Below, piece after piece: positions 1-64,000 of a stretch of 64,000 bases of DNA. The notes below the pieces were generated by a model, which was given only the letters and a program-made list of their open reading frames with translations, was not told where the DNA came from and made no database searches. Source of the stretch: Chiloscyllium plagiosum (lineage: Eukaryota); the NCBI RefSeq assembly GCF_004010195.1, contig NC_057718.1, positions 99,666,730-99,730,729 on the forward strand, written 5' to 3'. Position numbers and translations under genes: made by a program. The first letter of the stretch is position 1, and the number at the start of each line of letters is the position of its first letter.

Positions 1-1079
1 AGCCCCCCCTCCCTATCCATCTAGCGACAGTGAAACCAAGAGGCTCCTTCAAAAACTCTCTTCCCTGGGAGCATCAGGATCAGGTCTGAACGCTCTCCCC
101 CACTTCAACCTGCCCCCAACCCGCCCTGACGTACACAAACCTCTTTACTTTTCCTTTTGTCCCTAAACCTGTTTCATGAGGCCAAATAACCTCAGTAAAA
201 CCCAATAAGAAAATAATCAGCACATGGTGAATTTGAAGAGAAGAAAAAGCCTGTTCAAAGTGAGAAAATGCTCATTCTGAGACCCTTCAATGCATTGTAA
301 CCATCTGGTGTGCTGTAATAACAATGAATAGGATAATTGAGTCCCAAATAACTTTCTTTCTTGGGACAAATAATAGTGTTCACCCTAATTTGTATTCTTC
401 ACAGTAGTCTTGCCCCATCATTTCACACCACATCTGCCCCATTTAATCAATATTAAGCAGCAGATGACTTTACTGCACTTAATTAAGTCAATATAATTCT
501 CTCAAACGAGCAGAAAGTTGTGACTAAGACCCAATGAAAGGAACTGCAAATGACTCTATTTTGTACTGTCAATGGAGATTGATGACAATCTCATGCCATG
601 GAGGTATGGTCAATCAGACTGCTGTGAAAGGATCTCGCCTGCTTCCTAACAGCCGGGTGGAAGCTAGTGAAACGCCTACTTTCACCCTACTGTGTTCTTT
701 CCAGTCTCTGAGGCCACCTCAAAAGCATAATCCTGCTTTTCAGAAGTGTTACATATCACGCGGTTTGCTTTCTATGAGGGCCGGACACCTCACATTATGA
801 AAGGGGAAGAAAGGAGTGAATACGGGTCCTGCCCTTTGTCCAGATCCAGATGAGATCCGACTCCTCATGTAAACATGTTCACAAGAAGGCATAAAGGTAA
901 ATATGCCAAGCTGTTAAAATGGCAAAAGATTAAAATATTGAATACATCACTTCATTTTTGTTAAACGATATACCCTTTGCAAAGTTCTTAAGTGTTACGA
1001 GTTATTTTAATTTTAATTTGATTGCATTGCTGTAAAACAAATAACTGCAGGCAACAACTGAGTGACACAACGTCAGGGA

Positions 1080-1172
1080 CAACAACCACCTGGTGAAAGA
1101 GCAGTGCCCCGAAAGCTAGTGCTTCCAAATAAACCTGTTGGACTATAACCTGGTGTTGTGTGATTTTTAACT
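1080..1172 (+). mobile_element. Penelope-like family A terminal fragment
   Basis: Degenerate hammerhead followed by GCTAGTGCTTCCAAATAAACCTGTTGGACTATAACCTGGTGTTGTGTGATTTTTAAC. Confidence 0.7.
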
Positions 1173-1473
1173 GGGGCAACTTAAGCAATGATAACGCACA
1201 GACGGGGAGCAGCACTCATTGCCTAGTGGGTAGTGTCCCTACCTCTGGGCTTGAAACTCCACGTTCATGTCCCACACCATGACGGTTAAGGAAGGTGCAT
1301 TTGTAATGAACCATAGCAAGTTGGGGAGCAACTTGTAAACTCTTTGAACACATGACATTCCAGGTGGTAAGAGTGGGAGAGGTTCCTGGTTAGTGATGGA
1401 ATGCGATCACCACTTGATAGCAAGAATGATTCAGAGGAGCCGGTGTGGGACTGGGATGGACTAAAATCTTTCA

Positions 1474-1552
1474 TCAGGAGCGGCGCTCCAAAAGCCAGTG
1501 CTTCCAAATAAATGTGTTGGACTATAACCTGGTGTTGTGTGATTTTTAACCT
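1474..1552 (+). mobile_element. Penelope-like family A terminal fragment
   Basis: Same terminal sequence as 1080-1172. Confidence 0.7.
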
Positions 1553-1595
1553 GATAGTAAGAAGTTTTTCATCACTATCCATAGTGCCACGCTAT

Positions 1596-1965
1596 GACCT
1601 TATAGAGGATTATACAATCAGGAGGGGTATAGATAAGGGGAATGGCAGCTGTCTTTTCCCTAGGGTGGTGGGATTCCAAGATTAGGGGGAAAATTTCTAA
1701 CATGAGAGGAGAAAGATTAAAAATACACAAGGGACAACCTTTTTACACAGAGGGTTGTTGATGTGTGAAATGAACTTCCAGAGGGAGTGGTGGACGTGGG
1801 TACATTACAACATTTAAAAGACATTTAGATAAGTACATGAATAGGAAAGGTTTGGAGGGATATGAACCAAAAACAGGCAGGTGGGATTATTTAGTCTGGG
1901 ATTATGGATGGCATGGACTGGTGGGACAAAGGGTCTGTTTCCGAGTCGTACGTCTCTATGACTTA
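1596..1965 (+). mobile_element. CR1/HER1-type LINE 3' fragment
   Basis: ORF2 end (MNRKGLEGY) plus 3' UTR. Confidence 0.85.
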
Positions 1966-1984
1966 AAACTCCGGTGTCAAGACT

Positions 1985-2295
1985 GCATAGAATCCCAAAG
2001 GTGTGAATCCCTTTGGCCCAGCCAGTTCACACCGACCCTCTGAAGAACATCCCACCCAGATCCATCTCATCCCTACATTTCCAGTGGCTAACCCACCTCT
2101 CCTGCACCATATGGGTAATTTAGCACAGCCAATCCTGCACACCTTTAGACTGTGGAAGGAAACCGGAGCACCCATGGGAAACCCATGCAGATGCGGGGAG
2201 AATGTGCAAACTCTACACTGACAGTCACCTGAGGTTGGAATTGAACCCGGGTCCCTGGCGCTGTGAGGCAGCGGTGCTAACCACTGAGCCACCCT
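1985..2295 (-). mobile_element. HE1-type tRNA-derived V-SINE
   Basis: A box TGGCTCAGTGG, B box GGTTCAATTCC and central GAGTTTGCACATTCTCCCC. Confidence 0.85.
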
Positions 2296-3389
2296 GCCAA
2301 GCCGACTTGCTGGCGGTGGGAGGTGCTTTCATAATGTGGCCAAACAGATTGGTAAACAGCGACCGTTCCTGATGACAGCAGGTAACAGCATGAGTCTTTC
2401 CTGGTCAGCCACCGCTCAGAAGGCACTAGCAAGGTGCTGCATTGCTTTGACGACTCGATTGGGCATCCATGGCTCAACTCTCGAACACGGCTTTGGAAAA
2501 TACGCAGTGAAATCAGTCACCCTGCCGTGTAAGTCCAGGGTCTGCGTCTCTCTCTCTCTCTCAAGGCATTGCTATAAGAAGATACTGTAGTTCTCCAAAC
2601 TGAGTTGCAGATTTGTCACACCATTTCTTACCTACCTGAAAACCAAAGTGCAAAACGAGTGGCCAATTCCCTATTACTCATGGTCTGCTCAGCGTCTGTA
2701 GGCAAGATTACTCCCACCTTTACACAAACAGCAAACTAACCATCTGGTAAATCAATGGACTTTCAGAGCCGTCTAATTTGTCGTTGGCTGCGCTTTTGCA
2801 GAGCACTGGTTAGATTTTCCCATTATTCTGCACTCTGGTTCCTGCAGAGCTAATTAATTACTGAGGGCCAGTGAAAGCATTCACAGGGCACTTTCCGTCT
2901 TGTCAGGTTCCATCATACTCTGAGTGTGTTGCTCATTTACATGGCTCAGCGCTGACAAATTGTAGCATTTGAAGCTGCAAATCTGCTGTACTGTGAGCCA
3001 TTTGCACGGCCTGACTTTGTTCTGAAAGAGCTGACGATGAGCTTCTACATAATGCTCCTTTTCACGGCCCGTGGAGTCTGAGCGGCGATGAATATCAACA
3101 CGAGCGGCGATGAATATCCCAGAAGGTGTTAGGTTGGTAACGAGGGCAACACTTTTTGTTGGAATCCCTTCCTACACTTCGGGAAACTTCAGTTTGGAAG
3201 CATGCTCAGTAAGAACTGAAGTAAGTTGCTTGCAGCTTTGTCCTGAGCTTTTAAAGATAAGCATTAGTGTCTTAAATGTGCAATTGGGACTGATATTTCA
3301 ATGCTGCACCGAGAGAGTGCTATACTGTCAGAGGCACTGTTCTTCAGAGGCTCTGTCTATTTGCTAGTTCATCTGGAAGATGGTTTTCT

Positions 3390-3720
3390 TTAGATTGCTT
3401 TACTTTAGATTACTTTACTTTACAGTGTGGAAACAGGCCCTTCGGCCCAACAAGTCCACACCGACCCGCCGAAGCGCAGCCCACCCAGACCCCTACATTA
3501 ACCCCCTACCTAACACTACGGACAATTTAGCATGGCCAATTCACCTGACCTGCACATCTTTGGACTGTGGGAGGAAACTAGAGCACCCGGAGGAAACCCA
3601 CGCAGACACGGGGAGAATGTGCAAACTCCACACAGTCAGTCACCTGAGGCAGGAATTGAACCCAGGTCTCTGGTGCTGTGAGGCAGCAGTGCAGTGCTAA
3701 CCACTGTGCCACCATGCCGC
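3390..3720 (-). mobile_element. HE1-type SINE (young subfamily)
   Basis: Full head, core and tail with a repeated AGTAA/TAATC end. Confidence 0.9.
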
Positions 3721-3944
3721 CCACTGGGGTTTTCCTGGAGTCATTGACGATGTTCTTCTCCTAATTAATATACAAACAATATTGCCAGGAAGTCATCTTG
3801 TTTTTTTCTTTGATCGTCCTGTTGACCACAGACTAACCGTCTCCATGGCCTATATCATTACAATCGTCAGGACAAATTCACACCCCACACTTTTAGACGT
3901 GGAAACTGAGTAAAGTGCTTTGGAACCACAAGTCTCTCAGAAAC

Positions 3945-4548
3945 ATGGAGTCACAGAGATGTACAGCACGGAAACAGATCCTTCAGTCCAAACCATCCAT
4001 GCCAACTAGATGTCCCAAATTAATCTTGTCCCATTTACCAACACTTGGCCCATATCCTTCGAAACCCTTCCTATTCATATACCCATCCAGGTGTTGTAAT
4101 TGTACCAGCCTCCACCACTTCCTCTAGCAGCTCATTCCATGCACACACCACCCTCTGCGTATAAAGGTTGTCCCTTAGGTCCCTTTTAAATCTTTCCCCT
4201 ATCACTCTAAATTGATGCCCTCTAGTTTTGGACATCCCTACCCTGGAGAAAAGACCTTGTCTAATTCCCTACCTATGCCTTTTAAATCTCATAATTTTGT
4301 AAACCTCTATAAGGTCACCCCTCAGCCTCCAACGCTCCAGGGAAAACAACCCCAGCCTATTCAGCATCTCCCTCTAGTTCAAACCCTCCAACCCTGGCAA
4401 TATCCTTGTAAATCTTTTCTGAACCCTTGCAAGTTTCACAACATCCACCCCATAGCAGGAGACCAGAATTGAACACAGTATCCTAAAAATGGCCTAAACA
4501 ATGTCCTGTACGACCACAACATGGACTCCCAACTCCTACATTCAATGC
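3945..4548 (-). mobile_element. CR1/HER1-type LINE 3' fragment
   Basis: Antisense ORF2 C-terminus and tail. Confidence 0.88.
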
Positions 4549-4974
4549 ACGGACCAGTGAAATGTGTCAAGAATTATATGCATCGAGAGCTCCCCGATCA
4601 GCCTCACCAACATCTCTCTCAGCTAGGGTCAGGGATCGAAACCATGGAGACTGCAGGGCTGTTCTGGCCTGGATCTCTGACCTGTGACACAAGCCCAAGG
4701 GCTCCAACCTGAGCACTTTGGACTTCCCAGAGCTTCGGGCCCTGCTTTTGACCAGTCCACCGCCTCTGAAGTTAGAAGCCATTGATTTTGTTCACAAACG
4801 CTGTTCTTCTGCTACCGATTCCATCTATCTCCCTAGCCATTGTCTGTCAACTGCCCAAAGACGGCTTAGTCTTCGATCAGTAATCTCAGCAATGCATTTG
4901 TCCCATATCTGCTCTATCACCCAAGAGTATCTGTGGTTTCCCCAAGCTGCTTGTGTCCTCTGTGTCTGAACCTT

Positions 4975-5172
4975 TCATAGAATCATAGAATCAGTAGTAA
5001 CAGGCCATTTGGCCCGACAAGTCCACACCGACCCTCTGGAGTGTAACCCAGCCAGACCCATTCCCCATACCGTACTCCTCGACATATACCCCTGACTGAT
5101 GCACCTAACCAATGCATCCCTGTACACTGTGGGCAGATTAACATGGCCAACCCATCAAGCCTGCACATCTTT
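4975..5172 (-). mobile_element. HE1-type SINE, 3' half
   Basis: GATGTGCAGG ... GGACTTGTCGGGCCAAATGGCCTG on the minus strand. Confidence 0.75.
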
Positions 5173-5183
5173 AGATGGTGGGA

Positions 5184-5600
5184 GGATTTGAATAAAGAAG
5201 GTATCGTTAATAAGTTTGCAGATGACATCAAAATTTGTGGTGTAGTGGACAGTGACGAAGGTTACCTCAGTTACAATGGGATCTTAATCAGATGGGCCAA
5301 TGGGCTGAGGAGTGACAGATGAAGTTTAATTTAGAATTTGCATTTTGGAAAAGCAGTTCAGAGCAGGACTTATACACTTAATGGTAAGTTGCTGAAGAAA
5401 GAGACCTTGGAGTGCAGGTTCATAGTTCCTTGAAAGTGAAGTTGCAATTAAACAGCATAGTGAAGAAGGCATTTGGTATGCTTGACGAAAAGCAATGGAC
5501 CCAGTACCGAACCTTGTGGCACACCGTTAATCACAGGCCTCCAGTCTGAAAAACAACCCTCCAACACCACCCTCTGTATTTTACCTTTAAGCCATTTTGT
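5184..5600. mobile_element. CR1 RT fragment with an internal inversion
   Basis: 5184-5485 (+) encodes KFADD; 5486-5600 (-) encodes [30 protein letters not shown]. Confidence 0.8.
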
Positions 5601-7089
5601 GGTGCTGGTTTTTCTTAATCTGTACATTTCTTTTAGTCAGTACTGGGCTAATAATTGGTTAGAGAGTATATGAAGTTACCTGAAGTGGATATATGGGGTT
5701 CACAAGAAATACAGTTAGTTCCCTAACTACACACAGGTGAAGGAATCCTTAAGGATACCAATCGATAGTATACCGATACCAATCGATAGTATACCGATAG
5801 TACACAATCATATTGATTGGAATACCATTTCATCAGAATTTAAATCAAGAGAAAAAGAACAGCGTTACTATTATAAAGAAATAAGAATCTACTTGGGAAT
5901 GAAAGTAAACTAGCATTGAAATACTTCAGAATTAGAAAAGCCTTAATGTAATATAAATGAATAGCCACATTAAAAAGTCTGGCAGATTTAATTTCAGCAA
6001 TGGGCAAAATAGAATGTCAGGTGGACATCTTGGAGAAGACAGCGCTTAAACTGTAGACTTGCTTCCATGCTACACACTAAATCACAAGCTGAACAAGCAA
6101 ATGCACTATTGTAATCAATACAGCTGACAGCTAACGGTGTTATAGCTTGTCAAAATATAAAAGAGGACAAAAATGCTTTTGATAAAGTTCACTCAAATAA
6201 TAATGCAACTCTGCCTTAAATAAAATTTTCCAGCAGAGAACCCGCTCACTCACACCCTGAATGACTACTCAGACGTTGTGGTAAATCATGGTAGTTGAGG
6301 AGAAATTGACTCAAAATTAAATCAACATTTCATGTGACCATTCAATTGAGCAAAAAGTACATTTACATTGAGGTAAATAAGTTAAAAATTACTATAATTG
6401 GCCTACCATAAATTTCATGGCATTTGAGGTGTATAATTTTTATTAATTTATCGAGAACGCTGGTTCATAAGGTACTGCTTAAAACAAAGTTTGTTGTATA
6501 AGTTTTTGACAATTGCTTTAATTTGCGAATAGTTAAATTATTTGAAAGAAGAGGTTAGGTGGATTGACTGTGGTAAATATGGGGTTACAGGGATGGGGTG
6601 GGGATCTGGCTGTGATGTTGTTCAGCATTGGCTAAGTTGAAGAATTCTACGGTTCTGTAAACTCAAGGCCAAATGCAGCAACATGATAGGGAAAGATATT
6701 AATTTGTTACGTCGCTACACACTCAGGATGTATTCATAACCCTTACTAAAAGAAGTCCTGGAGCAACTTGAGAAAATCACCAAAATGAGCATCACTTCCC
6801 TGGGGCCAAATGGTGTTGGAGTGAGGTTATGGTATCCAAACCGATTGGCTCCATCCGAGTCTGTGTTGACCTAATGTACCTCAATGAGGCGGGAGTGAGG
6901 GAAATCCACCCTGCTACTACAATCAGCCAGAGTTTTAACAAATTGTCTAATAAGCTTTTCAATAAACTCTACCAGTGATGCCAACTGTGGGTCCTGGCAA
7001 ATGTCATTGAATGAGCAATCAGGACTCCTTACTACATTTATGACTCTGTCTGAGAGACTGTGTTCAATCAGACTGACGTTCCAGATTTA

Positions 7090-7275
7090 CAGGCGGGTAC
7101 AGGCAGTAGTGGATGCAGGTACAGTTAATCATTTAGAAGACATCTGGATAGGTACATGGATGGGAATGGTTTAGAGGGATATGGACCTGACACAGGTAAA
7201 TGGGACTGGTTCAGTTTACGAAAGCTGGTCGGCATGAATGAGTTGGGCTGAAGGGCCTGATTCTGGGTTGTGTGA
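7090..7275 (+). mobile_element. CR1 3' end inserted in Gypsy RT
   Basis: CR1 ORF2 end and tail between two collinear Gypsy RT segments. Confidence 0.75.
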
Positions 7276-7503
7276 CCTCAGCACAGAGATTTTTCAGTGG
7301 TCTATGCTGTGTATTATATAAGGATTAGAAGCTGTCATATGTTACATAGATGACATATTGATTCATGGGGAGTCAACCAAGGGACTTGACAATAGAGTCC
7401 ATGTAGTTTCTAAGATGACTCCAGGTCAAAGGTTCATTATCAATGGCAAGTCTGAATTTTCCAAGGATCTATTTGCTTCTTGGTACACATGGATGGAATA
7501 ATG

Positions 7504-7725
7504 AGATGGAAATGTGTTGCTGGAAAAGCGCAGCAGGTCAGGCAGCATCTAGGGAACAGGAGAATCGACGTTTCGGGCGTTAGCCCTTCTTCAGCCCTCC
7601 TGAAGAAGGGCTAATGCCCGAAACGTCGATTCTCCTATTCCCTAGATGCTGCCTGACCTGCTGCGCTTTTCCAGCAACACATTTCCATCTCTGATCTCCA
7701 GCATCTGCAGACCTCACTTTCACCT
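7504..7725 (+). mobile_element. Penelope-like family B inverted-repeat insertion
   Basis: Near-perfect inverted arms and a 35-nt tail. 16-bp TSD CATGGATGGAATAATG at 7488-7503 and 7726-7741. Confidence 0.85.
7598..7629 (+). ncRNA. Minimal hammerhead ribozyme motif, family B (mirror copy on the minus strand at 7565-7594)
   Basis: TC-CTGAAGA-A-GGGC taat GCCC-GAAA-CGTC-GA, with an ACGT palindrome and a GUC triplet. Confidence 0.72.
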
Positions 7726-7906
7726 CATGGATGGAATAATGCCAGACTCACGGAAAGCAAAGGCTGTTCAGGAATTTCCAATTCTGAAACTGGTGTACAG
7801 CCTACAAAGATTCAGTCGTTTTCCCTCACTTAGCGACAGAGACTGAACCTGTGAAGTAACTGCTGAAGAAGATGTGAGAGTGGTGCGAGAAAATGCACTG
7901 AACATC

Positions 7907-8843
7907 GATGAGGCCACTTTTGGAAAGTTGTGCTCAATTCTACTCTCCCTGCTGTTGGAATGATGTTGTGAAACTTGAAAGGATTCAGAAAAGATTGACA
8001 GGGATGTTGCCAGGATTGGAGGATTTAAGCCATAGGGAGAGGCTGAATAGGCTGGGGCTGTTTTCCCTGGAGCACAGGAGGCTGAGGGGTGATTTTATAG
8101 AGGTTTATAAAATCAAGAGGGGCATGGATCGGGTAAATAGGCGAGGTCTTTTCTCTGGGATGGGGGAGTCCAGAACTAGAAGGAATAAGTTTACAGTGAG
8201 AGGGGAAAGATTAAAAGGGACCTGAGGGGCAACTCTTTCACGCAGATGGTGGTATGTGTGTGGAATGAGCTGCCAGAGGAAGTGGTGGAGGCTGGTACAC
8301 TGACAACATTGAGTGTCATAGAGATGTATAGCATGGAAACAGACTCTTCCAGTCCATGCAGACCCTGATATCCCAACCTAATCTAGTCCCACCTGCCAGC
8401 ACTTGGCCCATATCCTTCCAAACCCTGCTGATTCATAGACCCATCCAGATGCCTTTTAAATGTTGCAATTGTACCTGGATGGGTATGTGAATAGGAAGGG
8501 TTTAGAGGAATATGGAGCAAGTTGGCAAATGGCAGTACAGGGCGACCCCAGTATTCACAGAATCGTTTTCTGTGGTTTCAGTTGCCCGCGGTTTACTGTG
8601 GCCCCAACATATTATAGGGTACCTTCCGGAACCAGGGACCAGGGGGCTGCTGGGAAGGTATGTTTTCCATTTAATTAAATGGGTTCACACCCATCCACGG
8701 TTTCAGGCTCCACGGTGGGTCATGGAACATATCCCCCACGGGTACGGGGGGTACCTACTGCTGGATGAATTTAGGATATCTGGTCGGCATGGACAAGTTG
8801 GACTGAACAGTCTGTTTCCATGCTATCCATCTCTATAACTCTA
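7907..8843 (+). mobile_element. CR1 3' fragment containing an antisense CR1 tail (about 8310-8470) and a MITE
   Basis: RPLLESCAQFYSP..LERIQKR..RRLRGD. Confidence 0.88.
8533..8760. mobile_element. Tigger/pogo-type MITE resembling MER44/Tigger7
   Basis: CAGTA...TACTG ends. Internal GGTTTCAGTTGCCCGCGG and GGTTTCAGGCTCCAC..GGAACATATCCCCCACGGGTACGGGGGG resemble MER44 ends as I recall them. It interrupts a CR1 3' end. Confidence 0.6.
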
Positions 8844-9807
8844 TTAGAAGGATACTTTCCAAAAGCTTAAGGGTATTTAAATTCCACAGATGTCCTGGCC
8901 CACTACAATCATTCAAACTCGGAAACTATCCCACAGTTAGGCTCGTTTCCCAGCTTCTCATCTACAATTAGGAAATGTGGTTGATGGTTTCTACATTCTC
9001 CATCCTTTCTAACTGTCACAGCAGTGGACTGTTCAGCTACAGAAATGGCAGCAGTTAGATGGGGATCAGAAGCTGGTGTATAATTCTTGCAGCTCCCTGT
9101 CACACAGGAAGACACACTACATCATTGTGGAGAAGCAGGATCTCTTGGTTATCTGGACTGGTAACAGATTTTCTGACTACATACTTGGCCTGAAGGCATT
9201 CATAGAGCCAGCCCACAAAGCAATGGACTCCCTGTTTATTAAGCAGCTTATAAACAGGCCCTTCAGCCCACCATTTGATACCGACCTACAAACACCAAAT
9301 TGTATTGCTCTCATGTGCCTATAGTTGTTCCATGGTCTACTATGCCCTGGTATTTTGGATGGCAATGAGTTGTCAAGGATGACAGAGATTCCAAATCCAT
9401 CTGATGAGGTTTCCCTCAGAGATGAAATATTCGCGGAGGAAGCTACAGACAACGCCAGATGTGTTTTTCCAAGTGATGGTACAACACACATCGAAGAACA
9501 TGGTTGTGAGAATGAGTCTCACACTGAGGTCTCATCAATATCCATAAAGGGGAGACAGGCCCAAGCAAAGATGTCAGGAACAGGGGAAGGGCTGAGAATG
9601 TGGGAATGTGTCACCATTCACCAATACTGTGACAACATTTGGCCAGATCAAAAAGTGCAGTAGGGTTCCCAAGGAAACCATCGACCACATTTCCTAGTTG
9701 CAGATGGCGTCCTGGGGTTTGATGAAAGGTTGATCATTCAGCTTCACTGTGGGATAGTACACTGGACAGGATATGCCAGAGGAATGTCTTTGGGCCCCTT
9801 ATCTATG

Positions 9808-11158
9808 GAAACATTCCCAGGACAGGGACAACACAGGGTTAGATACAGAGTAAAGCTCTCTCTACACTGTGGCGGAAGTGGGTACTGCGAATACTAGAGA
9901 TTAGAGTCAAGATTAGTGTGGTGCTGGAAAAGCACAGCAGGTCAGGCAGCACCGAGGAGCAGGAAAATCGATGTTTCAGGCAAAAGCCCTCCATCAGGGG
10001 CTCCCTCTAAACTGTCCCTATCAAACATTCTCAGCATAGGGACAGCAGAGGATTAGATACAGAGTAAAGCTCCTTCATCACTAACCCCATCAAATATTTC
10101 CAGGTTAAGGACAGCACGTGGTTAGATACAGAGTAAAGCTTCCTCCACACTGCCACCCATCAAACATTCTCAGCACAGGGTTAGATACAGAATAAAGCTT
10201 CCTCTACAGTATGGCCATCAAACATTCCCAGGATAGGCACAACATGGGTTTATATACAGACTAAAGCTCTCTCTACACCATCTCCATCAAACATTCCAAG
10301 GACAGTGACAGCACGGGGTTAGATATAGAGTAAAGCTCTCTCTATACCATCCCCATCAAACACTCCAAGAACAGGGCAGTGTGGGGTTAGATACTGAATA
10401 AAGCTCCCTCTATACTGTCCCCATCAAAAACTCCTAGGATAGGCACAGCATGGGGTTAGATACAGAGTAAAGCTCCCTCCAAACTGTCCCCTATCAAACA
10501 CTCTCAGCACAGGAACAGCACGGGGTTAGATACAGAGTAAATCTCCCTCTACACTGTCCCCCCATCAAACATTACCAGGATGAGGACAGCATGGGGTTGG
10601 ATACAGAATAACGCTCTCTCTCCACTGTCCCCATCAAACACTTCAAGGACAGGACAGCGTGGGGTTAGATACAGAATAACACTCTCTCTCCACTGTCCCC
10701 ATCAAACACTTCAAGGACAGGGCAGCGTGGGGTTAGATACAGAATAAGTCTCCCTCTACACTTCCCCCCATCAAATATCTCAGCACAGGGACAGCACAGG
10801 GTTAGATACAGAGTAAATCTCCCTCTACATTGTCCCCATCGAACATTACCAGGTCAGGGCAGCACAGAGTTGGATCAGGAGTAATTCTCCCTCTACACTG
10901 TCCCCATCGAACATTACCAGGTCAGGGACAGCACAGAATTAGATACAGAGTAAATCTTCCTCTACACTGTCCCCCATCAAACATTACCAGGACAGGGACA
11001 GCACGGGGTTAGATACAGCGTAAACCTCCACCTACACTATCCCCCATCGAACATTACCAGGACAGGGACAGCATGGGGTTAGATACAGAGTAAATCTCCC
11101 TCTGCACTGTCCCCCTATCAACCATTCTCAGCACAGGGTTGGATTCAGAGTAAATCTG
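9808..11158. repeat. Tandem satellite, unit about 69 bp, roughly 18 copies
   Basis: Unit GGGTTAGATACAGAGTAAAGCTCCCTCTACACTGTCCCCATCAAACATTCCCAGGACAGGGACAGCACG recurs every 68-70 bp. Confidence 0.95.
9871..10000 (-). mobile_element. Penelope-like family B-related insertion inside the satellite
   Basis: GTGCTGGAAAAGCACAGCAGGTCAGGCAGC body ending at a decayed antisense hammerhead; it interrupts one satellite unit. Confidence 0.7.
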
Positions 11159-11339
11159 CCTGTGTGAAACCTACCCTATTCATAGACCTGGGCAGCTTCA
11201 GGCTGTGGGAATAGTGGGAATGGATCTATCCATGTTTGATGGAGCACTTTTACCTTATTGCTGTTGAATAGTTTTCTCAGTGAGGGATAAAGATGAGAAA
11301 AGTTATTTATCAGTAAGCACAGTCACGACTGTCAATAGG

Positions 11340-11755
11340 GAATTTGCACATTCTCCCTGTGTCTATGTGGGTTTTCTCTGGTTGCTCTGGTTTCCTCCCA
11401 CAGTCCAACAATGTGCAGGTTAGGGTGGATTGGCCACGAGAAATTGCCCATAGTGTCCAGGGATTTGCAGGTTAGGGTGGACTGGCAATGGGAAATTGCT
11501 CAAAGTGTCCAGGGATGTGCAGGTTAAAGTGGACTGGCAATGGGAAATTGCCCACAGTGTCCAGGCATATATAGGTTAGGATGGATTGGCCATGGGAAAT
11601 TGCACTGTAGTGTCCAGGGATGTGCAGGTTTGGTGGATTAGCCACGGGGAAATGCAGGGTTACAGGGTTAGGGTGAGTCTGAGTGGGGTGCTCTTTGGAG
11701 TGTCAGTGTGGACTTGTTGGACCGAATGGCCTGTTCCCACATTGTGGGGATTCAA
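11340..11755 (+). mobile_element. HE1-type SINE with an internal ~52-bp tandem amplification
   Basis: GATGTGCAGGTTAGGGTGGATTGGCCATGGGAAATTGCCCATAGTGTCCAGG repeated 4-5 times. Confidence 0.85.
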
Positions 11756-13149
11756 TGAGGAGTGGCTGTCAGTGTCGTGTGGAAGATATTTGAGAGACCT
11801 GGGATGTGGTCACGTCAGAAAACGGTCCAGTTTGCATTCAAGCTTGTCATCGATGCGCAGCCAGGTCTGGGTTTGAACATACCACAGGCTCACCAGGACT
11901 CCCACAGCTGAACTGGGAAACCCCTCTTTGAAGAAAAGTGCAGTTTGTATACAGCCTCGCTAAATTACCAGTCTGATTCTCTCCAACACGAATTATCACC
12001 ATCAGATAATCATGGGCAGAAAACTGAAGTCCATTGAAGGTAGACTCGACAGTTAAGTCTGTGGGATTATAATAACCGTGTGTGAGAAGGCTTCATCTTA
12101 CTGGGAGCAGCAAGTTGCCCACCATGTGTCACTGTCCGTGATGGTCAACACCTGTGGGTCAAGGCCAACAGATATGATCCATCTGGAAAGTTACCCTTAC
12201 TCAGGAAACTGCTCACCAACATGGATGGGATGTTATTCATGTGCCAAGGGTGTTGGAAAAAGGAACATCACCTCTTGGTGGAACAATTATCCACCAGTAA
12301 ATGATCGCGACAAATCCAATAAGGAACGTCATGGCAACAATCATTTGTGAATTAAGAACAGAATCAAGATTGACAATCTTACAAATCCCAACGGAATGCC
12401 TTCTGGATGAATAGTGAAACCTTCAAATCACCCAAATTTCTGTTGTGGCAGGGGAATTCCATGTCCAAAAGATGAACTTGGGAAAAACACAGCGGGATGC
12501 TGTATGTGATAATGGTTCCAAAATCTGTTTTGAGATTCCCTGGCCATCTCAGTGAAGACCAATCACTACCTCAGGTCCTGGACTGTCTTGTTAGGAGGAA
12601 GCAATCTCTCTACATCCATATTTCAGCTCAGACTCATTGGCAGATTGTGAATGAGGAATATGCTTGAATAAGATGGAGCTGAGCTGTAGATGACATACAT
12701 CATCGCTGCTGGATGCCTGGAGATCCCCTTGACTTGGCATCACATGTAAAGACCCTTTGGGAGATGGGGAAAACCCATTTCATAGTAATGGTAAGCTTAT
12801 ATGATCAGCTTCCTCTGACTGCAAATCCAACCCATGGTACTTGGAATAACATAATGGGCATGATTAAAATAATCCAATATCTTTAACTAATGATCCAAAG
12901 GTATGCGTTTGAGTCCCACAGTATCAGCCAGAGAATTTAAATTCAATTAATTAATAAATCTAGATTTATACAATTACAATCAGTAATGCTGACCAGAGAT
13001 CAACTGGATGTTCATGAACAGTTCACTAATGTGCTTCAGGGATGGAAATCGACTCAACCCTAACCCTAACCCAGCCAGGCTGTTGGGTGTGACTCCCGAT
13101 CTAGTGTTGATCCTCAATTACCATCTGAAATGACCAAGAGTGCCACTAT

Positions 13150-13475
13150 TGGGCAGCACGGTAGCACAGTGGTTAGCACTGCTGCTTCACAGCGCTAGAG
13201 ACCCGGGTTCAATTCCCACCTCAGGCGACTCTCTGTGTGGAGTTTGCACATTCTCCCCGTGTCTGCGTGGTTTGGTGCTCCGGTTTCCTCCCACAATCCA
13301 AAAAAAAAAAATGTGCAGGTTCGGTGAATTGGCCATGCTAAATTGCCCGTAGTGTTAGGTGAAGGGGTAAATGTAGGAGAATGGGTCTGGGTGGGTTACG
13401 CTTCGGCGGGTCGGTGTGGACTTGTTGGGCTGAAGGGCCTGTTTCCACACTGTAAGTAATCTAATCTAATCTAAA
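13150..13475 (+). mobile_element. HE1-type SINE (young subfamily)
   Basis: A and B boxes, V-core and (TAATC)n tail. Confidence 0.92.
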
Positions 13476-13995
13476 GAAAAATCTATTATAGGAGGCAGCT
13501 TATCAATCCCTTCTCAAGGGCAATTAGGGAGGAGAAATAAATCCTGGCTCCTCTTGTCCCGTGACTGAATTCGAAAAGGTACAATGATGTCTTAACAGTC
13601 CAAAGTTATAAACCTGGCAAATTCTGAAAATCAAACACTTCTTCTGATATTGCCCTGATTACGATTTGGTATTTATTTAAAGCCTGCACTGTTGAAGCAG
13701 CAGAACTGTGGAATACTAGATTATTTTAAAGGAACCTTGATAGCCAACAGTAACATTTTAGCTGATGACTTTACTGGCATTTTCTCCCTGTGCATTACCT
13801 CTACTGGCCTCTGGTGGTGAAGTGACAACTAACACTCCACAATATTTAGGCACTTTTTAAGTCCTGGGAGCAAATAACACCCACACTCCGGCTTTGTTTG
13901 CAACATGTGAATATGTCTGATTAAGTCTGCAGCTGTGAACTCTTGGTAAAAGTTGTGAATTTTAATTCAATAAATCTGATCAATTGTCAACGAGG

Positions 13996-14435
13996 GGAAG
14001 GATGTTGTGAAACTTGAAAGGGTTCAGAAAAGATTTACAAGGATATTGCCAGGATTGGAGGATCTGAGCTACAGGGAGAGGCTGAACAGGCTGCGGCTGT
14101 TTTCCCTGGAGCGTCGGAGGCTGAGGGGTGACCTTGAAGAGGTTTATAAAGTCACGAGGGGCAGCGATAGGATAAATAGACAAAGTCTTTTCCCTGGAGT
14201 GGGGGAGTCCAAAACTAGAGGCACAGGTTGAAGGTGAGAGGGGAAAGATATAAAAGAGACCTAAAGGGCAACTTTTTCACACAGAGGCTGGTGCGTCTAT
14301 GGAATGAGCTGCCAGAGGAAGTGGTGGAGGCTGGTACAATTACAACATTTAAAAGGCATCTGGATGGGTATATGAATAGGAAGGGTTTAGAGGGATATGG
14401 GCCAAGTGTTGGCAAATGGGACTAGATTAGTTTAG
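13996..14435 (+). mobile_element. CR1/HER1-type LINE 3' fragment
   Basis: LERVQKRFTR..NFFTQR..WNELP. Confidence 0.9.
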
Positions 14436-14482
14436 GGAGAAAGTGAGGTCTGCTGAATTGTGATTCAAGCCCAAATGGAATT

Positions 14483-14677
14483 AATAAAGTCGAAATACTG
14501 TGGACGTTGGAAATGTGAAATTAACACAGAGAATGCTGCAGGAACTCAGCAAGTCTTGCAGCATCAGTAGACAGAGTTCCTGCAATTCTGAAAAAAGAGT
14601 CACCGGACTCGAAGCGTTAACTCTGTTTCTCTCTCCACAGATGCTGCCAGACCTGCTGAGTTTCTCTGTATTTGTTT
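14483..14677 (-). mobile_element. Penelope-like family D inverted insertion
   Basis: Inverted arms and a decayed hammerhead near 14588. TSD CAAATGGAATT at 14472-14482 and 14678-14688. Confidence 0.7.
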
Positions 14678-14803
14678 CAAATGGAATTGATGTCTGAATC
14701 ACATTCTTCTCTACAAGGCTGCAAATTGATACATATCTCAATCTGTCTCAGCGTTCTGCTCTATGCCATCAAAACAGAAAGTGCTGGAGAAACTCAGCAA
14801 GTT

Positions 14804-15112
14804 GGCACGGCACGGTGGCTCAGTGGTCAGCACTGCTGCCTTGCAGCACCAGGGTCCCAGGTTCGATTCCAGCCTCGGGCGAATGTCTGTGTGGAGTTTG
14901 CACATTCTCCCCGTGTCTGCGTGGGTATGCTCCGGTTTCCTCCCACAGTCCAAAGATGTGCAGGCTAGATGAATTGGCCACGCTAAGTTGCCCCATAGTG
15001 TTAGGTGCATCATTCAGAGGGAAATGGATCTGGGTCGGTTACTCTTCGGAGGGTCAGTGTGGACTAGTTGGGCCGAAGGGCCACTTGTTTCCACACTGTA
15101 GGGAACCTAATC
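14804..15112 (+). mobile_element. HE1-type SINE inserted into a Penelope-like family D fragment
   Basis: Full SINE; the host sequence resumes after a CAAGT duplication. Confidence 0.88.
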
Positions 15113-15271
15113 AAGTCAGGCAGCACCTTTGGGAGTGACGCCTCAAGTCAAATACAAATCTTCTTCTCAAATCTCAGTTAGAAACCAGCCATTTCAATTT
15201 GAAGGAAGGAGCCTCCGCACTTAGAAATGTTCTGGAGGAATGCCATAATGGGTTTGAAGTATTAACACTCT

Positions 15272-15667
15272 GGGTGACCTTATCGAGGTTTACAAAATGA
15301 TGAGGGGCATGGATAGGGTGAATAGGCAAAGTCTTTTCCCTGGGGTCGGGGAGTCCAGAACTAGAGGGCATTAGGTTTAGGGTGAGAGGGGAAAGATAGA
15401 AAAGAGGCCTAAGGAGCAACTTTTTCACGCAGAGGGTGGTACATGTATGGAATGAGCTGCCAGAGGATGTGGTGGAGGCTGGTACAATTGCAACATTTAA
15501 GAGGCATTTGGATGAGTATATGAATAGGAAGGGTTGGGAGGGATATGGGCCGGGTGCTGGCAGGTGGGACTAGATTGGGTTGGAATATCTGGTCGGCACG
15601 GACGGGTTGGACAGAAGGGTTTGTTTCCATGCTGTACATCTCTATGACTCTATGACCCTATGACTCT
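15272..15667 (+). mobile_element. CR1/HER1-type LINE 3' fragment
   Basis: ORF2 end and (CTATGACT)n tail. Confidence 0.9.
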
Positions 15668-16011
15668 CTGTCTCCCTCTCTCTCTCTCTCTCTCCACAGA
15701 TGTGGCCAACATTTCTGAATATTTCCAGCATTTGATCCTTTTGTGTCAATTGCTGGTCTCGACAGGTGAGGTCAAGGCCATGAAAGTGGCAGCAATATTC
15801 AGAGCTGGAATGGACATTCTTGGGAAATTCCCCTGTCAAACCTGGCTTGACATATGGAAACCCAATGATCCCAAATGCCACCATCAAGTTCTGAATGGGA
15901 CATTTCTCCAAACAAAACATGGCTCCCTATGAAAAGGATGCTATGGTGTAGGATGTAGTGACGTCCAATATGGTCACTTGCTCAGCTCTTGAATCAGTCT
16001 GCTGTTATTGG

Positions 16012-16425
16012 GTGAGCATGGTGGCTCAATAGTTAGCACTGCTGCCGCACAGCACCAGGGACTCGGGTTCAATTCCACCCTTGGGTGACTGTCCGTGTGG
16101 AGTTTGCACATTCTCCCCGTGTCTGCGTTGGTTTCCTCCGGGTGCTCTGGTTTCCTCCCACAGACCGAAGATGTGCAGGTCAGGTGAATTGGCCATGCTA
16201 ATCCGGGTGCTCTGGTTTCCTCCCACAATCCAAAGATGTGCAGGTTAGGGTGGATTGGCCGTGCTAAATTGTCCATAGTGTTCAGGGTTGTGTAGGTTAG
16301 GGGCATTAGTCAGGGGGAATGTCAAGTAACTGGGTAGGGGAATGAGTCTGGGTGGGATTCTTGAAGGGTTGGTATGGACTTGTTGGGTCAAATGGCCTGT
16401 TTCCACATGGTAGAGATTCTATGAC
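16012..16425 (+). mobile_element. HE1-type SINE with an internal ~65-bp duplication
   Basis: The segment CCGGGTGCTCTGGTTTCCTCCCACA...GCTAA occurs twice. Confidence 0.88.
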
Positions 16426-16549
16426 AAGTGTCCTGGATTTCCCAACAGAAGGCGTGCGGACCATAAGAATACCCGATTCTGAGTGTTAGATGGTAGAGCA
16501 GACGTGAGGGGCTAAACAGTCTATCCCTATGCCTATCTCTGATGGTTCA

Positions 16550-16875
16550 TACAGGAGATGCTGGTCTAGTGGCATTATCATTGGACTCCTAATCGAGAGG
16601 ACCTGGGTTCGAATCCCACTACGGCAAATGTTGAATTTGAATTCAATAAAAATCTGGAATTAAGAGTCTAATGATGACCATGTATCCTTTGCTGATTGTC
16701 AGGAAAACCCCATCTGGTTCACTAATGCCATCCATATCTGGTGTGGCCTACATGTGACTCCAGACCCACAGTAATGCGGCTGACTCTTAACTGCCCTCTG
16801 GGCAATTAAGAATGGGTAGTAAATACTGGCCTAGCTGATGATGCTCTCACCCCATGAGGAATAATAAAAAAAAAT
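16550..16875 (+). mobile_element. tRNA-derived SINE family 2 (other copies near 12830-13570, 17890-18130, 20770-21540, 50930-51160, 52330-52520, 61490-61650)
   Basis: B box GGTTCGAATCC, core GGCCTACATGTGACTCCAGACCCACAG and tail GGGCAATTA..AAATACTGGCC. Confidence 0.75.
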
Positions 16876-17389
16876 ATTATCTGGAACAGCAACCCTCACC
16901 TCAATGCTGTGTTCCTCATCAGCACCTTTAACATCCACCAGACAGACCCGCAGACATAATAGTCACCATCCCATCAGTAGAACTTCCATCCCATCCAGTC
17001 TTCTGGAAGTTCAGCTCCTGGGATGGGTTCCTGAACCTTGAGTGGAGAATCAGTGCATTACAAATCGAGCTGAACCAATCAGACGCCACGGTTTGCTTCT
17101 ATCCTAGTTCCAGTTCTGAGGCACATCCTCCAGCTGACCTCACCTTCCTCTGGAAGAGGGCTTCTGGACCTGTTTGGTATTCCGACAGTTTTGTGATCTC
17201 ACCCCTCCACAACCCCACTCCAGATGCCCCTGTTCTGAAAGCACTGCTGGGCTGGAGACAATGGGATGTCCCTGCTTAGTGCTCCCTGAATGGACCATCA
17301 CAGATATCATATGAGTGGATAGGTAGAGCGACAGAGTAATTACAATGTCCCGCCAAGGATATTATCTTCAGTGCACTCGAACACAGCTG

Positions 17390-17590
17390 AATAGCCAGCC
17401 CTGCTAGCTCAGTTGGCTGGATGGCTGGTTTGCAATGCTGCGTGATACCAACAGTGTGGGGCTGCATTGACTGAGTTCACTGCAAAGGTCCTATCTCCTA
17501 TCCCTTCCCCCTCACCTGAGGCACGGTGACCCTCAAGTTAAACCCAGCCCTGTAGTCTCTGTCTCTCTGTCCCTCTCTATCTCTCTCCCT
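17390..17590 (+). mobile_element. tRNA-derived SINE family 3 (also about 34090-34290 and 46750-46785)
   Basis: TAGCTCAGTTGGCTGGA head and a shared CCCCTCACCTGAG..CCCTCA(A/G)GTTAAAC motif. Confidence 0.65.
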
Positions 17591-18179
17591 GAGATTATAA
17601 TGAATTTACCTTTGCAACAAGCCCAGTTGCTGTGATCTGGATCAATCGCCACCAGGGGAGGAAGCTATTATGTAGGTGTCGTTTCACATTCACAGCGAGG
17701 AGTGAACTTGGACTTTCTGTTCCCGATCGGGCCATTATCCCATGCTCCAATCCGAGATTCTCCTCCCAGTGAAAAGCAGTCGACGTTGTCACTATGTAAT
17801 TGCTATGTCACCAGCATTGATTCCCATCCAGGAGTTCAAGGTTTGCTCTTTGCCCCCCTCCATACCATGTTTCCAAATTGATTCGAACAGCCTGGGTGTC
17901 TATGGTAAGACTAGCATCACTGCCTGTCCCCAGTTGCCTTTGAGAAGGTGGCAATGAGATCCTTTGATACAGCAATGCTGGCCCAGTTCACAGGGCAGTG
18001 AAAACTCAACCACATCGTGCTGCAGGCCAGGAGCTAAACACAAACAAGATGCATTACCGCTGGGAGATTTCCAGCTCTTTAGGGAATCTGACTAATGTTG
18101 GAGCCAGTCTGGTAGTTTCATGATCATCACTACAGTTAATAGTTTTTTCTTCAAAAACAAAATTCTGACTTATTTAATT

Positions 18180-18590
18180 TTATTTCCCTGGGAGTGTCGG
18201 AGCTTGAGGGGTGACCTTATAGAGGTTTATAAAGCTATGAGGGGCACGGGTAGAGTAAATAGTCAAGGTCTTTTACCTGGGGTGGGGGAGTCCAGAACTA
18301 GAGGGCATAGGTTTAAGGTGAGATGGGAAAGATTTAAAAGGGGCCTAAGGAACAACATTTTCATAGGGTGGTGTGTGTATGGAATGAGCTGCCAGAGGAA
18401 GTGGTGGAGACTGGTACAATTACAATATTTAAAAGGCATCTGGATGGGTATATGAATAGGAATGGTTGAGAGGGATATGGGCCAAGTCCTGGCAAATGGG
18501 ACGAGTTAGGTTAGGATATCTGGTCGGCATGGATGATTTGGACCGAAGGATCTGTTTCTGTGCTGTACATCTCTCTGACTCTATGACTAA
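18180..18590 (+). mobile_element. CR1/HER1-type LINE 3' fragment
   Basis: LRGDLIEVYK plus tail. Confidence 0.9.
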
Positions 18591-18651
18591 TCTTCAATCC
18601 TCCTACTGCCGTGGCGGGCGGTGAATTTACATCTCTAGGTCATTAATATGA

Positions 18652-18920
18652 TCATAAGACAGAAGTAGGCCATTCAGCCCATCGAGCCTGCTCTGCTTTC
18701 CAATGAGATCGAGAGTGATTGGTTAATCCCCAGCTCCACTTTCCTGCCTTTTCCCAATAACTCTTGATTCCCTTACTGATTAAATCCCTCCCTTCGCCCT
18801 GAATACATTTAATGTCCCAGCTTCTACAGCCCTCTGCAGTAAAGAAAGCCACAGATTCACTAGTTTCTGAACGAAGAAATTCCTTCTCATTTCTGTCTTA
18901 AATGTATGACCCCTTATTCT
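18652..18920 (-). mobile_element. CR1 (second subfamily) 3' end
   Basis: KGIKSYWEKAGKWS and the GGCTGAATGGCCTACTTCTG tail on the minus strand. Confidence 0.78.
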
Positions 18921-19040
18921 GTCCTCAGTAACATAACAACAGTGCTACTGAATCTCCCCTACCTTTTACAATCTAATAGTTCTTCTACAATTAATATATT
19001 CAGCAAAGGATGTTTCTCTTGGACTACCTCAAGCATTTAG

Positions 19041-19253
19041 TTAAAAATCACACACCACGTTATAGTCCAACAGGTTTAATTGAAAGCACACTAGCTTTCT
19101 GAGCAACGCTCCTTCATCAGGTGATAGCTATCACCTGATGAAAGAGCGTCACTCCAAAAGCTAGTGTGCTTCCAATTAAACCTGTCGGACTATAACTTGG
19201 TGTTGTGTGATTTTTAACTTTGTACACCCCAGTCCAACTCCGGCATCTCCAAA
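19041..19253 (+). mobile_element. Penelope-like family A inverted-repeat insertion
   Basis: Palindromic centre TCATCAGGTGATAGCTATCACCTGATGA and a 35-nt tail. TSD TCAAGCATTTAG / TCAAGTATTTAG at 19029-19040 and 19254-19265. Confidence 0.85.
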
Positions 19254-21119
19254 TCAAGTATTTAGCGAGCCCATTAATCATTGCACACCTTTATCCCAAT
19301 ATTGCCTTATTAATCATCTCCTGGAAATTTCCTTATTAATCAACTCCAGGATCGAAAGCTTGGAAGTTCTCCAAAATTTATATATTTGTTGGGTATTTGT
19401 TCTCTCAATTGATGCAATTCTCGTTGTCAACTTCAGTATTTTTCTCTCTTTCATCATTCTAACCAATCTCAGTTGCACTGCACACTGCTCCCTCGGTTTT
19501 AAGCACGAATTCAGCCACGAGATAGCAAAGACAAAATCAAGGATCTGGATTTCAAATGCATCGTGCCCCATCTGTGTGAAAACATTAGTATCTGGGGAAA
19601 GGATTCCACGTTTTGAATTGATCAGAACAGTCACTGTAAAAAAGTCCCAGCTATTCATCATGAATTAATTCGACCCGCGGGGAGAAAATGCTTTGACGCT
19701 ATTTCAGAGCTGCGATAAAGTTGGCAAAGTCATCCTTTTCATTAAAAGCGAAAAGGCTCACTTTCGTAAGAAAGATTAATGAAGAAATGAGAAGAATTGT
19801 TGACATGTTGCTGCACAGCGATGATTATCCTGCTGAGTATTTGCAGTTTCCCAACTGCTCTGAGTTAAACACCATTTGCCAAAAGCTTCTTGCTTCTTTC
19901 GAAAGTGCTTAATAACTCGAGGTTTTGATTACACGACAAGATAATGCTATTTATTGCGGATGAGGTAACAAAGTTGTCAATGGGACTGAGGAACAAGGTG
20001 TGAGTGGAGAGAGAGGGAGGGATGAAGGGAGTTGGGGGAGGCTGTGCAGGAGACACTTTGAGCAATTTTTCCTGGCAAGCTGTTCGATCCTCCTGGGAGG
20101 AAAGAGAACAATACATACCATGAAAGTAAGGCATTTATCAAGTCCTTTTGATCCTTTCAAGATAAACACTCACAATGGCTAACTCTCGCTCCCTCACCTG
20201 CGCTGTGCTCAATTTAGCCCCTGTGGAGTGGGGACTGCGGGGTGGGGTTGTGGAGAATCAAATTACCTCAGCTTTGAACTGAAGAATGGCTCTTAACAAA
20301 TTAGCTCTGATATCAAAAGGAAGCTGAGCAGAACTCAAGCCTCTTCAGATAGTAAGCACAGCAACACCTACAAAACTCAATTCCAACTTCAAAAAGCATT
20401 CCCGGGGTTCTTTGTAGATAAGATATCCTTGAAGCAAGGTGGTTATAATTTCTTACATCCTGGATGACGCATTTGCCCAATCTATTTCTGGAATAAGAAA
20501 ACACCTAGACCATTGGATAACAGTGTCCTAATGACTAACCCATCCCTTCATGTTCAATTCTGTTCCCACCCCTCACGTGGTAAACACCTTGAAGGCACAT
20601 TAGGAAGTTTAGTCATGTGGGACATATTTTATGAAAAGAGAAAATGTTTACAAACCTTGTCCTACAAATTTGAAAGGCCAGGTTTCTGTGGTAAAGATAT
20701 TGACCCAGTGAGGAAGATTTTGTGTTCGCTGGGACACCATATACTGCCCAATCCTAGTTGTCATCTACTTCGCTGTGGGTCTGGAGTCATATGTAGGCCA
20801 GACCAGGTCCTTCCTTGAAGGACATTACCAATTACCATTCCCCCAGCAATCTCTTCATGGTCATTATCAGACCCTTAATTTCAGCTTTTGATTTAATTCA
20901 AATTACGCCATTGGCCATAATGGGATTTGAGCTCAGGCCCTTAGTCCTTGGCCCTCCACTGGGAGAAGAAGCAATGGCCCTTGTGATATTATTGCTTGGA
21001 CTATTAATCCAGAGACTGAGATAATGTCCTGGGGACCCAGGTTCAATCCTGCCATGGTAGATGGTACAATTTGAATTTTTAAAGAAATCTGGAATTAAGA
21101 GTCTAATGATGACCTTGAA

Positions 21120-21324
21120 GTTAAAAATCACACAACATCAGGTTATAGTCCAACAGGTTTATTTGGAAGCACTAGCTTTCGGAGCGCTGCTCTGTCCACA
21201 ATCACCTAATGAAGGAGCAGCGCTCTGAAAGCTAGTGCTTCCAAATAAACCTGTTGGACTATAACCTGGTGCTGTGTGATTTTTAATTTGGTGCACCCCA
21301 GTCCAACACCGGCATCTCCAAATC
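21120..21324 (+). mobile_element. Penelope-like family A inverted insertion inside a SINE
   Basis: TSD ATGATGACCTTGAA / ATGATGACCATGAA at 21106-21119 and 21325-21338. Confidence 0.85.
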
Positions 21325-22012
21325 ATGATGACCATGAATTGATTGTTGGTAAAATCCCATCTGGTTTACTAAAGTCTTTCAAGTAAGGAAACTTCTATCC
21401 TCACCAGGTCTGGCCTACATGTGATTCCAGACCCACAGCAATGAGGTTGACTCTTAACCGCTCTCTGGGCAATTCGGGAGAGGTACTAAATGCTGCTGAA
21501 CCAGTGGCACTCTCATTCTGTGAATGAGTTTTTAAAAAACCAATACCTTGCCACAACTGCCAGCATTAACAAGTAATCATCTTAACTGAAAGATAATAAC
21601 TGTTCCAGTTAGGTTAATGCCACCAGTTACCATAAACTTCTGAAGTTTGCTTAAAAAAGCACAGTGCTTCCCAAACCAACCTCCGGTGGTGATTCCATCT
21701 TAAGGCCTCAGTCTTTGTGTGACTGTGAAGGAAACTTGATTGGGGGAGGTGATGGTCTTTATTCATTGAGCGGTGCAGAGGGCTTTAGTTCTTGGCCAGG
21801 GCAGAAGGGGAAACTGGAGCTGAGCTTTGGGAACCAAGTTGATGAATGGGCCATCTAGAAGAAAATAATTTTTTTCACCATTTTTTTTTGAAGCAGCAAT
21901 TGGACCTGAGGGAGCAGTCCCATTAGACCACACCCACCAATTAAAAAAATAAATGAGGATTTAAAGGGGACTCCCAGCTGCCAGGTATCACTAATATATT
22001 GCTATATTAGTG

Positions 22013-22196
22013 GTAGAAGTGGGTTCTGCAGATGCTGAAGATTTGAGTCAAGATTAGAGTGGTGCTGGAAATGCACAGCAGGTCAGGCAGCATCTGAGGA
22101 ACAGGAAAATCGACTTCTTGACCGAAATGTTGAGTTTCCTGCTCTTCGGAGGCTGCCTGACCTGCTGTGCTTTTCCAGCACCACTCTAATCCTGAC
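22013..22196 (-). mobile_element. Penelope-like family B-related inverted insertion
   Basis: 13-bp TSD TGCTATATTAGTG at 22000-22012 and 22197-22209; 34-nt tail on the left. Confidence 0.82.
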
Positions 22197-22224
22197 TGCT
22201 ATATTAGTGCCAGGTTTGGCCCTA

Positions 22225-22500
22225 CATAGAATCCCTATAGTGTGGAAGCAGGCCATTTGGCCCATCAAGTCCACACCGACCCTCTGAAGGGCATCCCATC
22301 TGGACCTACCCCTTCCCTGTCACCCTGCATTCCCCATGGCAATGCACCCTAACCTGCACATCTTTGGATTGTGGGAGGAAACCGGAGCACCCGGAGGAAA
22401 CCCACGCAGACACGGGGAGAATGTGCAAACAACACACAGAGTCTGGAATCAAACCTGGGTCTGTGGCGCTATTATGCAGCAGTGCGAGCCATTGTGCCTC
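22225..22500 (-). mobile_element. HE1-type SINE
   Basis: Core and tail on the minus strand. Confidence 0.85.
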
Positions 22501-23452
22501 CCCCCCACTACTTGCGCCTTAAAGGATATTGCCACCAACCCTCTTTCCTTTGGTTGTGTCTAAAGGGTCTGTTTGGTTTACAGTTGTAGAGGAACAACCA
22601 CTAATGAGTCTCAAAAAGAAGGGGATGTTGTCTTAACAAGATGCAGTTGATGGCATAATAGCAGGTTATATTAATTAGTTCACCATTCTTGCTAGGACTA
22701 TTGGGAACACTTCAAGATCCTAACTACTCTTTCCAATTTCTCTCCCCAACACTGTAAAACACCTTCAGGTCAGTTTGGACTTAAACACAATCCCCAACAT
22801 TAACCCTTTCAGACAACACTCATACAACACTTGCGACATCAAATATCATCTTTAACGCTCACACCCCCATCCCCTTCCGACCTACAGTTTAGAAAATGCT
22901 GATATCACACCATTGCGGGGTTGGTGGGAGGCAACATGGAACTTACTTGGGTTTGCTTATCCCTTGAGCCAGTCAGCTTGATGTAAAGGTCTGGTCTTTC
23001 AGAGGTTTTTTTGTAGAAGCCCCACCTCAGAATTTTGAGCACACTATCCAGACGGATCCTGCTGAGTACCATTAAGCCTTAGAATTATGGAATAAAGAAC
23101 CGTACAGCCCAGGAACAGGCCCTTTGGCCCTCCAGACCAGTTTGCCCTTCCATACTAAAACTGTGTACACTTACAGGATCCATATCTCTATTTTTTTCCT
23201 ATTCGTGCATTCATCCAAGTGCTTCTTGAAAAGCATGGTTTAGCACAGACAGAGACCATTCTATCAGTTATGTGAAAGTCAACTCTTTAGAAATACTATC
23301 TAATTAATCCCATTTTCCAAACAATTCTTTATAATTGTCCATTTTTTCCCTTTGTGTCTATCCAATTATCATTCATTTCATAGGGCCTACAGCATAGAAA
23401 TAAACCATTTGGTCCAACTAGTGTTCTACATTTCATATACCTTAGAGCAAGA

Positions 23453-23768
23453 CACAGCACAGTAGCTCAGTGGTTAGTACTGCTGCTGTAGAGTACCAGG
23501 GACAGCAATCCTGACCTTGGGTGACTGTGTGGAGTTTGCACATTCTCCCCGTGTCTGCGTGCATTTCCTCCGGGTGCTCTGGTTTCCTCCCACAATCCCA
23601 AGATGTGCAGGTTAGGTGAATTGGCCATGCTAAATTGTCCCGTAGTGTCCAGGGGTGTGTAGGTTAAGTGGTTTAGCCATGTAGGGATTGGGTGGGATGC
23701 TCTTCAGAGGGTCAGTGTGGACTTGATGGGTCAAATGACCTGATTCCACACTGTCGGGTTCTATGATT
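23453..23768 (+). mobile_element. HE1-type SINE
   Basis: Head, core and tail. Confidence 0.88.
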
Positions 23769-24073
23769 CCAAGTGGTGCTAGCAGCATGACTCTATTATG
23801 AAACTCTAAAGTTGCATTCTTCAAGCTACATTTTACAGAATTGAATATCATAATGGTTTCCAAGGGACACCAGATGTTTTCAGTGGATTAAGACACTATC
23901 TTGTCTCTAGAGGGAACAAAAAGGGCTTTGGTCTTGATGTGACTCACTTTGGTTCAGACCAAGAGGTATAGAAACATCCCCTTTCATTGCAATATGATGG
24001 TTTTGCCTCCCAGCTAAAGGCCTCTGTTTGGATGGAACCACAGTGGGGGTGGAGGCCACAACCCAGACTGCTT

Positions 24074-24450
24074 ACTGGATTACCACAGCATTGTACTGGA
24101 TTACTACAACACCTTACTGGATTACCACAACACTGCACTAGATTATCACAGCACTGTACTGGATTACCACAGCATTGTACTGGATTACCACAGCACCTTA
24201 CTGGATTACCACAGCACCTTACTGGATTACCACAACATTGCACTGGATTACCACAGCATTGTACTGGATTACCACAGCAGTTTACTGGATTACCACAGCA
24301 CCAGACTGGATTACCACAGCACTTTACTGGATTACCACAGCACTGTACTGGATTACCACAGCATCAGACTGGATTACCACAGCACTGTACTGGATTACCA
24401 CAGCACCAGGCAGGATTACCACAGCACCAGACTAGATTACCACAACACTT
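24074..24450. repeat. 21-bp minisatellite, about 18 copies
   Basis: Unit ACTGGATTACCACAGCA plus 4 variable nt (TTGT/CTGT/CCTT/CCAG/CTTT). Confidence 0.95.
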
Positions 24451-24535
24451 CGTTTAGACAGAGCCTTGGCACATCACAGCAGGTCAGTTGAAGAAGTGCC
24501 TAGATTCAGACCCTGCTAAAGGAGGTATCAGTAGA

Positions 24536-24744
24536 GCTGAAAATGTGTTGCTGGAAAAGCGCAGCAGGTCAGGCAGCATCAAAGGAGCAGGAGAATCAAC
24601 GTTTCGGGCATAATTCCTGAAGAAGGGCTTATGCCCGAAACATCGATTCTCCTGTTCCCTGGATGCTGCCTAACCTGCTGCGCTTTTCCAGCAACACATT
24701 TTCAGCTCTGATCTCCAGCATCTGCAGACCTCACTTTCTCCTCA
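24536..24744 (+). mobile_element. Penelope-like family B inverted insertion
   Basis: 14-bp TSD GAGGTATCAGTAGA at 24522-24535 and 24745-24758; hammerhead core at 24617. Confidence 0.85.
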
Positions 24745-24783
24745 GAGGTATCAGTAGAAGCTGGCCTTCTCCGCTCCAAAAGA

Positions 24784-24945
24784 ATTAAGGTTATAGTCCA
24801 ATAGGTTCATTTGAAATCACAAACTCCAACTTGATGAAGGAGCGGTGCTCTGAAAGCTTGTGATTTCAAATAAAGCTGTTGGACTGTAACCTGGTGTCAT
24901 GTGACTTCTGACGTTGTCCACTCCGGTCCAACACCAGCACCTTCT
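24784..24945 (+). mobile_element. Penelope-like family A-related inverted fragment
   Basis: TGATGAAGGAGCGGTGCTCTGAAAGCTTGTG core with family-A-like flanks. Confidence 0.65.
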
Positions 24946-25729
24946 CGCCAAAGAAAACTACCTGAGCTTATCCAGCCCCTTCGCAGTGAGATAATGTTCA
25001 ACAGTCTTTCCAGGGCATATGTTCTGTCTCTTGGCATTCCTTTTGTAGACTTCTATTCTGGTTCCATTGTCACAAATAAATGATTTACGGCAGTGATTAG
25101 GAACCTTACGTGTGTTGTATGGATCTCTTTGCACATCTACCTTCTAGCCCCACTAGCGAACGGGAGAGATTTGTAATTGAATTCTGCTGCTGACTGACAT
25201 TTGGAACAATGTGAAACAGGGTCAGTAGCAGAAAGTTCTGTCGACACAGATCTTTGCAACTCAGCATTTCCTCCATGCTATGGGGATTAATGAGGCAAAA
25301 TCTCCACTTACTTCAAAGGATACAAGTAGCCTATTTCATTGGAGTGGTACATGGTCCTACAATTAAGGTGGATGTCCCATTCTACATTCAGACAGTCTCT
25401 GTTCCTGAGTTCGTTTGTAAGTTAATTTGTACCTAAATCAGAACACAATACAATGTGATATAAAACAGCCATTCATAAGTACTAGCAAACGTTTGTACAT
25501 CAGATCTTTTAAAATTAATATTAATGCATGCCTGTATGAATCCCATTTCTAAGTATGAGCGTTTGGAATTTGGGCGTTAGTAATTCAGGGACTGCCTTGT
25601 ACACTTAACACAAAACGGGGACAAACAACATTGTGAGCGCAGTGACCAGTGTCGTTTCTAAATGCTGCCAATTAAGAAATACTAGAATTAAGGGCTTCAA
25701 GAAAAACCAAAAAGTATTAAGTTCAGAGG

Positions 25730-26428
25730 GGTGCAGGTACATAATTCTTTGAAGTTTGCGTCACATATAGACAGGATGGTTAAAAAGACATTTGGCCTGC
25801 CTGCCTTCATTGCTCAGTCCTTTGAGTTTTGGAGTTGCGACGATATGTTAAGGTTGTACAGCACATTGATGGAGCCTCCTCTAGAACACGATGGCCAGTT
25901 CTAGTCTCCCAGTTATAGGAGGGATATTGTTAAGCTAGAGAGGATTCAGAAGAGATTTACCAAGGATGTTGCCGGGTCTGGAAGGTTTGAGTTATAAAGA
26001 AAGGCTGGATAGGCTGGGACTTTTTTCACTGGAGGGTAGGAGGTTGAGAGGTGACCTGATAGAAGTTTATAAAAGAATGAGAGGCATAGATATAGTTGAT
26101 GGTAGTTGTCTCTTCCCTAAGGTGTGGAATTTCAAGTCTAGGGGGCACATTTTTAAGGTAAGAGGAAAGAAGTTTTAAGAAGACGTAAGAAGCAAAATGT
26201 TTACACAGAGGGTGGTTCGTCTGTACAATAACTTCCTGAGGAAGTGGTGGATGTGGGTACAATTACAACATTTAAAAGACATTTGGATAAGTACATGAAT
26301 AGGAAAGGTTTGGAGGGATATTGGCCAGGAGCCAGCAGGTGGGGCTAGTTTAGATTGGGATTATGTTTGGCATGGACTGGTTGGACTGAAGGGTCTGTTT
26401 CCGTGCTGTATGACTGTATGACTCTATG
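25730..26428 (+). mobile_element. CR1 LINE 3' fragment
   Basis: MLPGLEGLSYKERLDRLGLFSLE plus tail. Confidence 0.9.
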
Positions 26429-26429
26429 A

Positions 26430-27560
26430 GCTTAATACAAGACAAAGTTGGACATCCTGGAAAAAACAATTCCTGAGGCATGGAATAGTTTTTAAACTCT
26501 CAGTAAGAAAAAAAGTTGAACAAGTAAATACGTTTCTGTATGGGATGTGGAGTGTAGCAGATGATGTCATTACTTAGCATTGGATAAATGAAACATCAGA
26601 TAAATTTGAAGAGATATTGTAGGCCGTTGACAATTATTTCACGTTAGAATTAAGAATGTTCTGGAAAGGGCAGGAATTAACAAAATAATGTGACATCCAG
26701 ATGAATCCATACATGATTTTCTGAAGGATTTCTGCAGGCTATTGAAGAGATGGGACTAAAGTCAAAATTCGTAAGAGACCAGATTATTGTAGGCCTTACT
26801 GTTGAGTCTTTGTCAGATTGATTACAGTCCAAAGAAGACTTAAACTCGAGAGAAATCCATTCAGATGACAAGTGAAGCACAGGTCCAGAAGCAAACCATG
26901 TAATTCTTAAATAGACACAACCACACAGGAATCTGTAGAATGTTTTATTTCTTAAGTAATAAAACTAAAAAACTTTAAAACACCAGACAAGCTGAAGCTC
27001 AGGACAGACACCAGACATAATTCTCCTGACCAACAGTGTGGCCAAAAAAGCCTCACAGGCATAGACAGTGCCCAGCTTTTAAACCCAAACATTTTCATAT
27101 AATGTAGGCACAGCTACAGAAAACACAAGACCAAAAAAGTACCCACAAAGTAAGAGGTAAATGAGGTGGAAGAGTCTCTAGAAGATGAACTCAGTGTTTT
27201 CCTTGGAGAAATTAATAGCCCAAAGATTTTGGAATGCAGAAATTTGCATTAATGGGAATCTCACAAATTTCAAGTTACACATGGGAGACTGGAAGCCTTC
27301 ATCAGCAAAAAGCCAATAAATAAGAAGGTGCTTGATCCTGGAGGCATTGTACGCAATATTAAATATTAAAATATTACAATATTAAATACTACAAGCAACT
27401 CTCCAGCATAGGGGCCATATTAGTAAAACTTAATGTACCTCTCAACCAGGAATCTTCCAACTCCTGAGTCAAAGAGTATGACGATCTCGGTCTCATTCAA
27501 AAGATGAAAAAGATAAAATCCAAAAGGGTCAAGGAGGAGCTCAGAGGAGTGAGGACACTT
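26430..27560 (+). mobile_element. Degenerate Ty3/Gypsy gag and protease
   Basis: WTSWKKQFLR..VEQVNTFLY, FVRDQIIVG..LSD*LQSKEDL and the protease-like NGNLTNFKLHMG (~27251), with many stops and frameshifts. Confidence 0.7.
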
Positions 27561-28339
27561 TATTCGAGTTAGGATATGGAATTATAGAGCTGTACAGTAT
27601 GGAAACAGACCTTTCGGCCCAACTCGTCCATGCCAACTAGATATCCTAACCTAATCTAGTCCCATTTGCCAGCAATCAATCCATATCCATCTAAACCCTT
27701 CCTATTCATATACCCATCCAGATAGCTTTTAAATACCAGCACCAGTTTTTTGGCTGAGCTGAAATTTACAAGGGATGGTAGATGGGAGGCCAAAAGGTGG
27801 GCACTGGAATGGTCAAGATGGAATGCAACAAAGGCATTGATCAGAGATAGGGTAGGAACAGACAATACTAAGGAGCTGGCCTGGATTGTACATTAATATG
27901 GAGACAGTTGGAGCGTTGTAATTCCTTCCTGCAATGCAGTCCCTTTCCCACTATGACACCTATAATTTAAAACTGCGTATGCCTCTATTTTCAATTCCAA
28001 TTCCCATTGCAAACTAAAAAGCATATCTTTCTCTGCATTGGGACTGCATCTTTTTGATTATTTTTCAAGAAATGTTGGTGATACATGAGTCAATATATTC
28101 CCTGTACTGAAATTGGATCATAATTTTGGCTTTGTCTTCCTTGAGTTATGTAACAGCTCCAAGGGCTTGCACTCTCTGGATTGTTCAGGTGACATTAATG
28201 ATCTCAGTAAGCTGTCTCCCACTGTTTTGCACTTCAGGGCATTATCACATTTCTACTCTACACAGTCTATTCTTCAGAGGTTATATAATGAGGAGAGACT
28301 GTACAAATTGGATCTGTTTGTTTGGAATTTAAACTGTTG

Positions 28340-28478
28340 CTGTAACACTACATTCTGCATTCTGTTCTATTACCCTGATGTACTCATGTAAGGTATGATT
28401 GGTCTGGACAGCACGCTAAACAATACTTTTCACTGTATCTCGGTACATGTGACAGTAATAAATCAAATCAAATCAAAG
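28340..28478 (+). mobile_element. 3' end of another non-LTR element with an (AATCA)n tail
   Basis: TTTTCACTGTATCTCGGTACATGTGACAGTAATAAATCAAATCAAATCAAA; a similar end lies near 40100-40183. Confidence 0.5.
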
Positions 28479-28515
28479 AGGTGATCTGATTGAAGTATTC
28501 AAGAAGACTAGAAGC

Positions 28516-30065
28516 TTGGCTGTCTGGCAGAAAGCAGAGAGTGGGGATAAAAGGGTCTTTCTCAGGATGGCAGCTGGTGACAAGTGTGTTCCACAAGGCT
28601 CAGTGTTGGAACCACAACTTTTCACTTTATACATTAACGATCAAAATGAAGGAACTGAGGGCATTCTGACTAAGTTTGCAGATATTCCAAAGATAGATAG
28701 TGGGGTAGGTAGCATTGAGGAAGTGGGGAGGCTGCAGCAAGGTTTAGACAGGTTAGGAAGTGGGCAAAGAAGTGGCAGATAGAGTACAATGTGGGGAAAT
28801 GTGAGGTCATGCACTTTGGTTGGAAGAATCCAAAGACGTGCAGGTTAGGTGAATTGGCCATGCTAAATTGTCCGTAGTGTTAGGTGCAGGGGTAAATGTA
28901 GGGGAATGGGTCTGGGTGAGTTGCTCTTCAGAGGGTCAGTGTGGACTTGTTGGGCCGAAGGGCCTGTTTCCACACTGTAGGGAATCTAATCAATAGAGGC
29001 ATGGACTATTTTCATGGGGAGAAAATTCAGAAGTCTGAATTGCAAAGAGATTTGGGAAATGTAGTCCAGGATTCTCTCAAGGTAAACTTGCAGGTTGAGT
29101 CAGTAGTTAGGAAGGCAAATGCAATGATGGCATTTATTCTGAGAGGACTTGAACATAGAAGCAGAGATGAACTTCTGAGGCTCTACAAAGCTCTAGTCAG
29201 ACCACATTTGGAGTATTGTGCACAGTTTTGGGGCCCATATCCCAGGAAAGATCCCAGGATCATGTTCAGAGGAGGTTCATGAGAATGGTCCCTGGAACAT
29301 ATGAGGAAGGTTTGAGGATTCTGGGTTTATACTCGATTGAGTTTAGAATGGTGAAATAATTGAAATTTACAGAATATTGAATGGCCTGGACAAAGTAGAT
29401 GTTGGGAAGATGTTTCCATTGGTAGGAAAGACTAGGACCCTTACAGTAAAGGGAATACCCTTTAGAATGGAGATAAGGAGAAATCTCTTCAGCCAGAATC
29501 TATGGAATTCACTGCCACAGAAGGCTGTGGAGGCCGGGTCATTGAGCATACTTAAGACTGAGATAGATAGATTCTTGATTGTCAAGGGGATCAAGGGTTA
29601 CAGGGAGAAAGCGGGAGAATGGGGTTGAGGAACACTTCAGCCATGATCAAATGGTGGAGCAGACTTTTTGGGCTGAATAGCCTAATTACTGCTCCTCTGT
29701 CTTATGGTCTAATGGTCTTATATTAACAGGCAAGGACAGGGTCAATAAATTATTTCCACTGATTGGAGAATCCAAAGCCAGGAGGTATAGTCTGCGAATT
29801 AGGGCCAGGTTGTTTAGGAGAGATGTTAGGAAGTGTTTCTCCACACAAAGGGTAGGCAAGGTTTGAACCTCTCTTCCTCAAATGGCAGTGGACTGTGGAT
29901 CAGTTGTTAGTTTTAAATCTGAGACCAATAATGCTTTGTTAAGTAAAGGTGTTTAGGGATATGGGCCAAAGGTAGGCACATGGACTTAGTTCACAAAGTG
30001 CTCATAATCTCACTCAATGGCAGAACAGGAGCAAGGGGCTGAATGGCCTACTCCAGTTCCTATGT
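28516..30065 (+). mobile_element. CR1 RT-to-tail fragments interrupted by an HE1 3' part (about 28830-28990)
   Basis: VPQGSVLEPQLFTLYIND, KFAD, LYKALVRPHLEYCAQFW and WNSLPQKAVEA. Confidence 0.88.
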
Positions 30066-31026
30066 TATCTGGGAGAAGCAAGACTTGGGAATAAGGCTTG
30101 ACATTATAATGCCTATGTCAGCTTGCAAGCATTTTCAGACTCTCCTCCGTCTGTGAGTTAAGATGCAGTCATTTAAAATTAACAGTTTCATTACTTCACT
30201 GACACAACAGATAAAGGAATGTTGCATACAATTCACCCAATTGTATGCAGCATTGTAAATTAATAGAACAAAGTTTCTATTTGTGTCTGTTCCACAATTG
30301 TGGAGCGAACGATTTACAAACAGGAGACTTGCGTGTGTGCATTGCTAAAAAGAGATACACGTTGCCAGCTGACATGACCGCACCAAGTTTGTGATCATTC
30401 GAAATTTGGCACTCTTGCACTGGTCCTGATGAATGTAAAATTTATAAAAAGTTTTGGCAACTTTCTTCTCCTTTCTCCTTCTCTCCTCTCAGTAAATATC
30501 GTTGTTGGCTTAATTAAACTTTTTGGCACTGATGCTGGTTTAAGTGCATTACTGTCTCCCTGAGATCTCTTGAAGAAACATTTGCAAGTGTGTGCCACAC
30601 TGTGTATTTCCGTCCGATGGTATAACATTTGCAGGATGCACATTGTTTTCACTCCCACTGTGATAGCCCAGTGCATAGTGACCCTGTTCTTTGGACATAA
30701 CTGAAAAAGCAAATGCAAGAGGTGTGGGTCCAATAGGTTAACACCTTCATAATGTCAGCACAGGCATAATGGGCCAAATGTCCTCCTCCTGTGCCAAATC
30801 ACTCTATGGTGCTAGGCTGAATACCGCCAAATCAAACCAGATGGTCATCACTTCTTTGTTAGCTCAGTGACTGTAATCACTGAACCATTTCATTGTAAAA
30901 TGGTGGCTGTGTGTACATCTTCTCGGTTCACTAACCTTTATCCCTTTCAAGAGATTTGCAAACAAAGCGAGGTTGGCATAGGGGAAAAAAAACCTTTTCA
31001 CCAGCAATTCGTTAGGCCACTGCCTG

Positions 31027-31150
31027 GGGTCCTGAGGAAGGGTTACACCCGAAATGTTGACTTCTCCACCTCCTGACGCTGCCTGGCTTGCTGTGTTCTT
31101 CCAGCCTCCTGATGTCTACCCTGGATTCCAGCATCTGCAGGGTTTCTCTG
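31027..31150 (+). mobile_element. Penelope-like family C terminal fragment
   Basis: Begins at the hammerhead GTCCTGAGGAAGGGTTACACCCGAAA and ends CCAGCATCTGCAG. Confidence 0.7.
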
Positions 31151-31916
31151 GAAATGTGGTGGAGACAGGTCCAGCCTTCCAGATTATTTGGAGAGAGATA
31201 GCATGCAGGGACACCGGGGGGAAGGCAGGAGATTTGCACTGGGGGATAGAACTGGTGAGGTCACGGCAAGCTGAATGGTCTCCTTGTGTGCTAGAGTAAT
31301 CCTGGGATCTTTGCAAATGTGTCTCTCGCTGAGGGATTGTGGGATTCCACCCACTCACGAACCAGCCTCTGCTTTATTAGCGATCAGTCTGAAAAACAAC
31401 TGTTTTTGCATATGAAAAGCGAATGCAAATTTGATTTTGTTTTGTTTTAAATGTCCCTGATTTGAAGTGCTTCTCATTTTTACAATGCGCTCTGACTGGC
31501 CTTTTGAAGATACAGGGGCACTCGTGACATTTTGAGCGGATGAAGCCAATCTCTCCTGAGCTGAAACCTACCTGAACAGCAAATAATCAACTCTTATCCT
31601 TCGAATTATGGTGAAGATTGCTTTTATTTTGAGCCGTCCAAGTTTTCCTTTCTCTCGGTTGAAAAGGGTTTGTCTCATTCGGTCCAACCAGATTATTAAC
31701 GAAAGCGGGGGTACTCATAAACGTCTTTTTTCCTCACATCCAGGCAATGATTAATATTTGTTTGTGTTCCACCTCACAGGTCACGTGATATTGGGACACA
31801 AACTCCTCCCAACTGCTCGGGGAAGATGGTAGCAATGGTCGTCGGGGACGTCTGTTAAATTCTCCGAAATTCTGCAGCTGTACCCACACCGCCCTCCCCC
31901 TCTCCCCGCCAACCAA

Positions 31917-32736
31917 ATGCCAGGCAATCGACGCATGACACGGGGCACCTTCTGTTGTCGGGGATTTTGGAGAAGGAGGCTGGCATCTCTCAGGGTTGGC
32001 ATCGGGCAAGTCCTCAGGTGCCTGGCGGGAGGATCCCAGGATGAGGCGGGAACGTTGGCACATGGCGACATGGTCTCCCTGCACCCGAGGGCAGAGGTGG
32101 TAGAGCAGGAGGGGCAGGCACACTCCTGTCCTGGAGGTCGGGCGTTGAGAGGGGGAGCATCCGATCGAAGGCCATCCAGCTCGGGGTCCGTGGCTGGGGG
32201 GCTGAAGACGAAGAGGAAGCTGACCCCCCTGCCTTCTTTATCCTCCAAGAAAATCGTGGAGAGGAGCTCCGGTAATGGGAAGAGAGGTCTGGAACAGGGT
32301 GTGGGTCTTGGCCCAGGAGACCAGCTCACGCCTCCTGTGATCAACTTGATCCCGCCGACTCCATCCAATCTGATCGACGATGACCGTTTTTTTGAGATCG
32401 ACTCAGAGGCGGGCAACAAAAAGGCAGGCAGCTCAGAGGGTCCGAAGGCCGGAGACTCTGGGGGCTGTGGAGCTGATAGTGGGAGAGGAGTGGCAGGGGG
32501 CGGTGCTGAGGGAGATAATGAGACAGATGTACCATCAGCTTTTGGACCTGGCGTGAGATCAGATACTGACCTGCTTGACGATCTTTCCCATCTACATTCT
32601 GAAAATACTCTCCTCCAGCGAGAGCTGAGGTCCGATTGGACAAGGGAGGAAAGGATGGATCTAGAGGTCACCTCGAGCCAGACCGATCTGTTAAAAAACT
32701 GTGAAGAGATTCTACTTCCAAAGGATCCCAAACAGA
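31917..32736 (+). CDS. First coding exon of an uncharacterised SAM-domain protein (disordered Gly/Ser/acidic N-terminus)
   Basis: 276-aa non-repeat, GC-rich ORF. There is an in-frame upstream stop near 31830 and a donor AGA|GTATGT at 32737. Length 820 nt ends in phase 1, matching the downstream exons. Confidence 0.75.
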
Positions 32737-32944
32737 GTATGTATTGAATCTCAGTTTGTTTTGTTTTGTTGAATGTTCTTCCATGGGATGTGGGTATTGC
32801 TGCCATTTGTTCACTCTTCCTCCATATTACCCCCTGAACTGAAATGGCTGACTTGACCAGTTCAGGGAGTAGTTAAAAGTCAGCATATTACTGTGGGTCT
32901 GGAGTCATACGTTAACCATACTGGCCACAGGATGGGAGTGGATC

Positions 32945-33537
32945 AGAGCTTGGAGTATAGGAGCTGGGACATCATGTTGAGTTTGTACAGGACATTGGTG
33001 AGGCCTCTTCTGGAACACTGTGTCCAGTTCTGGTCTCCCTGCTGTAGGAAGGACGTTATTAAATGGAGAGGGTTCAGAAAAGATTTACCAGGATATTGCC
33101 AGGAATGGAGGGTTTGAGATATAAAAATAGCCTGGATAGACTGGGGCGTTTTCCATTGGAGTGTAGGTGTTTGAGGGATGAGGTTTATAAAATCATGAGG
33201 GGCATAGATAAGATGAATGACATGGGTCTTTTCCCTAAGTTGGGGGAGTTCAAAACTAGGGATCACATTTTCAAGGTGAGAGACGAAAGATTTAAAAAGG
33301 AGGAGTGACGCTTTTACACAGAGAGTGGTTCATGTGTGAATGAACTGCCAGAAGAAGTGGTGAATGTGAGTATGATTACAACGTCTAAAAGCTATTTGGA
33401 TGAGGGCATGAATAAGAAAGGTTTGGCAGGATATGGGCCAGGTGGAGGCAGGTGGGACTAGTTTAGTTTGGGATTATGGTCAGCATGGACTGGTTGGACT
33501 GAAGGGTCTGTTTCCATGCTGATTGACTCTATGATTC
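32945..33537 (+). mobile_element. CR1 LINE 3' fragment
   Basis: LYRTLVRPLLEHCVQFWSP plus tail. Confidence 0.9.
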
Positions 33538-34514
33538 TAGGTCTCCAGCGTCCACAGCTCTTTGTTTTAGAAACTTACTCTTCTGTTACCTCAGGAAACC
33601 CTGGTTAAATTAGCTCCTTTTAAAACATTAGTTTATTTGGTTTGTGCCATGGAAGGGATTGTTTGCAAATAAACTTGGGAGGGCATGACCATTCAAGAGG
33701 GAGGCTGAACATAGAAGGGGAACCAGTTCACCCCTCCACACCTGGGAGCTTGGCAATTGGCAGGTGGAACCCATCTGGATCTGGAAGAGCCTGGGGAGCC
33801 CACCCAGGGTCTGCTTCATAAGGCCATTAGATATAGGAGCAAATTAGGCCATTTGGCCCATTGAGACTGCTCTGCTACTCCATCATGGCTGATTCGTTTC
33901 TCAACCCCATTCTCCCTATAACCCTTGGCCCCCTTACCAATCCAGTTTGTTAGCCCAACCTTCACAGGATCTGGCCTCCAACTGACGAGACCAGCATCTG
34001 CTGCCCACCCCTAACTGACCTTAAGAATGTGACGGTGAAGCAAGCTAAGTTCGAGTGGAGTGGGTATAGCCCTCAGTGCCCTTTGAGAACCAGGTAGCTC
34101 AGTTGGCTGGACAGCTGAGATTTGAGCAACGCCAATGGAGAGGGTGCAATTGCTAACTCTGGCTGAGGATACCATGACAGTTCCTCTTCTCCACCTCCCC
34201 CCTCACCTGAGACATGGTAACCCTCAGGTTAAACTGACAACTCTCTCTCTCTAATAGATAAGCAGCTGCTAGTCTTCCATGTCTGTGGTATCCTCCCCTT
34301 CACAGGGTTGATAGGGAGTATGCTCCTTTTCGATCAGCTACACTCCCATTGAATTGTTGAGCAGACTTGATGGGGTGAATAATCTATGTCTGCTCCTTTG
34401 TCCAAAAGTGTCATGGCACAGTATCCATCCCCTCAAGCATTCAATGACTGAAAGGCCTTAGACAGTGCCCCTTCCCCGAGCACTTCTGGGTAATCCCATT
34501 GATTACATTATCAA

Positions 34515-34740
34515 AGGCAAAAACAGAAATTGCTGGAAAAGGTCAGCAGGTCTGGTAGCATCTGTGGAGAGAAATCAGAGTTAACATTTCAGATCGAGTG
34601 ACCCTTCCTCAGAACATTCAGGTCAACAGACCCGACCATTAACTCTGATTTCTCTCTCCAGATGCCGCCAGACTTGCTGAGTTTTTTCAAGTAATTTCTG
34701 CTTTTGCCTCTGATTTACAGCATCTGCAGTTCTTTCAGTT
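34515..34740 (+). mobile_element. Penelope-like family D inverted insertion
   Basis: TSD TTGATTACATTATCAA / TTGATTAAATAATCAA at 34499-34514 and 34741-34756; 31-nt tail. Confidence 0.8.
34580..34615 (-). ncRNA. Minimal hammerhead motif (decayed), family D
   Basis: Reverse complement reads GTT-CTGAGGA-A-GGGTC actc GATCT-GAAA-TGTT-AAC, with stem I GTT/AAC. Confidence 0.6.
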
Positions 34741-34800
34741 TTGATTAAATAATCAAGCCGTTCAACGGCGTTCTTCCTGTTTCGTGCCTGCTGTTCTCAG

Positions 34801-34878
34801 ACTGGTCTACCTTGTCCATTGAAATTACTCATACAGTAGATTTAAGCTTTACCTTGTACCTTCCCTGCGCAGCCCACC
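34801..34878 (+). CDS. Candidate 78-nt symmetric phase-1 exon of the same gene
   Basis: Acceptor ttcttcctgtttcgtgcctgctgttctcAG and donor ACC|GTGAGC. Only the phase-1 frame is open (WSTLSIEITHTVDLSFTLYLPCAAH). Confidence 0.4.
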
Positions 34879-35384
34879 GTGAGCAATACAATGCTGTGGG
34901 AGCATGCCTGGGGTCAGTCATACAAATCTGTGACAATTAAACCTCAGGCTTTTAAATCAATTCTGCTAGACGCACAGGTAATTTCTTCAACTGAATGGCT
35001 ATTTTAATTAGAAAGAAATAATTCACACTCGTAACTAACTCCCTTTTGCAGCGAATGTCAGCTTAGTCATCAGTTTGCTTCAGTCCGCTGAAAGAAACCT
35101 GGGCAAACAAACTGAACTAAATTGACGTGAATCTTTCCGATCGGAATTTTCATTCCAGACCTTGATGTAATGTCTTAGGCGCCCAATGTTCGTGGCTACT
35201 TGCTCCAAAGTCCTGACATTTCTCTGCGATTTGTTCACAGAATCATAGAAGCGTGCAGGGAGGCCAGTCGGCCTATCAAACCTGTGCTAGCTCTTTGTAG
35301 GATTGGTTTGCTCATGTCCCCACCTTTTGTTCGCCACCTCACTCACATCGAATCACTGCCCAAATCCCTTTTAAAATTATCATC

Positions 35385-35655
35385 TTTTTTCCCTACTGTG
35401 TGGAAGAAGGCCATTCAGCCTACACTGATCCTCCAAAGAGCATCTCATCCAATCCCTGCCACCCTGTATTTCCCCAAGCCACTATGGAGCGGTTTCTCAC
35501 TGCTACTCCACCTTCCGTCTGTGGAATGAAACCGGAACATCCAGAGGGAACCCACGCAGGCAACGTGTAAACACCACACAGACAGTCACCCAAGGGGGGA
35601 ATCGAACCTGGGTCCCTGGCGCTGTGAGGCAGCAGTGCTAACTACTGAGCCACCT
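35385..35655 (-). mobile_element. HE1-type SINE (decayed)
   Basis: Clear tRNA-like head at 35600-35655. Confidence 0.75.
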
Positions 35656-35819
35656 CTAGCTATTGCAGTGAGCTGCCAACATCCCATCAATTTAACAACT
35701 CTCTGAGTGAAAACATTTCTCCTTCATCTCCCCCTTAGATAATTTGCCATGGACTTTAAATCTATGGATTCCCCTGGTATTGTTTTGGGGGCTATTAAAA
35801 TAAAATCTGTTGCTCAATC

Positions 35820-37515
35820 AAATGGGTCAATGGACTGGAAAATGGCAGGTGGCGTTCAATCTGGATAAATGTGAGGTAATACATCTTGGTACAGCAAGCA
35901 AGGGTAGGGCTTATACAATTAATGGTCAGGCTTGGGTAGTGTTGTAGAACAGAGGGACCAAGGGGTGCCGGTACATAATTCTTTGAAGTTTGCGTTACAT
36001 ATATACAGGGTGGTTAGAAAGGCATTTAGCAAGCTTGGCTTCATTGCTCAGACCATTTGAGTACAGGAGTTGAGAGCTATGTCGAGGTTGTACAGGACAT
36101 TGGTGAGGTCTCTTAGAGTCATAGAGTCATGGAGATGTACAGACTCTTCGGTCCAACCCGTCCATGCCGACCAGATATCCCAACCCAATCTAGTCCCACC
36201 TGCCAGCACCTGGCCCATATCCCTCCCAACCCTTCCTATTCATATACCCATCCAAATGCCTCTTAAATGCTGCAATTGTACCAGCCTCCACCACATCCTC
36301 TGGCAGCTCATTCCATACACGTACCACCCTCTGCGTGAAAAAGTTGCCCCGTAGGTCTCTTTTATATCTTTCCCCTCTCACCCTAAATCTATGCCCTCTA
36401 GTTCTGGACGACCAGAATTGCACGCAATATTCCAACAGTGGCCTAACCAATGTCCTGTACAGCCGCAACATGACCTCACAACTTCTGTACTCAATGCTCT
36501 GACCAATAAAGGAAAGCATACCAAACACCTTCTTCACTATCCTATCTACCTGTGACTCCACTTTCAAGGAGCTATGTACCTGCACTCCAAGGTCTCTTTG
36601 TTCAGTAACACTCCCTAGGACCTTACCATTAAGTGTATAAGTCCTGCTTAGATTTGCTTTCCCAAAATGCAGCACCTCACATTTATCTGAATTAAACTCC
36701 ATCTGCCACTTCTCAGCCCATTGGCCCATCTAGTCCAGATCCTGTTGAAATCTGAGGTAACCCTCTTCGCTGTCCACTACACCTCTTCTGGAACACTGCG
36801 TCCAGTTCTGGTTGCCCAGTTATAGAAAGGATATTATTAAGCTGGAGAGGGCTCAGAAGAGATTTACCAGGATGTTGCCGGGTATGGAGGGTTTGAGCTA
36901 TAAAGAAAGGCCAGATAAGCTAGGACGTTTTTCACTGGAGCATAACAGGTTGAGAGGTGACCTTATAGAAGTTTATAAAATAATGAGGGATACAGATAAG
37001 GTTAATGGTAGTTGTATTTTCCCGAGGGGTGGGGGATTTCAAGGCAAGGGGGTACATTTTTAAGGTGAGTGGAGAGAGATTTTAAAAAGACATTGGGACA
37101 ATTTTTTTTTACGCAGAGGGTGGCTGGTGTAAAGGTGATTGAGGGATGACCTTATTGAGCTTTATAAAATCACGAGGGGCGTAGATAAGGTGAATGGCAA
37201 GGGTGTTCTCCCTAGGGTGGGGGAGATCAAAACTAGGGATCACATTTTTAAGGTGAGAGCAGAAGGATTTAAACATGAGGAGCAACCTGTTTACTCAGAG
37301 AGTAGCTCGTGTGTGGAATGAACTTCCAGAGGAAGTGGTGGATGCGAGTAGAGTTAAAACGTTTAAAAGACATTTGGATAAGGACATGAATAGGAAAGGT
37401 TTGGAGGGATATGAGCCAGGAGCAGTCAGGTGGGACTAGTTTAGTTTGGGAATATGCTTGGCATGGACTGGTTAGACCGAAGGGTTTGTTTCCGTACTGT
37501 ATGACTCAATGACTG
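35820..37515 (+). mobile_element. CR1 fragment(s) with a nested antisense CR1 at about 36114-36782
   Basis: The outer copy resumes after a CTCTT duplication. The inner copy gives the 179-aa minus ORF, which has an internal deletion. Confidence 0.88.
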
Positions 37516-38320
37516 CCATTTAAGGAAATGTGAATAGAATACTCCTGGCATTGTCTCCGTGCTCGAAGGGTTACATTAGGTGTGCCATACATGAGGCCTA
37601 TTAGTTAACGCTTGTTGCAATCCTAATGTGCACCAGGTAGAACAGCAGCAAAAGATTTGCAATATTAATGTATTGCACAGGGACAGCACCCCACATGTAA
37701 TGGACGAGTGATAGTCAGTCAATTTGCCTTCAGAGAAAGAGGTGATTGCGCTATGATAAGGCAGAGCTCGAGCATTCTGCACAGGCCATTTGGCAACCAA
37801 TAATTGGTTTGCAAATAGAAAAAAACAGCCAATTCCAGTCGTGGCACGCTGGAGCAATTTGTCACTTTGGACGGCTATCGAAAACTCATGGGGCAATGCT
37901 TCAAGCTCCTTCACAAAGTTCAAGACTTGCATTTATATAGCACACTGTGGAGCCTCTTGGATGCCCCAAAGCACTTTACAGGCATTGTAACATTTACAAA
38001 AGTGAGGTCACTGTCGAAAAGGCACAAATGAAGTAACATCAGGCTAACAGACCAATTGAATGAGTGGCAACAGAGCTTTGGAGACTTACAGCAGTCTTAT
38101 TGTAACTCCATAGTTTAGCACAAGAGTCAGTTTCCACATTTTCTTTCCAGACCCTCTCCCTATTGAGGAGCCCTCAGCTTCTTTTCCTTTCCTAATAAAT
38201 CTGGTCAGATATGTTATTGCACCTCTCTGGAACAGGTTGGACCTCAACCCATGCCTCCTGTCTCAGAGGTAAGGACACTACCACCCAACCGTAAGAGCCC
38301 CTGTTCTGCAGTTTACATAA

Positions 38321-39052
38321 TGTTATAACACACAACGGTGAATCTGTTAATTAAACCAAACCCCCCGAAAAGATCACCTCCCATGGTAATCTATTAAAGT
38401 ATGAGTGACAGAAAATGACCTGAATTTCACTATTTAACAAAAAAATCAATTTTATTCTTTAACACTAAAAGTGAAGATTAAACAACAACTATTTACAACT
38501 CTAATGCTTCTTTCTCTTAAAGATTTGTTATCTACCTCCCACTCTATAAAAATGTACTGATCCGATAAAAGCCCCGATTAAATTTACAGCCACTTAATGC
38601 TTTCAAACCCAGACAGCAGCCTGTCATTTTCGGTGTTGACCTTCCTGTTTGTAGATCTCCCTGGGCATCTCCAGTCTTCTGCTGCAAAGATGTTTCATAT
38701 GGAAAAGATACATTTGACAGAGAGTGTGGTGAATAACAAGCTTTCAATTGGTGCCCTCTCTGGCCAACTGTCCAAAAGGTCTGTTTTTTTTTATACCCCA
38801 AATATCAGATCATCTCATTGTCAAAACAGTAAAATTCAAATTCGATTGGATTTTAGTATCTTGGGGCATAATTTAAGCTGATTGATTAAATTCGAACTGC
38901 TGTGAAAGCAACTGAGGTATCTAGGTTACAGCCAAATGTTACACCTTTCGATTGTCCAACACACTCTGTGCCTACCAGTCAGTCACATGACAGGGGCTTA
39001 CCAGCTATCACTCTCTCTTAAAGGTACAGTACACGCCTTCAATTTCATAACA
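38321..39052 (-). mobile_element. Probable solo LTR
   Basis: TGTTAT...ATAACA termini, 732 bp, flanks ATAA/ATAT (3 of 4 match), and AATAAA on the minus strand near 38451. Confidence 0.55.
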
Positions 39053-39669
39053 ATATCTTCTAACCAACTTGTTAGGAGATGATATTACACCTCTCTAGTG
39101 CAGATGGAATTTGAACCCCTGCCTCCTGACTTAGAGGGAGGGACAGTACCCACTACATCACAAGAGTCTCAACAGTTACTTCACACGTAGTTTAGAATTG
39201 GCCTGTTCAGTGATGTAAATCACTGAGTGTAGATCAAGTAGGACTTGAATCCGGACAATCCACCTTTCTACTCTTTTAAATGAACATGACCTTTAACAGG
39301 GTATGCAGCTCCTGGTGGGACTCAGTGGTTAATGTTAGATCGGAAAATTATCAAAATCTAATCAAAATATCATTAATGCAAACCCAGCCCCTGCAGTTCC
39401 CACCAGCCAGCACACATTGCATTCTCTCTCACACCCGAACATGGATGTAACTGCACCAAAGGGTTGGTCTGTTCTCCTTTCAATACTGGGTCTGGAGGCC
39501 AGTCTTGTCAACAGTGATAGAGAATGAACCTCTCTTCAGTCATAGCAAGAAGAGGACTTACCTTCACAACTAAATATGGTTTCTTGTAATGACAGCAAAG
39601 GTACAGGTGATATCAGCTAGTTAGACATAACCACTAAACATATCAGTCTTCATCAGGATATTAGTTAGA

Positions 39670-39910
39670 GACAAAAGAAACTGCAGATGCTGGAACCCAA
39701 AGTAGGCAAAACAGGAAGCTGGGAGACCACAGGCAGCATCAGGAGGTGGAGTACTCAACATTTCGGATGTTAACCCACCCCCAGTCCTGAGGAAGGGTTA
39801 CACCCGAAACGTTGGCTTCTCCACCCCCTGATGCTACCTGCCTTGCTGTGTTCCCCCAGCCTCCTGATGCTGCCTGCCTTGCTGTGTTCCCCCAGCCTCC
39901 TGCCTATCTA
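39670..39910 (-). mobile_element. Penelope-like family C inverted insertion
   Basis: Inverted arms around a hammerhead at 39787, with an internal ~36-bp tandem duplication. Confidence 0.72.
39784..39816 (+). ncRNA. Minimal hammerhead ribozyme motif, family C
   Basis: GTC-CTGAGGA-A-GGGT tac ACCC-GAAA-CGTT-GGC. A similar copy near 31029-31061 has stem I GTC/GAC. Confidence 0.7.
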
Positions 39911-40534
39911 ATCCATTAGGATCTTAAGCTAGATGCCTTACGGAAAGATTGTAATGTCTGTCTTTTTAGTTTCATTTCTTATTTTCATAACATACACTTT
40001 TTCTACGTATTTCTGAAATGCTGTGCAACATATTTTCTTCGTTTTCTCTATTTTTTATACCTAAGGTTTGTACATTGGTACTTTGTATCTAAGATGGTGC
40101 TGTGAGTTGGTGACATTGTACACTTTTCTCTGTACTCCTGTTCTTTTGTAACGTACACGTGGCAATAAACCTAATTCTAATTCTCTTTCCCTACACCCCC
40201 TCAAGACCATGTCACATGAAAGATTGGCTGAAGTTTAATACAGAATGTAGCATTAAACCTTTCAGAACCTCGAGCTTCTACAACATTGACAACTGACAAA
40301 TATTTTATGGAGATAATTGCATTGCTACCTGTGGGAGCTTGCTGTGCACAAATTAGCTGCTATGTTACAACAGTTGACAGCACACCAATAAAAATATAAA
40401 GGAAGCCTCTTTCACATGAACAAAAGCCAACAGTACAGAGTGTAGCTTCTGCTATCAGATGTCAGTATGTTCACAGGATAGACAGTGCACATTAAAGAGA
40501 AATTGAAATCAATGTGAGAAAATTAGCATGGCAG

Positions 40535-41365
40535 AGTGTGTGTGAATCTGTGTGGTCTGTATATATATGTCTGTGTCTATGTGTGTGTATAGGAGAAAGT
40601 GAGGACTGCAGATGCTGGAGATCAGATTCGAGAGTGTGGTGCTGGAAAAGCACAGCAGGTCAGGCATCATCCGAGGAGCAGGAGAATCGACGTTTCGGGC
40701 ATAAGCTCTTCATTAGGCTTCCTGATGAAGGGCTTTTTGATTTTCCTGCTCCTCGGATGCTGTCTGACCTGCTGTGCTTTTCCAGCACCACACTCTCAAC
40801 TCTATGTGTATATGTCTGTGTGTGTGTGTGTCTGTGTGTCTGTATCTGTGTGTGTGTGTCTGTGTGTATATGTCTCTGTCTGTGTGTATGCATGTGCATG
40901 TGTGTGTATGCATGTGGCTGTGTGTATGAATATGTCTCTGTGGTGTGCGTCTGTGTGTGTGTCTGTGTGTATATGTCTCTGCCTGTGTGTGTGTGTGTCT
41001 GTGCGTATATGCCTCTGTGTGTATGCATGTGCGTGTGTGTGTGCGTGTCTGTGTGTATGTGTCCCTGTCTGTGTGTATGCATGTGTGTCTGTGTCTGTAT
41101 GTAACTGTGTATGTATATGTCTGTGTCTGTGTCTGTGTGTGTGTGTCTGTGTGTGTGTCTGTGTGTATATGCCTCTGTCTGTGTGTGTGTGTCTGTGTCT
41201 GTGTGAACATGTCTCTGTCTGTGTGCATGCATGTACGTGTGCGTGTGTATGCATGTGTGTCTGTGTGCCTGTGGGTGCTTGTATGTATATGTCTCTGTCT
41301 GTGTACATGCATGTGTGTGTGTGTGTATGCATGTGTGTCTGTGTGTATATTGTTTTGTGTGTGTT
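40535..41365. repeat. Degenerate (TG)n microsatellite
   Basis: TG/TC/TA dinucleotide runs. Confidence 0.95.
40592..40800 (-). mobile_element. Penelope-like family B inverted insertion within a TG-rich repeat
   Basis: Head GGAGAAAGTGAGGACTGCAGATGCTGGAGATC followed by an inverted arm. Confidence 0.8.
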
Positions 41366-42589
41366 TCTCTCCCTTCCACATTGCTTTATTGACTGCATTC
41401 ACATTTTTACTGACAAATACCTGGTAAATATCCCACTTTGATCTCAGCTAGCTGTCAATCAGCTCTCTTTTAGTCTGAGCTCTCCTCTGTCCTGACATTT
41501 CCCTTTGTTTGGCGGCTGAATAGATTAGCTGCTGTTCTCAGGGACAGGCCAGAGGACTCAGAGGCTGGATTGTGATATCAGGTACCAGCACTGCAGGCTA
41601 TAAGGCAGCTGGCCAGTCCCTAAGAGAGCAGTCCTTTTTTAATATACATATATATATAAAATAAAACCCTCCTCCCTTGCATTTTTCCCATGCACAAAGA
41701 CAAACAAAAAGTCTTCCGTTTTGGAAGCAAAATGAGAGTATTTTATTTGAAAGAAGTGGACCAAGTTGCTGTTTCTTTCAAGGGGGAGTCAAGGGAGAGA
41801 ATGTAGCTCTTTCAAAACCCCCCTCCTGCAATCTGGGCAGGGTACCTAATAATTTGTCCTCCCCAGAGCTGTCAGCTTGTTCTGTATTATTCACAGCTCC
41901 TCCTTCCCAGGCCTTTGTGTTGTCCTCTCACTGAGAGCAAATATATCTCCATTCTAAAGAGTCAAATTTACGCACTGAACAGAACGAGACCTCAGCCATT
42001 CATCGCTGGTTCAAAGGCTTGATTTCAGGGCAGATAACCATTTCAGCTAGGATTTCATCCTTAGTGAGAAAATACGCACATCGCTAATTTGATATGAGGC
42101 TTCCCTTTGATGTTTAACCAGCAGCAAGGCCATTCCCAACCCTGTGGATGACATCCACTCTGTAACCTGTTTATTTGTCTTAAAAGTGACATTCTGTCTC
42201 TCTCTCTTTCTCACTCTTTCCCACTCTCTCTCCTACAAACCCGTCACCTTCAGTTCTCTCTCTCTCTCTTTGTGAGACCGTTTCCCCTTTTTCATCTGGT
42301 TGCCAAATCAGGAAGGCTATCAGAAGCCTGCATCTATGTGACGCCTTGGAAGGTGCTGTGCGGCCGGTCGCGCGCTTTGGAAGCTCGGTCAATGCTGCTA
42401 CACGGCTGCTGGCTTGGGCACAACAAGATCCCACAAATAGCATCACGGCAATGGCCTAATCATCTCTTCTTTAAATGAGGGGGCAAAAAAAAGTCAGTCA
42501 GGACGCTTAGTGATAAGTACCTCAGTGTGCGCATTCAAGGCATTGCTCTGAGGCATGGACTGCTTCAGGATCTGGCTTATATAGCTTCC

Positions 42590-42830
42590 ATTACACCACA
42601 GGAGCAGAAATTAGGCCATTTGGTCTGCTCCACCATTCGATCATGGCTGATAGGTTTTTCAACCCCATTTTCCTGCTTTCTCCCCGTAACCTTTGATTCT
42701 CTTGGCAATCAAGAATCTATCTATCTCTGTCTCAAATGTACTTAATGACCCGGCCTCCACAGTCTTCTGTGGCAGTGAATACCATAGATTCTCCACTCCC
42801 TGGCTGAAGATGTTTCTCCTTATCTCCGTT
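42590..42830 (-). mobile_element. CR1 (second subfamily) 3' end
   Basis: LWYSLPQKTVEAGSL..IKGYGEKAGKWG. Confidence 0.8.
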
Positions 42831-43147
42831 CTGAGAAAGAGCTTTTCTCTGTCTCCTGGCCAATATTTATCCCTCAGCAAAGAGCAGATTATCAGTTTAT
42901 CAGCAGAGGCTGAGAGCCAAATTCAGAACCCATGGGGATAGCCGCAACGGGGACCTGGGGTTCATGTCACACTACAGGTGACCCCACTGCACTATGCACT
43001 CTCTCTCACACACACACACTCTTACATACTCACGCACTCATGCAGACGCTCTCTCATACATTTGGAGATGCCGGTGTTGGACTGGGGTGTACAAAGTTAA
43101 AAATCACACAACACCAGGTTATAGTCCAACAGGTTTAATTGGAAGCA

Positions 43148-43182
43148 CACTAGCTTTCGGAGCACCGCTCCTTCATCAGGTA
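43148..43182 (-). ncRNA. Minimal hammerhead ribozyme motif, family A
   Basis: Reverse complement reads TAC-CTGATGA-A-GGAGC ggt GCTCC-GAAA-GCTA-GTG. Confidence 0.72.
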
Positions 43183-43391
43183 GTTGTGGAGGACACATTG
43201 TAAGGCGCAGAATTTATAGCAAAAGTTTACAGTGTGATGTACTGAAATTTATACATTGAAAAATACCTTGATTGTCTGTTGAGTCTTTCATCTATTCGAA
43301 TACCATGATAGTGAAACAATGTATAATTTCAGTTACATCACACTGTAAATTTTTGCTATAAATTCTGTGTTAGTATTGAACCCTCCACTAT

Positions 43392-43426
43392 CACCTGATG
43401 AAGGAGCGTCACTCCGAAAGCTAGTG
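43392..43426 (+). ncRNA. Minimal hammerhead ribozyme motif, Penelope-like family A
   Basis: CAC-CTGATGA-A-GGAG cgtca CTCC-GAAA-GCTA-GTG. Stem I is CAC/GTG, the palindrome is AGCT and the triplet is CUA. Confidence 0.75.
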
Positions 43427-45084
43427 CTTCCAATTAAACCTGTTGGACTATAACCTGGTGTTGTGTGATTTTTAACTCTCTCATACACATGCTCTCTCTC
43501 ATAAACACACACATACACCCCCTACACTCACATCCTCTCACAGGCTGATACTCCATCACACTCACATACACTTTACCAAGCATGCACACATGTAAACACA
43601 CGCTTTCTCATGTGTACTCTCACTCAAATGCACATAGGTCGATGGGATTAATTTGCATTTGCAGAATTATATTTGCAGATACATTCTGTTTTTGCTCAAA
43701 AATCTCACAATCTGCAGGCAGTCAATGCAGCCAGCCAATCCATGTAATATTTTATAAATTCTTATTTTGGAAATAGAACCAGTCTGACTCAAGATAGGAT
43801 ACAGACGAACTCTAACCTTACACCTTTAATACATTGTCCGAGCTGAGATGTCACCGTTTTTTTATGAAACCTTAAGTTATCTCGAGAATGTGACTTAAAA
43901 GAAGTTCTGGGATTTACATATTAATGAACCGAAACCTGAAACCCATTCTAAAAGATGAAAGACTCAACAGTAATCAAGGGTTGTTCAATATATCGTTTCA
44001 GTTGCATGACACTGTGATCTTTTGCTCTAAATTTGGAAGCTAGTGCTTCCAAATAAACCTGTTGGACTATAACCTGGTGTTGCGTGATTTTTAACTCTGT
44101 ACACACCAGTCCAACATCGGCTCCTCCATGTCATATCAGTTTATTATTACATTTCTCCTTGTTGGAGTTTGCTGTGCGTAAATCTGCTGCTTTTGCACTT
44201 ATATTGCAACAGCAGCTGCACTTCTAAAGCACCTCATTGGCCCTAAAGCTCATCGTGATGTCATGACAGGTGCTACATAAATGCACCTATACAGCTAGAT
44301 ACCACACCACATGCTGCATTATTCACTCACTATCAAGGACCTTATTAAAAAATAATGCACAACACCATGAATCTTCCGGAGGGTTATGCACTAATGTATT
44401 TTGAGTTGTTAATGAGGTTCTGACCTCTAACTCATATCACTGAGGTCGCAGTTTGGGTTCAATCCTCCACGCCAAGTTATACTGGTATCCTTAACCCTGG
44501 CCACCATTCCGACAAATCCACTCAGATTCACTGAATAACAAGTGACTACTTTCACAGCCCACAACAACCCAAGCCAATAAACCAAAGCGGCTCAGAGAGA
44601 GCAAAAAGAAGGAATTTCTCCAGTGAAGCACCAACAAAGGGACAGTCAATGAGCCTTTGTAAAACGTGGAAGCCCTGAGGTGACCTGAATTCAAGGATAG
44701 AGTTACAGATGAAGTGAATGGTAGTGGTGTGCAATGATCTCAAATTGGCTTCACAACACAAAACCAATCAGAGATCTGAACCACCTTTGCAAATAACTCC
44801 CAAGCTATAATTACTCATAATTACCTGCATACACATAAAAATTATTACCTAAGCATCTTCACAGGCACATTTTTGGAATAGCTGCTTCTAAAATATTGCT
44901 TTCTTTCCTTCTGGAATGTTCTGTTCAGGAAGGGCATTATAAAACATGTGAAATGATTATTTTGCTGTGTTGTGTGCTACTTTGAACTTGCTTATTTCCA
45001 CAACATTGCTGAACACCCAACATTTAAAATATCAGGAATTTTTACTGACGATCTTATAAGTAAATAGTTGTTAATTCATATCTT

Positions 45085-45400
45085 TTTTTAGATTTTAGAT
45101 TAGATTACAGTGTGGAAACAGGCCCTTCGGCCCAACAAGTCCACACCGACCCGCCGAAGCGCAACCCACCCATACCCCTACATTTACCCCTTACCTAACA
45201 CTGCGGGCAATTTAGCACGGCCAATTCACCTGACCTGCACATCTTTGGACTGTGGGAGGAAACTGGAGCACCCGGAGGAAACCCACGCAGACACGGGGAG
45301 AATGTGCAAACTCCACACAGTCAAGTCGCCTGAGGCAGGAATTGAACCCGGGTCTCCGGCGCTGTGAGGCAGCAGTGCTAACCACTGTCCCACCGTGCCT
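45085..45400 (-). mobile_element. HE1-type SINE (young subfamily)
   Basis: Near-identical to the 47735-48050 copy. Confidence 0.92.
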
Positions 45401-45676
45401 CCCACAACTATCAATGTTGTGGAATATATATGTACAGATACAATGCCCACAGTGTGCTGTGATTTCTGAGTGTCTTGTTTTATTGCTCTCTCTGCTGGGG
45501 AGGTGGAAATAAACTTAGTCTAGTAATAGCTGTCTGTGGCCCAGTGTCTACATTAGGTTTATTCAGTAAAGCAGACGACAGTGATGAGTCCACAGATTCC
45601 CAGTCACATTGCAGGATTGCCCATGTGTTCAAGTGCAGGAATGTGGGAGGTTTGTGTTTGACTGATTTGGTTTCTA

Positions 45677-45884
45677 TTTCAAAGTGTGTGGTGCTGGAAA
45701 AGCACAGCCGGTCAGGCAGCATCCAAAGGGCAGGAGAATCGACAGTTTGAGCATCAGCAAAAGCAATCCTGATGAAGAGCTTATGCCCGAAACGTCAACT
45801 CTCCTCCTCCTCGGACCCGCTGTGTTTTTCCAGCCCCACACTCTTCGACTCTGATCTCCAGCCTCTGCAGTCCTCACTTTTCTC
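45677..45884 (+). mobile_element. Penelope-like family B inverted insertion
   Basis: 15-bp TSD CTGATTTGGTTTCTA at 45662-45676 and 45885-45899. Confidence 0.82.
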
Positions 45885-45907
45885 CTGATTTGGTTTCTAA
45901 ACAAAGT

Positions 45908-46695
45908 CATGGGCCAATGGGCTGAGGAGTGGCAGATGGAGTTTAATTCAGATAAATGCGAGGTGCTGCATTTTGGGAAAGCAAATCTTAGCAGGACTTA
46001 TACACTTAATGGTAACATTCCAGGGAGTGTTACTGAACAAAGAGACCTTGGACTGCAGGTTCATAGCTCCTTGAAAGTGGAGTCGCAGGTAGATAGGATA
46101 GTGAAGAAGGCNNNNNNNNNNNNNNNNNNNNNNNNNNNNNNNNNNNNNNNNNNNNNNNNNNNNNNNNNNNNNNNNNNNNNNNNTGGAAGGATATTGTGAA
46201 ACTTGAAAGGGTTCAGAAAAGATTTACAAGGCTGTTACCAGGGTTGGAGGGTATGAGCTATAGGGAGAGGCTGAACAGGCTGGGGCTGTTTTCCCTGGAG
46301 CGTTGAAGACTGAGGGGTAACCTTATAGAAGTTTATAAAGTCATGAAGGGCATGGATAGGGTAAATAGGTCTCTTCCCTGGGATGGGGGAGTCTAGAACT
46401 AGAGGGCATAGGTTTATGGTGTGAGAGAAAAGACATAAAAGAGACCTAAGGGGGAACCTTTTCACGCAGAGGGTAGTATGTGTATGAAATGAGCTGCCAG
46501 AGGATGTGGTGGAGGCTAATACAATTGCAACATTTAAGGGCATTTGGATGGGTATATGAGTAGGAAGGTTTGGAGGGATATGGGCTGAGTGCTGGCAGGT
46601 GGGACTAGATTAGGTTGGGATATCTGGTCGGCATGGATGGGTTGGACCGAAGGGTCTGTTTCCATGCTGTACATCTCTATGACTCTATGACTCTA
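45908..46695 (+). mobile_element. CR1/HER1-type LINE fragment spanning an assembly gap
   Basis: WAEEWQMEFNSDKCEVLHFG plus tail. Confidence 0.9.
46112..46183. other. Assembly gap
   Basis: Run of N. Confidence 1.
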
Positions 46696-46789
46696 GTCAC
46701 CCTACAGGGGATGGAACATGATTTTCCAATGCAAACAATCTAAATTCAGACCAGCTCAGTTGGCTGGATGGCTGGTTTGCAATTTAGCA

Positions 46790-46910
46790 CATTTCTGATG
46801 CAGGGTCACTAGAACCCGAAATGTTAGCTTTTCTTTCTCTCTCTATAGATGCCGCCAGACCTGCGGAGTTTCTCCAGCAATTTCTGTTTCATTTCAGCAT
46901 CCGCCATTTT
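46790..46910 (+). mobile_element. Penelope-like family D fragment
   Basis: Decayed hammerhead CTGATGCAGGGTCACTAGAACCCGAAATGTTAGC plus family D body. Confidence 0.6.
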
Positions 46911-47170
46911 TGTAAGTTTCCAATTCATGGGAACTTGGGGATTGTATTTTGAGGAGAGACTGAGCAAGCTAGGCTTCTCCTCTCTGGAGTTTTGACATAA
47001 ACCTGATTGAAACATTTACAATTCTGTTATCTTTTTTGCCTTTTCCGTGACTCAGTGAAGACACCGTTGTGCAAAAAACTTGATTCAATATTTCCACCAG
47101 CAGGGAATCCCCATGGGGCCAGGGAACGCGTAAGGAGCAAAACCTGAAGCAAAATGCTTATGTGAAGCAA

Positions 47171-47458
47171 GTTAAAAATCACACAACACCAGGTGATAGT
47201 CCAACACATTTATTTGGAAGCACTAGCTTTCAGAGCACTGCTCCTTCATCAGGTAGCTAGTGGGGCAGGGTCATAAGACACAGAATTTATAGCAAAAGAT
47301 CACAGTGTCATACAACTGATGCGATATATCATATTTTTAGTAATATATAGCAGCGCTCCAAAAGCTAGTACTTCCAAATAAACTTGTTGGCCTATAACCT
47401 GGTGTTGTGTGATTTTTAACTTTGTCCCCCCCAGTCCAACGCCGGCACCTCCACATCA
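47171..47458 (+). mobile_element. Penelope-like family A inverted insertion
   Basis: GTTAAAAATCACACAACACCAGG arm, its inverse and a tail. Confidence 0.78.
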
Positions 47459-47734
47459 TGTGGACAAAGTGAAGGGGGTGAGTGGAGATTAAATCAAAGT
47501 AAGGGGGGAAAGACAAGTAGAGCACCCCACCCTCCCACACTGCCCGCCTCTTCTTCAAGACATCGAGAGCGTTGGTGGGCACTGCATGCTCCCTCTCCAG
47601 GGACACCCAGGTACAAACATAACCACGTTTACAGCCAGCCTAGCCAGGCCCAGGAGCAGACCCACTGGGAAACCCTCCAACCTGCCCGCTCCCCTTTTCA
47701 CCAGGTACCCCAAGACCAGGAGCGTGGGGCTGAA

Positions 47735-48050
47735 ATGGTGGCACAGTGGTTAGCACTGCTGCCTCGCAGCGCCAGAGACCCGGGTTCAATTCCCACCTCA
47801 GGCGACTGACTGTGTGGAGTTTGCACGTTCTCCCCGTGTCTGCGTGGGTTTCCTCCGGGTGCTCCGGTTTCCTCCCACAGTCCAAGGATGTGCAGGTCAG
47901 GTGAATTGGCCATGCTAAATTGCCCGTAGTGTTAGGTAAGGGGTAAATGTAGGGGCATGGGTGGGTTGCGCTTCGGCGGGTCGGTGTGGACTTGTTGGGC
48001 CGAAGGGCCTGTTTCCACACTGTAAGTAATCTAATCTAATCTAATCTAAA
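47735..48050 (+). mobile_element. HE1-type SINE (young subfamily)
   Basis: Full length with a (TAATC)n tail. Confidence 0.92.
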
Positions 48051-48411
48051 AATGTAGCCAAAACAATTGTAACACATTTTTTCAGGTAACTAATGAATAC
48101 CCATAACCAAACACGCATAGACCACAAAGCAGTCTTGTTGTTATGTTAGTTTCCTGATTACAAACATATTATTGGGATAATTCAAATCCCCTAACCCTAA
48201 CTGACCTGAGTCAAACTGGTAATTCAATCTAAAGAGAGATGCCCACACTTTATCTTGCGCAAAAGTTCCACTTGGCTTGATTAAACAGATTAGCAATTAA
48301 ACAGTAAAGGATTATTATGTATTAATTTAGTAGTTATTGACATTGCATCTAAGACTAATTATTGTCTCTTGTGAGAGATCAGGCCTAATTAATGCAGAGG
48401 TTCACGTTACA

Positions 48412-48548
48412 ATGGAAAAGTGTGGCACTGGAAAAGCACAGTAGGTCAGGTTGCATTCGAGGAGCTGGGCAGTCATCGTTTCAGGCCTTGACACACGTTT
48501 CACACGCTTTGACTCTGATCTCCAGCATCTGCAGTCCTCACTTTGTCC
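48412..48548 (+). mobile_element. Penelope-like family B decayed insertion
   Basis: CTGGAAAAGCACAGTAGGTCAGG arm and CTGATCTCCAGCATCTGCAGTCCTCACTTT tail. Confidence 0.6.
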
Positions 48549-49036
48549 AAGTTCACATTATGACCTTAGCTCTATGCTATTAACACAAGGTGCAATCATT
48601 CAGGAACCAACAAGATACAAAGTGGACTTGAGTTAGTTCCACCCATTCCACCCCACCCCTGACGGGCGGAGATTGTGCCATGAGGTTGGTTAACCCTTTC
48701 AGGTTCTTACTGTCTTGTGCAAGAGGACTGACAGGGGTGAATGTTGGGAGGATGTCTCCACCCCTCCCCCCCACCCCCAATGGTAGAGACCAGACTTTGA
48801 GGTCACAGTCTCAGACTGAGACGAGGAGAAACCCCCTTCAACTTTTTGTGGTGAATGTTCAGAATAGAGACTGACTCACTGAATGTGTTCAACACAGAGA
48901 TCAATATGTTTTCGGGGATGTGGAGATTGTAGGGGGAGGTGGAAGATCAGCCATATGTGAAGGCACCTGCTCCCTTCCCTTGTGTTTCATTTTATCAGTG
49001 TTGGCTGTGTTCGCTCTCATGGTCTACTTTCCACAG

Positions 49037-49137
49037 GTAACCAAATCACCAAGGAAGCAAACTCCAGGGAACCGATGGAAGCAAAGTTCTGGCTGACCCC
49101 CTTTCAGACCAAACTGAGGTCCAGGCTGCAGCTCAAG
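49037..49137 (+). CDS. Internal coding exon (NQITKEANSREPMEAKFWLTPFQTKLRSRLQLK)
   Basis: Acceptor ctactttccacAG and strong donor AAG|GTAAGA. 101 nt, phase 1 to 0, bridging exon 1 and the 62245 exon. An alternative acceptor exists at 48998. Confidence 0.55.
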
Positions 49138-49939
49138 GTAAGAAATGCAAAGCTAACATCGCTGAGTATGAAGGTGGTCTCGCACTTCCCATTCACAAGG
49201 GCTGAGCTAGGTCGAGAGGGCTAGGATTCCTGCTCACAGAAAGTCAAGTGCCAATGCTGTAAAAGCCATAAAACATGCAACAAAGTGCTCTGTTGTAACA
49301 TTTTTGCTTCCTTATAAAGTTGCCTTTTGGTAGTGGATCGAGCTTTTTCTTAATTATATCTACGAGGCAGAGAGTGAAATGAAGGCTCCTAGGGATCCTG
49401 TAAAAATTGTCATTGGGATTCCTGGGGAGGGTAGGAGGAGGTGAGGGGTTGCTCTGAAGGGTGGGAGGTGTAAGGTCATTGGGGAGTGTGGGTGGGTGAG
49501 GGGTCGCTGTGAAGGGTGGGGGGGTGAAGGGTCACTGGGAAGAATAGGGGTGTGAGAGGACTTCAGAAGGGTGGGGAGATGTGGAGTGGATAAGGAGTGA
49601 AGGGGGAGGAGCTCAGACACTGCCTTCTGATGACCAAACCTTGTGAGCAGAGTGAGGGTGGGTTAAATGTACACTGTAGTGCACAATGGACCACTGGCAC
49701 CATCCTTGTGTTGGAGGATAGCCATCAGTTACTGTAGGGGATTACACACTGGCATGGATTGTTGAATGGGCACAGTAGGACTAAGTGGGTCATTGTCAGG
49801 TTGGCAGGCTATAGCTGGTAAAGTATGACACAAATTCAGTAGAGTCCCAGATGACCACAGTCTATGTCAATGATTTGGATGATGGGACTAGATGCAACAA
49901 TTCCAAATTTTCTGATGAGCTACAACATGGTTAGAGACA

Positions 49940-50332
49940 ATAAAAAAAAGCTGCAGCTGCTACAATCCAAAATAGACAGGCAGGAGGCTGGAAGAACACA
50001 GCAAGGCAGTCAGCATCAGGAGGTGGAGTAGTTCACATTTCAGATGTAACCCTTCTTCAGGGAAAAGGGTTCTGAAGCAGAGTTACACCTGAAACGTTGA
50101 GTTCTCCACCTCCTGATGTTGCCTGGCTTGCTGTGTTCTTCCAGCCTCCTGCCTATCTACTAGGTGAAAGCGAGTACTGCAGATGCTGGAGATCAGAATC
50201 TAGGTTAGAGTGGTGCTGGAAAAGCACAGCAGGTTAGGCAGCATCCGAGGAGCAGGAGAGTCAACGTTTCAGACAAAAGCCCTTCATCAGGATGATCCTG
50301 ATGCTTTTCCAGTACCACTCTAATCTTGACTC
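49940..50332 (-). mobile_element. Adjacent family C (about 49940-50160) and family B (about 50161-50332) inverted insertions in an old CR1 relic
   Basis: Two inverted-arm units with hammerhead remnants; degenerate CR1 RT sequence on both sides. Confidence 0.72.
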
Positions 50333-50664
50333 CTGCTTAGCTACACTGGATGGCCTATGACATGGCAACATGAGTTGTAAGGAGGACGTAAAGAGGTTTC
50401 AAGGGGATCTGGTCACTGAACAAGAACATAGCGGTTGGTATATAAAGCGAAGAATGTGAGGTAGGAAAACACAGCAAAAATGTGCAGCATTTCTTGAATG
50501 GCAAGTTTTTGGAAGTGTTGACCTCTGAAGAGGATTTGAGTGCAGCAGTGCCACAGTTTGAGGAGACAGCAGTGTGCACTGTGCAGTGTGCACCCTTACC
50601 GACCTGTCATAGGGAAAAATTCAACAAAGCTTCACCAGATGGATGCTTGGGATGGTGCAGAGAT

Positions 50665-50870
50665 AGTTCTGAAGGAGGGTCACTGGACTCAAAACATTAA
50701 CACTTGCTTTCCCTCCGCAGAGTAGATAAAGTGGGGAGCTGGAAAAAGCACATCAGGTCAAGCAGCATCAGAGGAGCAGGGGAGTTGATGTTTCAGGTCG
50801 GAACCTCTCATCAGGACCCTCTCCATGGATGCTGCCAGATCTGCTGAGTTTCTCCATTAATTTCTGCTTT
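50665..50870. mobile_element. Composite Penelope-like fragments (families D and B)
   Basis: GTTCTGAAGGAGGGTCACTGGACTCAAAACATTAAC and an antisense core GTTTCAGGTCGGAACCTCTCATCAGG. Confidence 0.55.
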
Positions 50871-51656
50871 AGGCTAAGGTCTGACAACTGTCCTGTGAGG
50901 AGAGCTATCTTAGCTGGATCTCCATGCCTGTGGCTGGTATTTGTTGCTTGTCTATAATTACCCCTGAAAGAACTGGGTTTCTGGGCCATTTCTGAGGGCC
51001 GTTCGGAGCTGACCACATTGCTGTGGGTCTGGAGTCACATGTAGGCCAGACCAGGTAAGGATGGCAGATTTCCTTCTCTAAAAGGACATGACTGAACCAG
51101 ATGGGTCTTTCCAACAATGGCTTCATGGTCATCATTAGATTCTGAATTCCAGATTTTTTATGCCTCCGGGCAAATTGTCAGTCAGTTTGAAAACTCCAGC
51201 GTAAAACCTCGGCTAAAATATTCGATTGCTTCTCTCTTTATTTCATCATGCCATCTTGGGCTGGACATGGCCACAATGGGAGTGTCAATAGCAGGGAATG
51301 GGACATAGTGTAGTGTGAGTCCCACTCTCTCATTTGAGAAGAGGTTTACAGAGGCAGTGGGGTGATGGGGTGGGGGGGGGGACGTTCAGGATGAGGCAGA
51401 GTTCTTCCACCTCTTGATGGGAAGTGTCTCTTCGGGCACTTCACAGGGCAGCCGCGGCCTGGAGGACCCTCTGGGCAGGTCGCCGACCTTACCAAGAACT
51501 GCTGACCAATCAGCTCTCCTTTTGCTCAGTCATGCTGCCGGTGAGGGGGGAGAAGGTGACCGTTGCTGGGATACTGCATCTGCCCTGGGCCTCAGATCAT
51601 GGATGCACCCAGAGTGATGGCAAAGGAGGGGTCACTGGGGAGGGTGGGGGGTTAGA

Positions 51657-51737
51657 NNNNNNNNNNNNNNNNNNNNNNNNNNNNNNNNNNNNNNNNNNNN
51701 NNNNNNNNNNNNNNNNNNNNNNNNNNNNNNNNNNNNN
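51657..51737. other. Assembly gap
   Basis: Run of N. Confidence 1.
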
Positions 51738-53199
51738 GATGAATGGTCACTGGGGATTGAGGGAGCCAAGGGTTCACTGGGAAGGATGGGGGTGTGAGAG
51801 GACTTCAGAAAGGTGGGGGTGTGTGGAGGGGATAAGGAGTGAAGGGGGAGGAGCTCAGATACTGGCTTCTAGTAACCAAACCCCTTTTTTTCTCATTTTC
51901 TGTGGAACAAGCTGGGAAGGCGGAATGTGGTTCCCTCGTTGTGACCTTCCTCGTGATCTATTTGCTTCCCTTTCTGCTGTAGAGGCCGGTGAGCAGGAGG
52001 TACAGTCTGGGTGACATGAAGACCATGACTGGAGACCTTCAGAGCCTCGGGCTAGCTCCTGACACTGACACACGGGGAGTTGGATCACCGAGACAGAGAC
52101 GCATCACATTCGGTGAGAGTCAATGATACGAACTGTCCCACAATGCATCATGGGAGCAGGGGAGGTGGGGGGGGGGGGGGGGGTGCATGTAGCAGAGGCA
52201 AGGTCTGGCAATGGCCAGCACTCCTGCCTCTGACACGGAGCCTCCAGGATTGTGCGCCACTCGACAGGTATAGAAGGTGTGATGACATAGACTACTGTAT
52301 CAACATTGGAGCTCTTCCAAGTTGAACAAAAACCATTCTCAGAAAGAGGTTGGCTAGGCCAGCAGCTATTGTCCATCTCTACTCACCCAGAGGGCAGTTA
52401 AGGGTCAACCCCATTACTGTGGGTTGGGAATCACATATGGGCCAGACCAAGTTAGTGCGGAAGAGATTCTTCTCTAGTGAGATTTTGAGAAACCAGTTGG
52501 GTTTTTACAACAAGCAGAAGTGGAATCTTGATTGCCATTATGTTCTAATGGGGCGGAGGGGACCAGGGATGGGCAGTGAGACTGGCAGAGTCTCTGGAGG
52601 AGTGCTGAACTGGCCAGGAGTTGACGACAGAAGCAAGTGATGGAAGCCGATGGCAGCATGGTGACGATACATGAAAGGAGACCGCTAACGGGGTTTTGCA
52701 AGCTGTTTCCCTCCGGCCCCCGGGTTAACTTGATTCAGAATCGGAAGCATTCACCAGGGCTGAGCTGAGGATCTGTGCTGACCAACGCTAATCTGAGTGT
52801 CCCATGGCACAGAGACACTTTGCAAAGTGACGTTTAAGGTCCATTCCACCTCCGTTTTGTGGAGGAATCCCTGGATCTTTTGCTGGTTCCTTCCTCTCGG
52901 AGGGGATTTGGAACATGCGGAGTTAGGGATGTGAGTTAGCTCCTGAGCAGGAGCTGAGATACTCAAATCTAGTGTCCCAACCTCCAGTGAAGTCTCCCTT
53001 TCCATTGGTGACTGGATTTGAAGTTAACGTCTTCCATTGGGTATTGTGTCTAAGTTGGAGATGGAGCGGTGGGGATTGCTAGTGTCTGGAGAGCATTTTG
53101 CCATTTCTGTTGGCTCAGGGCTTGAAGGTGGAATTAATCTATGGATCAGCTTTGATTTCATTTGACGGTAGAACAGGTTAGAGAGGCTCACTTATTTTT

Positions 53200-53885
53200 A
53201 TTCTTTTGTGGGATGTGGGTGTTACTGGCTGGGTCAGCATTCATTACCCGTCCCTAGTTGCCCCCTTTGAGAAGGTGGGGGTGAGCTGCCTTCTTGAACC
53301 GCTGGAGTCCACCTGCTGTGGGTTGACCCAAAATGCCCTTAGGGAGGGAATTCCAGGATTTTGACACAGCTGCAGTGAAGGAACGGCGATATATTTCCAG
53401 GTCGGGATGGTGAGTGGGTTTGGGGGGAAGCTTGCAGAGGGTGGGTGTTCCCGTGTACTTGCTGCCCTTGTCCTTCTAGGTGGAAGTGGTTGTGAGTTTG
53501 GAAGGTGCTGTCTGAGGGTCTTTGGTGAATTTCTGCGGTGTAACTTGTAGATAGTACACACTGCTGCTACTGAGCCCCGGTGGTGGAGGGAGAGTGGATG
53601 CTTGTGGATGTGGTGCCAATGAAGCACGGGCTGCCTTGTCCTGGATGGCGTCAGGGCTCTTGAGTGTTGTTGGGCTGCACCATCCAGACAAGTGGGGAGC
53701 ATTCCCTCACAATCCTGACTTGTGCCTTGTAGATGATTGACTGGCTTTGGGGAGTCAGGAGGTGAGTTATTCGCTGCAGGATCCCTAGCCTCTGACCTGC
53801 TCCTGCAGCCACTGTAGTTATCTGGGTGGTCCAGTTGGGTTTCTGGCCAATTGTAACCCCCTGGAATTCGATCGTGGGGGATTCA
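53200..53885 (-). mobile_element. 3' fragment of a distinct CR1/L2-group LINE
   Basis: GVTIGQKPNWTTQITTVAAGAGQRLGILQRITHLLTPQSQSIIYKAQVR; its tail is shared with SINE family 2. Confidence 0.8.
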
Positions 53886-53939
53886 CACTGAATGGTCTCC
53901 TCCTCCTGTGCCTCTTGCAAAGGGCAGCTAACCCACGGC

Positions 53940-54332
53940 AAAATCGAGAGCTCCCACATTCAAGAACCAAGTCTGGGCATCATTCCAGGCTGATAATTGC
54001 TTCAGTGCTGTACTGAGAGAGTGCCGTACTGTCAGAGGAGCCGTCTTCCTGATGAGACAGTAAGTTAAGGCCGCATCTAGCTGATCGGGTGGTTCTGAAC
54101 ATTCTCCTGGGATCAGTGTGAGAAAGAACATTGGAACCTTTGTGAGTGTCTCGTCAATATCAACCCCTCAGTCAATATCACCGAACACGGATGATTTCCC
54201 TGTGGTCACATGTCTGTATGTGGGGAGCTTGCTGTGTGGTTCCATGACAACAGAGGCTACATTCCGAAGTGTACTGGCTGCAAAGGTGTCCGGTGGCGGT
54301 GAAAAGCACTATCCAAATGCAACTCTTTCTTC
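53940..54332 (+). mobile_element. Ancient Deu-domain SINE (AmnSINE1/SacSINE1-like); relics also near 3285-3380, 40320-40380, 42320-42500, 42840-42900 plus 44145-44290
   Basis: CAGTGCTGTACTGAGAGAGTGCCGTACTGTCAGAGG..GATGAGAC and GGGAGCTTGCTGTG..AATGCAA motifs. Confidence 0.65.
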
Positions 54333-54664
54333 ATTGAAAGTTCAAATCAAGAGAAGGGGGGTTGAACAAACCAAGGAAACAATCCCAAAACCAACGGAAA
54401 AGCCACTAGAAGCTCACCGAGGATGTATTCTGATAGCTTTAATGATGTCTGGTTGGGTCTAGGTGGCACGGATGTGATTTGTATCTGTGCTGACTTGTGT
54501 CAACATTTAAAACCTTACACAGAGACATACGGGCTAGGAGCAGGAGTATGCCATTCGGCCCCTCGTGCCTGCCCCACCATTTGATACGATCATGGCTGAT
54601 CTCATCCCGGCCTCAACTCCACTTTCCTGCCATTGCCCCGTAACCCTTCAACCTATTATTAATT

Positions 54665-54972
54665 GGGGGTGGCACAGTGGCTCAGTGGTCAGCACTGCTA
54701 CCTCACAGCACCAGGGCCTCAGGTTCGATTCTAGCCTCGGGCGATTGTCTGTGACGAGTTTGCACGTTCTTCCTGTGCCCCTGTGAGTTTGCTCCGATCT
54801 CCTCCCGCAATCCAAAGATGTGCAGGTCAGGTGAATTGGCCAGGCTAAATTGCCCACAGTGCAAGGTGCATTAGTCAGAGGGGAAATGAGTCAGAGTGGG
54901 TTATTCTTCAAAGGATCAGTGTGAATTTGTTGGGGCAAATGACCTGTTCCCATATTGCAGGGAATCTAATCT
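54665..54972 (+). mobile_element. HE1-type SINE inserted in an antisense CR1 3' end (about 54520-55310)
   Basis: Full SINE with CR1-type sequence on both sides. Confidence 0.85.
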
Positions 54973-55908
54973 AAAAATCTGTCCATCTCCACTTTAAATT
55001 TACTCATTGTCCCAGCATCCCCACTGCGCTCTGGGAAGGTGAATTGCACAGATCCATGAGCCTTTGAGAGACTTAATTTCTCTTCATCTCTGTTTAACTC
55101 TTCTGTCCTTTATCCTAAAACCACCAACTCTTGTTCTTGATCACCTCATGTGAAGGAACATCCTCTCTGTGTCTAGTGTGTCAATCCCCTACGTTATCTT
55201 ATGGACCTCCATTAGATCTCCTCTCATTCTTCGAAACATCAGACAGCTTAAACTGCCCAATCTCAGCAAGACAGTTGCCTCAGCTCTGGAATCAATCTGG
55301 GTGAACGTCTTGAAGCATTGTGGACACACCCCACTCAAAATGAAAGCTGTAGTAAGACCTGTGTGCCTAACATATCAAACTCGGGTCTGCACTGGAAAAC
55401 CTGGGCTACTGGGGTGGCTCAATTGTTGCCTCACAGCGCCAAGGGCTTGGGTTCGATTCCACCTTCGGGTAACTAACTGTGAGGAGTTTGCACATTCTCG
55501 TAGATGAATGGCTGTAAATTGGGAGAGGGGAGTGTGCAGTGGGACCTGGGTGTCATTGTACCCCAGTCACTGAAGGTAAGCCTGCAGCGAGTGGTAAAGA
55601 AGGCAAATGGTATGTTGGCCTCCATTGTGAGAGGTTTTAAGTACAGGAGCAGGGATGTGTTGTTGCAGTTAGACATGGCCTTGGTGAGACCACACCTAGA
55701 ATATGGTGTACAGTTTTGGTCTCCTTTTCCTGAGGAAGGATAGTCCTGCTCTCAACGGAGTGCAGCGAAGGTTTCCCAGGCTGGTTCCAGGGATGGTGGG
55801 ACTGACGTATGAGGGGAGATTGACCAAGTTAGGATTGTTTTCCCTGGGGTTCAGATGGGTGAGGAGTGATCTCACAGACTTATAAAATTTTAACAGAACT
55901 AGACAGAG

Positions 55909-56075
55909 TTAAAAATCACACAACACCAGGTTATAGTCCAACAGGTTTAATTGGAAGCACTAGCTTTCGGAGCGACGCTCCTTCATCAGGTGGTTGTGGA
56001 GTATAAGATCATAAGACACAGAATTTATAGCAAAAGATTACAGAGTCATGCAACTGAAACGACAGTCATCCACGT
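55909..56075 (-). mobile_element. Penelope-like family A insertion inside a CR1
   Basis: Intact antisense hammerhead; imperfect TSD CAGAACTAGACAGAG / CAGGACTAGACAGGG. Confidence 0.78.
55958..55992 (-). ncRNA. Minimal hammerhead ribozyme motif, family A
   Basis: Reverse complement reads CAC-CTGATGA-A-GGAGC gtc GCTCC-GAAA-GCTA-GTG. Confidence 0.78.
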
Positions 56076-56439
56076 CAGGACTAGACAGGGTAGCTGCAGG
56101 GAGGATGTTCCCAATGGTGGGTGCATCCAGAAGCAGGGGGTCACAGTCTGGGGACACGGGGTGGAGCATTTAGGATGGAGATGAGAAGACATTTCTTCAC
56201 CCAGAGAGTGGTGAGCCCGTGGAATTCATTATCACAGAAAGTAGTTGATGTCAAAACGCTGAATGTATTCAAGAGGCAGCTAGGTATAGCACTTGGGGTG
56301 AGTGGGATCAAAGGTTATGGGGAGAAAGCAGGATTAGGCTGTTGAGTTGGATGATCAGCCATGATCATGATGAATGGTGGAGCAGGCTCGAGGGGCCAAA
56401 TGGCCTCCCCCTGCTCCTATCTTCTATGTTTCTGTTTCT

Positions 56440-56620
56440 CTATGTGTCGGCATGGGTTTCCTCCAGGTGCTCTGATTTCCTCCCACATTGCAAAGGTGTG
56501 CGGTTTTAGATGGGTTGGCCTTGGGAAAAGCAGGGAGTGAGTCTGGGTGGGATGCTCTTCAGAGGGGTGGTGTGGACTCGATGGGCCAAATGGCCTGTTT
56601 CCACACTGCAGGGATTGTAA
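56440..56620 (+). mobile_element. HE1-type SINE, 3' part
   Basis: Core remnant and tail GGCCAAATGGCCTGTTTCCACACTG. Confidence 0.75.
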
Positions 56621-56760
56621 AGTGAAACTCAAGCACATTGACTATAAATCCACTTGTCTACCATCCCTGTGCTTCCACCACCCATTCCTCAGGGCACATC
56701 ATTTCCCCTCACTGGGGGCAAGCATCCCATCATTCATTGCTTGGCTATACTGAAATACTA

Positions 56761-56858
56761 GGAGAAAGTGAGGGCTGCAGATGCTGGAGATCAGAGCTGA
56801 AAATGTGTTGCTGGAAAAGCGCAGCAGGTCAGGCAGCATTCAAGGAGCAGGAGAATCG
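56761..56858 (-). mobile_element. Penelope-like family B fragment
   Basis: GGAGAAAGTGAGGGCTGCAGATGCTGGAGATCAGAGCTGAAAATGTGTTGCTGG. Confidence 0.75.
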
Positions 56859-57124
56859 TTGGGTGGGACTCGAACCAGTCTCTATATTTTTTGACAGTGA
56901 CTTGGTGTTCCCTCTTCCTGCCCACACTTTCTTTGATTCTTCCACGACAAGGCCAGCATTTGTTGCCTGTCCCTAATAGCTCCTGAACCGAGTACTGGCC
57001 TGGCTGTTTCATGTTGCCAAGGGTCTGGATTCACGTGTAGGCCTGAACGTTGTGGCGGTGGGGGGGGGGGGGGGGGGGGCAGATTCCTTCCCCCAAGCTG
57101 AACTGAAGATGTTTTCACAACTAA

Positions 57125-57222
57125 AGCCAAAATCGCTGGAGAAACTCTGCAGGTCCAGCAACACCTGTGGAAAGAGAAAGCAGAATTAATGTTTCAGGTC
57201 CAGCCACCCTTCTTCAGAACTA
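57125..57222 (-). mobile_element. Penelope-like family D fragment
   Basis: GCTGGAGAAACTCTGCAGG ... CCCTTCTTCAGAAC. Confidence 0.6.
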
Positions 57223-57259
57223 GAACCTCGCATCAATCGATATTCAGAATGTAGAGGCA

Positions 57260-57560
57260 AGAGTAGGCCATTCAGCCCCTGGCGGCTGTTCTGTCATTCT
57301 CGATCATGGCTGCTCATCTACCTCAATGTCCATTGACGTCATTAGCAACCAACTGATTTCTGTTTCAAACAAACATAGAGACTGAGCTCCCACAGTCCTC
57401 TGGGGTAGAGAATTCCAATGATTGACCATCCACTGAGTGAAGAAATCTCTCCTCCTCTCACTTTCAGATAGCTTGTTCTCTTTCCTAATACTGACTCCTG
57501 GTTTTCGACCCTGCAAGGGGGCCTTTCTGCATCTGCTCTGTGTAACCCTCTTGAAAGCCT
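57260..57560 (-). mobile_element. CR1 3' fragment (decayed)
   Basis: RRDFFTQWMVNHWNSLPQ. Confidence 0.7.
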
Positions 57561-57571
57561 CTACAAGATCA

Positions 57572-57601
57572 CTGAAGAAGGGCTTATGCCCGAAACGTCG
57601 A
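57572..57601 (+). ncRNA. Minimal hammerhead core, family B
   Basis: CTGAAGA-A-GGGC ttat GCCC-GAAA-CGTC-GA. The 5' strand of stem I is truncated at the insertion junction. Confidence 0.6.
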
Positions 57602-57692
57602 TTCTCCTGTTCCCTGGATGCTGCCTGACCTGCTGCGCTTTTCCAGCAACACATTTCCAGCTCTGATCTCCAGCATCTGCAGACCTCACTTT
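57575..57692 (+). mobile_element. Penelope-like family B single-arm insertion
   Basis: 16-bp TSD CTCTACAAGATCACTG at 57559-57574 and 57693-57708; the insertion starts at the hammerhead core. Confidence 0.85.
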
Positions 57693-58376
57693 CTCTACAA
57701 GATCACTGCCTGTTCTTCAAAGCCCCCAGAAAACTCAGTCCTGGTCTCCTCCGAGAGCAGCCCTACCATCCCAGGAATCAGGCAAGGGCTCCAAAACTAC
57801 TCACAATGCTCCAGAAATGGCCTCTCAGTATTGAGGCGTTTTAAAATACTCTAACATACCCTGACGTCTCATTTCTCTAATGATAAATTAGCTGAACCAA
57901 GGCTCATTTGCTCTAGTGTATCCTGCCTTATAATTCCAGATTCTAATAGTTATATTTGTCTTTCATCAGCTGCTATGGTCAGGTTTGTGCCCTTGGTATA
58001 GGAACATTAGCCCAGACCACAATGACAGTGTCACTGTGATGTAATCTCCCCCATATGCAGGAGTTCAATAATATCTTACCGTGCCAATACTAAATGGCCA
58101 GCTGTCCCATAATCCAACTTTGGCCAATTGGCAGGCTGGCTTTCAGAGCAAGCTGCAGCCCTTTAAGGGTTGCTGATACAGAGCTATCTGTGCTTGGGTA
58201 TCACTGCTGTACTCCCAACATCACCCATCACTGTCACAAGTGAATTGTCGAACGTCAGGACAACATGTAACAAGATGGCAAACACAGACAGAGGAGCAGC
58301 AGTCCCAACATTCCAACACAGAACGTAATTATTTGCATTGATATGTACAGTGCTCACCTGATATCTGGGCTGAGAC

Positions 58377-58575
58377 TGTTTGTGTGTGTGTGTGTGTGCA
58401 TATCTGTGTGTTGTGTTTGTTCATGTATGTGTATTTGTGTGTGGGAGTGTACGGTTTTGTGTTTGTGCGTGCGAGTTTGTCTGTGTGTGTTGTGCATGTG
58501 TGTGTGTGTTTTTGTGTGTGCATGTGTGTTTGTGTGTCTGCATAGTTGTGTGGGAAGTGTGTGTGTGTGCATGCG
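58377..58575. repeat. Degenerate (TG)n microsatellite
   Basis: TG runs. Confidence 0.9.
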
Positions 58576-59121
58576 CAGATGCACGTACAACATCCTCTGA
58601 GTTCTGAGGTATTTTAAAGTATTACATGCTAAGCTGGTGCAGATTCACAACAGGAATCATTTCTCCATTAGCCTGAGATAAACTAAACATTTACAATATA
58701 AAGCAAACCAGTAAATATCGAACACTAGTTGGGCCAACATTTACTGCCTATCCTTTACTGTCCTTGAGAGGTTGGTGTTGAACTGCCTTCTTTAACCTGT
58801 TCAGCGTACATAGTGTCGGTATGGAGCTGGTAAGGAGGCAGATCCAGAATTTTGATCCGGCAACATTCTTATCACCAACACAGGCAGGAAAGATTCCCCA
58901 ATCTATCCTTATACCATTCAAACCAAGCTCAGGAGGTGGAAGGACAGTGCACTCGAACCTTCCTGAAAGAAGTGATCTGTTTCCTCATAAAACCTTTGCC
59001 CGTGGCTCCTGTCCATGCATTCCATTGGTACAAAGTTAAATCACTGGCCTAAGTACTTTCTTTGTTTTAAAATCAACCTTTCAGGGCATGTTGTGGTATA
59101 TCTCTAGGATGGGGAGGGCTT

Positions 59122-59400
59122 GAAACAGCAGCAGACTTTGCTGGATAAACTCAGCAGGTTTGGCAGCATATGTGGAGAACAAAATAGAGTTAATGCTCTG
59201 AGTCTGTTGACCCTTCTTCAGAACTGACAGTAGCTCAGAATAGAGGGATTGGGTAGTAGGGGAAGGAGTAACTGCTGGATGGAGGTAGAGTCCAGAGAGA
59301 GAGAACAGCGGAGAAAGGAATGGATAATGGTGAGCCGGGGAGAAAGCAAAGCTGTTAATGGGACCGTTAATGGGTGAAAATGTGTTGACTGTGATGATCG
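59122..59400 (-). mobile_element. Penelope-like family D fragment with longer internal sequence
   Basis: AAACTCAGCAGGTTTGGCAGCA ... GACCCTTCTTCAGAAC followed by a purine-rich internal stretch. Confidence 0.55.
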
Positions 59401-59609
59401 GTGGAATCTGGGTCTTCTAAGCCAGAAGGATGGACACTACCAATATGCCATGCTGTGTCCTAATCAGCTCCAATTGATAACTTTATCCAGTTTATGTTAG
59501 TCTGTGGCGCAGCAATAGGTGAATGTTAAATGCGTTCTCCTCTGGTTCAGTTTGGAGAAATTCTATGTTGAAGGATCAAATTTGAACAGTGCTCCCACAG
59601 TAGTTCAAA

Positions 59610-59720
59610 GGGTTCTTGTGGTACAATGGTAGTTTCCCTACCTCTGAGATAGCAGCTTCAATTTCCAACTGCTCTGGAGGTGTGTAGTCACATCTCTGAG
59701 TTGCTGGACGAGGAAAAACC
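59610..59720 (+). mobile_element. Short tRNA-head SINE family 4 (also about 1215-1280, 38205-38300, 39075-39170, 60120-60230)
   Basis: A motif like GGTAGTGTCCCTACCTCTG recurs across the copies. Confidence 0.55.
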
Positions 59721-59864
59721 CTGGACTCAAGACTGGTTTTTATTTTGCAGAATCCTACATACCACCCTCAGCTGATCGGAAAGGGAGCTTCAAGGGAAAG
59801 GTAAGACTTTATACATGTGACCCTTCTGAGAGATTCTGGAATCTCTCTCTCTTGGTTTACAAGA

Positions 59865-59975
59865 GGATGTGGGGGAGCCGGTGTTGGACTGGGGTGGACA
59901 AAGTTACAAATCACACGACACCTGGTTATAGTCCAACAGGTTCATTTGAAATCCAATGCTTTTGGAGCGCTGCCC
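59865..59975 (-). mobile_element. Penelope-like family A fragment
   Basis: CCGGTGTTGGACTGGGGTGGACAAAGTT ... TTATAGTCCAACAGG. Confidence 0.7.
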
Positions 59976-60647
59976 CATCGTCACCTTCCAGCCTGGAATC
60001 ATTGTTGTCAATCTTCCCTGCCTGGTATGGCAGGTTCCTGACTGATTGGCAGAGGTCCACTCAGGCTCAATCACTGCATGAAATCTGACGGGTATCCAGC
60101 GCCAGGTTTGGAGATTTAGAAGGGTTCTTCTGGCACAGTAGTAGTGTCCCTAAGTCTGGACCAGAAGGTTCAAGCCTTGCCTGGTCTGCAGTGCTGTCAC
60201 AGCATGTCTGAACAGGCTGATTAAAAACACGCTGCAGGTTTAATCAAGGCAGCGAAGAATTGAATTTCACCCCCTCCCTTCAGTCGTAGTAAGGAAGGAA
60301 ATGTATTTCTGATTCCTTGTTTATCGATATCTACTTTCTTCTTAAAGTTAGCACAGGGTTGGGGGGGGGGGGGGGGGAGCGAAATGCCACACACCATCAC
60401 CATAGGGATGCCTGGGATCACTTTCACAAGTAATTCTGCAATTGGTCCGACATAATATAGTTACATCGTCAACTGAACCCGAAATTAAAGGTTTGACCAT
60501 GCTGGGGTTTACAAAAAACGCGATACAAAAATTGTGCCTCCTGACATAAGATTGAAAATTTACTTTTTATTCATTCACGGGGTGTGGGCTAATACTTATT
60601 GCCCTTCCCTAATTGCCCTTGAGAGTGTGGTGTGGAGCTGCCTACTT

Positions 60648-60960
60648 GGGGCAGCACCATGGCTCAGTGGTTAACACTGCTGCCTCACAGCGCCAGGGAT
60701 CTGTGTTCAATTCCAGCCTTGGGTAACTGCCTGCGTGGAGTTTGCACATTCTCCCCGTGTCTGCATGGGTTTCCTCCCACAGTCAAAGATGTGCAGGTTA
60801 GGGTGGATTGGCCATGTTAAATTGCCCCATATTGTCCAGGGATGTGCAGGCAAGGTGGGTTAGCCATGGGAAATGCAGGGTTACAGGGATAGGGTGGGAT
60901 GCACTATAGAAGGTCGGTGTGGGCTGAATGGCCTGATTCCACACTGTAGGAGCTCTATGA
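60648..60960 (+). mobile_element. HE1-type SINE
   Basis: Head, core and tail. Confidence 0.88.
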
Positions 60961-60979
60961 ATACAGCTGTGCAACTTAG

Positions 60980-61432
60980 AGAGTCATAGAGATGTACAGC
61001 ATGGAAACAGACCCTTCAGTCCAACTCGTCCATGCTGACCAGATATCCGACCCAATCTAGTCCCACCTACCGGCACCCGGCCCATATCCCTCTAAACCCT
61101 TCCTATTCATATACCCATCCAAATGCCTCTTAAATGTTGCAATTGTACCAGCCTCTACCACATCATCTGGCAGTTCATTCCATACACGGACCACCCTCTG
61201 CTTGAAAAAGTTGCCCCTTAGGTCTCTTTTATATCTTACCCTTCTCACCCTAAACCTATGCCCTCTAGTTCTTGACTCCCCCACCCTATCCATGCTCCTC
61301 ATAATTTTGGAAACCTCTACAAGGTCACCCCTCAACCTCCGATGCTCCATCGAAAACAGCCCCAGCCTGTTCAGCTTCTCCCTATAGCTCAAACCCTCCA
61401 AAACTGGCAACATCCTTGTAAATCTTTTCTGA
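60980..61432 (-). mobile_element. CR1/HER1-type LINE 3' fragment
   Basis: 118-aa ORF2 end plus tail. Confidence 0.92.
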
Positions 61433-62244
61433 AGTTAGTGCAGGAGTCTTTAGTGGATAAAACTTGGTAAAGTATTTCAGAGGAGCAGGGAAGAGTCAAT
61501 CACACTGCTGTGGGTCTGGAGTCACAAACTAGATAAAGCCTGGAGGTTTCCTTGCATGAAGGATTTTAGTAAGTCAGATAGGTTTTAGCAACAATCTGGC
61601 AGTTACCATTACGGACAGGAGCTTTTTATTACACATTTATTTAATTAGTCTCCCGGTGTTACCGAAAATGAATATTGCTGAAAAGAGTATCAAATCTTTT
61701 CATTTTGCACTTCAGGGTTGATGCACAGAGTACCAAATTTCAAAGGGAACTACAATTTATACTGAATGAGAGAGAGAGGTTGGCAAGTCGACTCTGATTA
61801 GTCGGCAAGTCGATTCTGATTGGACAAGGCATTGCCGCGGAAAATAAACCAAGCAACTATCGCACCCCCTACCCCCATTACCGCCAATGCGTTTGTTTAT
61901 TTCAGAGAAGATAGAAAGCAGAGATGTGTTTATTTCACGAAGCAAGTTTGAATCTTCAGTGCTTACGATGGGATTTGAAGCGATGTCACCAGATCATTAG
62001 TCCTCGCGATTACCGGCCAGTTGCACAATTATTAGGCTACCCTGTTTTATAAGGGAAGTTTTCTTGCAGTTTCAGGACACAGATTTTTGGCTCCAAAGCT
62101 CTCTGGGTACACAATGAGCTCTGGGTGAAATGAACAGCTCCATGGTTGTCTGTTTATGTCAATCAGGAACGGTCAGGTACAAAATGAGCAGAATTGCATG
62201 GAATACTATTTTGCTCAGTTTACTCGGTTTTGTTATTTCTTTAG

Positions 62245-62353
62245 GAGAACATCAAAGAACTGAAGAACAGATCCCTTGGGGAAATGAACACCGAAGAAGT
62301 TTGTGAGTGGGTCAGAGGGCTGGGACTGGAGAGGTGTATTCCTACAATCAAAG
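62245..62353 (+). CDS. Exon encoding the N-terminal half of a SAM domain (ENIKELKNRSLGEMNTEEVCEWVRGLGLERCIPTIK)
   Basis: Acceptor ttttgttatttctttAG and donor AAG|GTGACA, phase 0 to 1. EEVCEWVRGLGL matches the SAM helix 1-2 pattern. Confidence 0.85.
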
Positions 62354-62864
62354 GTGACATTCATGCTAAGAGCCTCTTTGGCCCAGTTTCAATAACACTT
62401 CATAAAGTGCTGTGCAAATTGTCCCTGCTTTTAGCACAGCTGTTTAATGTCTGTTGCTTCAGGTTTCCGTAATGCTTCCAGTTCTCAGCTCCACCACTAG
62501 ATCATGGGGAATACACACTATGTCAGGGGCCGCTGTACATTTTACTAAACATTTTCTGTAAATGGAGCCAGATGGTGACTCCTCTGGTGGTGCTGGTGAT
62601 ATGTTTCACTTCTGGTTCACCAGCAGCCACACGACCCTTCAAAATCCCGGCGTTACTCTCATTCCGGGCCCCTTGAGCATTCCACAGAGTTAAGTGTTCC
62701 TCCTCTGACATCCATGGGGTTGGAGACTGAGGGCCTGAGACCTGGAGTGATCTCCCTAAATCCGTCTGCCACTCTTCCCAATGAGCAGCTGCTGAAAGGG
62801 GAGCATGAGCGGGAGCCATATTGTTGTCAAGCTGGGTGTGTGGTCTGGTTGGCATGGCATCCCA

Positions 62865-63205
62865 ATGGTACAGTGGCTCAGTGGTTAGCCCTGTGGCCTC
62901 CCAGCGCCATGGACCCAGGTTCGACTCCAGCCTCGGGTGACTGTCTGTGTGGAGTTTGCACGTTCTCCCTGTGTCTGCGTGGGTTTCCTCCGGGTGCTCC
63001 GGTTTCCTCCCACAGTCCAAACAAGTGCAGGTTAGGGTGGATTGGCCGTGCTAAATCACCCATAGTGTATGGGTGGATTAGCCATGGGGAATGCAGGGTT
63101 ACAGAGACAGGGTACAGGGTTAGGTCTGGGCCAGATGCTGTTCAGAGGATAGGTGTAGACTGAATGGGTTGAATGGCCTGCTTTTGCACTGTAGGAATTC
63201 TATGA
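62865..63205 (+). mobile_element. HE1-type SINE in the intron between the SAM exons
   Basis: Head, core and tail. Confidence 0.88.
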
Positions 63206-63521
63206 TTAACTATTGGCGGGGGTGGGGGGGGTGCGTTTGGGGGTGGCGCGGTTGGGTGGGGATGAGAGTTCCTGCTTGCTTTGGTCTTATGGTGCCAGCT
63301 TGTCGGGCATTGGCAACTGAGCGGCGTCTCGGGCAGGACTGAGGGACCCCCCACCCCCCCAGCAGACCACCCCCCTGGTAGACCAGGCACCTTTCTGTGT
63401 GAGCCACAGCTGCTCCAGTGACATCCAAGGCTGGGGGAAGGGAGCCACCATTTCCTGTCGCGAGGGCTCTGCATCGACCTCTGATGTTTTAAACTGCACC
63501 TTTCCCCTTCTGCCACCCCAG

Positions 63522-63680
63522 AGAGCAAATTGCGAGGACAGCAGCTGGTGTCCATTGACCTGGACACTCTCGCCCATCTTCAGTTGGAAACCATTGAGGA
63601 GAAAGAGATTCTCCTGGCGTCCATTTACAAAGAGCTCCACCCAATGGACACAGGCAGCCAACGTCTTGATGATCTGCTCG
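63522..63680 (+). CDS. Exon encoding the C-terminal half of the SAM domain (ESKLRGQQLVSIDLDTLAHLQLETIEEKEILLASIYKELHPMDTGSQRLDDLL)
   Basis: Acceptor tttccccttctgccaccccAG and donor TCG|GTAAGA. 159 nt, phase 1 to 1. It continues the SAM pattern in frame with the previous exon and is absent from the ORF track. Confidence 0.85.
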
Positions 63681-64000
63681 GTAAGAACTGACTGGGTGCA
63701 GGGAAGTCACACCAAACCCTTAGCTCTTACTTTAGACAGGACTGAGGGCTTTAGGGTGGGATTCCTGTGGAGGAGTAGGGGTGAGAGGGGCAATTAGAGG
63801 CTGAATGGGGGAGAGAGAGAGTGAGAGCAAAACACTGGGCCGTTGATAGCAAGGAGCAAGTGTTGGTCATGTGGATGTCCGAGAGAAAAGGAGTGTTTGA
63901 AGATAGCAGACAGAGAAGGACAGAGTTCAGGAGACTTAAAGGGAGAAAGAATTGGCAGATAATCGGAATTTTTACCTTTACAACACATGCCACACTGTTA

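Follow-up and report, generated by a model that had tools for sequence, protein, structure and literature searches.

Minimal hammerhead ribozymes are known from Penelope-like elements (PLEs), and Cervera and de la Peña (2014) describe four sequence hallmarks for them (PMC4209133). A related element, PAc of Anolis, encodes an enzyme that is reported to extend both DNA strands, and its reverse transcription begins 111-118 bases into a frame that starts in hammerhead stem II (PMC11167929). The window studied here, a 64-kb stretch of the shark Chiloscyllium plagiosum, contains many short repeat units (stubs) with a motif of this type. The stubs are real, and their kind is already known, as the minimal hammerhead was previously described for PLEs. 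An earlier sequence-only reading of this DNA was partly confirmed in its observation and partly supported in its interpretation.

Repeat units in the window

Homology searches placed 46 repeat units in the window, 15 of family A and 31 of other families. The hammerhead part is still recognisable in about 31 of the 46, and 17 retain both core boxes, one of these with G at position 17. The earlier count of more than 25 elements is sound by homology. The core pattern CTGANGA-N6-30-GAAA occurs 28 times in the window, against a mean of 5.85 in 100 shuffles (sd 2.94, largest 15); 17 of the 28 matches lie inside repeat units, and the remaining 11 are close to chance level. When a structural scan with strict criteria (a bulge of 1 base, G10.1-C11.1, and 4 bp or more) was run on 451 kb, it found 26 motifs: nine in the window and 17 in a random genome sample of 387 kb. 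The reversed sequence, used as control, gave none. A search for a PLE reading frame within the window found none. The units are as follows; left and right refer to the arms of head-to-head pairs.

1084..1172 (+): A stub; hammerhead part present, one core change (CTGGTGA), helix II decayed
1476..1550 (+): A stub; hammerhead front missing, G12 to A
7503..7594 (-): B stub, left; both core boxes intact, motif 7571-7594
7596..7727 (+): B stub, right, pairs with 7503..7594; both core boxes intact, ACGU, C17
9868..9998 (-): B stub; one core change (CTGATGG), ACAU
14586..14666 (+): D stub; two core changes
15689..15733 (+): D-like tail fragment without hammerhead part
19039..19123 (-): A stub, left, perfect head-to-head junction; core boxes intact (19096-19120), outermost helix II pair broken
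19132..19223 (+): A stub, right; G12 to A
21119..21192 (-): A stub, left; core decayed, two changes
21200..21286 (+): A stub, right; one core change (CTAATGA)
22012..22114 (-): B, tail only, left
22093..22187 (+): B, tail only, right; this hairpin gives a weak microRNA-like match in Rfam
24533..24623 (-): B stub, left; broken off inside hammerhead at inversion junction
24615..24744 (+): B stub, right; core boxes intact, helix III ACAU
24788..24825 (-): A tail fragment, left
24829..24918 (+): A stub, U17 subfamily, right; one core change (TTGATGA)
31029..31140 (+): C stub; core boxes intact, AUGU, U17, helix I at most 5 bp
34520..34617 (-): D stub, left; core boxes intact, helix II 5 bp including two G.U, AUGU, U17
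34629..34732 (+): D, tail only, right
39712..39789 (-): C stub, left; two core changes
39782..39870 (+): C stub, right; core boxes intact, ACGU, U17; tail with 36-base duplication (39827-39902)
40591..40717 (-): B stub, left; one core change (CTAATGA)
40738..40803 (+): B, tail only, right
43091..43185 (-): A copy, left arm of long inverted pair; core boxes intact (43155-43179), reaches upstream of hammerhead
43392..43482 (+): A copy, right; core boxes intact, innermost helix II pair C.A, about 68 bases further upstream
44037..44100 (+): A, tail only; homology begins about 6 bases 5' of the predicted cut
45686..45758 (-): B, tail only, left
45767..45880 (+): B stub, right; core boxes intact (45769-45792), three of four helix II pairs
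46793..46904 (+): D stub; one core change (CTGATGC)
47170..47254 (-): A copy, left; core boxes intact (47228-47252), reaches upstream
47349..47426 (+): A stub, right; broken off inside hammerhead
48412..48489 (-): E-like stub, left; decayed
48513..48544 (+): distal B tail fragment, right
49951..50061 (-): C stub, left; core boxes intact (50038-50060), G at position 17 and hence no valid cleavage triplet
50069..50151 (+): C stub, right; one core change (CTGAAGC)
50162..50292 (-): B stub; core boxes intact (50267-50290), helix II including two G.U, U17
50666..50721 (+): F fragment; two core changes
50700..50817 (-): E stub, left; core boxes intact (50791-50814), bulge G, A-U at 10.1-11.1, ACAU
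50819..50872 (+): D/E-like tail fragment, right
55900..55995 (-): A copy, fully intact: CAC / CUGAUGA / A / GGAGC-GUC-GCUCC / GAAA / GCUA / GUG
56760..56861 (-): B tail without hammerhead; starts exactly at nt 1.1, the base after the predicted cut; upstream DNA unique in genome
57100..57220 (-): F stub; core boxes intact (57192-57217), ACAU, U17
57572..57693 (+): B stub, fully intact; 16-base direct repeat on both sides (57559-57574, 57693-57708)
59138..59224 (-): D stub; three core changes
59897..59983 (-): A stub; two core changes

The motifs quoted in the sequence-only reading were located where it had placed them, for family A at 55958-55992 (-) and 43392-43426 (+), for B at 7598-7629 (+), for C at 39784 and 31029 (+), and for D at 34580-34615 (-). 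Two of the quoted sequences contained a wrong letter. The 3' strand of helix II in the 43392 copy opens with A instead of G, which makes its innermost pair C.A, and the 31029 copy reads UGUU instead of CGUU.

Thirty of the 46 units form 15 head-to-head pairs. This arrangement bears on whether the units are non-LTR retrozymes, which are head-to-tail tandem repeats with type-I hammerheads that spread via small circular RNAs, instead of PLE fragments. Vertebrate retrozymes do have hammerheads of type I; a 2026 preprint traces these retrozymes to PLE pLTRs and records them in one chondrichthyan (10.64898/2026.07.22.740005). In the window, three minus-strand motifs lie within 800 bases (50038-50814). 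However, these three belong to different families (C, B, and E), none of the 13 Tandem Repeats Finder rows in the window is an array of hammerhead units, the pairs are not head-to-tail, and no joint of the back-splice type is present among the read joints listed. A retrozyme origin is therefore very unlikely.

Hammerhead anatomy and covariation

All four hallmarks reported for PLE hammerheads (PMC4209133) were found, in agreement with the earlier identification of the motifs as the minimal type-I form. Of the 26 strict motifs, 24 have A as the base separating A9 from 10.1. Helix III is ACGU or AGCU, or a CpG-decay form of these; AUGU (family D and one C copy) and ACAU (others) look like CpG decay of ACGU. 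Stem pairing was assessed in 84 units chosen by tail homology and retained if the core was recognisable, with pairing itself never a criterion. Among these 84, 44 have G-C and 22 have G.U at position 10.1-11.1. In helix II, pairing is found in 273 of 336 cells; shuffles average 69% (sd 1.4%), and none of 500 reaches the observed value; pair 3 alternates between G-C (43) and A-U (18), and pair 4 among C-G (30), G-C (16), U-A (12), and U.G (7). Helix I is short: family B has 2 bp and family A has 3 bp. It is paired in 158 of 252 cells (shuffles, 52%), and two A subfamilies are distinguished by CAC/GUG versus UAC/GUA. The earlier statement that the stems vary yet remain paired was confirmed across units. 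Going by the literature and the loopless palindrome, the motif may depend on dimers, and cross-dimerisation between ACGU families is formally possible because families B to F and one further family have ACGU in common.

Covariation in the helices also weighs against hairpin-forming DNA transposons (MITE-like) or chance palindromes that merely resemble hammerheads. The 15 head-to-head pairs are what such a reading would draw on, with the 7503-7727 pair predicted to fold into a near-perfect hairpin (-191 kcal/mol) and weak microRNA-like Rfam matches falling on these pairs. Single units nevertheless occur with their own 16-base target duplication, the arms range from less than 100 bases to more than 3 kb, some with PLE reading frames, and the strict motif is absent from reversed sequence. 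This explanation deserves almost no credence.

Family relationships, abundance, and link to PLEs

The families had been described as four unrelated ones, which does not hold. Among the 31 non-A units, 27 were matched by more than one of the B to F queries via a common tail. At the level of sequence, B, C, D, E, and F are linked by this homologous tail, and A stands alone; C, D, E, and F are connected to PLEs only via their tail homology with B.

The exact A 35-mer (as in 55900..55995) has 5,931 genome copies and the exact B 36-mer (as in 57572..57693) has 28,555, with none for either reversed control, which bears out the predicted very large genomic population. A random genome sample of 387 kb contained 94 tail matches. 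Outside the window, PLE reading frames are followed, 243-625 bases downstream, by motifs of the A and B types: the A motif is 625 bases past the frame end in loci L001 and L019, and the B-type motif is 243 and 330 bases past frame ends in L016 and L008. Motifs at PLE frames are about 95-125 bases from the insertion end, and relatives of these frames carry reverse transcriptase plus GIY-YIG. L001 is an inverted pair containing a reading-frame fragment with 85% identity to shark protein P0002; the fragment also aligns to P0010 and P0016, both with RVT_1 plus GIY-YIG. Three candidate full-length elements (L002, L076, and L077) have interiors of N. The units are very probably short copies, without coding content, of the last 95-130 bases at the 3' end of PLEs, each starting with a minimal type-I hammerhead; this ribozyme likely cuts element RNA on the 3' side of position 17, and would probably do so as a dimer or aided by protein.

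Probable cleavage in living cells

At four of the 46 U6 loci, the five T's that end U6 run directly into GATT, which begins at the base after C17 of family B. A junction-spanning search found seven distinct U6 fusion loci with an identical junction at the predicted cut and at least three tail variants; these seven may derive from as few as three events. Hammerhead cleavage leaves a 5'-OH on the 3' product. Mature U6 ends in five U's and a 2',3'-cyclic phosphate, and RtcB ligates such ends to 5'-OH RNA (PMC6789731). The exact position of the junction suggests, as indirect evidence, that the hammerhead likely cleaves in living cells. Many other U6 loci are joined to the 5' end of a SINE, so template switching at any RNA 5' end, and not ligation, could yield such fusions; template switching would still require a 5' end at nt 1.1.

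Single-cell polyA RNA reads of run X19 cover the B unit at 57572..57693 on both strands. Of 1,647 reads, 1,639 fit this unit only partly, and 97% continue into unlike flanks. There was no pile-up of read starts or ends at the cut or the unit start, in a library type ill-suited to show such ends.

Lack of read ends at the cut would also be expected if the source elements retained the motif for a non-catalytic role, such as a promoter, leader, or protein-binding structure of PLE RNA, with cleavage in vivo seldom or never occurring. The hammerhead is uncut in most stubs, starts at nt 1.1 are few, helix I has just 2-3 bp, published in vitro activity is low (PMC4209133), and core mutants of PAc are reported to still insert (PMC4209133, PMC11167929). 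In contrast, the catalytic boxes, G10.1-C11.1, and a valid NUH triplet are preserved across families otherwise different in sequence, all seven U6 fusions fall exactly at the predicted scissile bond, and C3 or G8 mutants abolish PAc cleavage while the double mutant rescues it (PMC11167929). The non-catalytic role is accordingly unlikely, though it carries more weight than the other two alternatives. Under the preferred reading of a working ribozyme, germ-line cleavage would occur but inefficiently, with U6 fused at nt 1.1 at seven loci and yet an uncut hammerhead in most stubs.

Insertion, pairing, and comparison with known elements

The B unit at 57572..57693 is flanked by a target duplication of 16 bases, and a contig in run X15 that lacks 57559-57692 represents the empty-site allele. 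The start lies between -7 and +2 of C3 in 31 of 78 B units, most often at -3 (11 units), and 22 of the 78 stop at +125. Only three have their start at nt 1.1, give or take one base, and 17 have it at -3/-4, which indicates that most templates were uncut; most PAc templates are likewise reported uncut. Many stubs, which start sharply 3-4 bases ahead of C3 and stop sharply at +125, may be run-off copies of a short RNA, or of an RNA leader, in which the reverse-transcription start site lies. The window copies are presumably dead insertions in neutral decay, which would be fastest at the two CpGs within the motif. The head-to-head pairs could arise by priming of the PLE enzyme on both DNA strands, as in Anolis PAc. 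The motif itself resembles the PLE minimal hammerhead in the unpaired base after A9, G10.1-C11.1, the loopless ACGU/AGCU palindrome, and the covarying helices.

Occurrence of the hammerhead-bearing units

The four hammerhead motifs quoted in the sequence-only reading, one for each of families A-D, were all recovered in the window where it had placed them. A loose pattern of the two catalytic boxes (CTGANGA-N6-30-GAAA) gives 28 matches in the window, against a mean of 5.85 (sd 2.94, largest 15) in 100 dinucleotide-preserving shuffles of it; 17 of the 28 lie within repeat units and the other 11 are near the chance level. A strict scan, requiring one bulged base, a G10.1-C11.1 pair and a helix II of at least 4 bp, was applied to the window and to a 387-kb random genome sample (40 stretches of 10 kb from two contigs), which together amount to 451 kb. 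It found 9 motifs in the window and 17 in the sample (26 in total), and none in the reversed sequences of either.

Six window copies, representing the four families of the sequence-only reading (A-D) and two more (E and F), were used as BLAST queries, and their matches were grouped into 46 units spanning window positions 1084-59983. The units are short copies of Penelope-like elements (PLEs), in which the ribozyme part comes first and is followed by a tail. A recognisable hammerhead part is present in about 31 of the 46 units and both core boxes in 17, one of which carries G at position 17. Thirty units form 15 head-to-head neighbour pairs (minus strand followed by plus strand), and no head-to-tail array of units was found in the window among 13 Tandem Repeats Finder rows. 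The Rfam search of the window returned no gathering-level match and no hammerhead among 19 matches at E values up to 10. This silence is expected of a motif without a closed helix III, so it was not weighed against the finding. A tRNA scan of the window found none.

Other repeats stand beside the units. A tandem array with a 69-base (or 137-base) period and about 16 copies (10000-11138) abuts the B unit at 9868-9998, and at 24073-24449 and 40805-41364 unit pairs have as neighbours a 21-base minisatellite of 18 copies and a long microsatellite rich in TG.

Tail matches number 42 in the window (0.66 per kb), compared with 94 in the 387 kb of random genome (0.24 per kb), and strict motifs occur at 0.14 and 0.044 per kb, respectively. 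The window is thus about three times denser than the genome average. Extrapolated to the 3.56-Gb genome, these densities suggest a total of several hundred thousand units, with motifs that look intact numbering about 10^5.

Anatomy and covariation of the hammerhead

Intact copies follow one order: helix I of 2-5 bp, CUGANGA, one unpaired base, a 4-5 bp helix II whose closing pair is G10.1-C11.1, GAAA, an ACGU or AGCU that has no loop, and H17, with the predicted cut between position 17 and nucleotide 1.1. The boxes CUGANGA and GAAA stand in type-I order in the 17 unit-borne matches of the window. Among the 26 strict motifs, the base left unpaired between A9 and 10.1 is 24 times A and twice U; the 15.2-16.2 palindrome, which has no loop 3, is ACGU in 14, AGCU in 6, ACAU in 4 and AUGU in 2; and H17 is C in 16, A in 7 and U in 3. 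Family B has in effect 2 bp in helix I, and family A, with two subfamilies that differ there (CAC/GUG and UAC/GUA), has 3 bp. A further hammerhead family with a U bulge and a 7-bp helix II was found in the random sample (L017:210 and L034:2138; L-numbers denote loci elsewhere in the same genome) and is absent from the window.

To avoid selection by pairing, a set of units was picked by tail homology alone. This gave 136 matches in 451 kb; 118 of them extend to the start of the tail, and of these 118, both boxes are kept in 40 and a recognisable core in 84. Pairs were counted across the 84 units by a script anchored on the core boxes, and not from the columns of a MAFFT alignment, because the alignment misplaces cores and stems across differing helix II lengths. 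Slid pairing controls were confounded by GGG/CCC runs. Helix II is paired in 273 of 336 cells (81%), compared with a shuffle mean of 69% (sd 1.4%), and helix I in 158 of 252 cells (63%), compared with 52%. None of 500 shuffles reached the observed pairing for either helix, although the copies are related by descent, which inflates such tests, so these counts are not probabilities. At pair 3 of helix II, 43 units have G-C and 18 have A-U; at pair 4, 30 have C-G, 16 have G-C, 12 have U-A and 7 have U.G. Helices I and II thus show clear compensatory changes among families.

The bulged base is A in 74 of the 84 units, and the closing pair 10.1-11.1 is G-C in 44 and G.U in 22. Two CpGs lie inside the motif, at C11.1-G12 and C15.2-G16.2. 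The commonest defects are this G.U pair (22/84), AAAA in place of GAAA (20/118), and ACAU or AUGU in place of ACGU. They fit the products expected of CpG decay, the G.U pair fitting a C-to-T change at C11.1-G12. On this pattern, the UGUU given for family D by the sequence-only reading, like the UGUU of one C copy, is probably decayed CGUU.

Family relationships and the link to Penelope-like elements

The sequence-only reading described four unrelated families, and this did not hold. The 15 family A units are matched by query A only, while 27 of the 31 non-A units are matched by more than one of queries B-F and share a homologous tail downstream of the ribozyme. The window therefore holds two lineages, with A alone separate, rather than four unrelated families.

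The assignment of these motifs to PLE-type minimal hammerheads proved right, both by their sequence hallmarks and by the position of A and B motifs downstream of PLE reading frames. Exact copies of an A 35-mer occur 5,931 times in the genome and those of a B 36-mer 28,555 times, and the reversed controls do not occur. No PLE reading frame was found within the window, and a Pfam search of 12 of its 33 frames of at least 120 aa found no domain. Elsewhere in the genome, locus L001 carries A motifs as an inverted pair 3.6 kb apart, with arms of about 1.5 and 2.2 kb, enclosing a frame fragment with a reverse-transcriptase domain. This fragment is 85% identical to an uncharacterised shark protein and aligns to two related proteins, P0010 and P0016, both with RVT_1 and, at the C-terminus, a GIY-YIG domain; the left arm holds the C-terminal part of the frame in opposite orientation. 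In both L001 and L019, about 625 bases separate the end of the frame from the A motif downstream, which is about 95-110 bases away from where the insertion ends. L016 and L008 carry PLE frames of a second lineage that is distant from the first, and there a B-type motif follows the frame end at 243 and 330 bases, respectively. A and B motifs thus sit in the flanking repeat of elements of the reverse transcriptase plus GIY-YIG type, and the putative tie of families C-F to PLEs runs solely through their tail homology with B.

B motifs also occur as direct pairs 2.4-3.8 kb apart in L078-L080, where no clear PLE frame was found, and in three candidate full-length elements (L002, L076 and L077) the interior is given as N. 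PLEs typically insert as partial copies, inverted or in tandem, with 5′ truncations of varying extent, and such copies are present in the 15 window pairs, L001 and L078-L080.

Unit ends and insertion

Unit ends were not evenly spread. Of the 78 tailed B units, 31 have their start in the interval from -7 to +2 around C3, with a mode at -3 (11 units), 22 end at +125, and another 13 run more than 60 bases upstream. Of the 33 A units, 13 are long, and in 11 the start falls no more than 13 bases from C3.

A 16-base direct repeat stands on both sides of the B unit at 57572-57693 and is read as a target duplication (window 57559-57708), which gives an insertion of 118-134 bases. In a contig from sequencing run X15, which bears the same species label, position 57558 is joined directly to 57693, with one other letter differing in 342 bases. 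The contig is an empty-site allele, so this insertion is recent and polymorphic.

These ends can be compared with PAc, the Poseidon-type PLE of Anolis carolinensis (Frangieh et al. 2024, PMC11167929). As described there, the PAc hammerhead lies at the junction of pLTR and frame, reverse transcription starts 111-118 bases downstream, and the enzyme cleaves and extends both DNA strands. The start distance matches the shark tails of 95-125 bases, and extension on two strands would give head-to-head pairs like those of the shark. By analogy, the short units, or stubs, would be copies running from the reverse-transcription start back to the RNA 5′ end just before the hammerhead, and head-to-head pairs would arise by priming on both DNA strands.

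One B tail in the window (56760-56861, minus strand) starts exactly at the base after the predicted cut and adjoins sequence found nowhere else in the genome. The tail may have been copied from a cleaved RNA, or have been truncated there by chance. The upstream DNA, at 56862, was considered as a tRNA-like partner in a second kind of chimera and was rejected, since it has no second copy in the genome and does not take up a tRNA fold.

U6 fusions and possible cleavage at the predicted bond

The genome was searched with the Rfam U6 model, and the 3′ flanks were read at 46 loci. In four of these, the five terminal T's of U6 run straight into GATT, beginning at the base after C17 of family B. No U6 fusion to families A, C or D was found among the 46 loci. 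A genome search with one natural U6-tail junction as query gave seven distinct loci with an identical junction and at least three tail variants. Several of these fusions are head-to-head pairs in which U6 is 5′-cut in one arm. At L084 (G000:C31:9507164-9507815), there are three U6 matches, with head-to-head U6-tail chimeras and a partial U6 duplication between the arms.

Hammerhead cleavage leaves a 5′-OH on the 3′ product. Mature U6 has a five-U end with a 2′,3′-cyclic phosphate, and RtcB joins such ends to 5′-OH RNA (PMC6789731). The U6 fusions are good indirect evidence of an RNA 5′ end at the predicted bond, as read from genomic junctions, and three events might be enough to account for all seven.

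In at least 12 other U6 loci, U6 is joined to a SINE near the latter's 5′ end, so that fusions could also arise by template switching at the 5′ ends of RNAs instead of by ligation. The U6-SINE chimeras (L050, L057, L058, L062, L067, L070-L075, L081, L082, L085, L088 and L094) are distinct from the U6-Penelope ones; their junction coincides with the U6 3′ end or lies no more than a few bases from it, and the partner is the 5′ end of an abundant tRNA-like SINE. Further observations also speak against cleavage being strong or frequent. Only 3 of the 78 B units start within one base of nucleotide 1.1. In run X19, a single-cell polyA library ill suited to such ends, the RNA reads do not pile up with their ends at any point of the B unit; 97% of its reads on this unit continue into unlike flanks, on both strands.

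Taken together, germline cutting by the PLE hammerhead would be recorded by U6 ligated to the 5′-OH product, with the chimera then copied by the PLE enzyme, and the fixed-end stubs of 125-130 bases would be run-off copies from a reverse-transcription start near the RNA 5′ end. We regard this joint reading as tentative and put its chances slightly below even. If true, the fusions and stubs would be a natural read-out of where PLE RNA starts, is cut and begins to be copied. The precision of the fusions makes in vivo cleavage directly testable, which bears on whether minimal hammerheads work in animals.

Helix III and dimers

A four-base palindrome without a loop cannot form a hairpin within one copy, and helix III would therefore require another copy. 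A dimer model has been published for these hammerheads (PMC4209133), and cleavage as dimers is attributed to Lunse, Weinberg and Breaker (2016) in the review PMC6765202. ACGU is common to families B-F and the further family with the 7-bp helix. Mixed dimers among ACGU families, which the sequence-only reading had raised, are formally possible but speculative. Cofolding of two copies gave stem-swapped or off-centre dimers and not the hammerhead dimer; nearest-neighbour energies cannot judge such dimers. The head-to-head pair at 7503-7727, folded as one RNA, gave a near-perfect hairpin (-191 kcal/mol), and RNA read through such a pair would, on this model, fold into a hairpin and not a ribozyme.

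Weak microRNA-like Rfam matches fall on head-to-head pairs at 19099-19156, 22072-22172 and 40669-40758 (E 0.06-0.5, far below gathering level). These pairs would form long perfect hairpins if transcribed.

Comparison with known systems

To our knowledge, PLEs are the least understood class of retrotransposons. To this class the present elements contribute members from a cartilaginous fish that occur in very many copies, together with one insertion that is recent and polymorphic and with covariation that is clear at the level of families.

The closest relatives are the minimal hammerheads of PLEs described by Cervera and de la Pena (2014, PMC4209133), and the finding of the sequence-only reading, as it was worded, mainly restates that publication. 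The shark motifs share with them the boxes, the single bulge, G10.1-C11.1, the loopless palindromic 15.2-16.2 and a short helix I, as well as several covarying families per genome and mostly solitary copies or opposite-strand copies 100-700 bases apart. Thousands of copies are reported there in fishes, coelacanth and Xenopus; no cartilaginous fish, sharks included, is named in the sections drawn on here. A literature search on Penelope, shark and ribozyme found no relevant paper. The differences lie in helix II, mostly 4-5 bp in the shark compared with the 6-8 bp stressed in that paper, in helix I, which is 2-3 bp in the two commonest shark families, and in copy number, extrapolated to about 10^5 intact-looking motifs compared with the 4,000-9,000 quoted. 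The 7-bp helix II family of the random sample (L017, L034) is closer to the published long helix II. Canonical type-I hammerheads of Rfam have the same catalytic core and helix order; unlike them, the shark motif has neither a closed helix III nor loop-loop contacts.

PAc is known through biochemistry, whereas the shark elements are known here from sequence. Its ribozyme is described as protein-assisted, with uncut RNA as the main template, and its reading frame starts in stem II (PMC11167929). In contrast, reading from the core ATG of the shark A unit meets a stop after 8 codons, and reading from the loop II ATG of the B unit at 57572-57693 meets one after 29.

Non-LTR retrozymes (Cervera and de la Pena 2020; Li et al. 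2026, preprint) resemble the shark units in their type-I hammerheads, weak helix III and non-autonomous nature, and the preprint argues that they derive from PLE pLTRs. Retrozymes are described as head-to-tail tandem arrays that give circular RNAs, whereas the window units are solitary or inverted.

A literature search on U6 snRNA with Penelope-like elements found none on such fusions by title. The nearest parallel is the U6/LINE-1 chimera (Moldovan et al. 2019, PMC6789731), in which the five-U tract of a full or 5′-cut U6 is linked to a retroelement RNA fragment at the fragment's 5′ end and the product is then retrotransposed. In those chimeras the carrier is L1 and the junction falls at variable L1 positions, whereas in the shark the carrier is a PLE, several of the insertions are head-to-head pairs, and the junction falls at one base, directly after the predicted cut, in all seven fusions.
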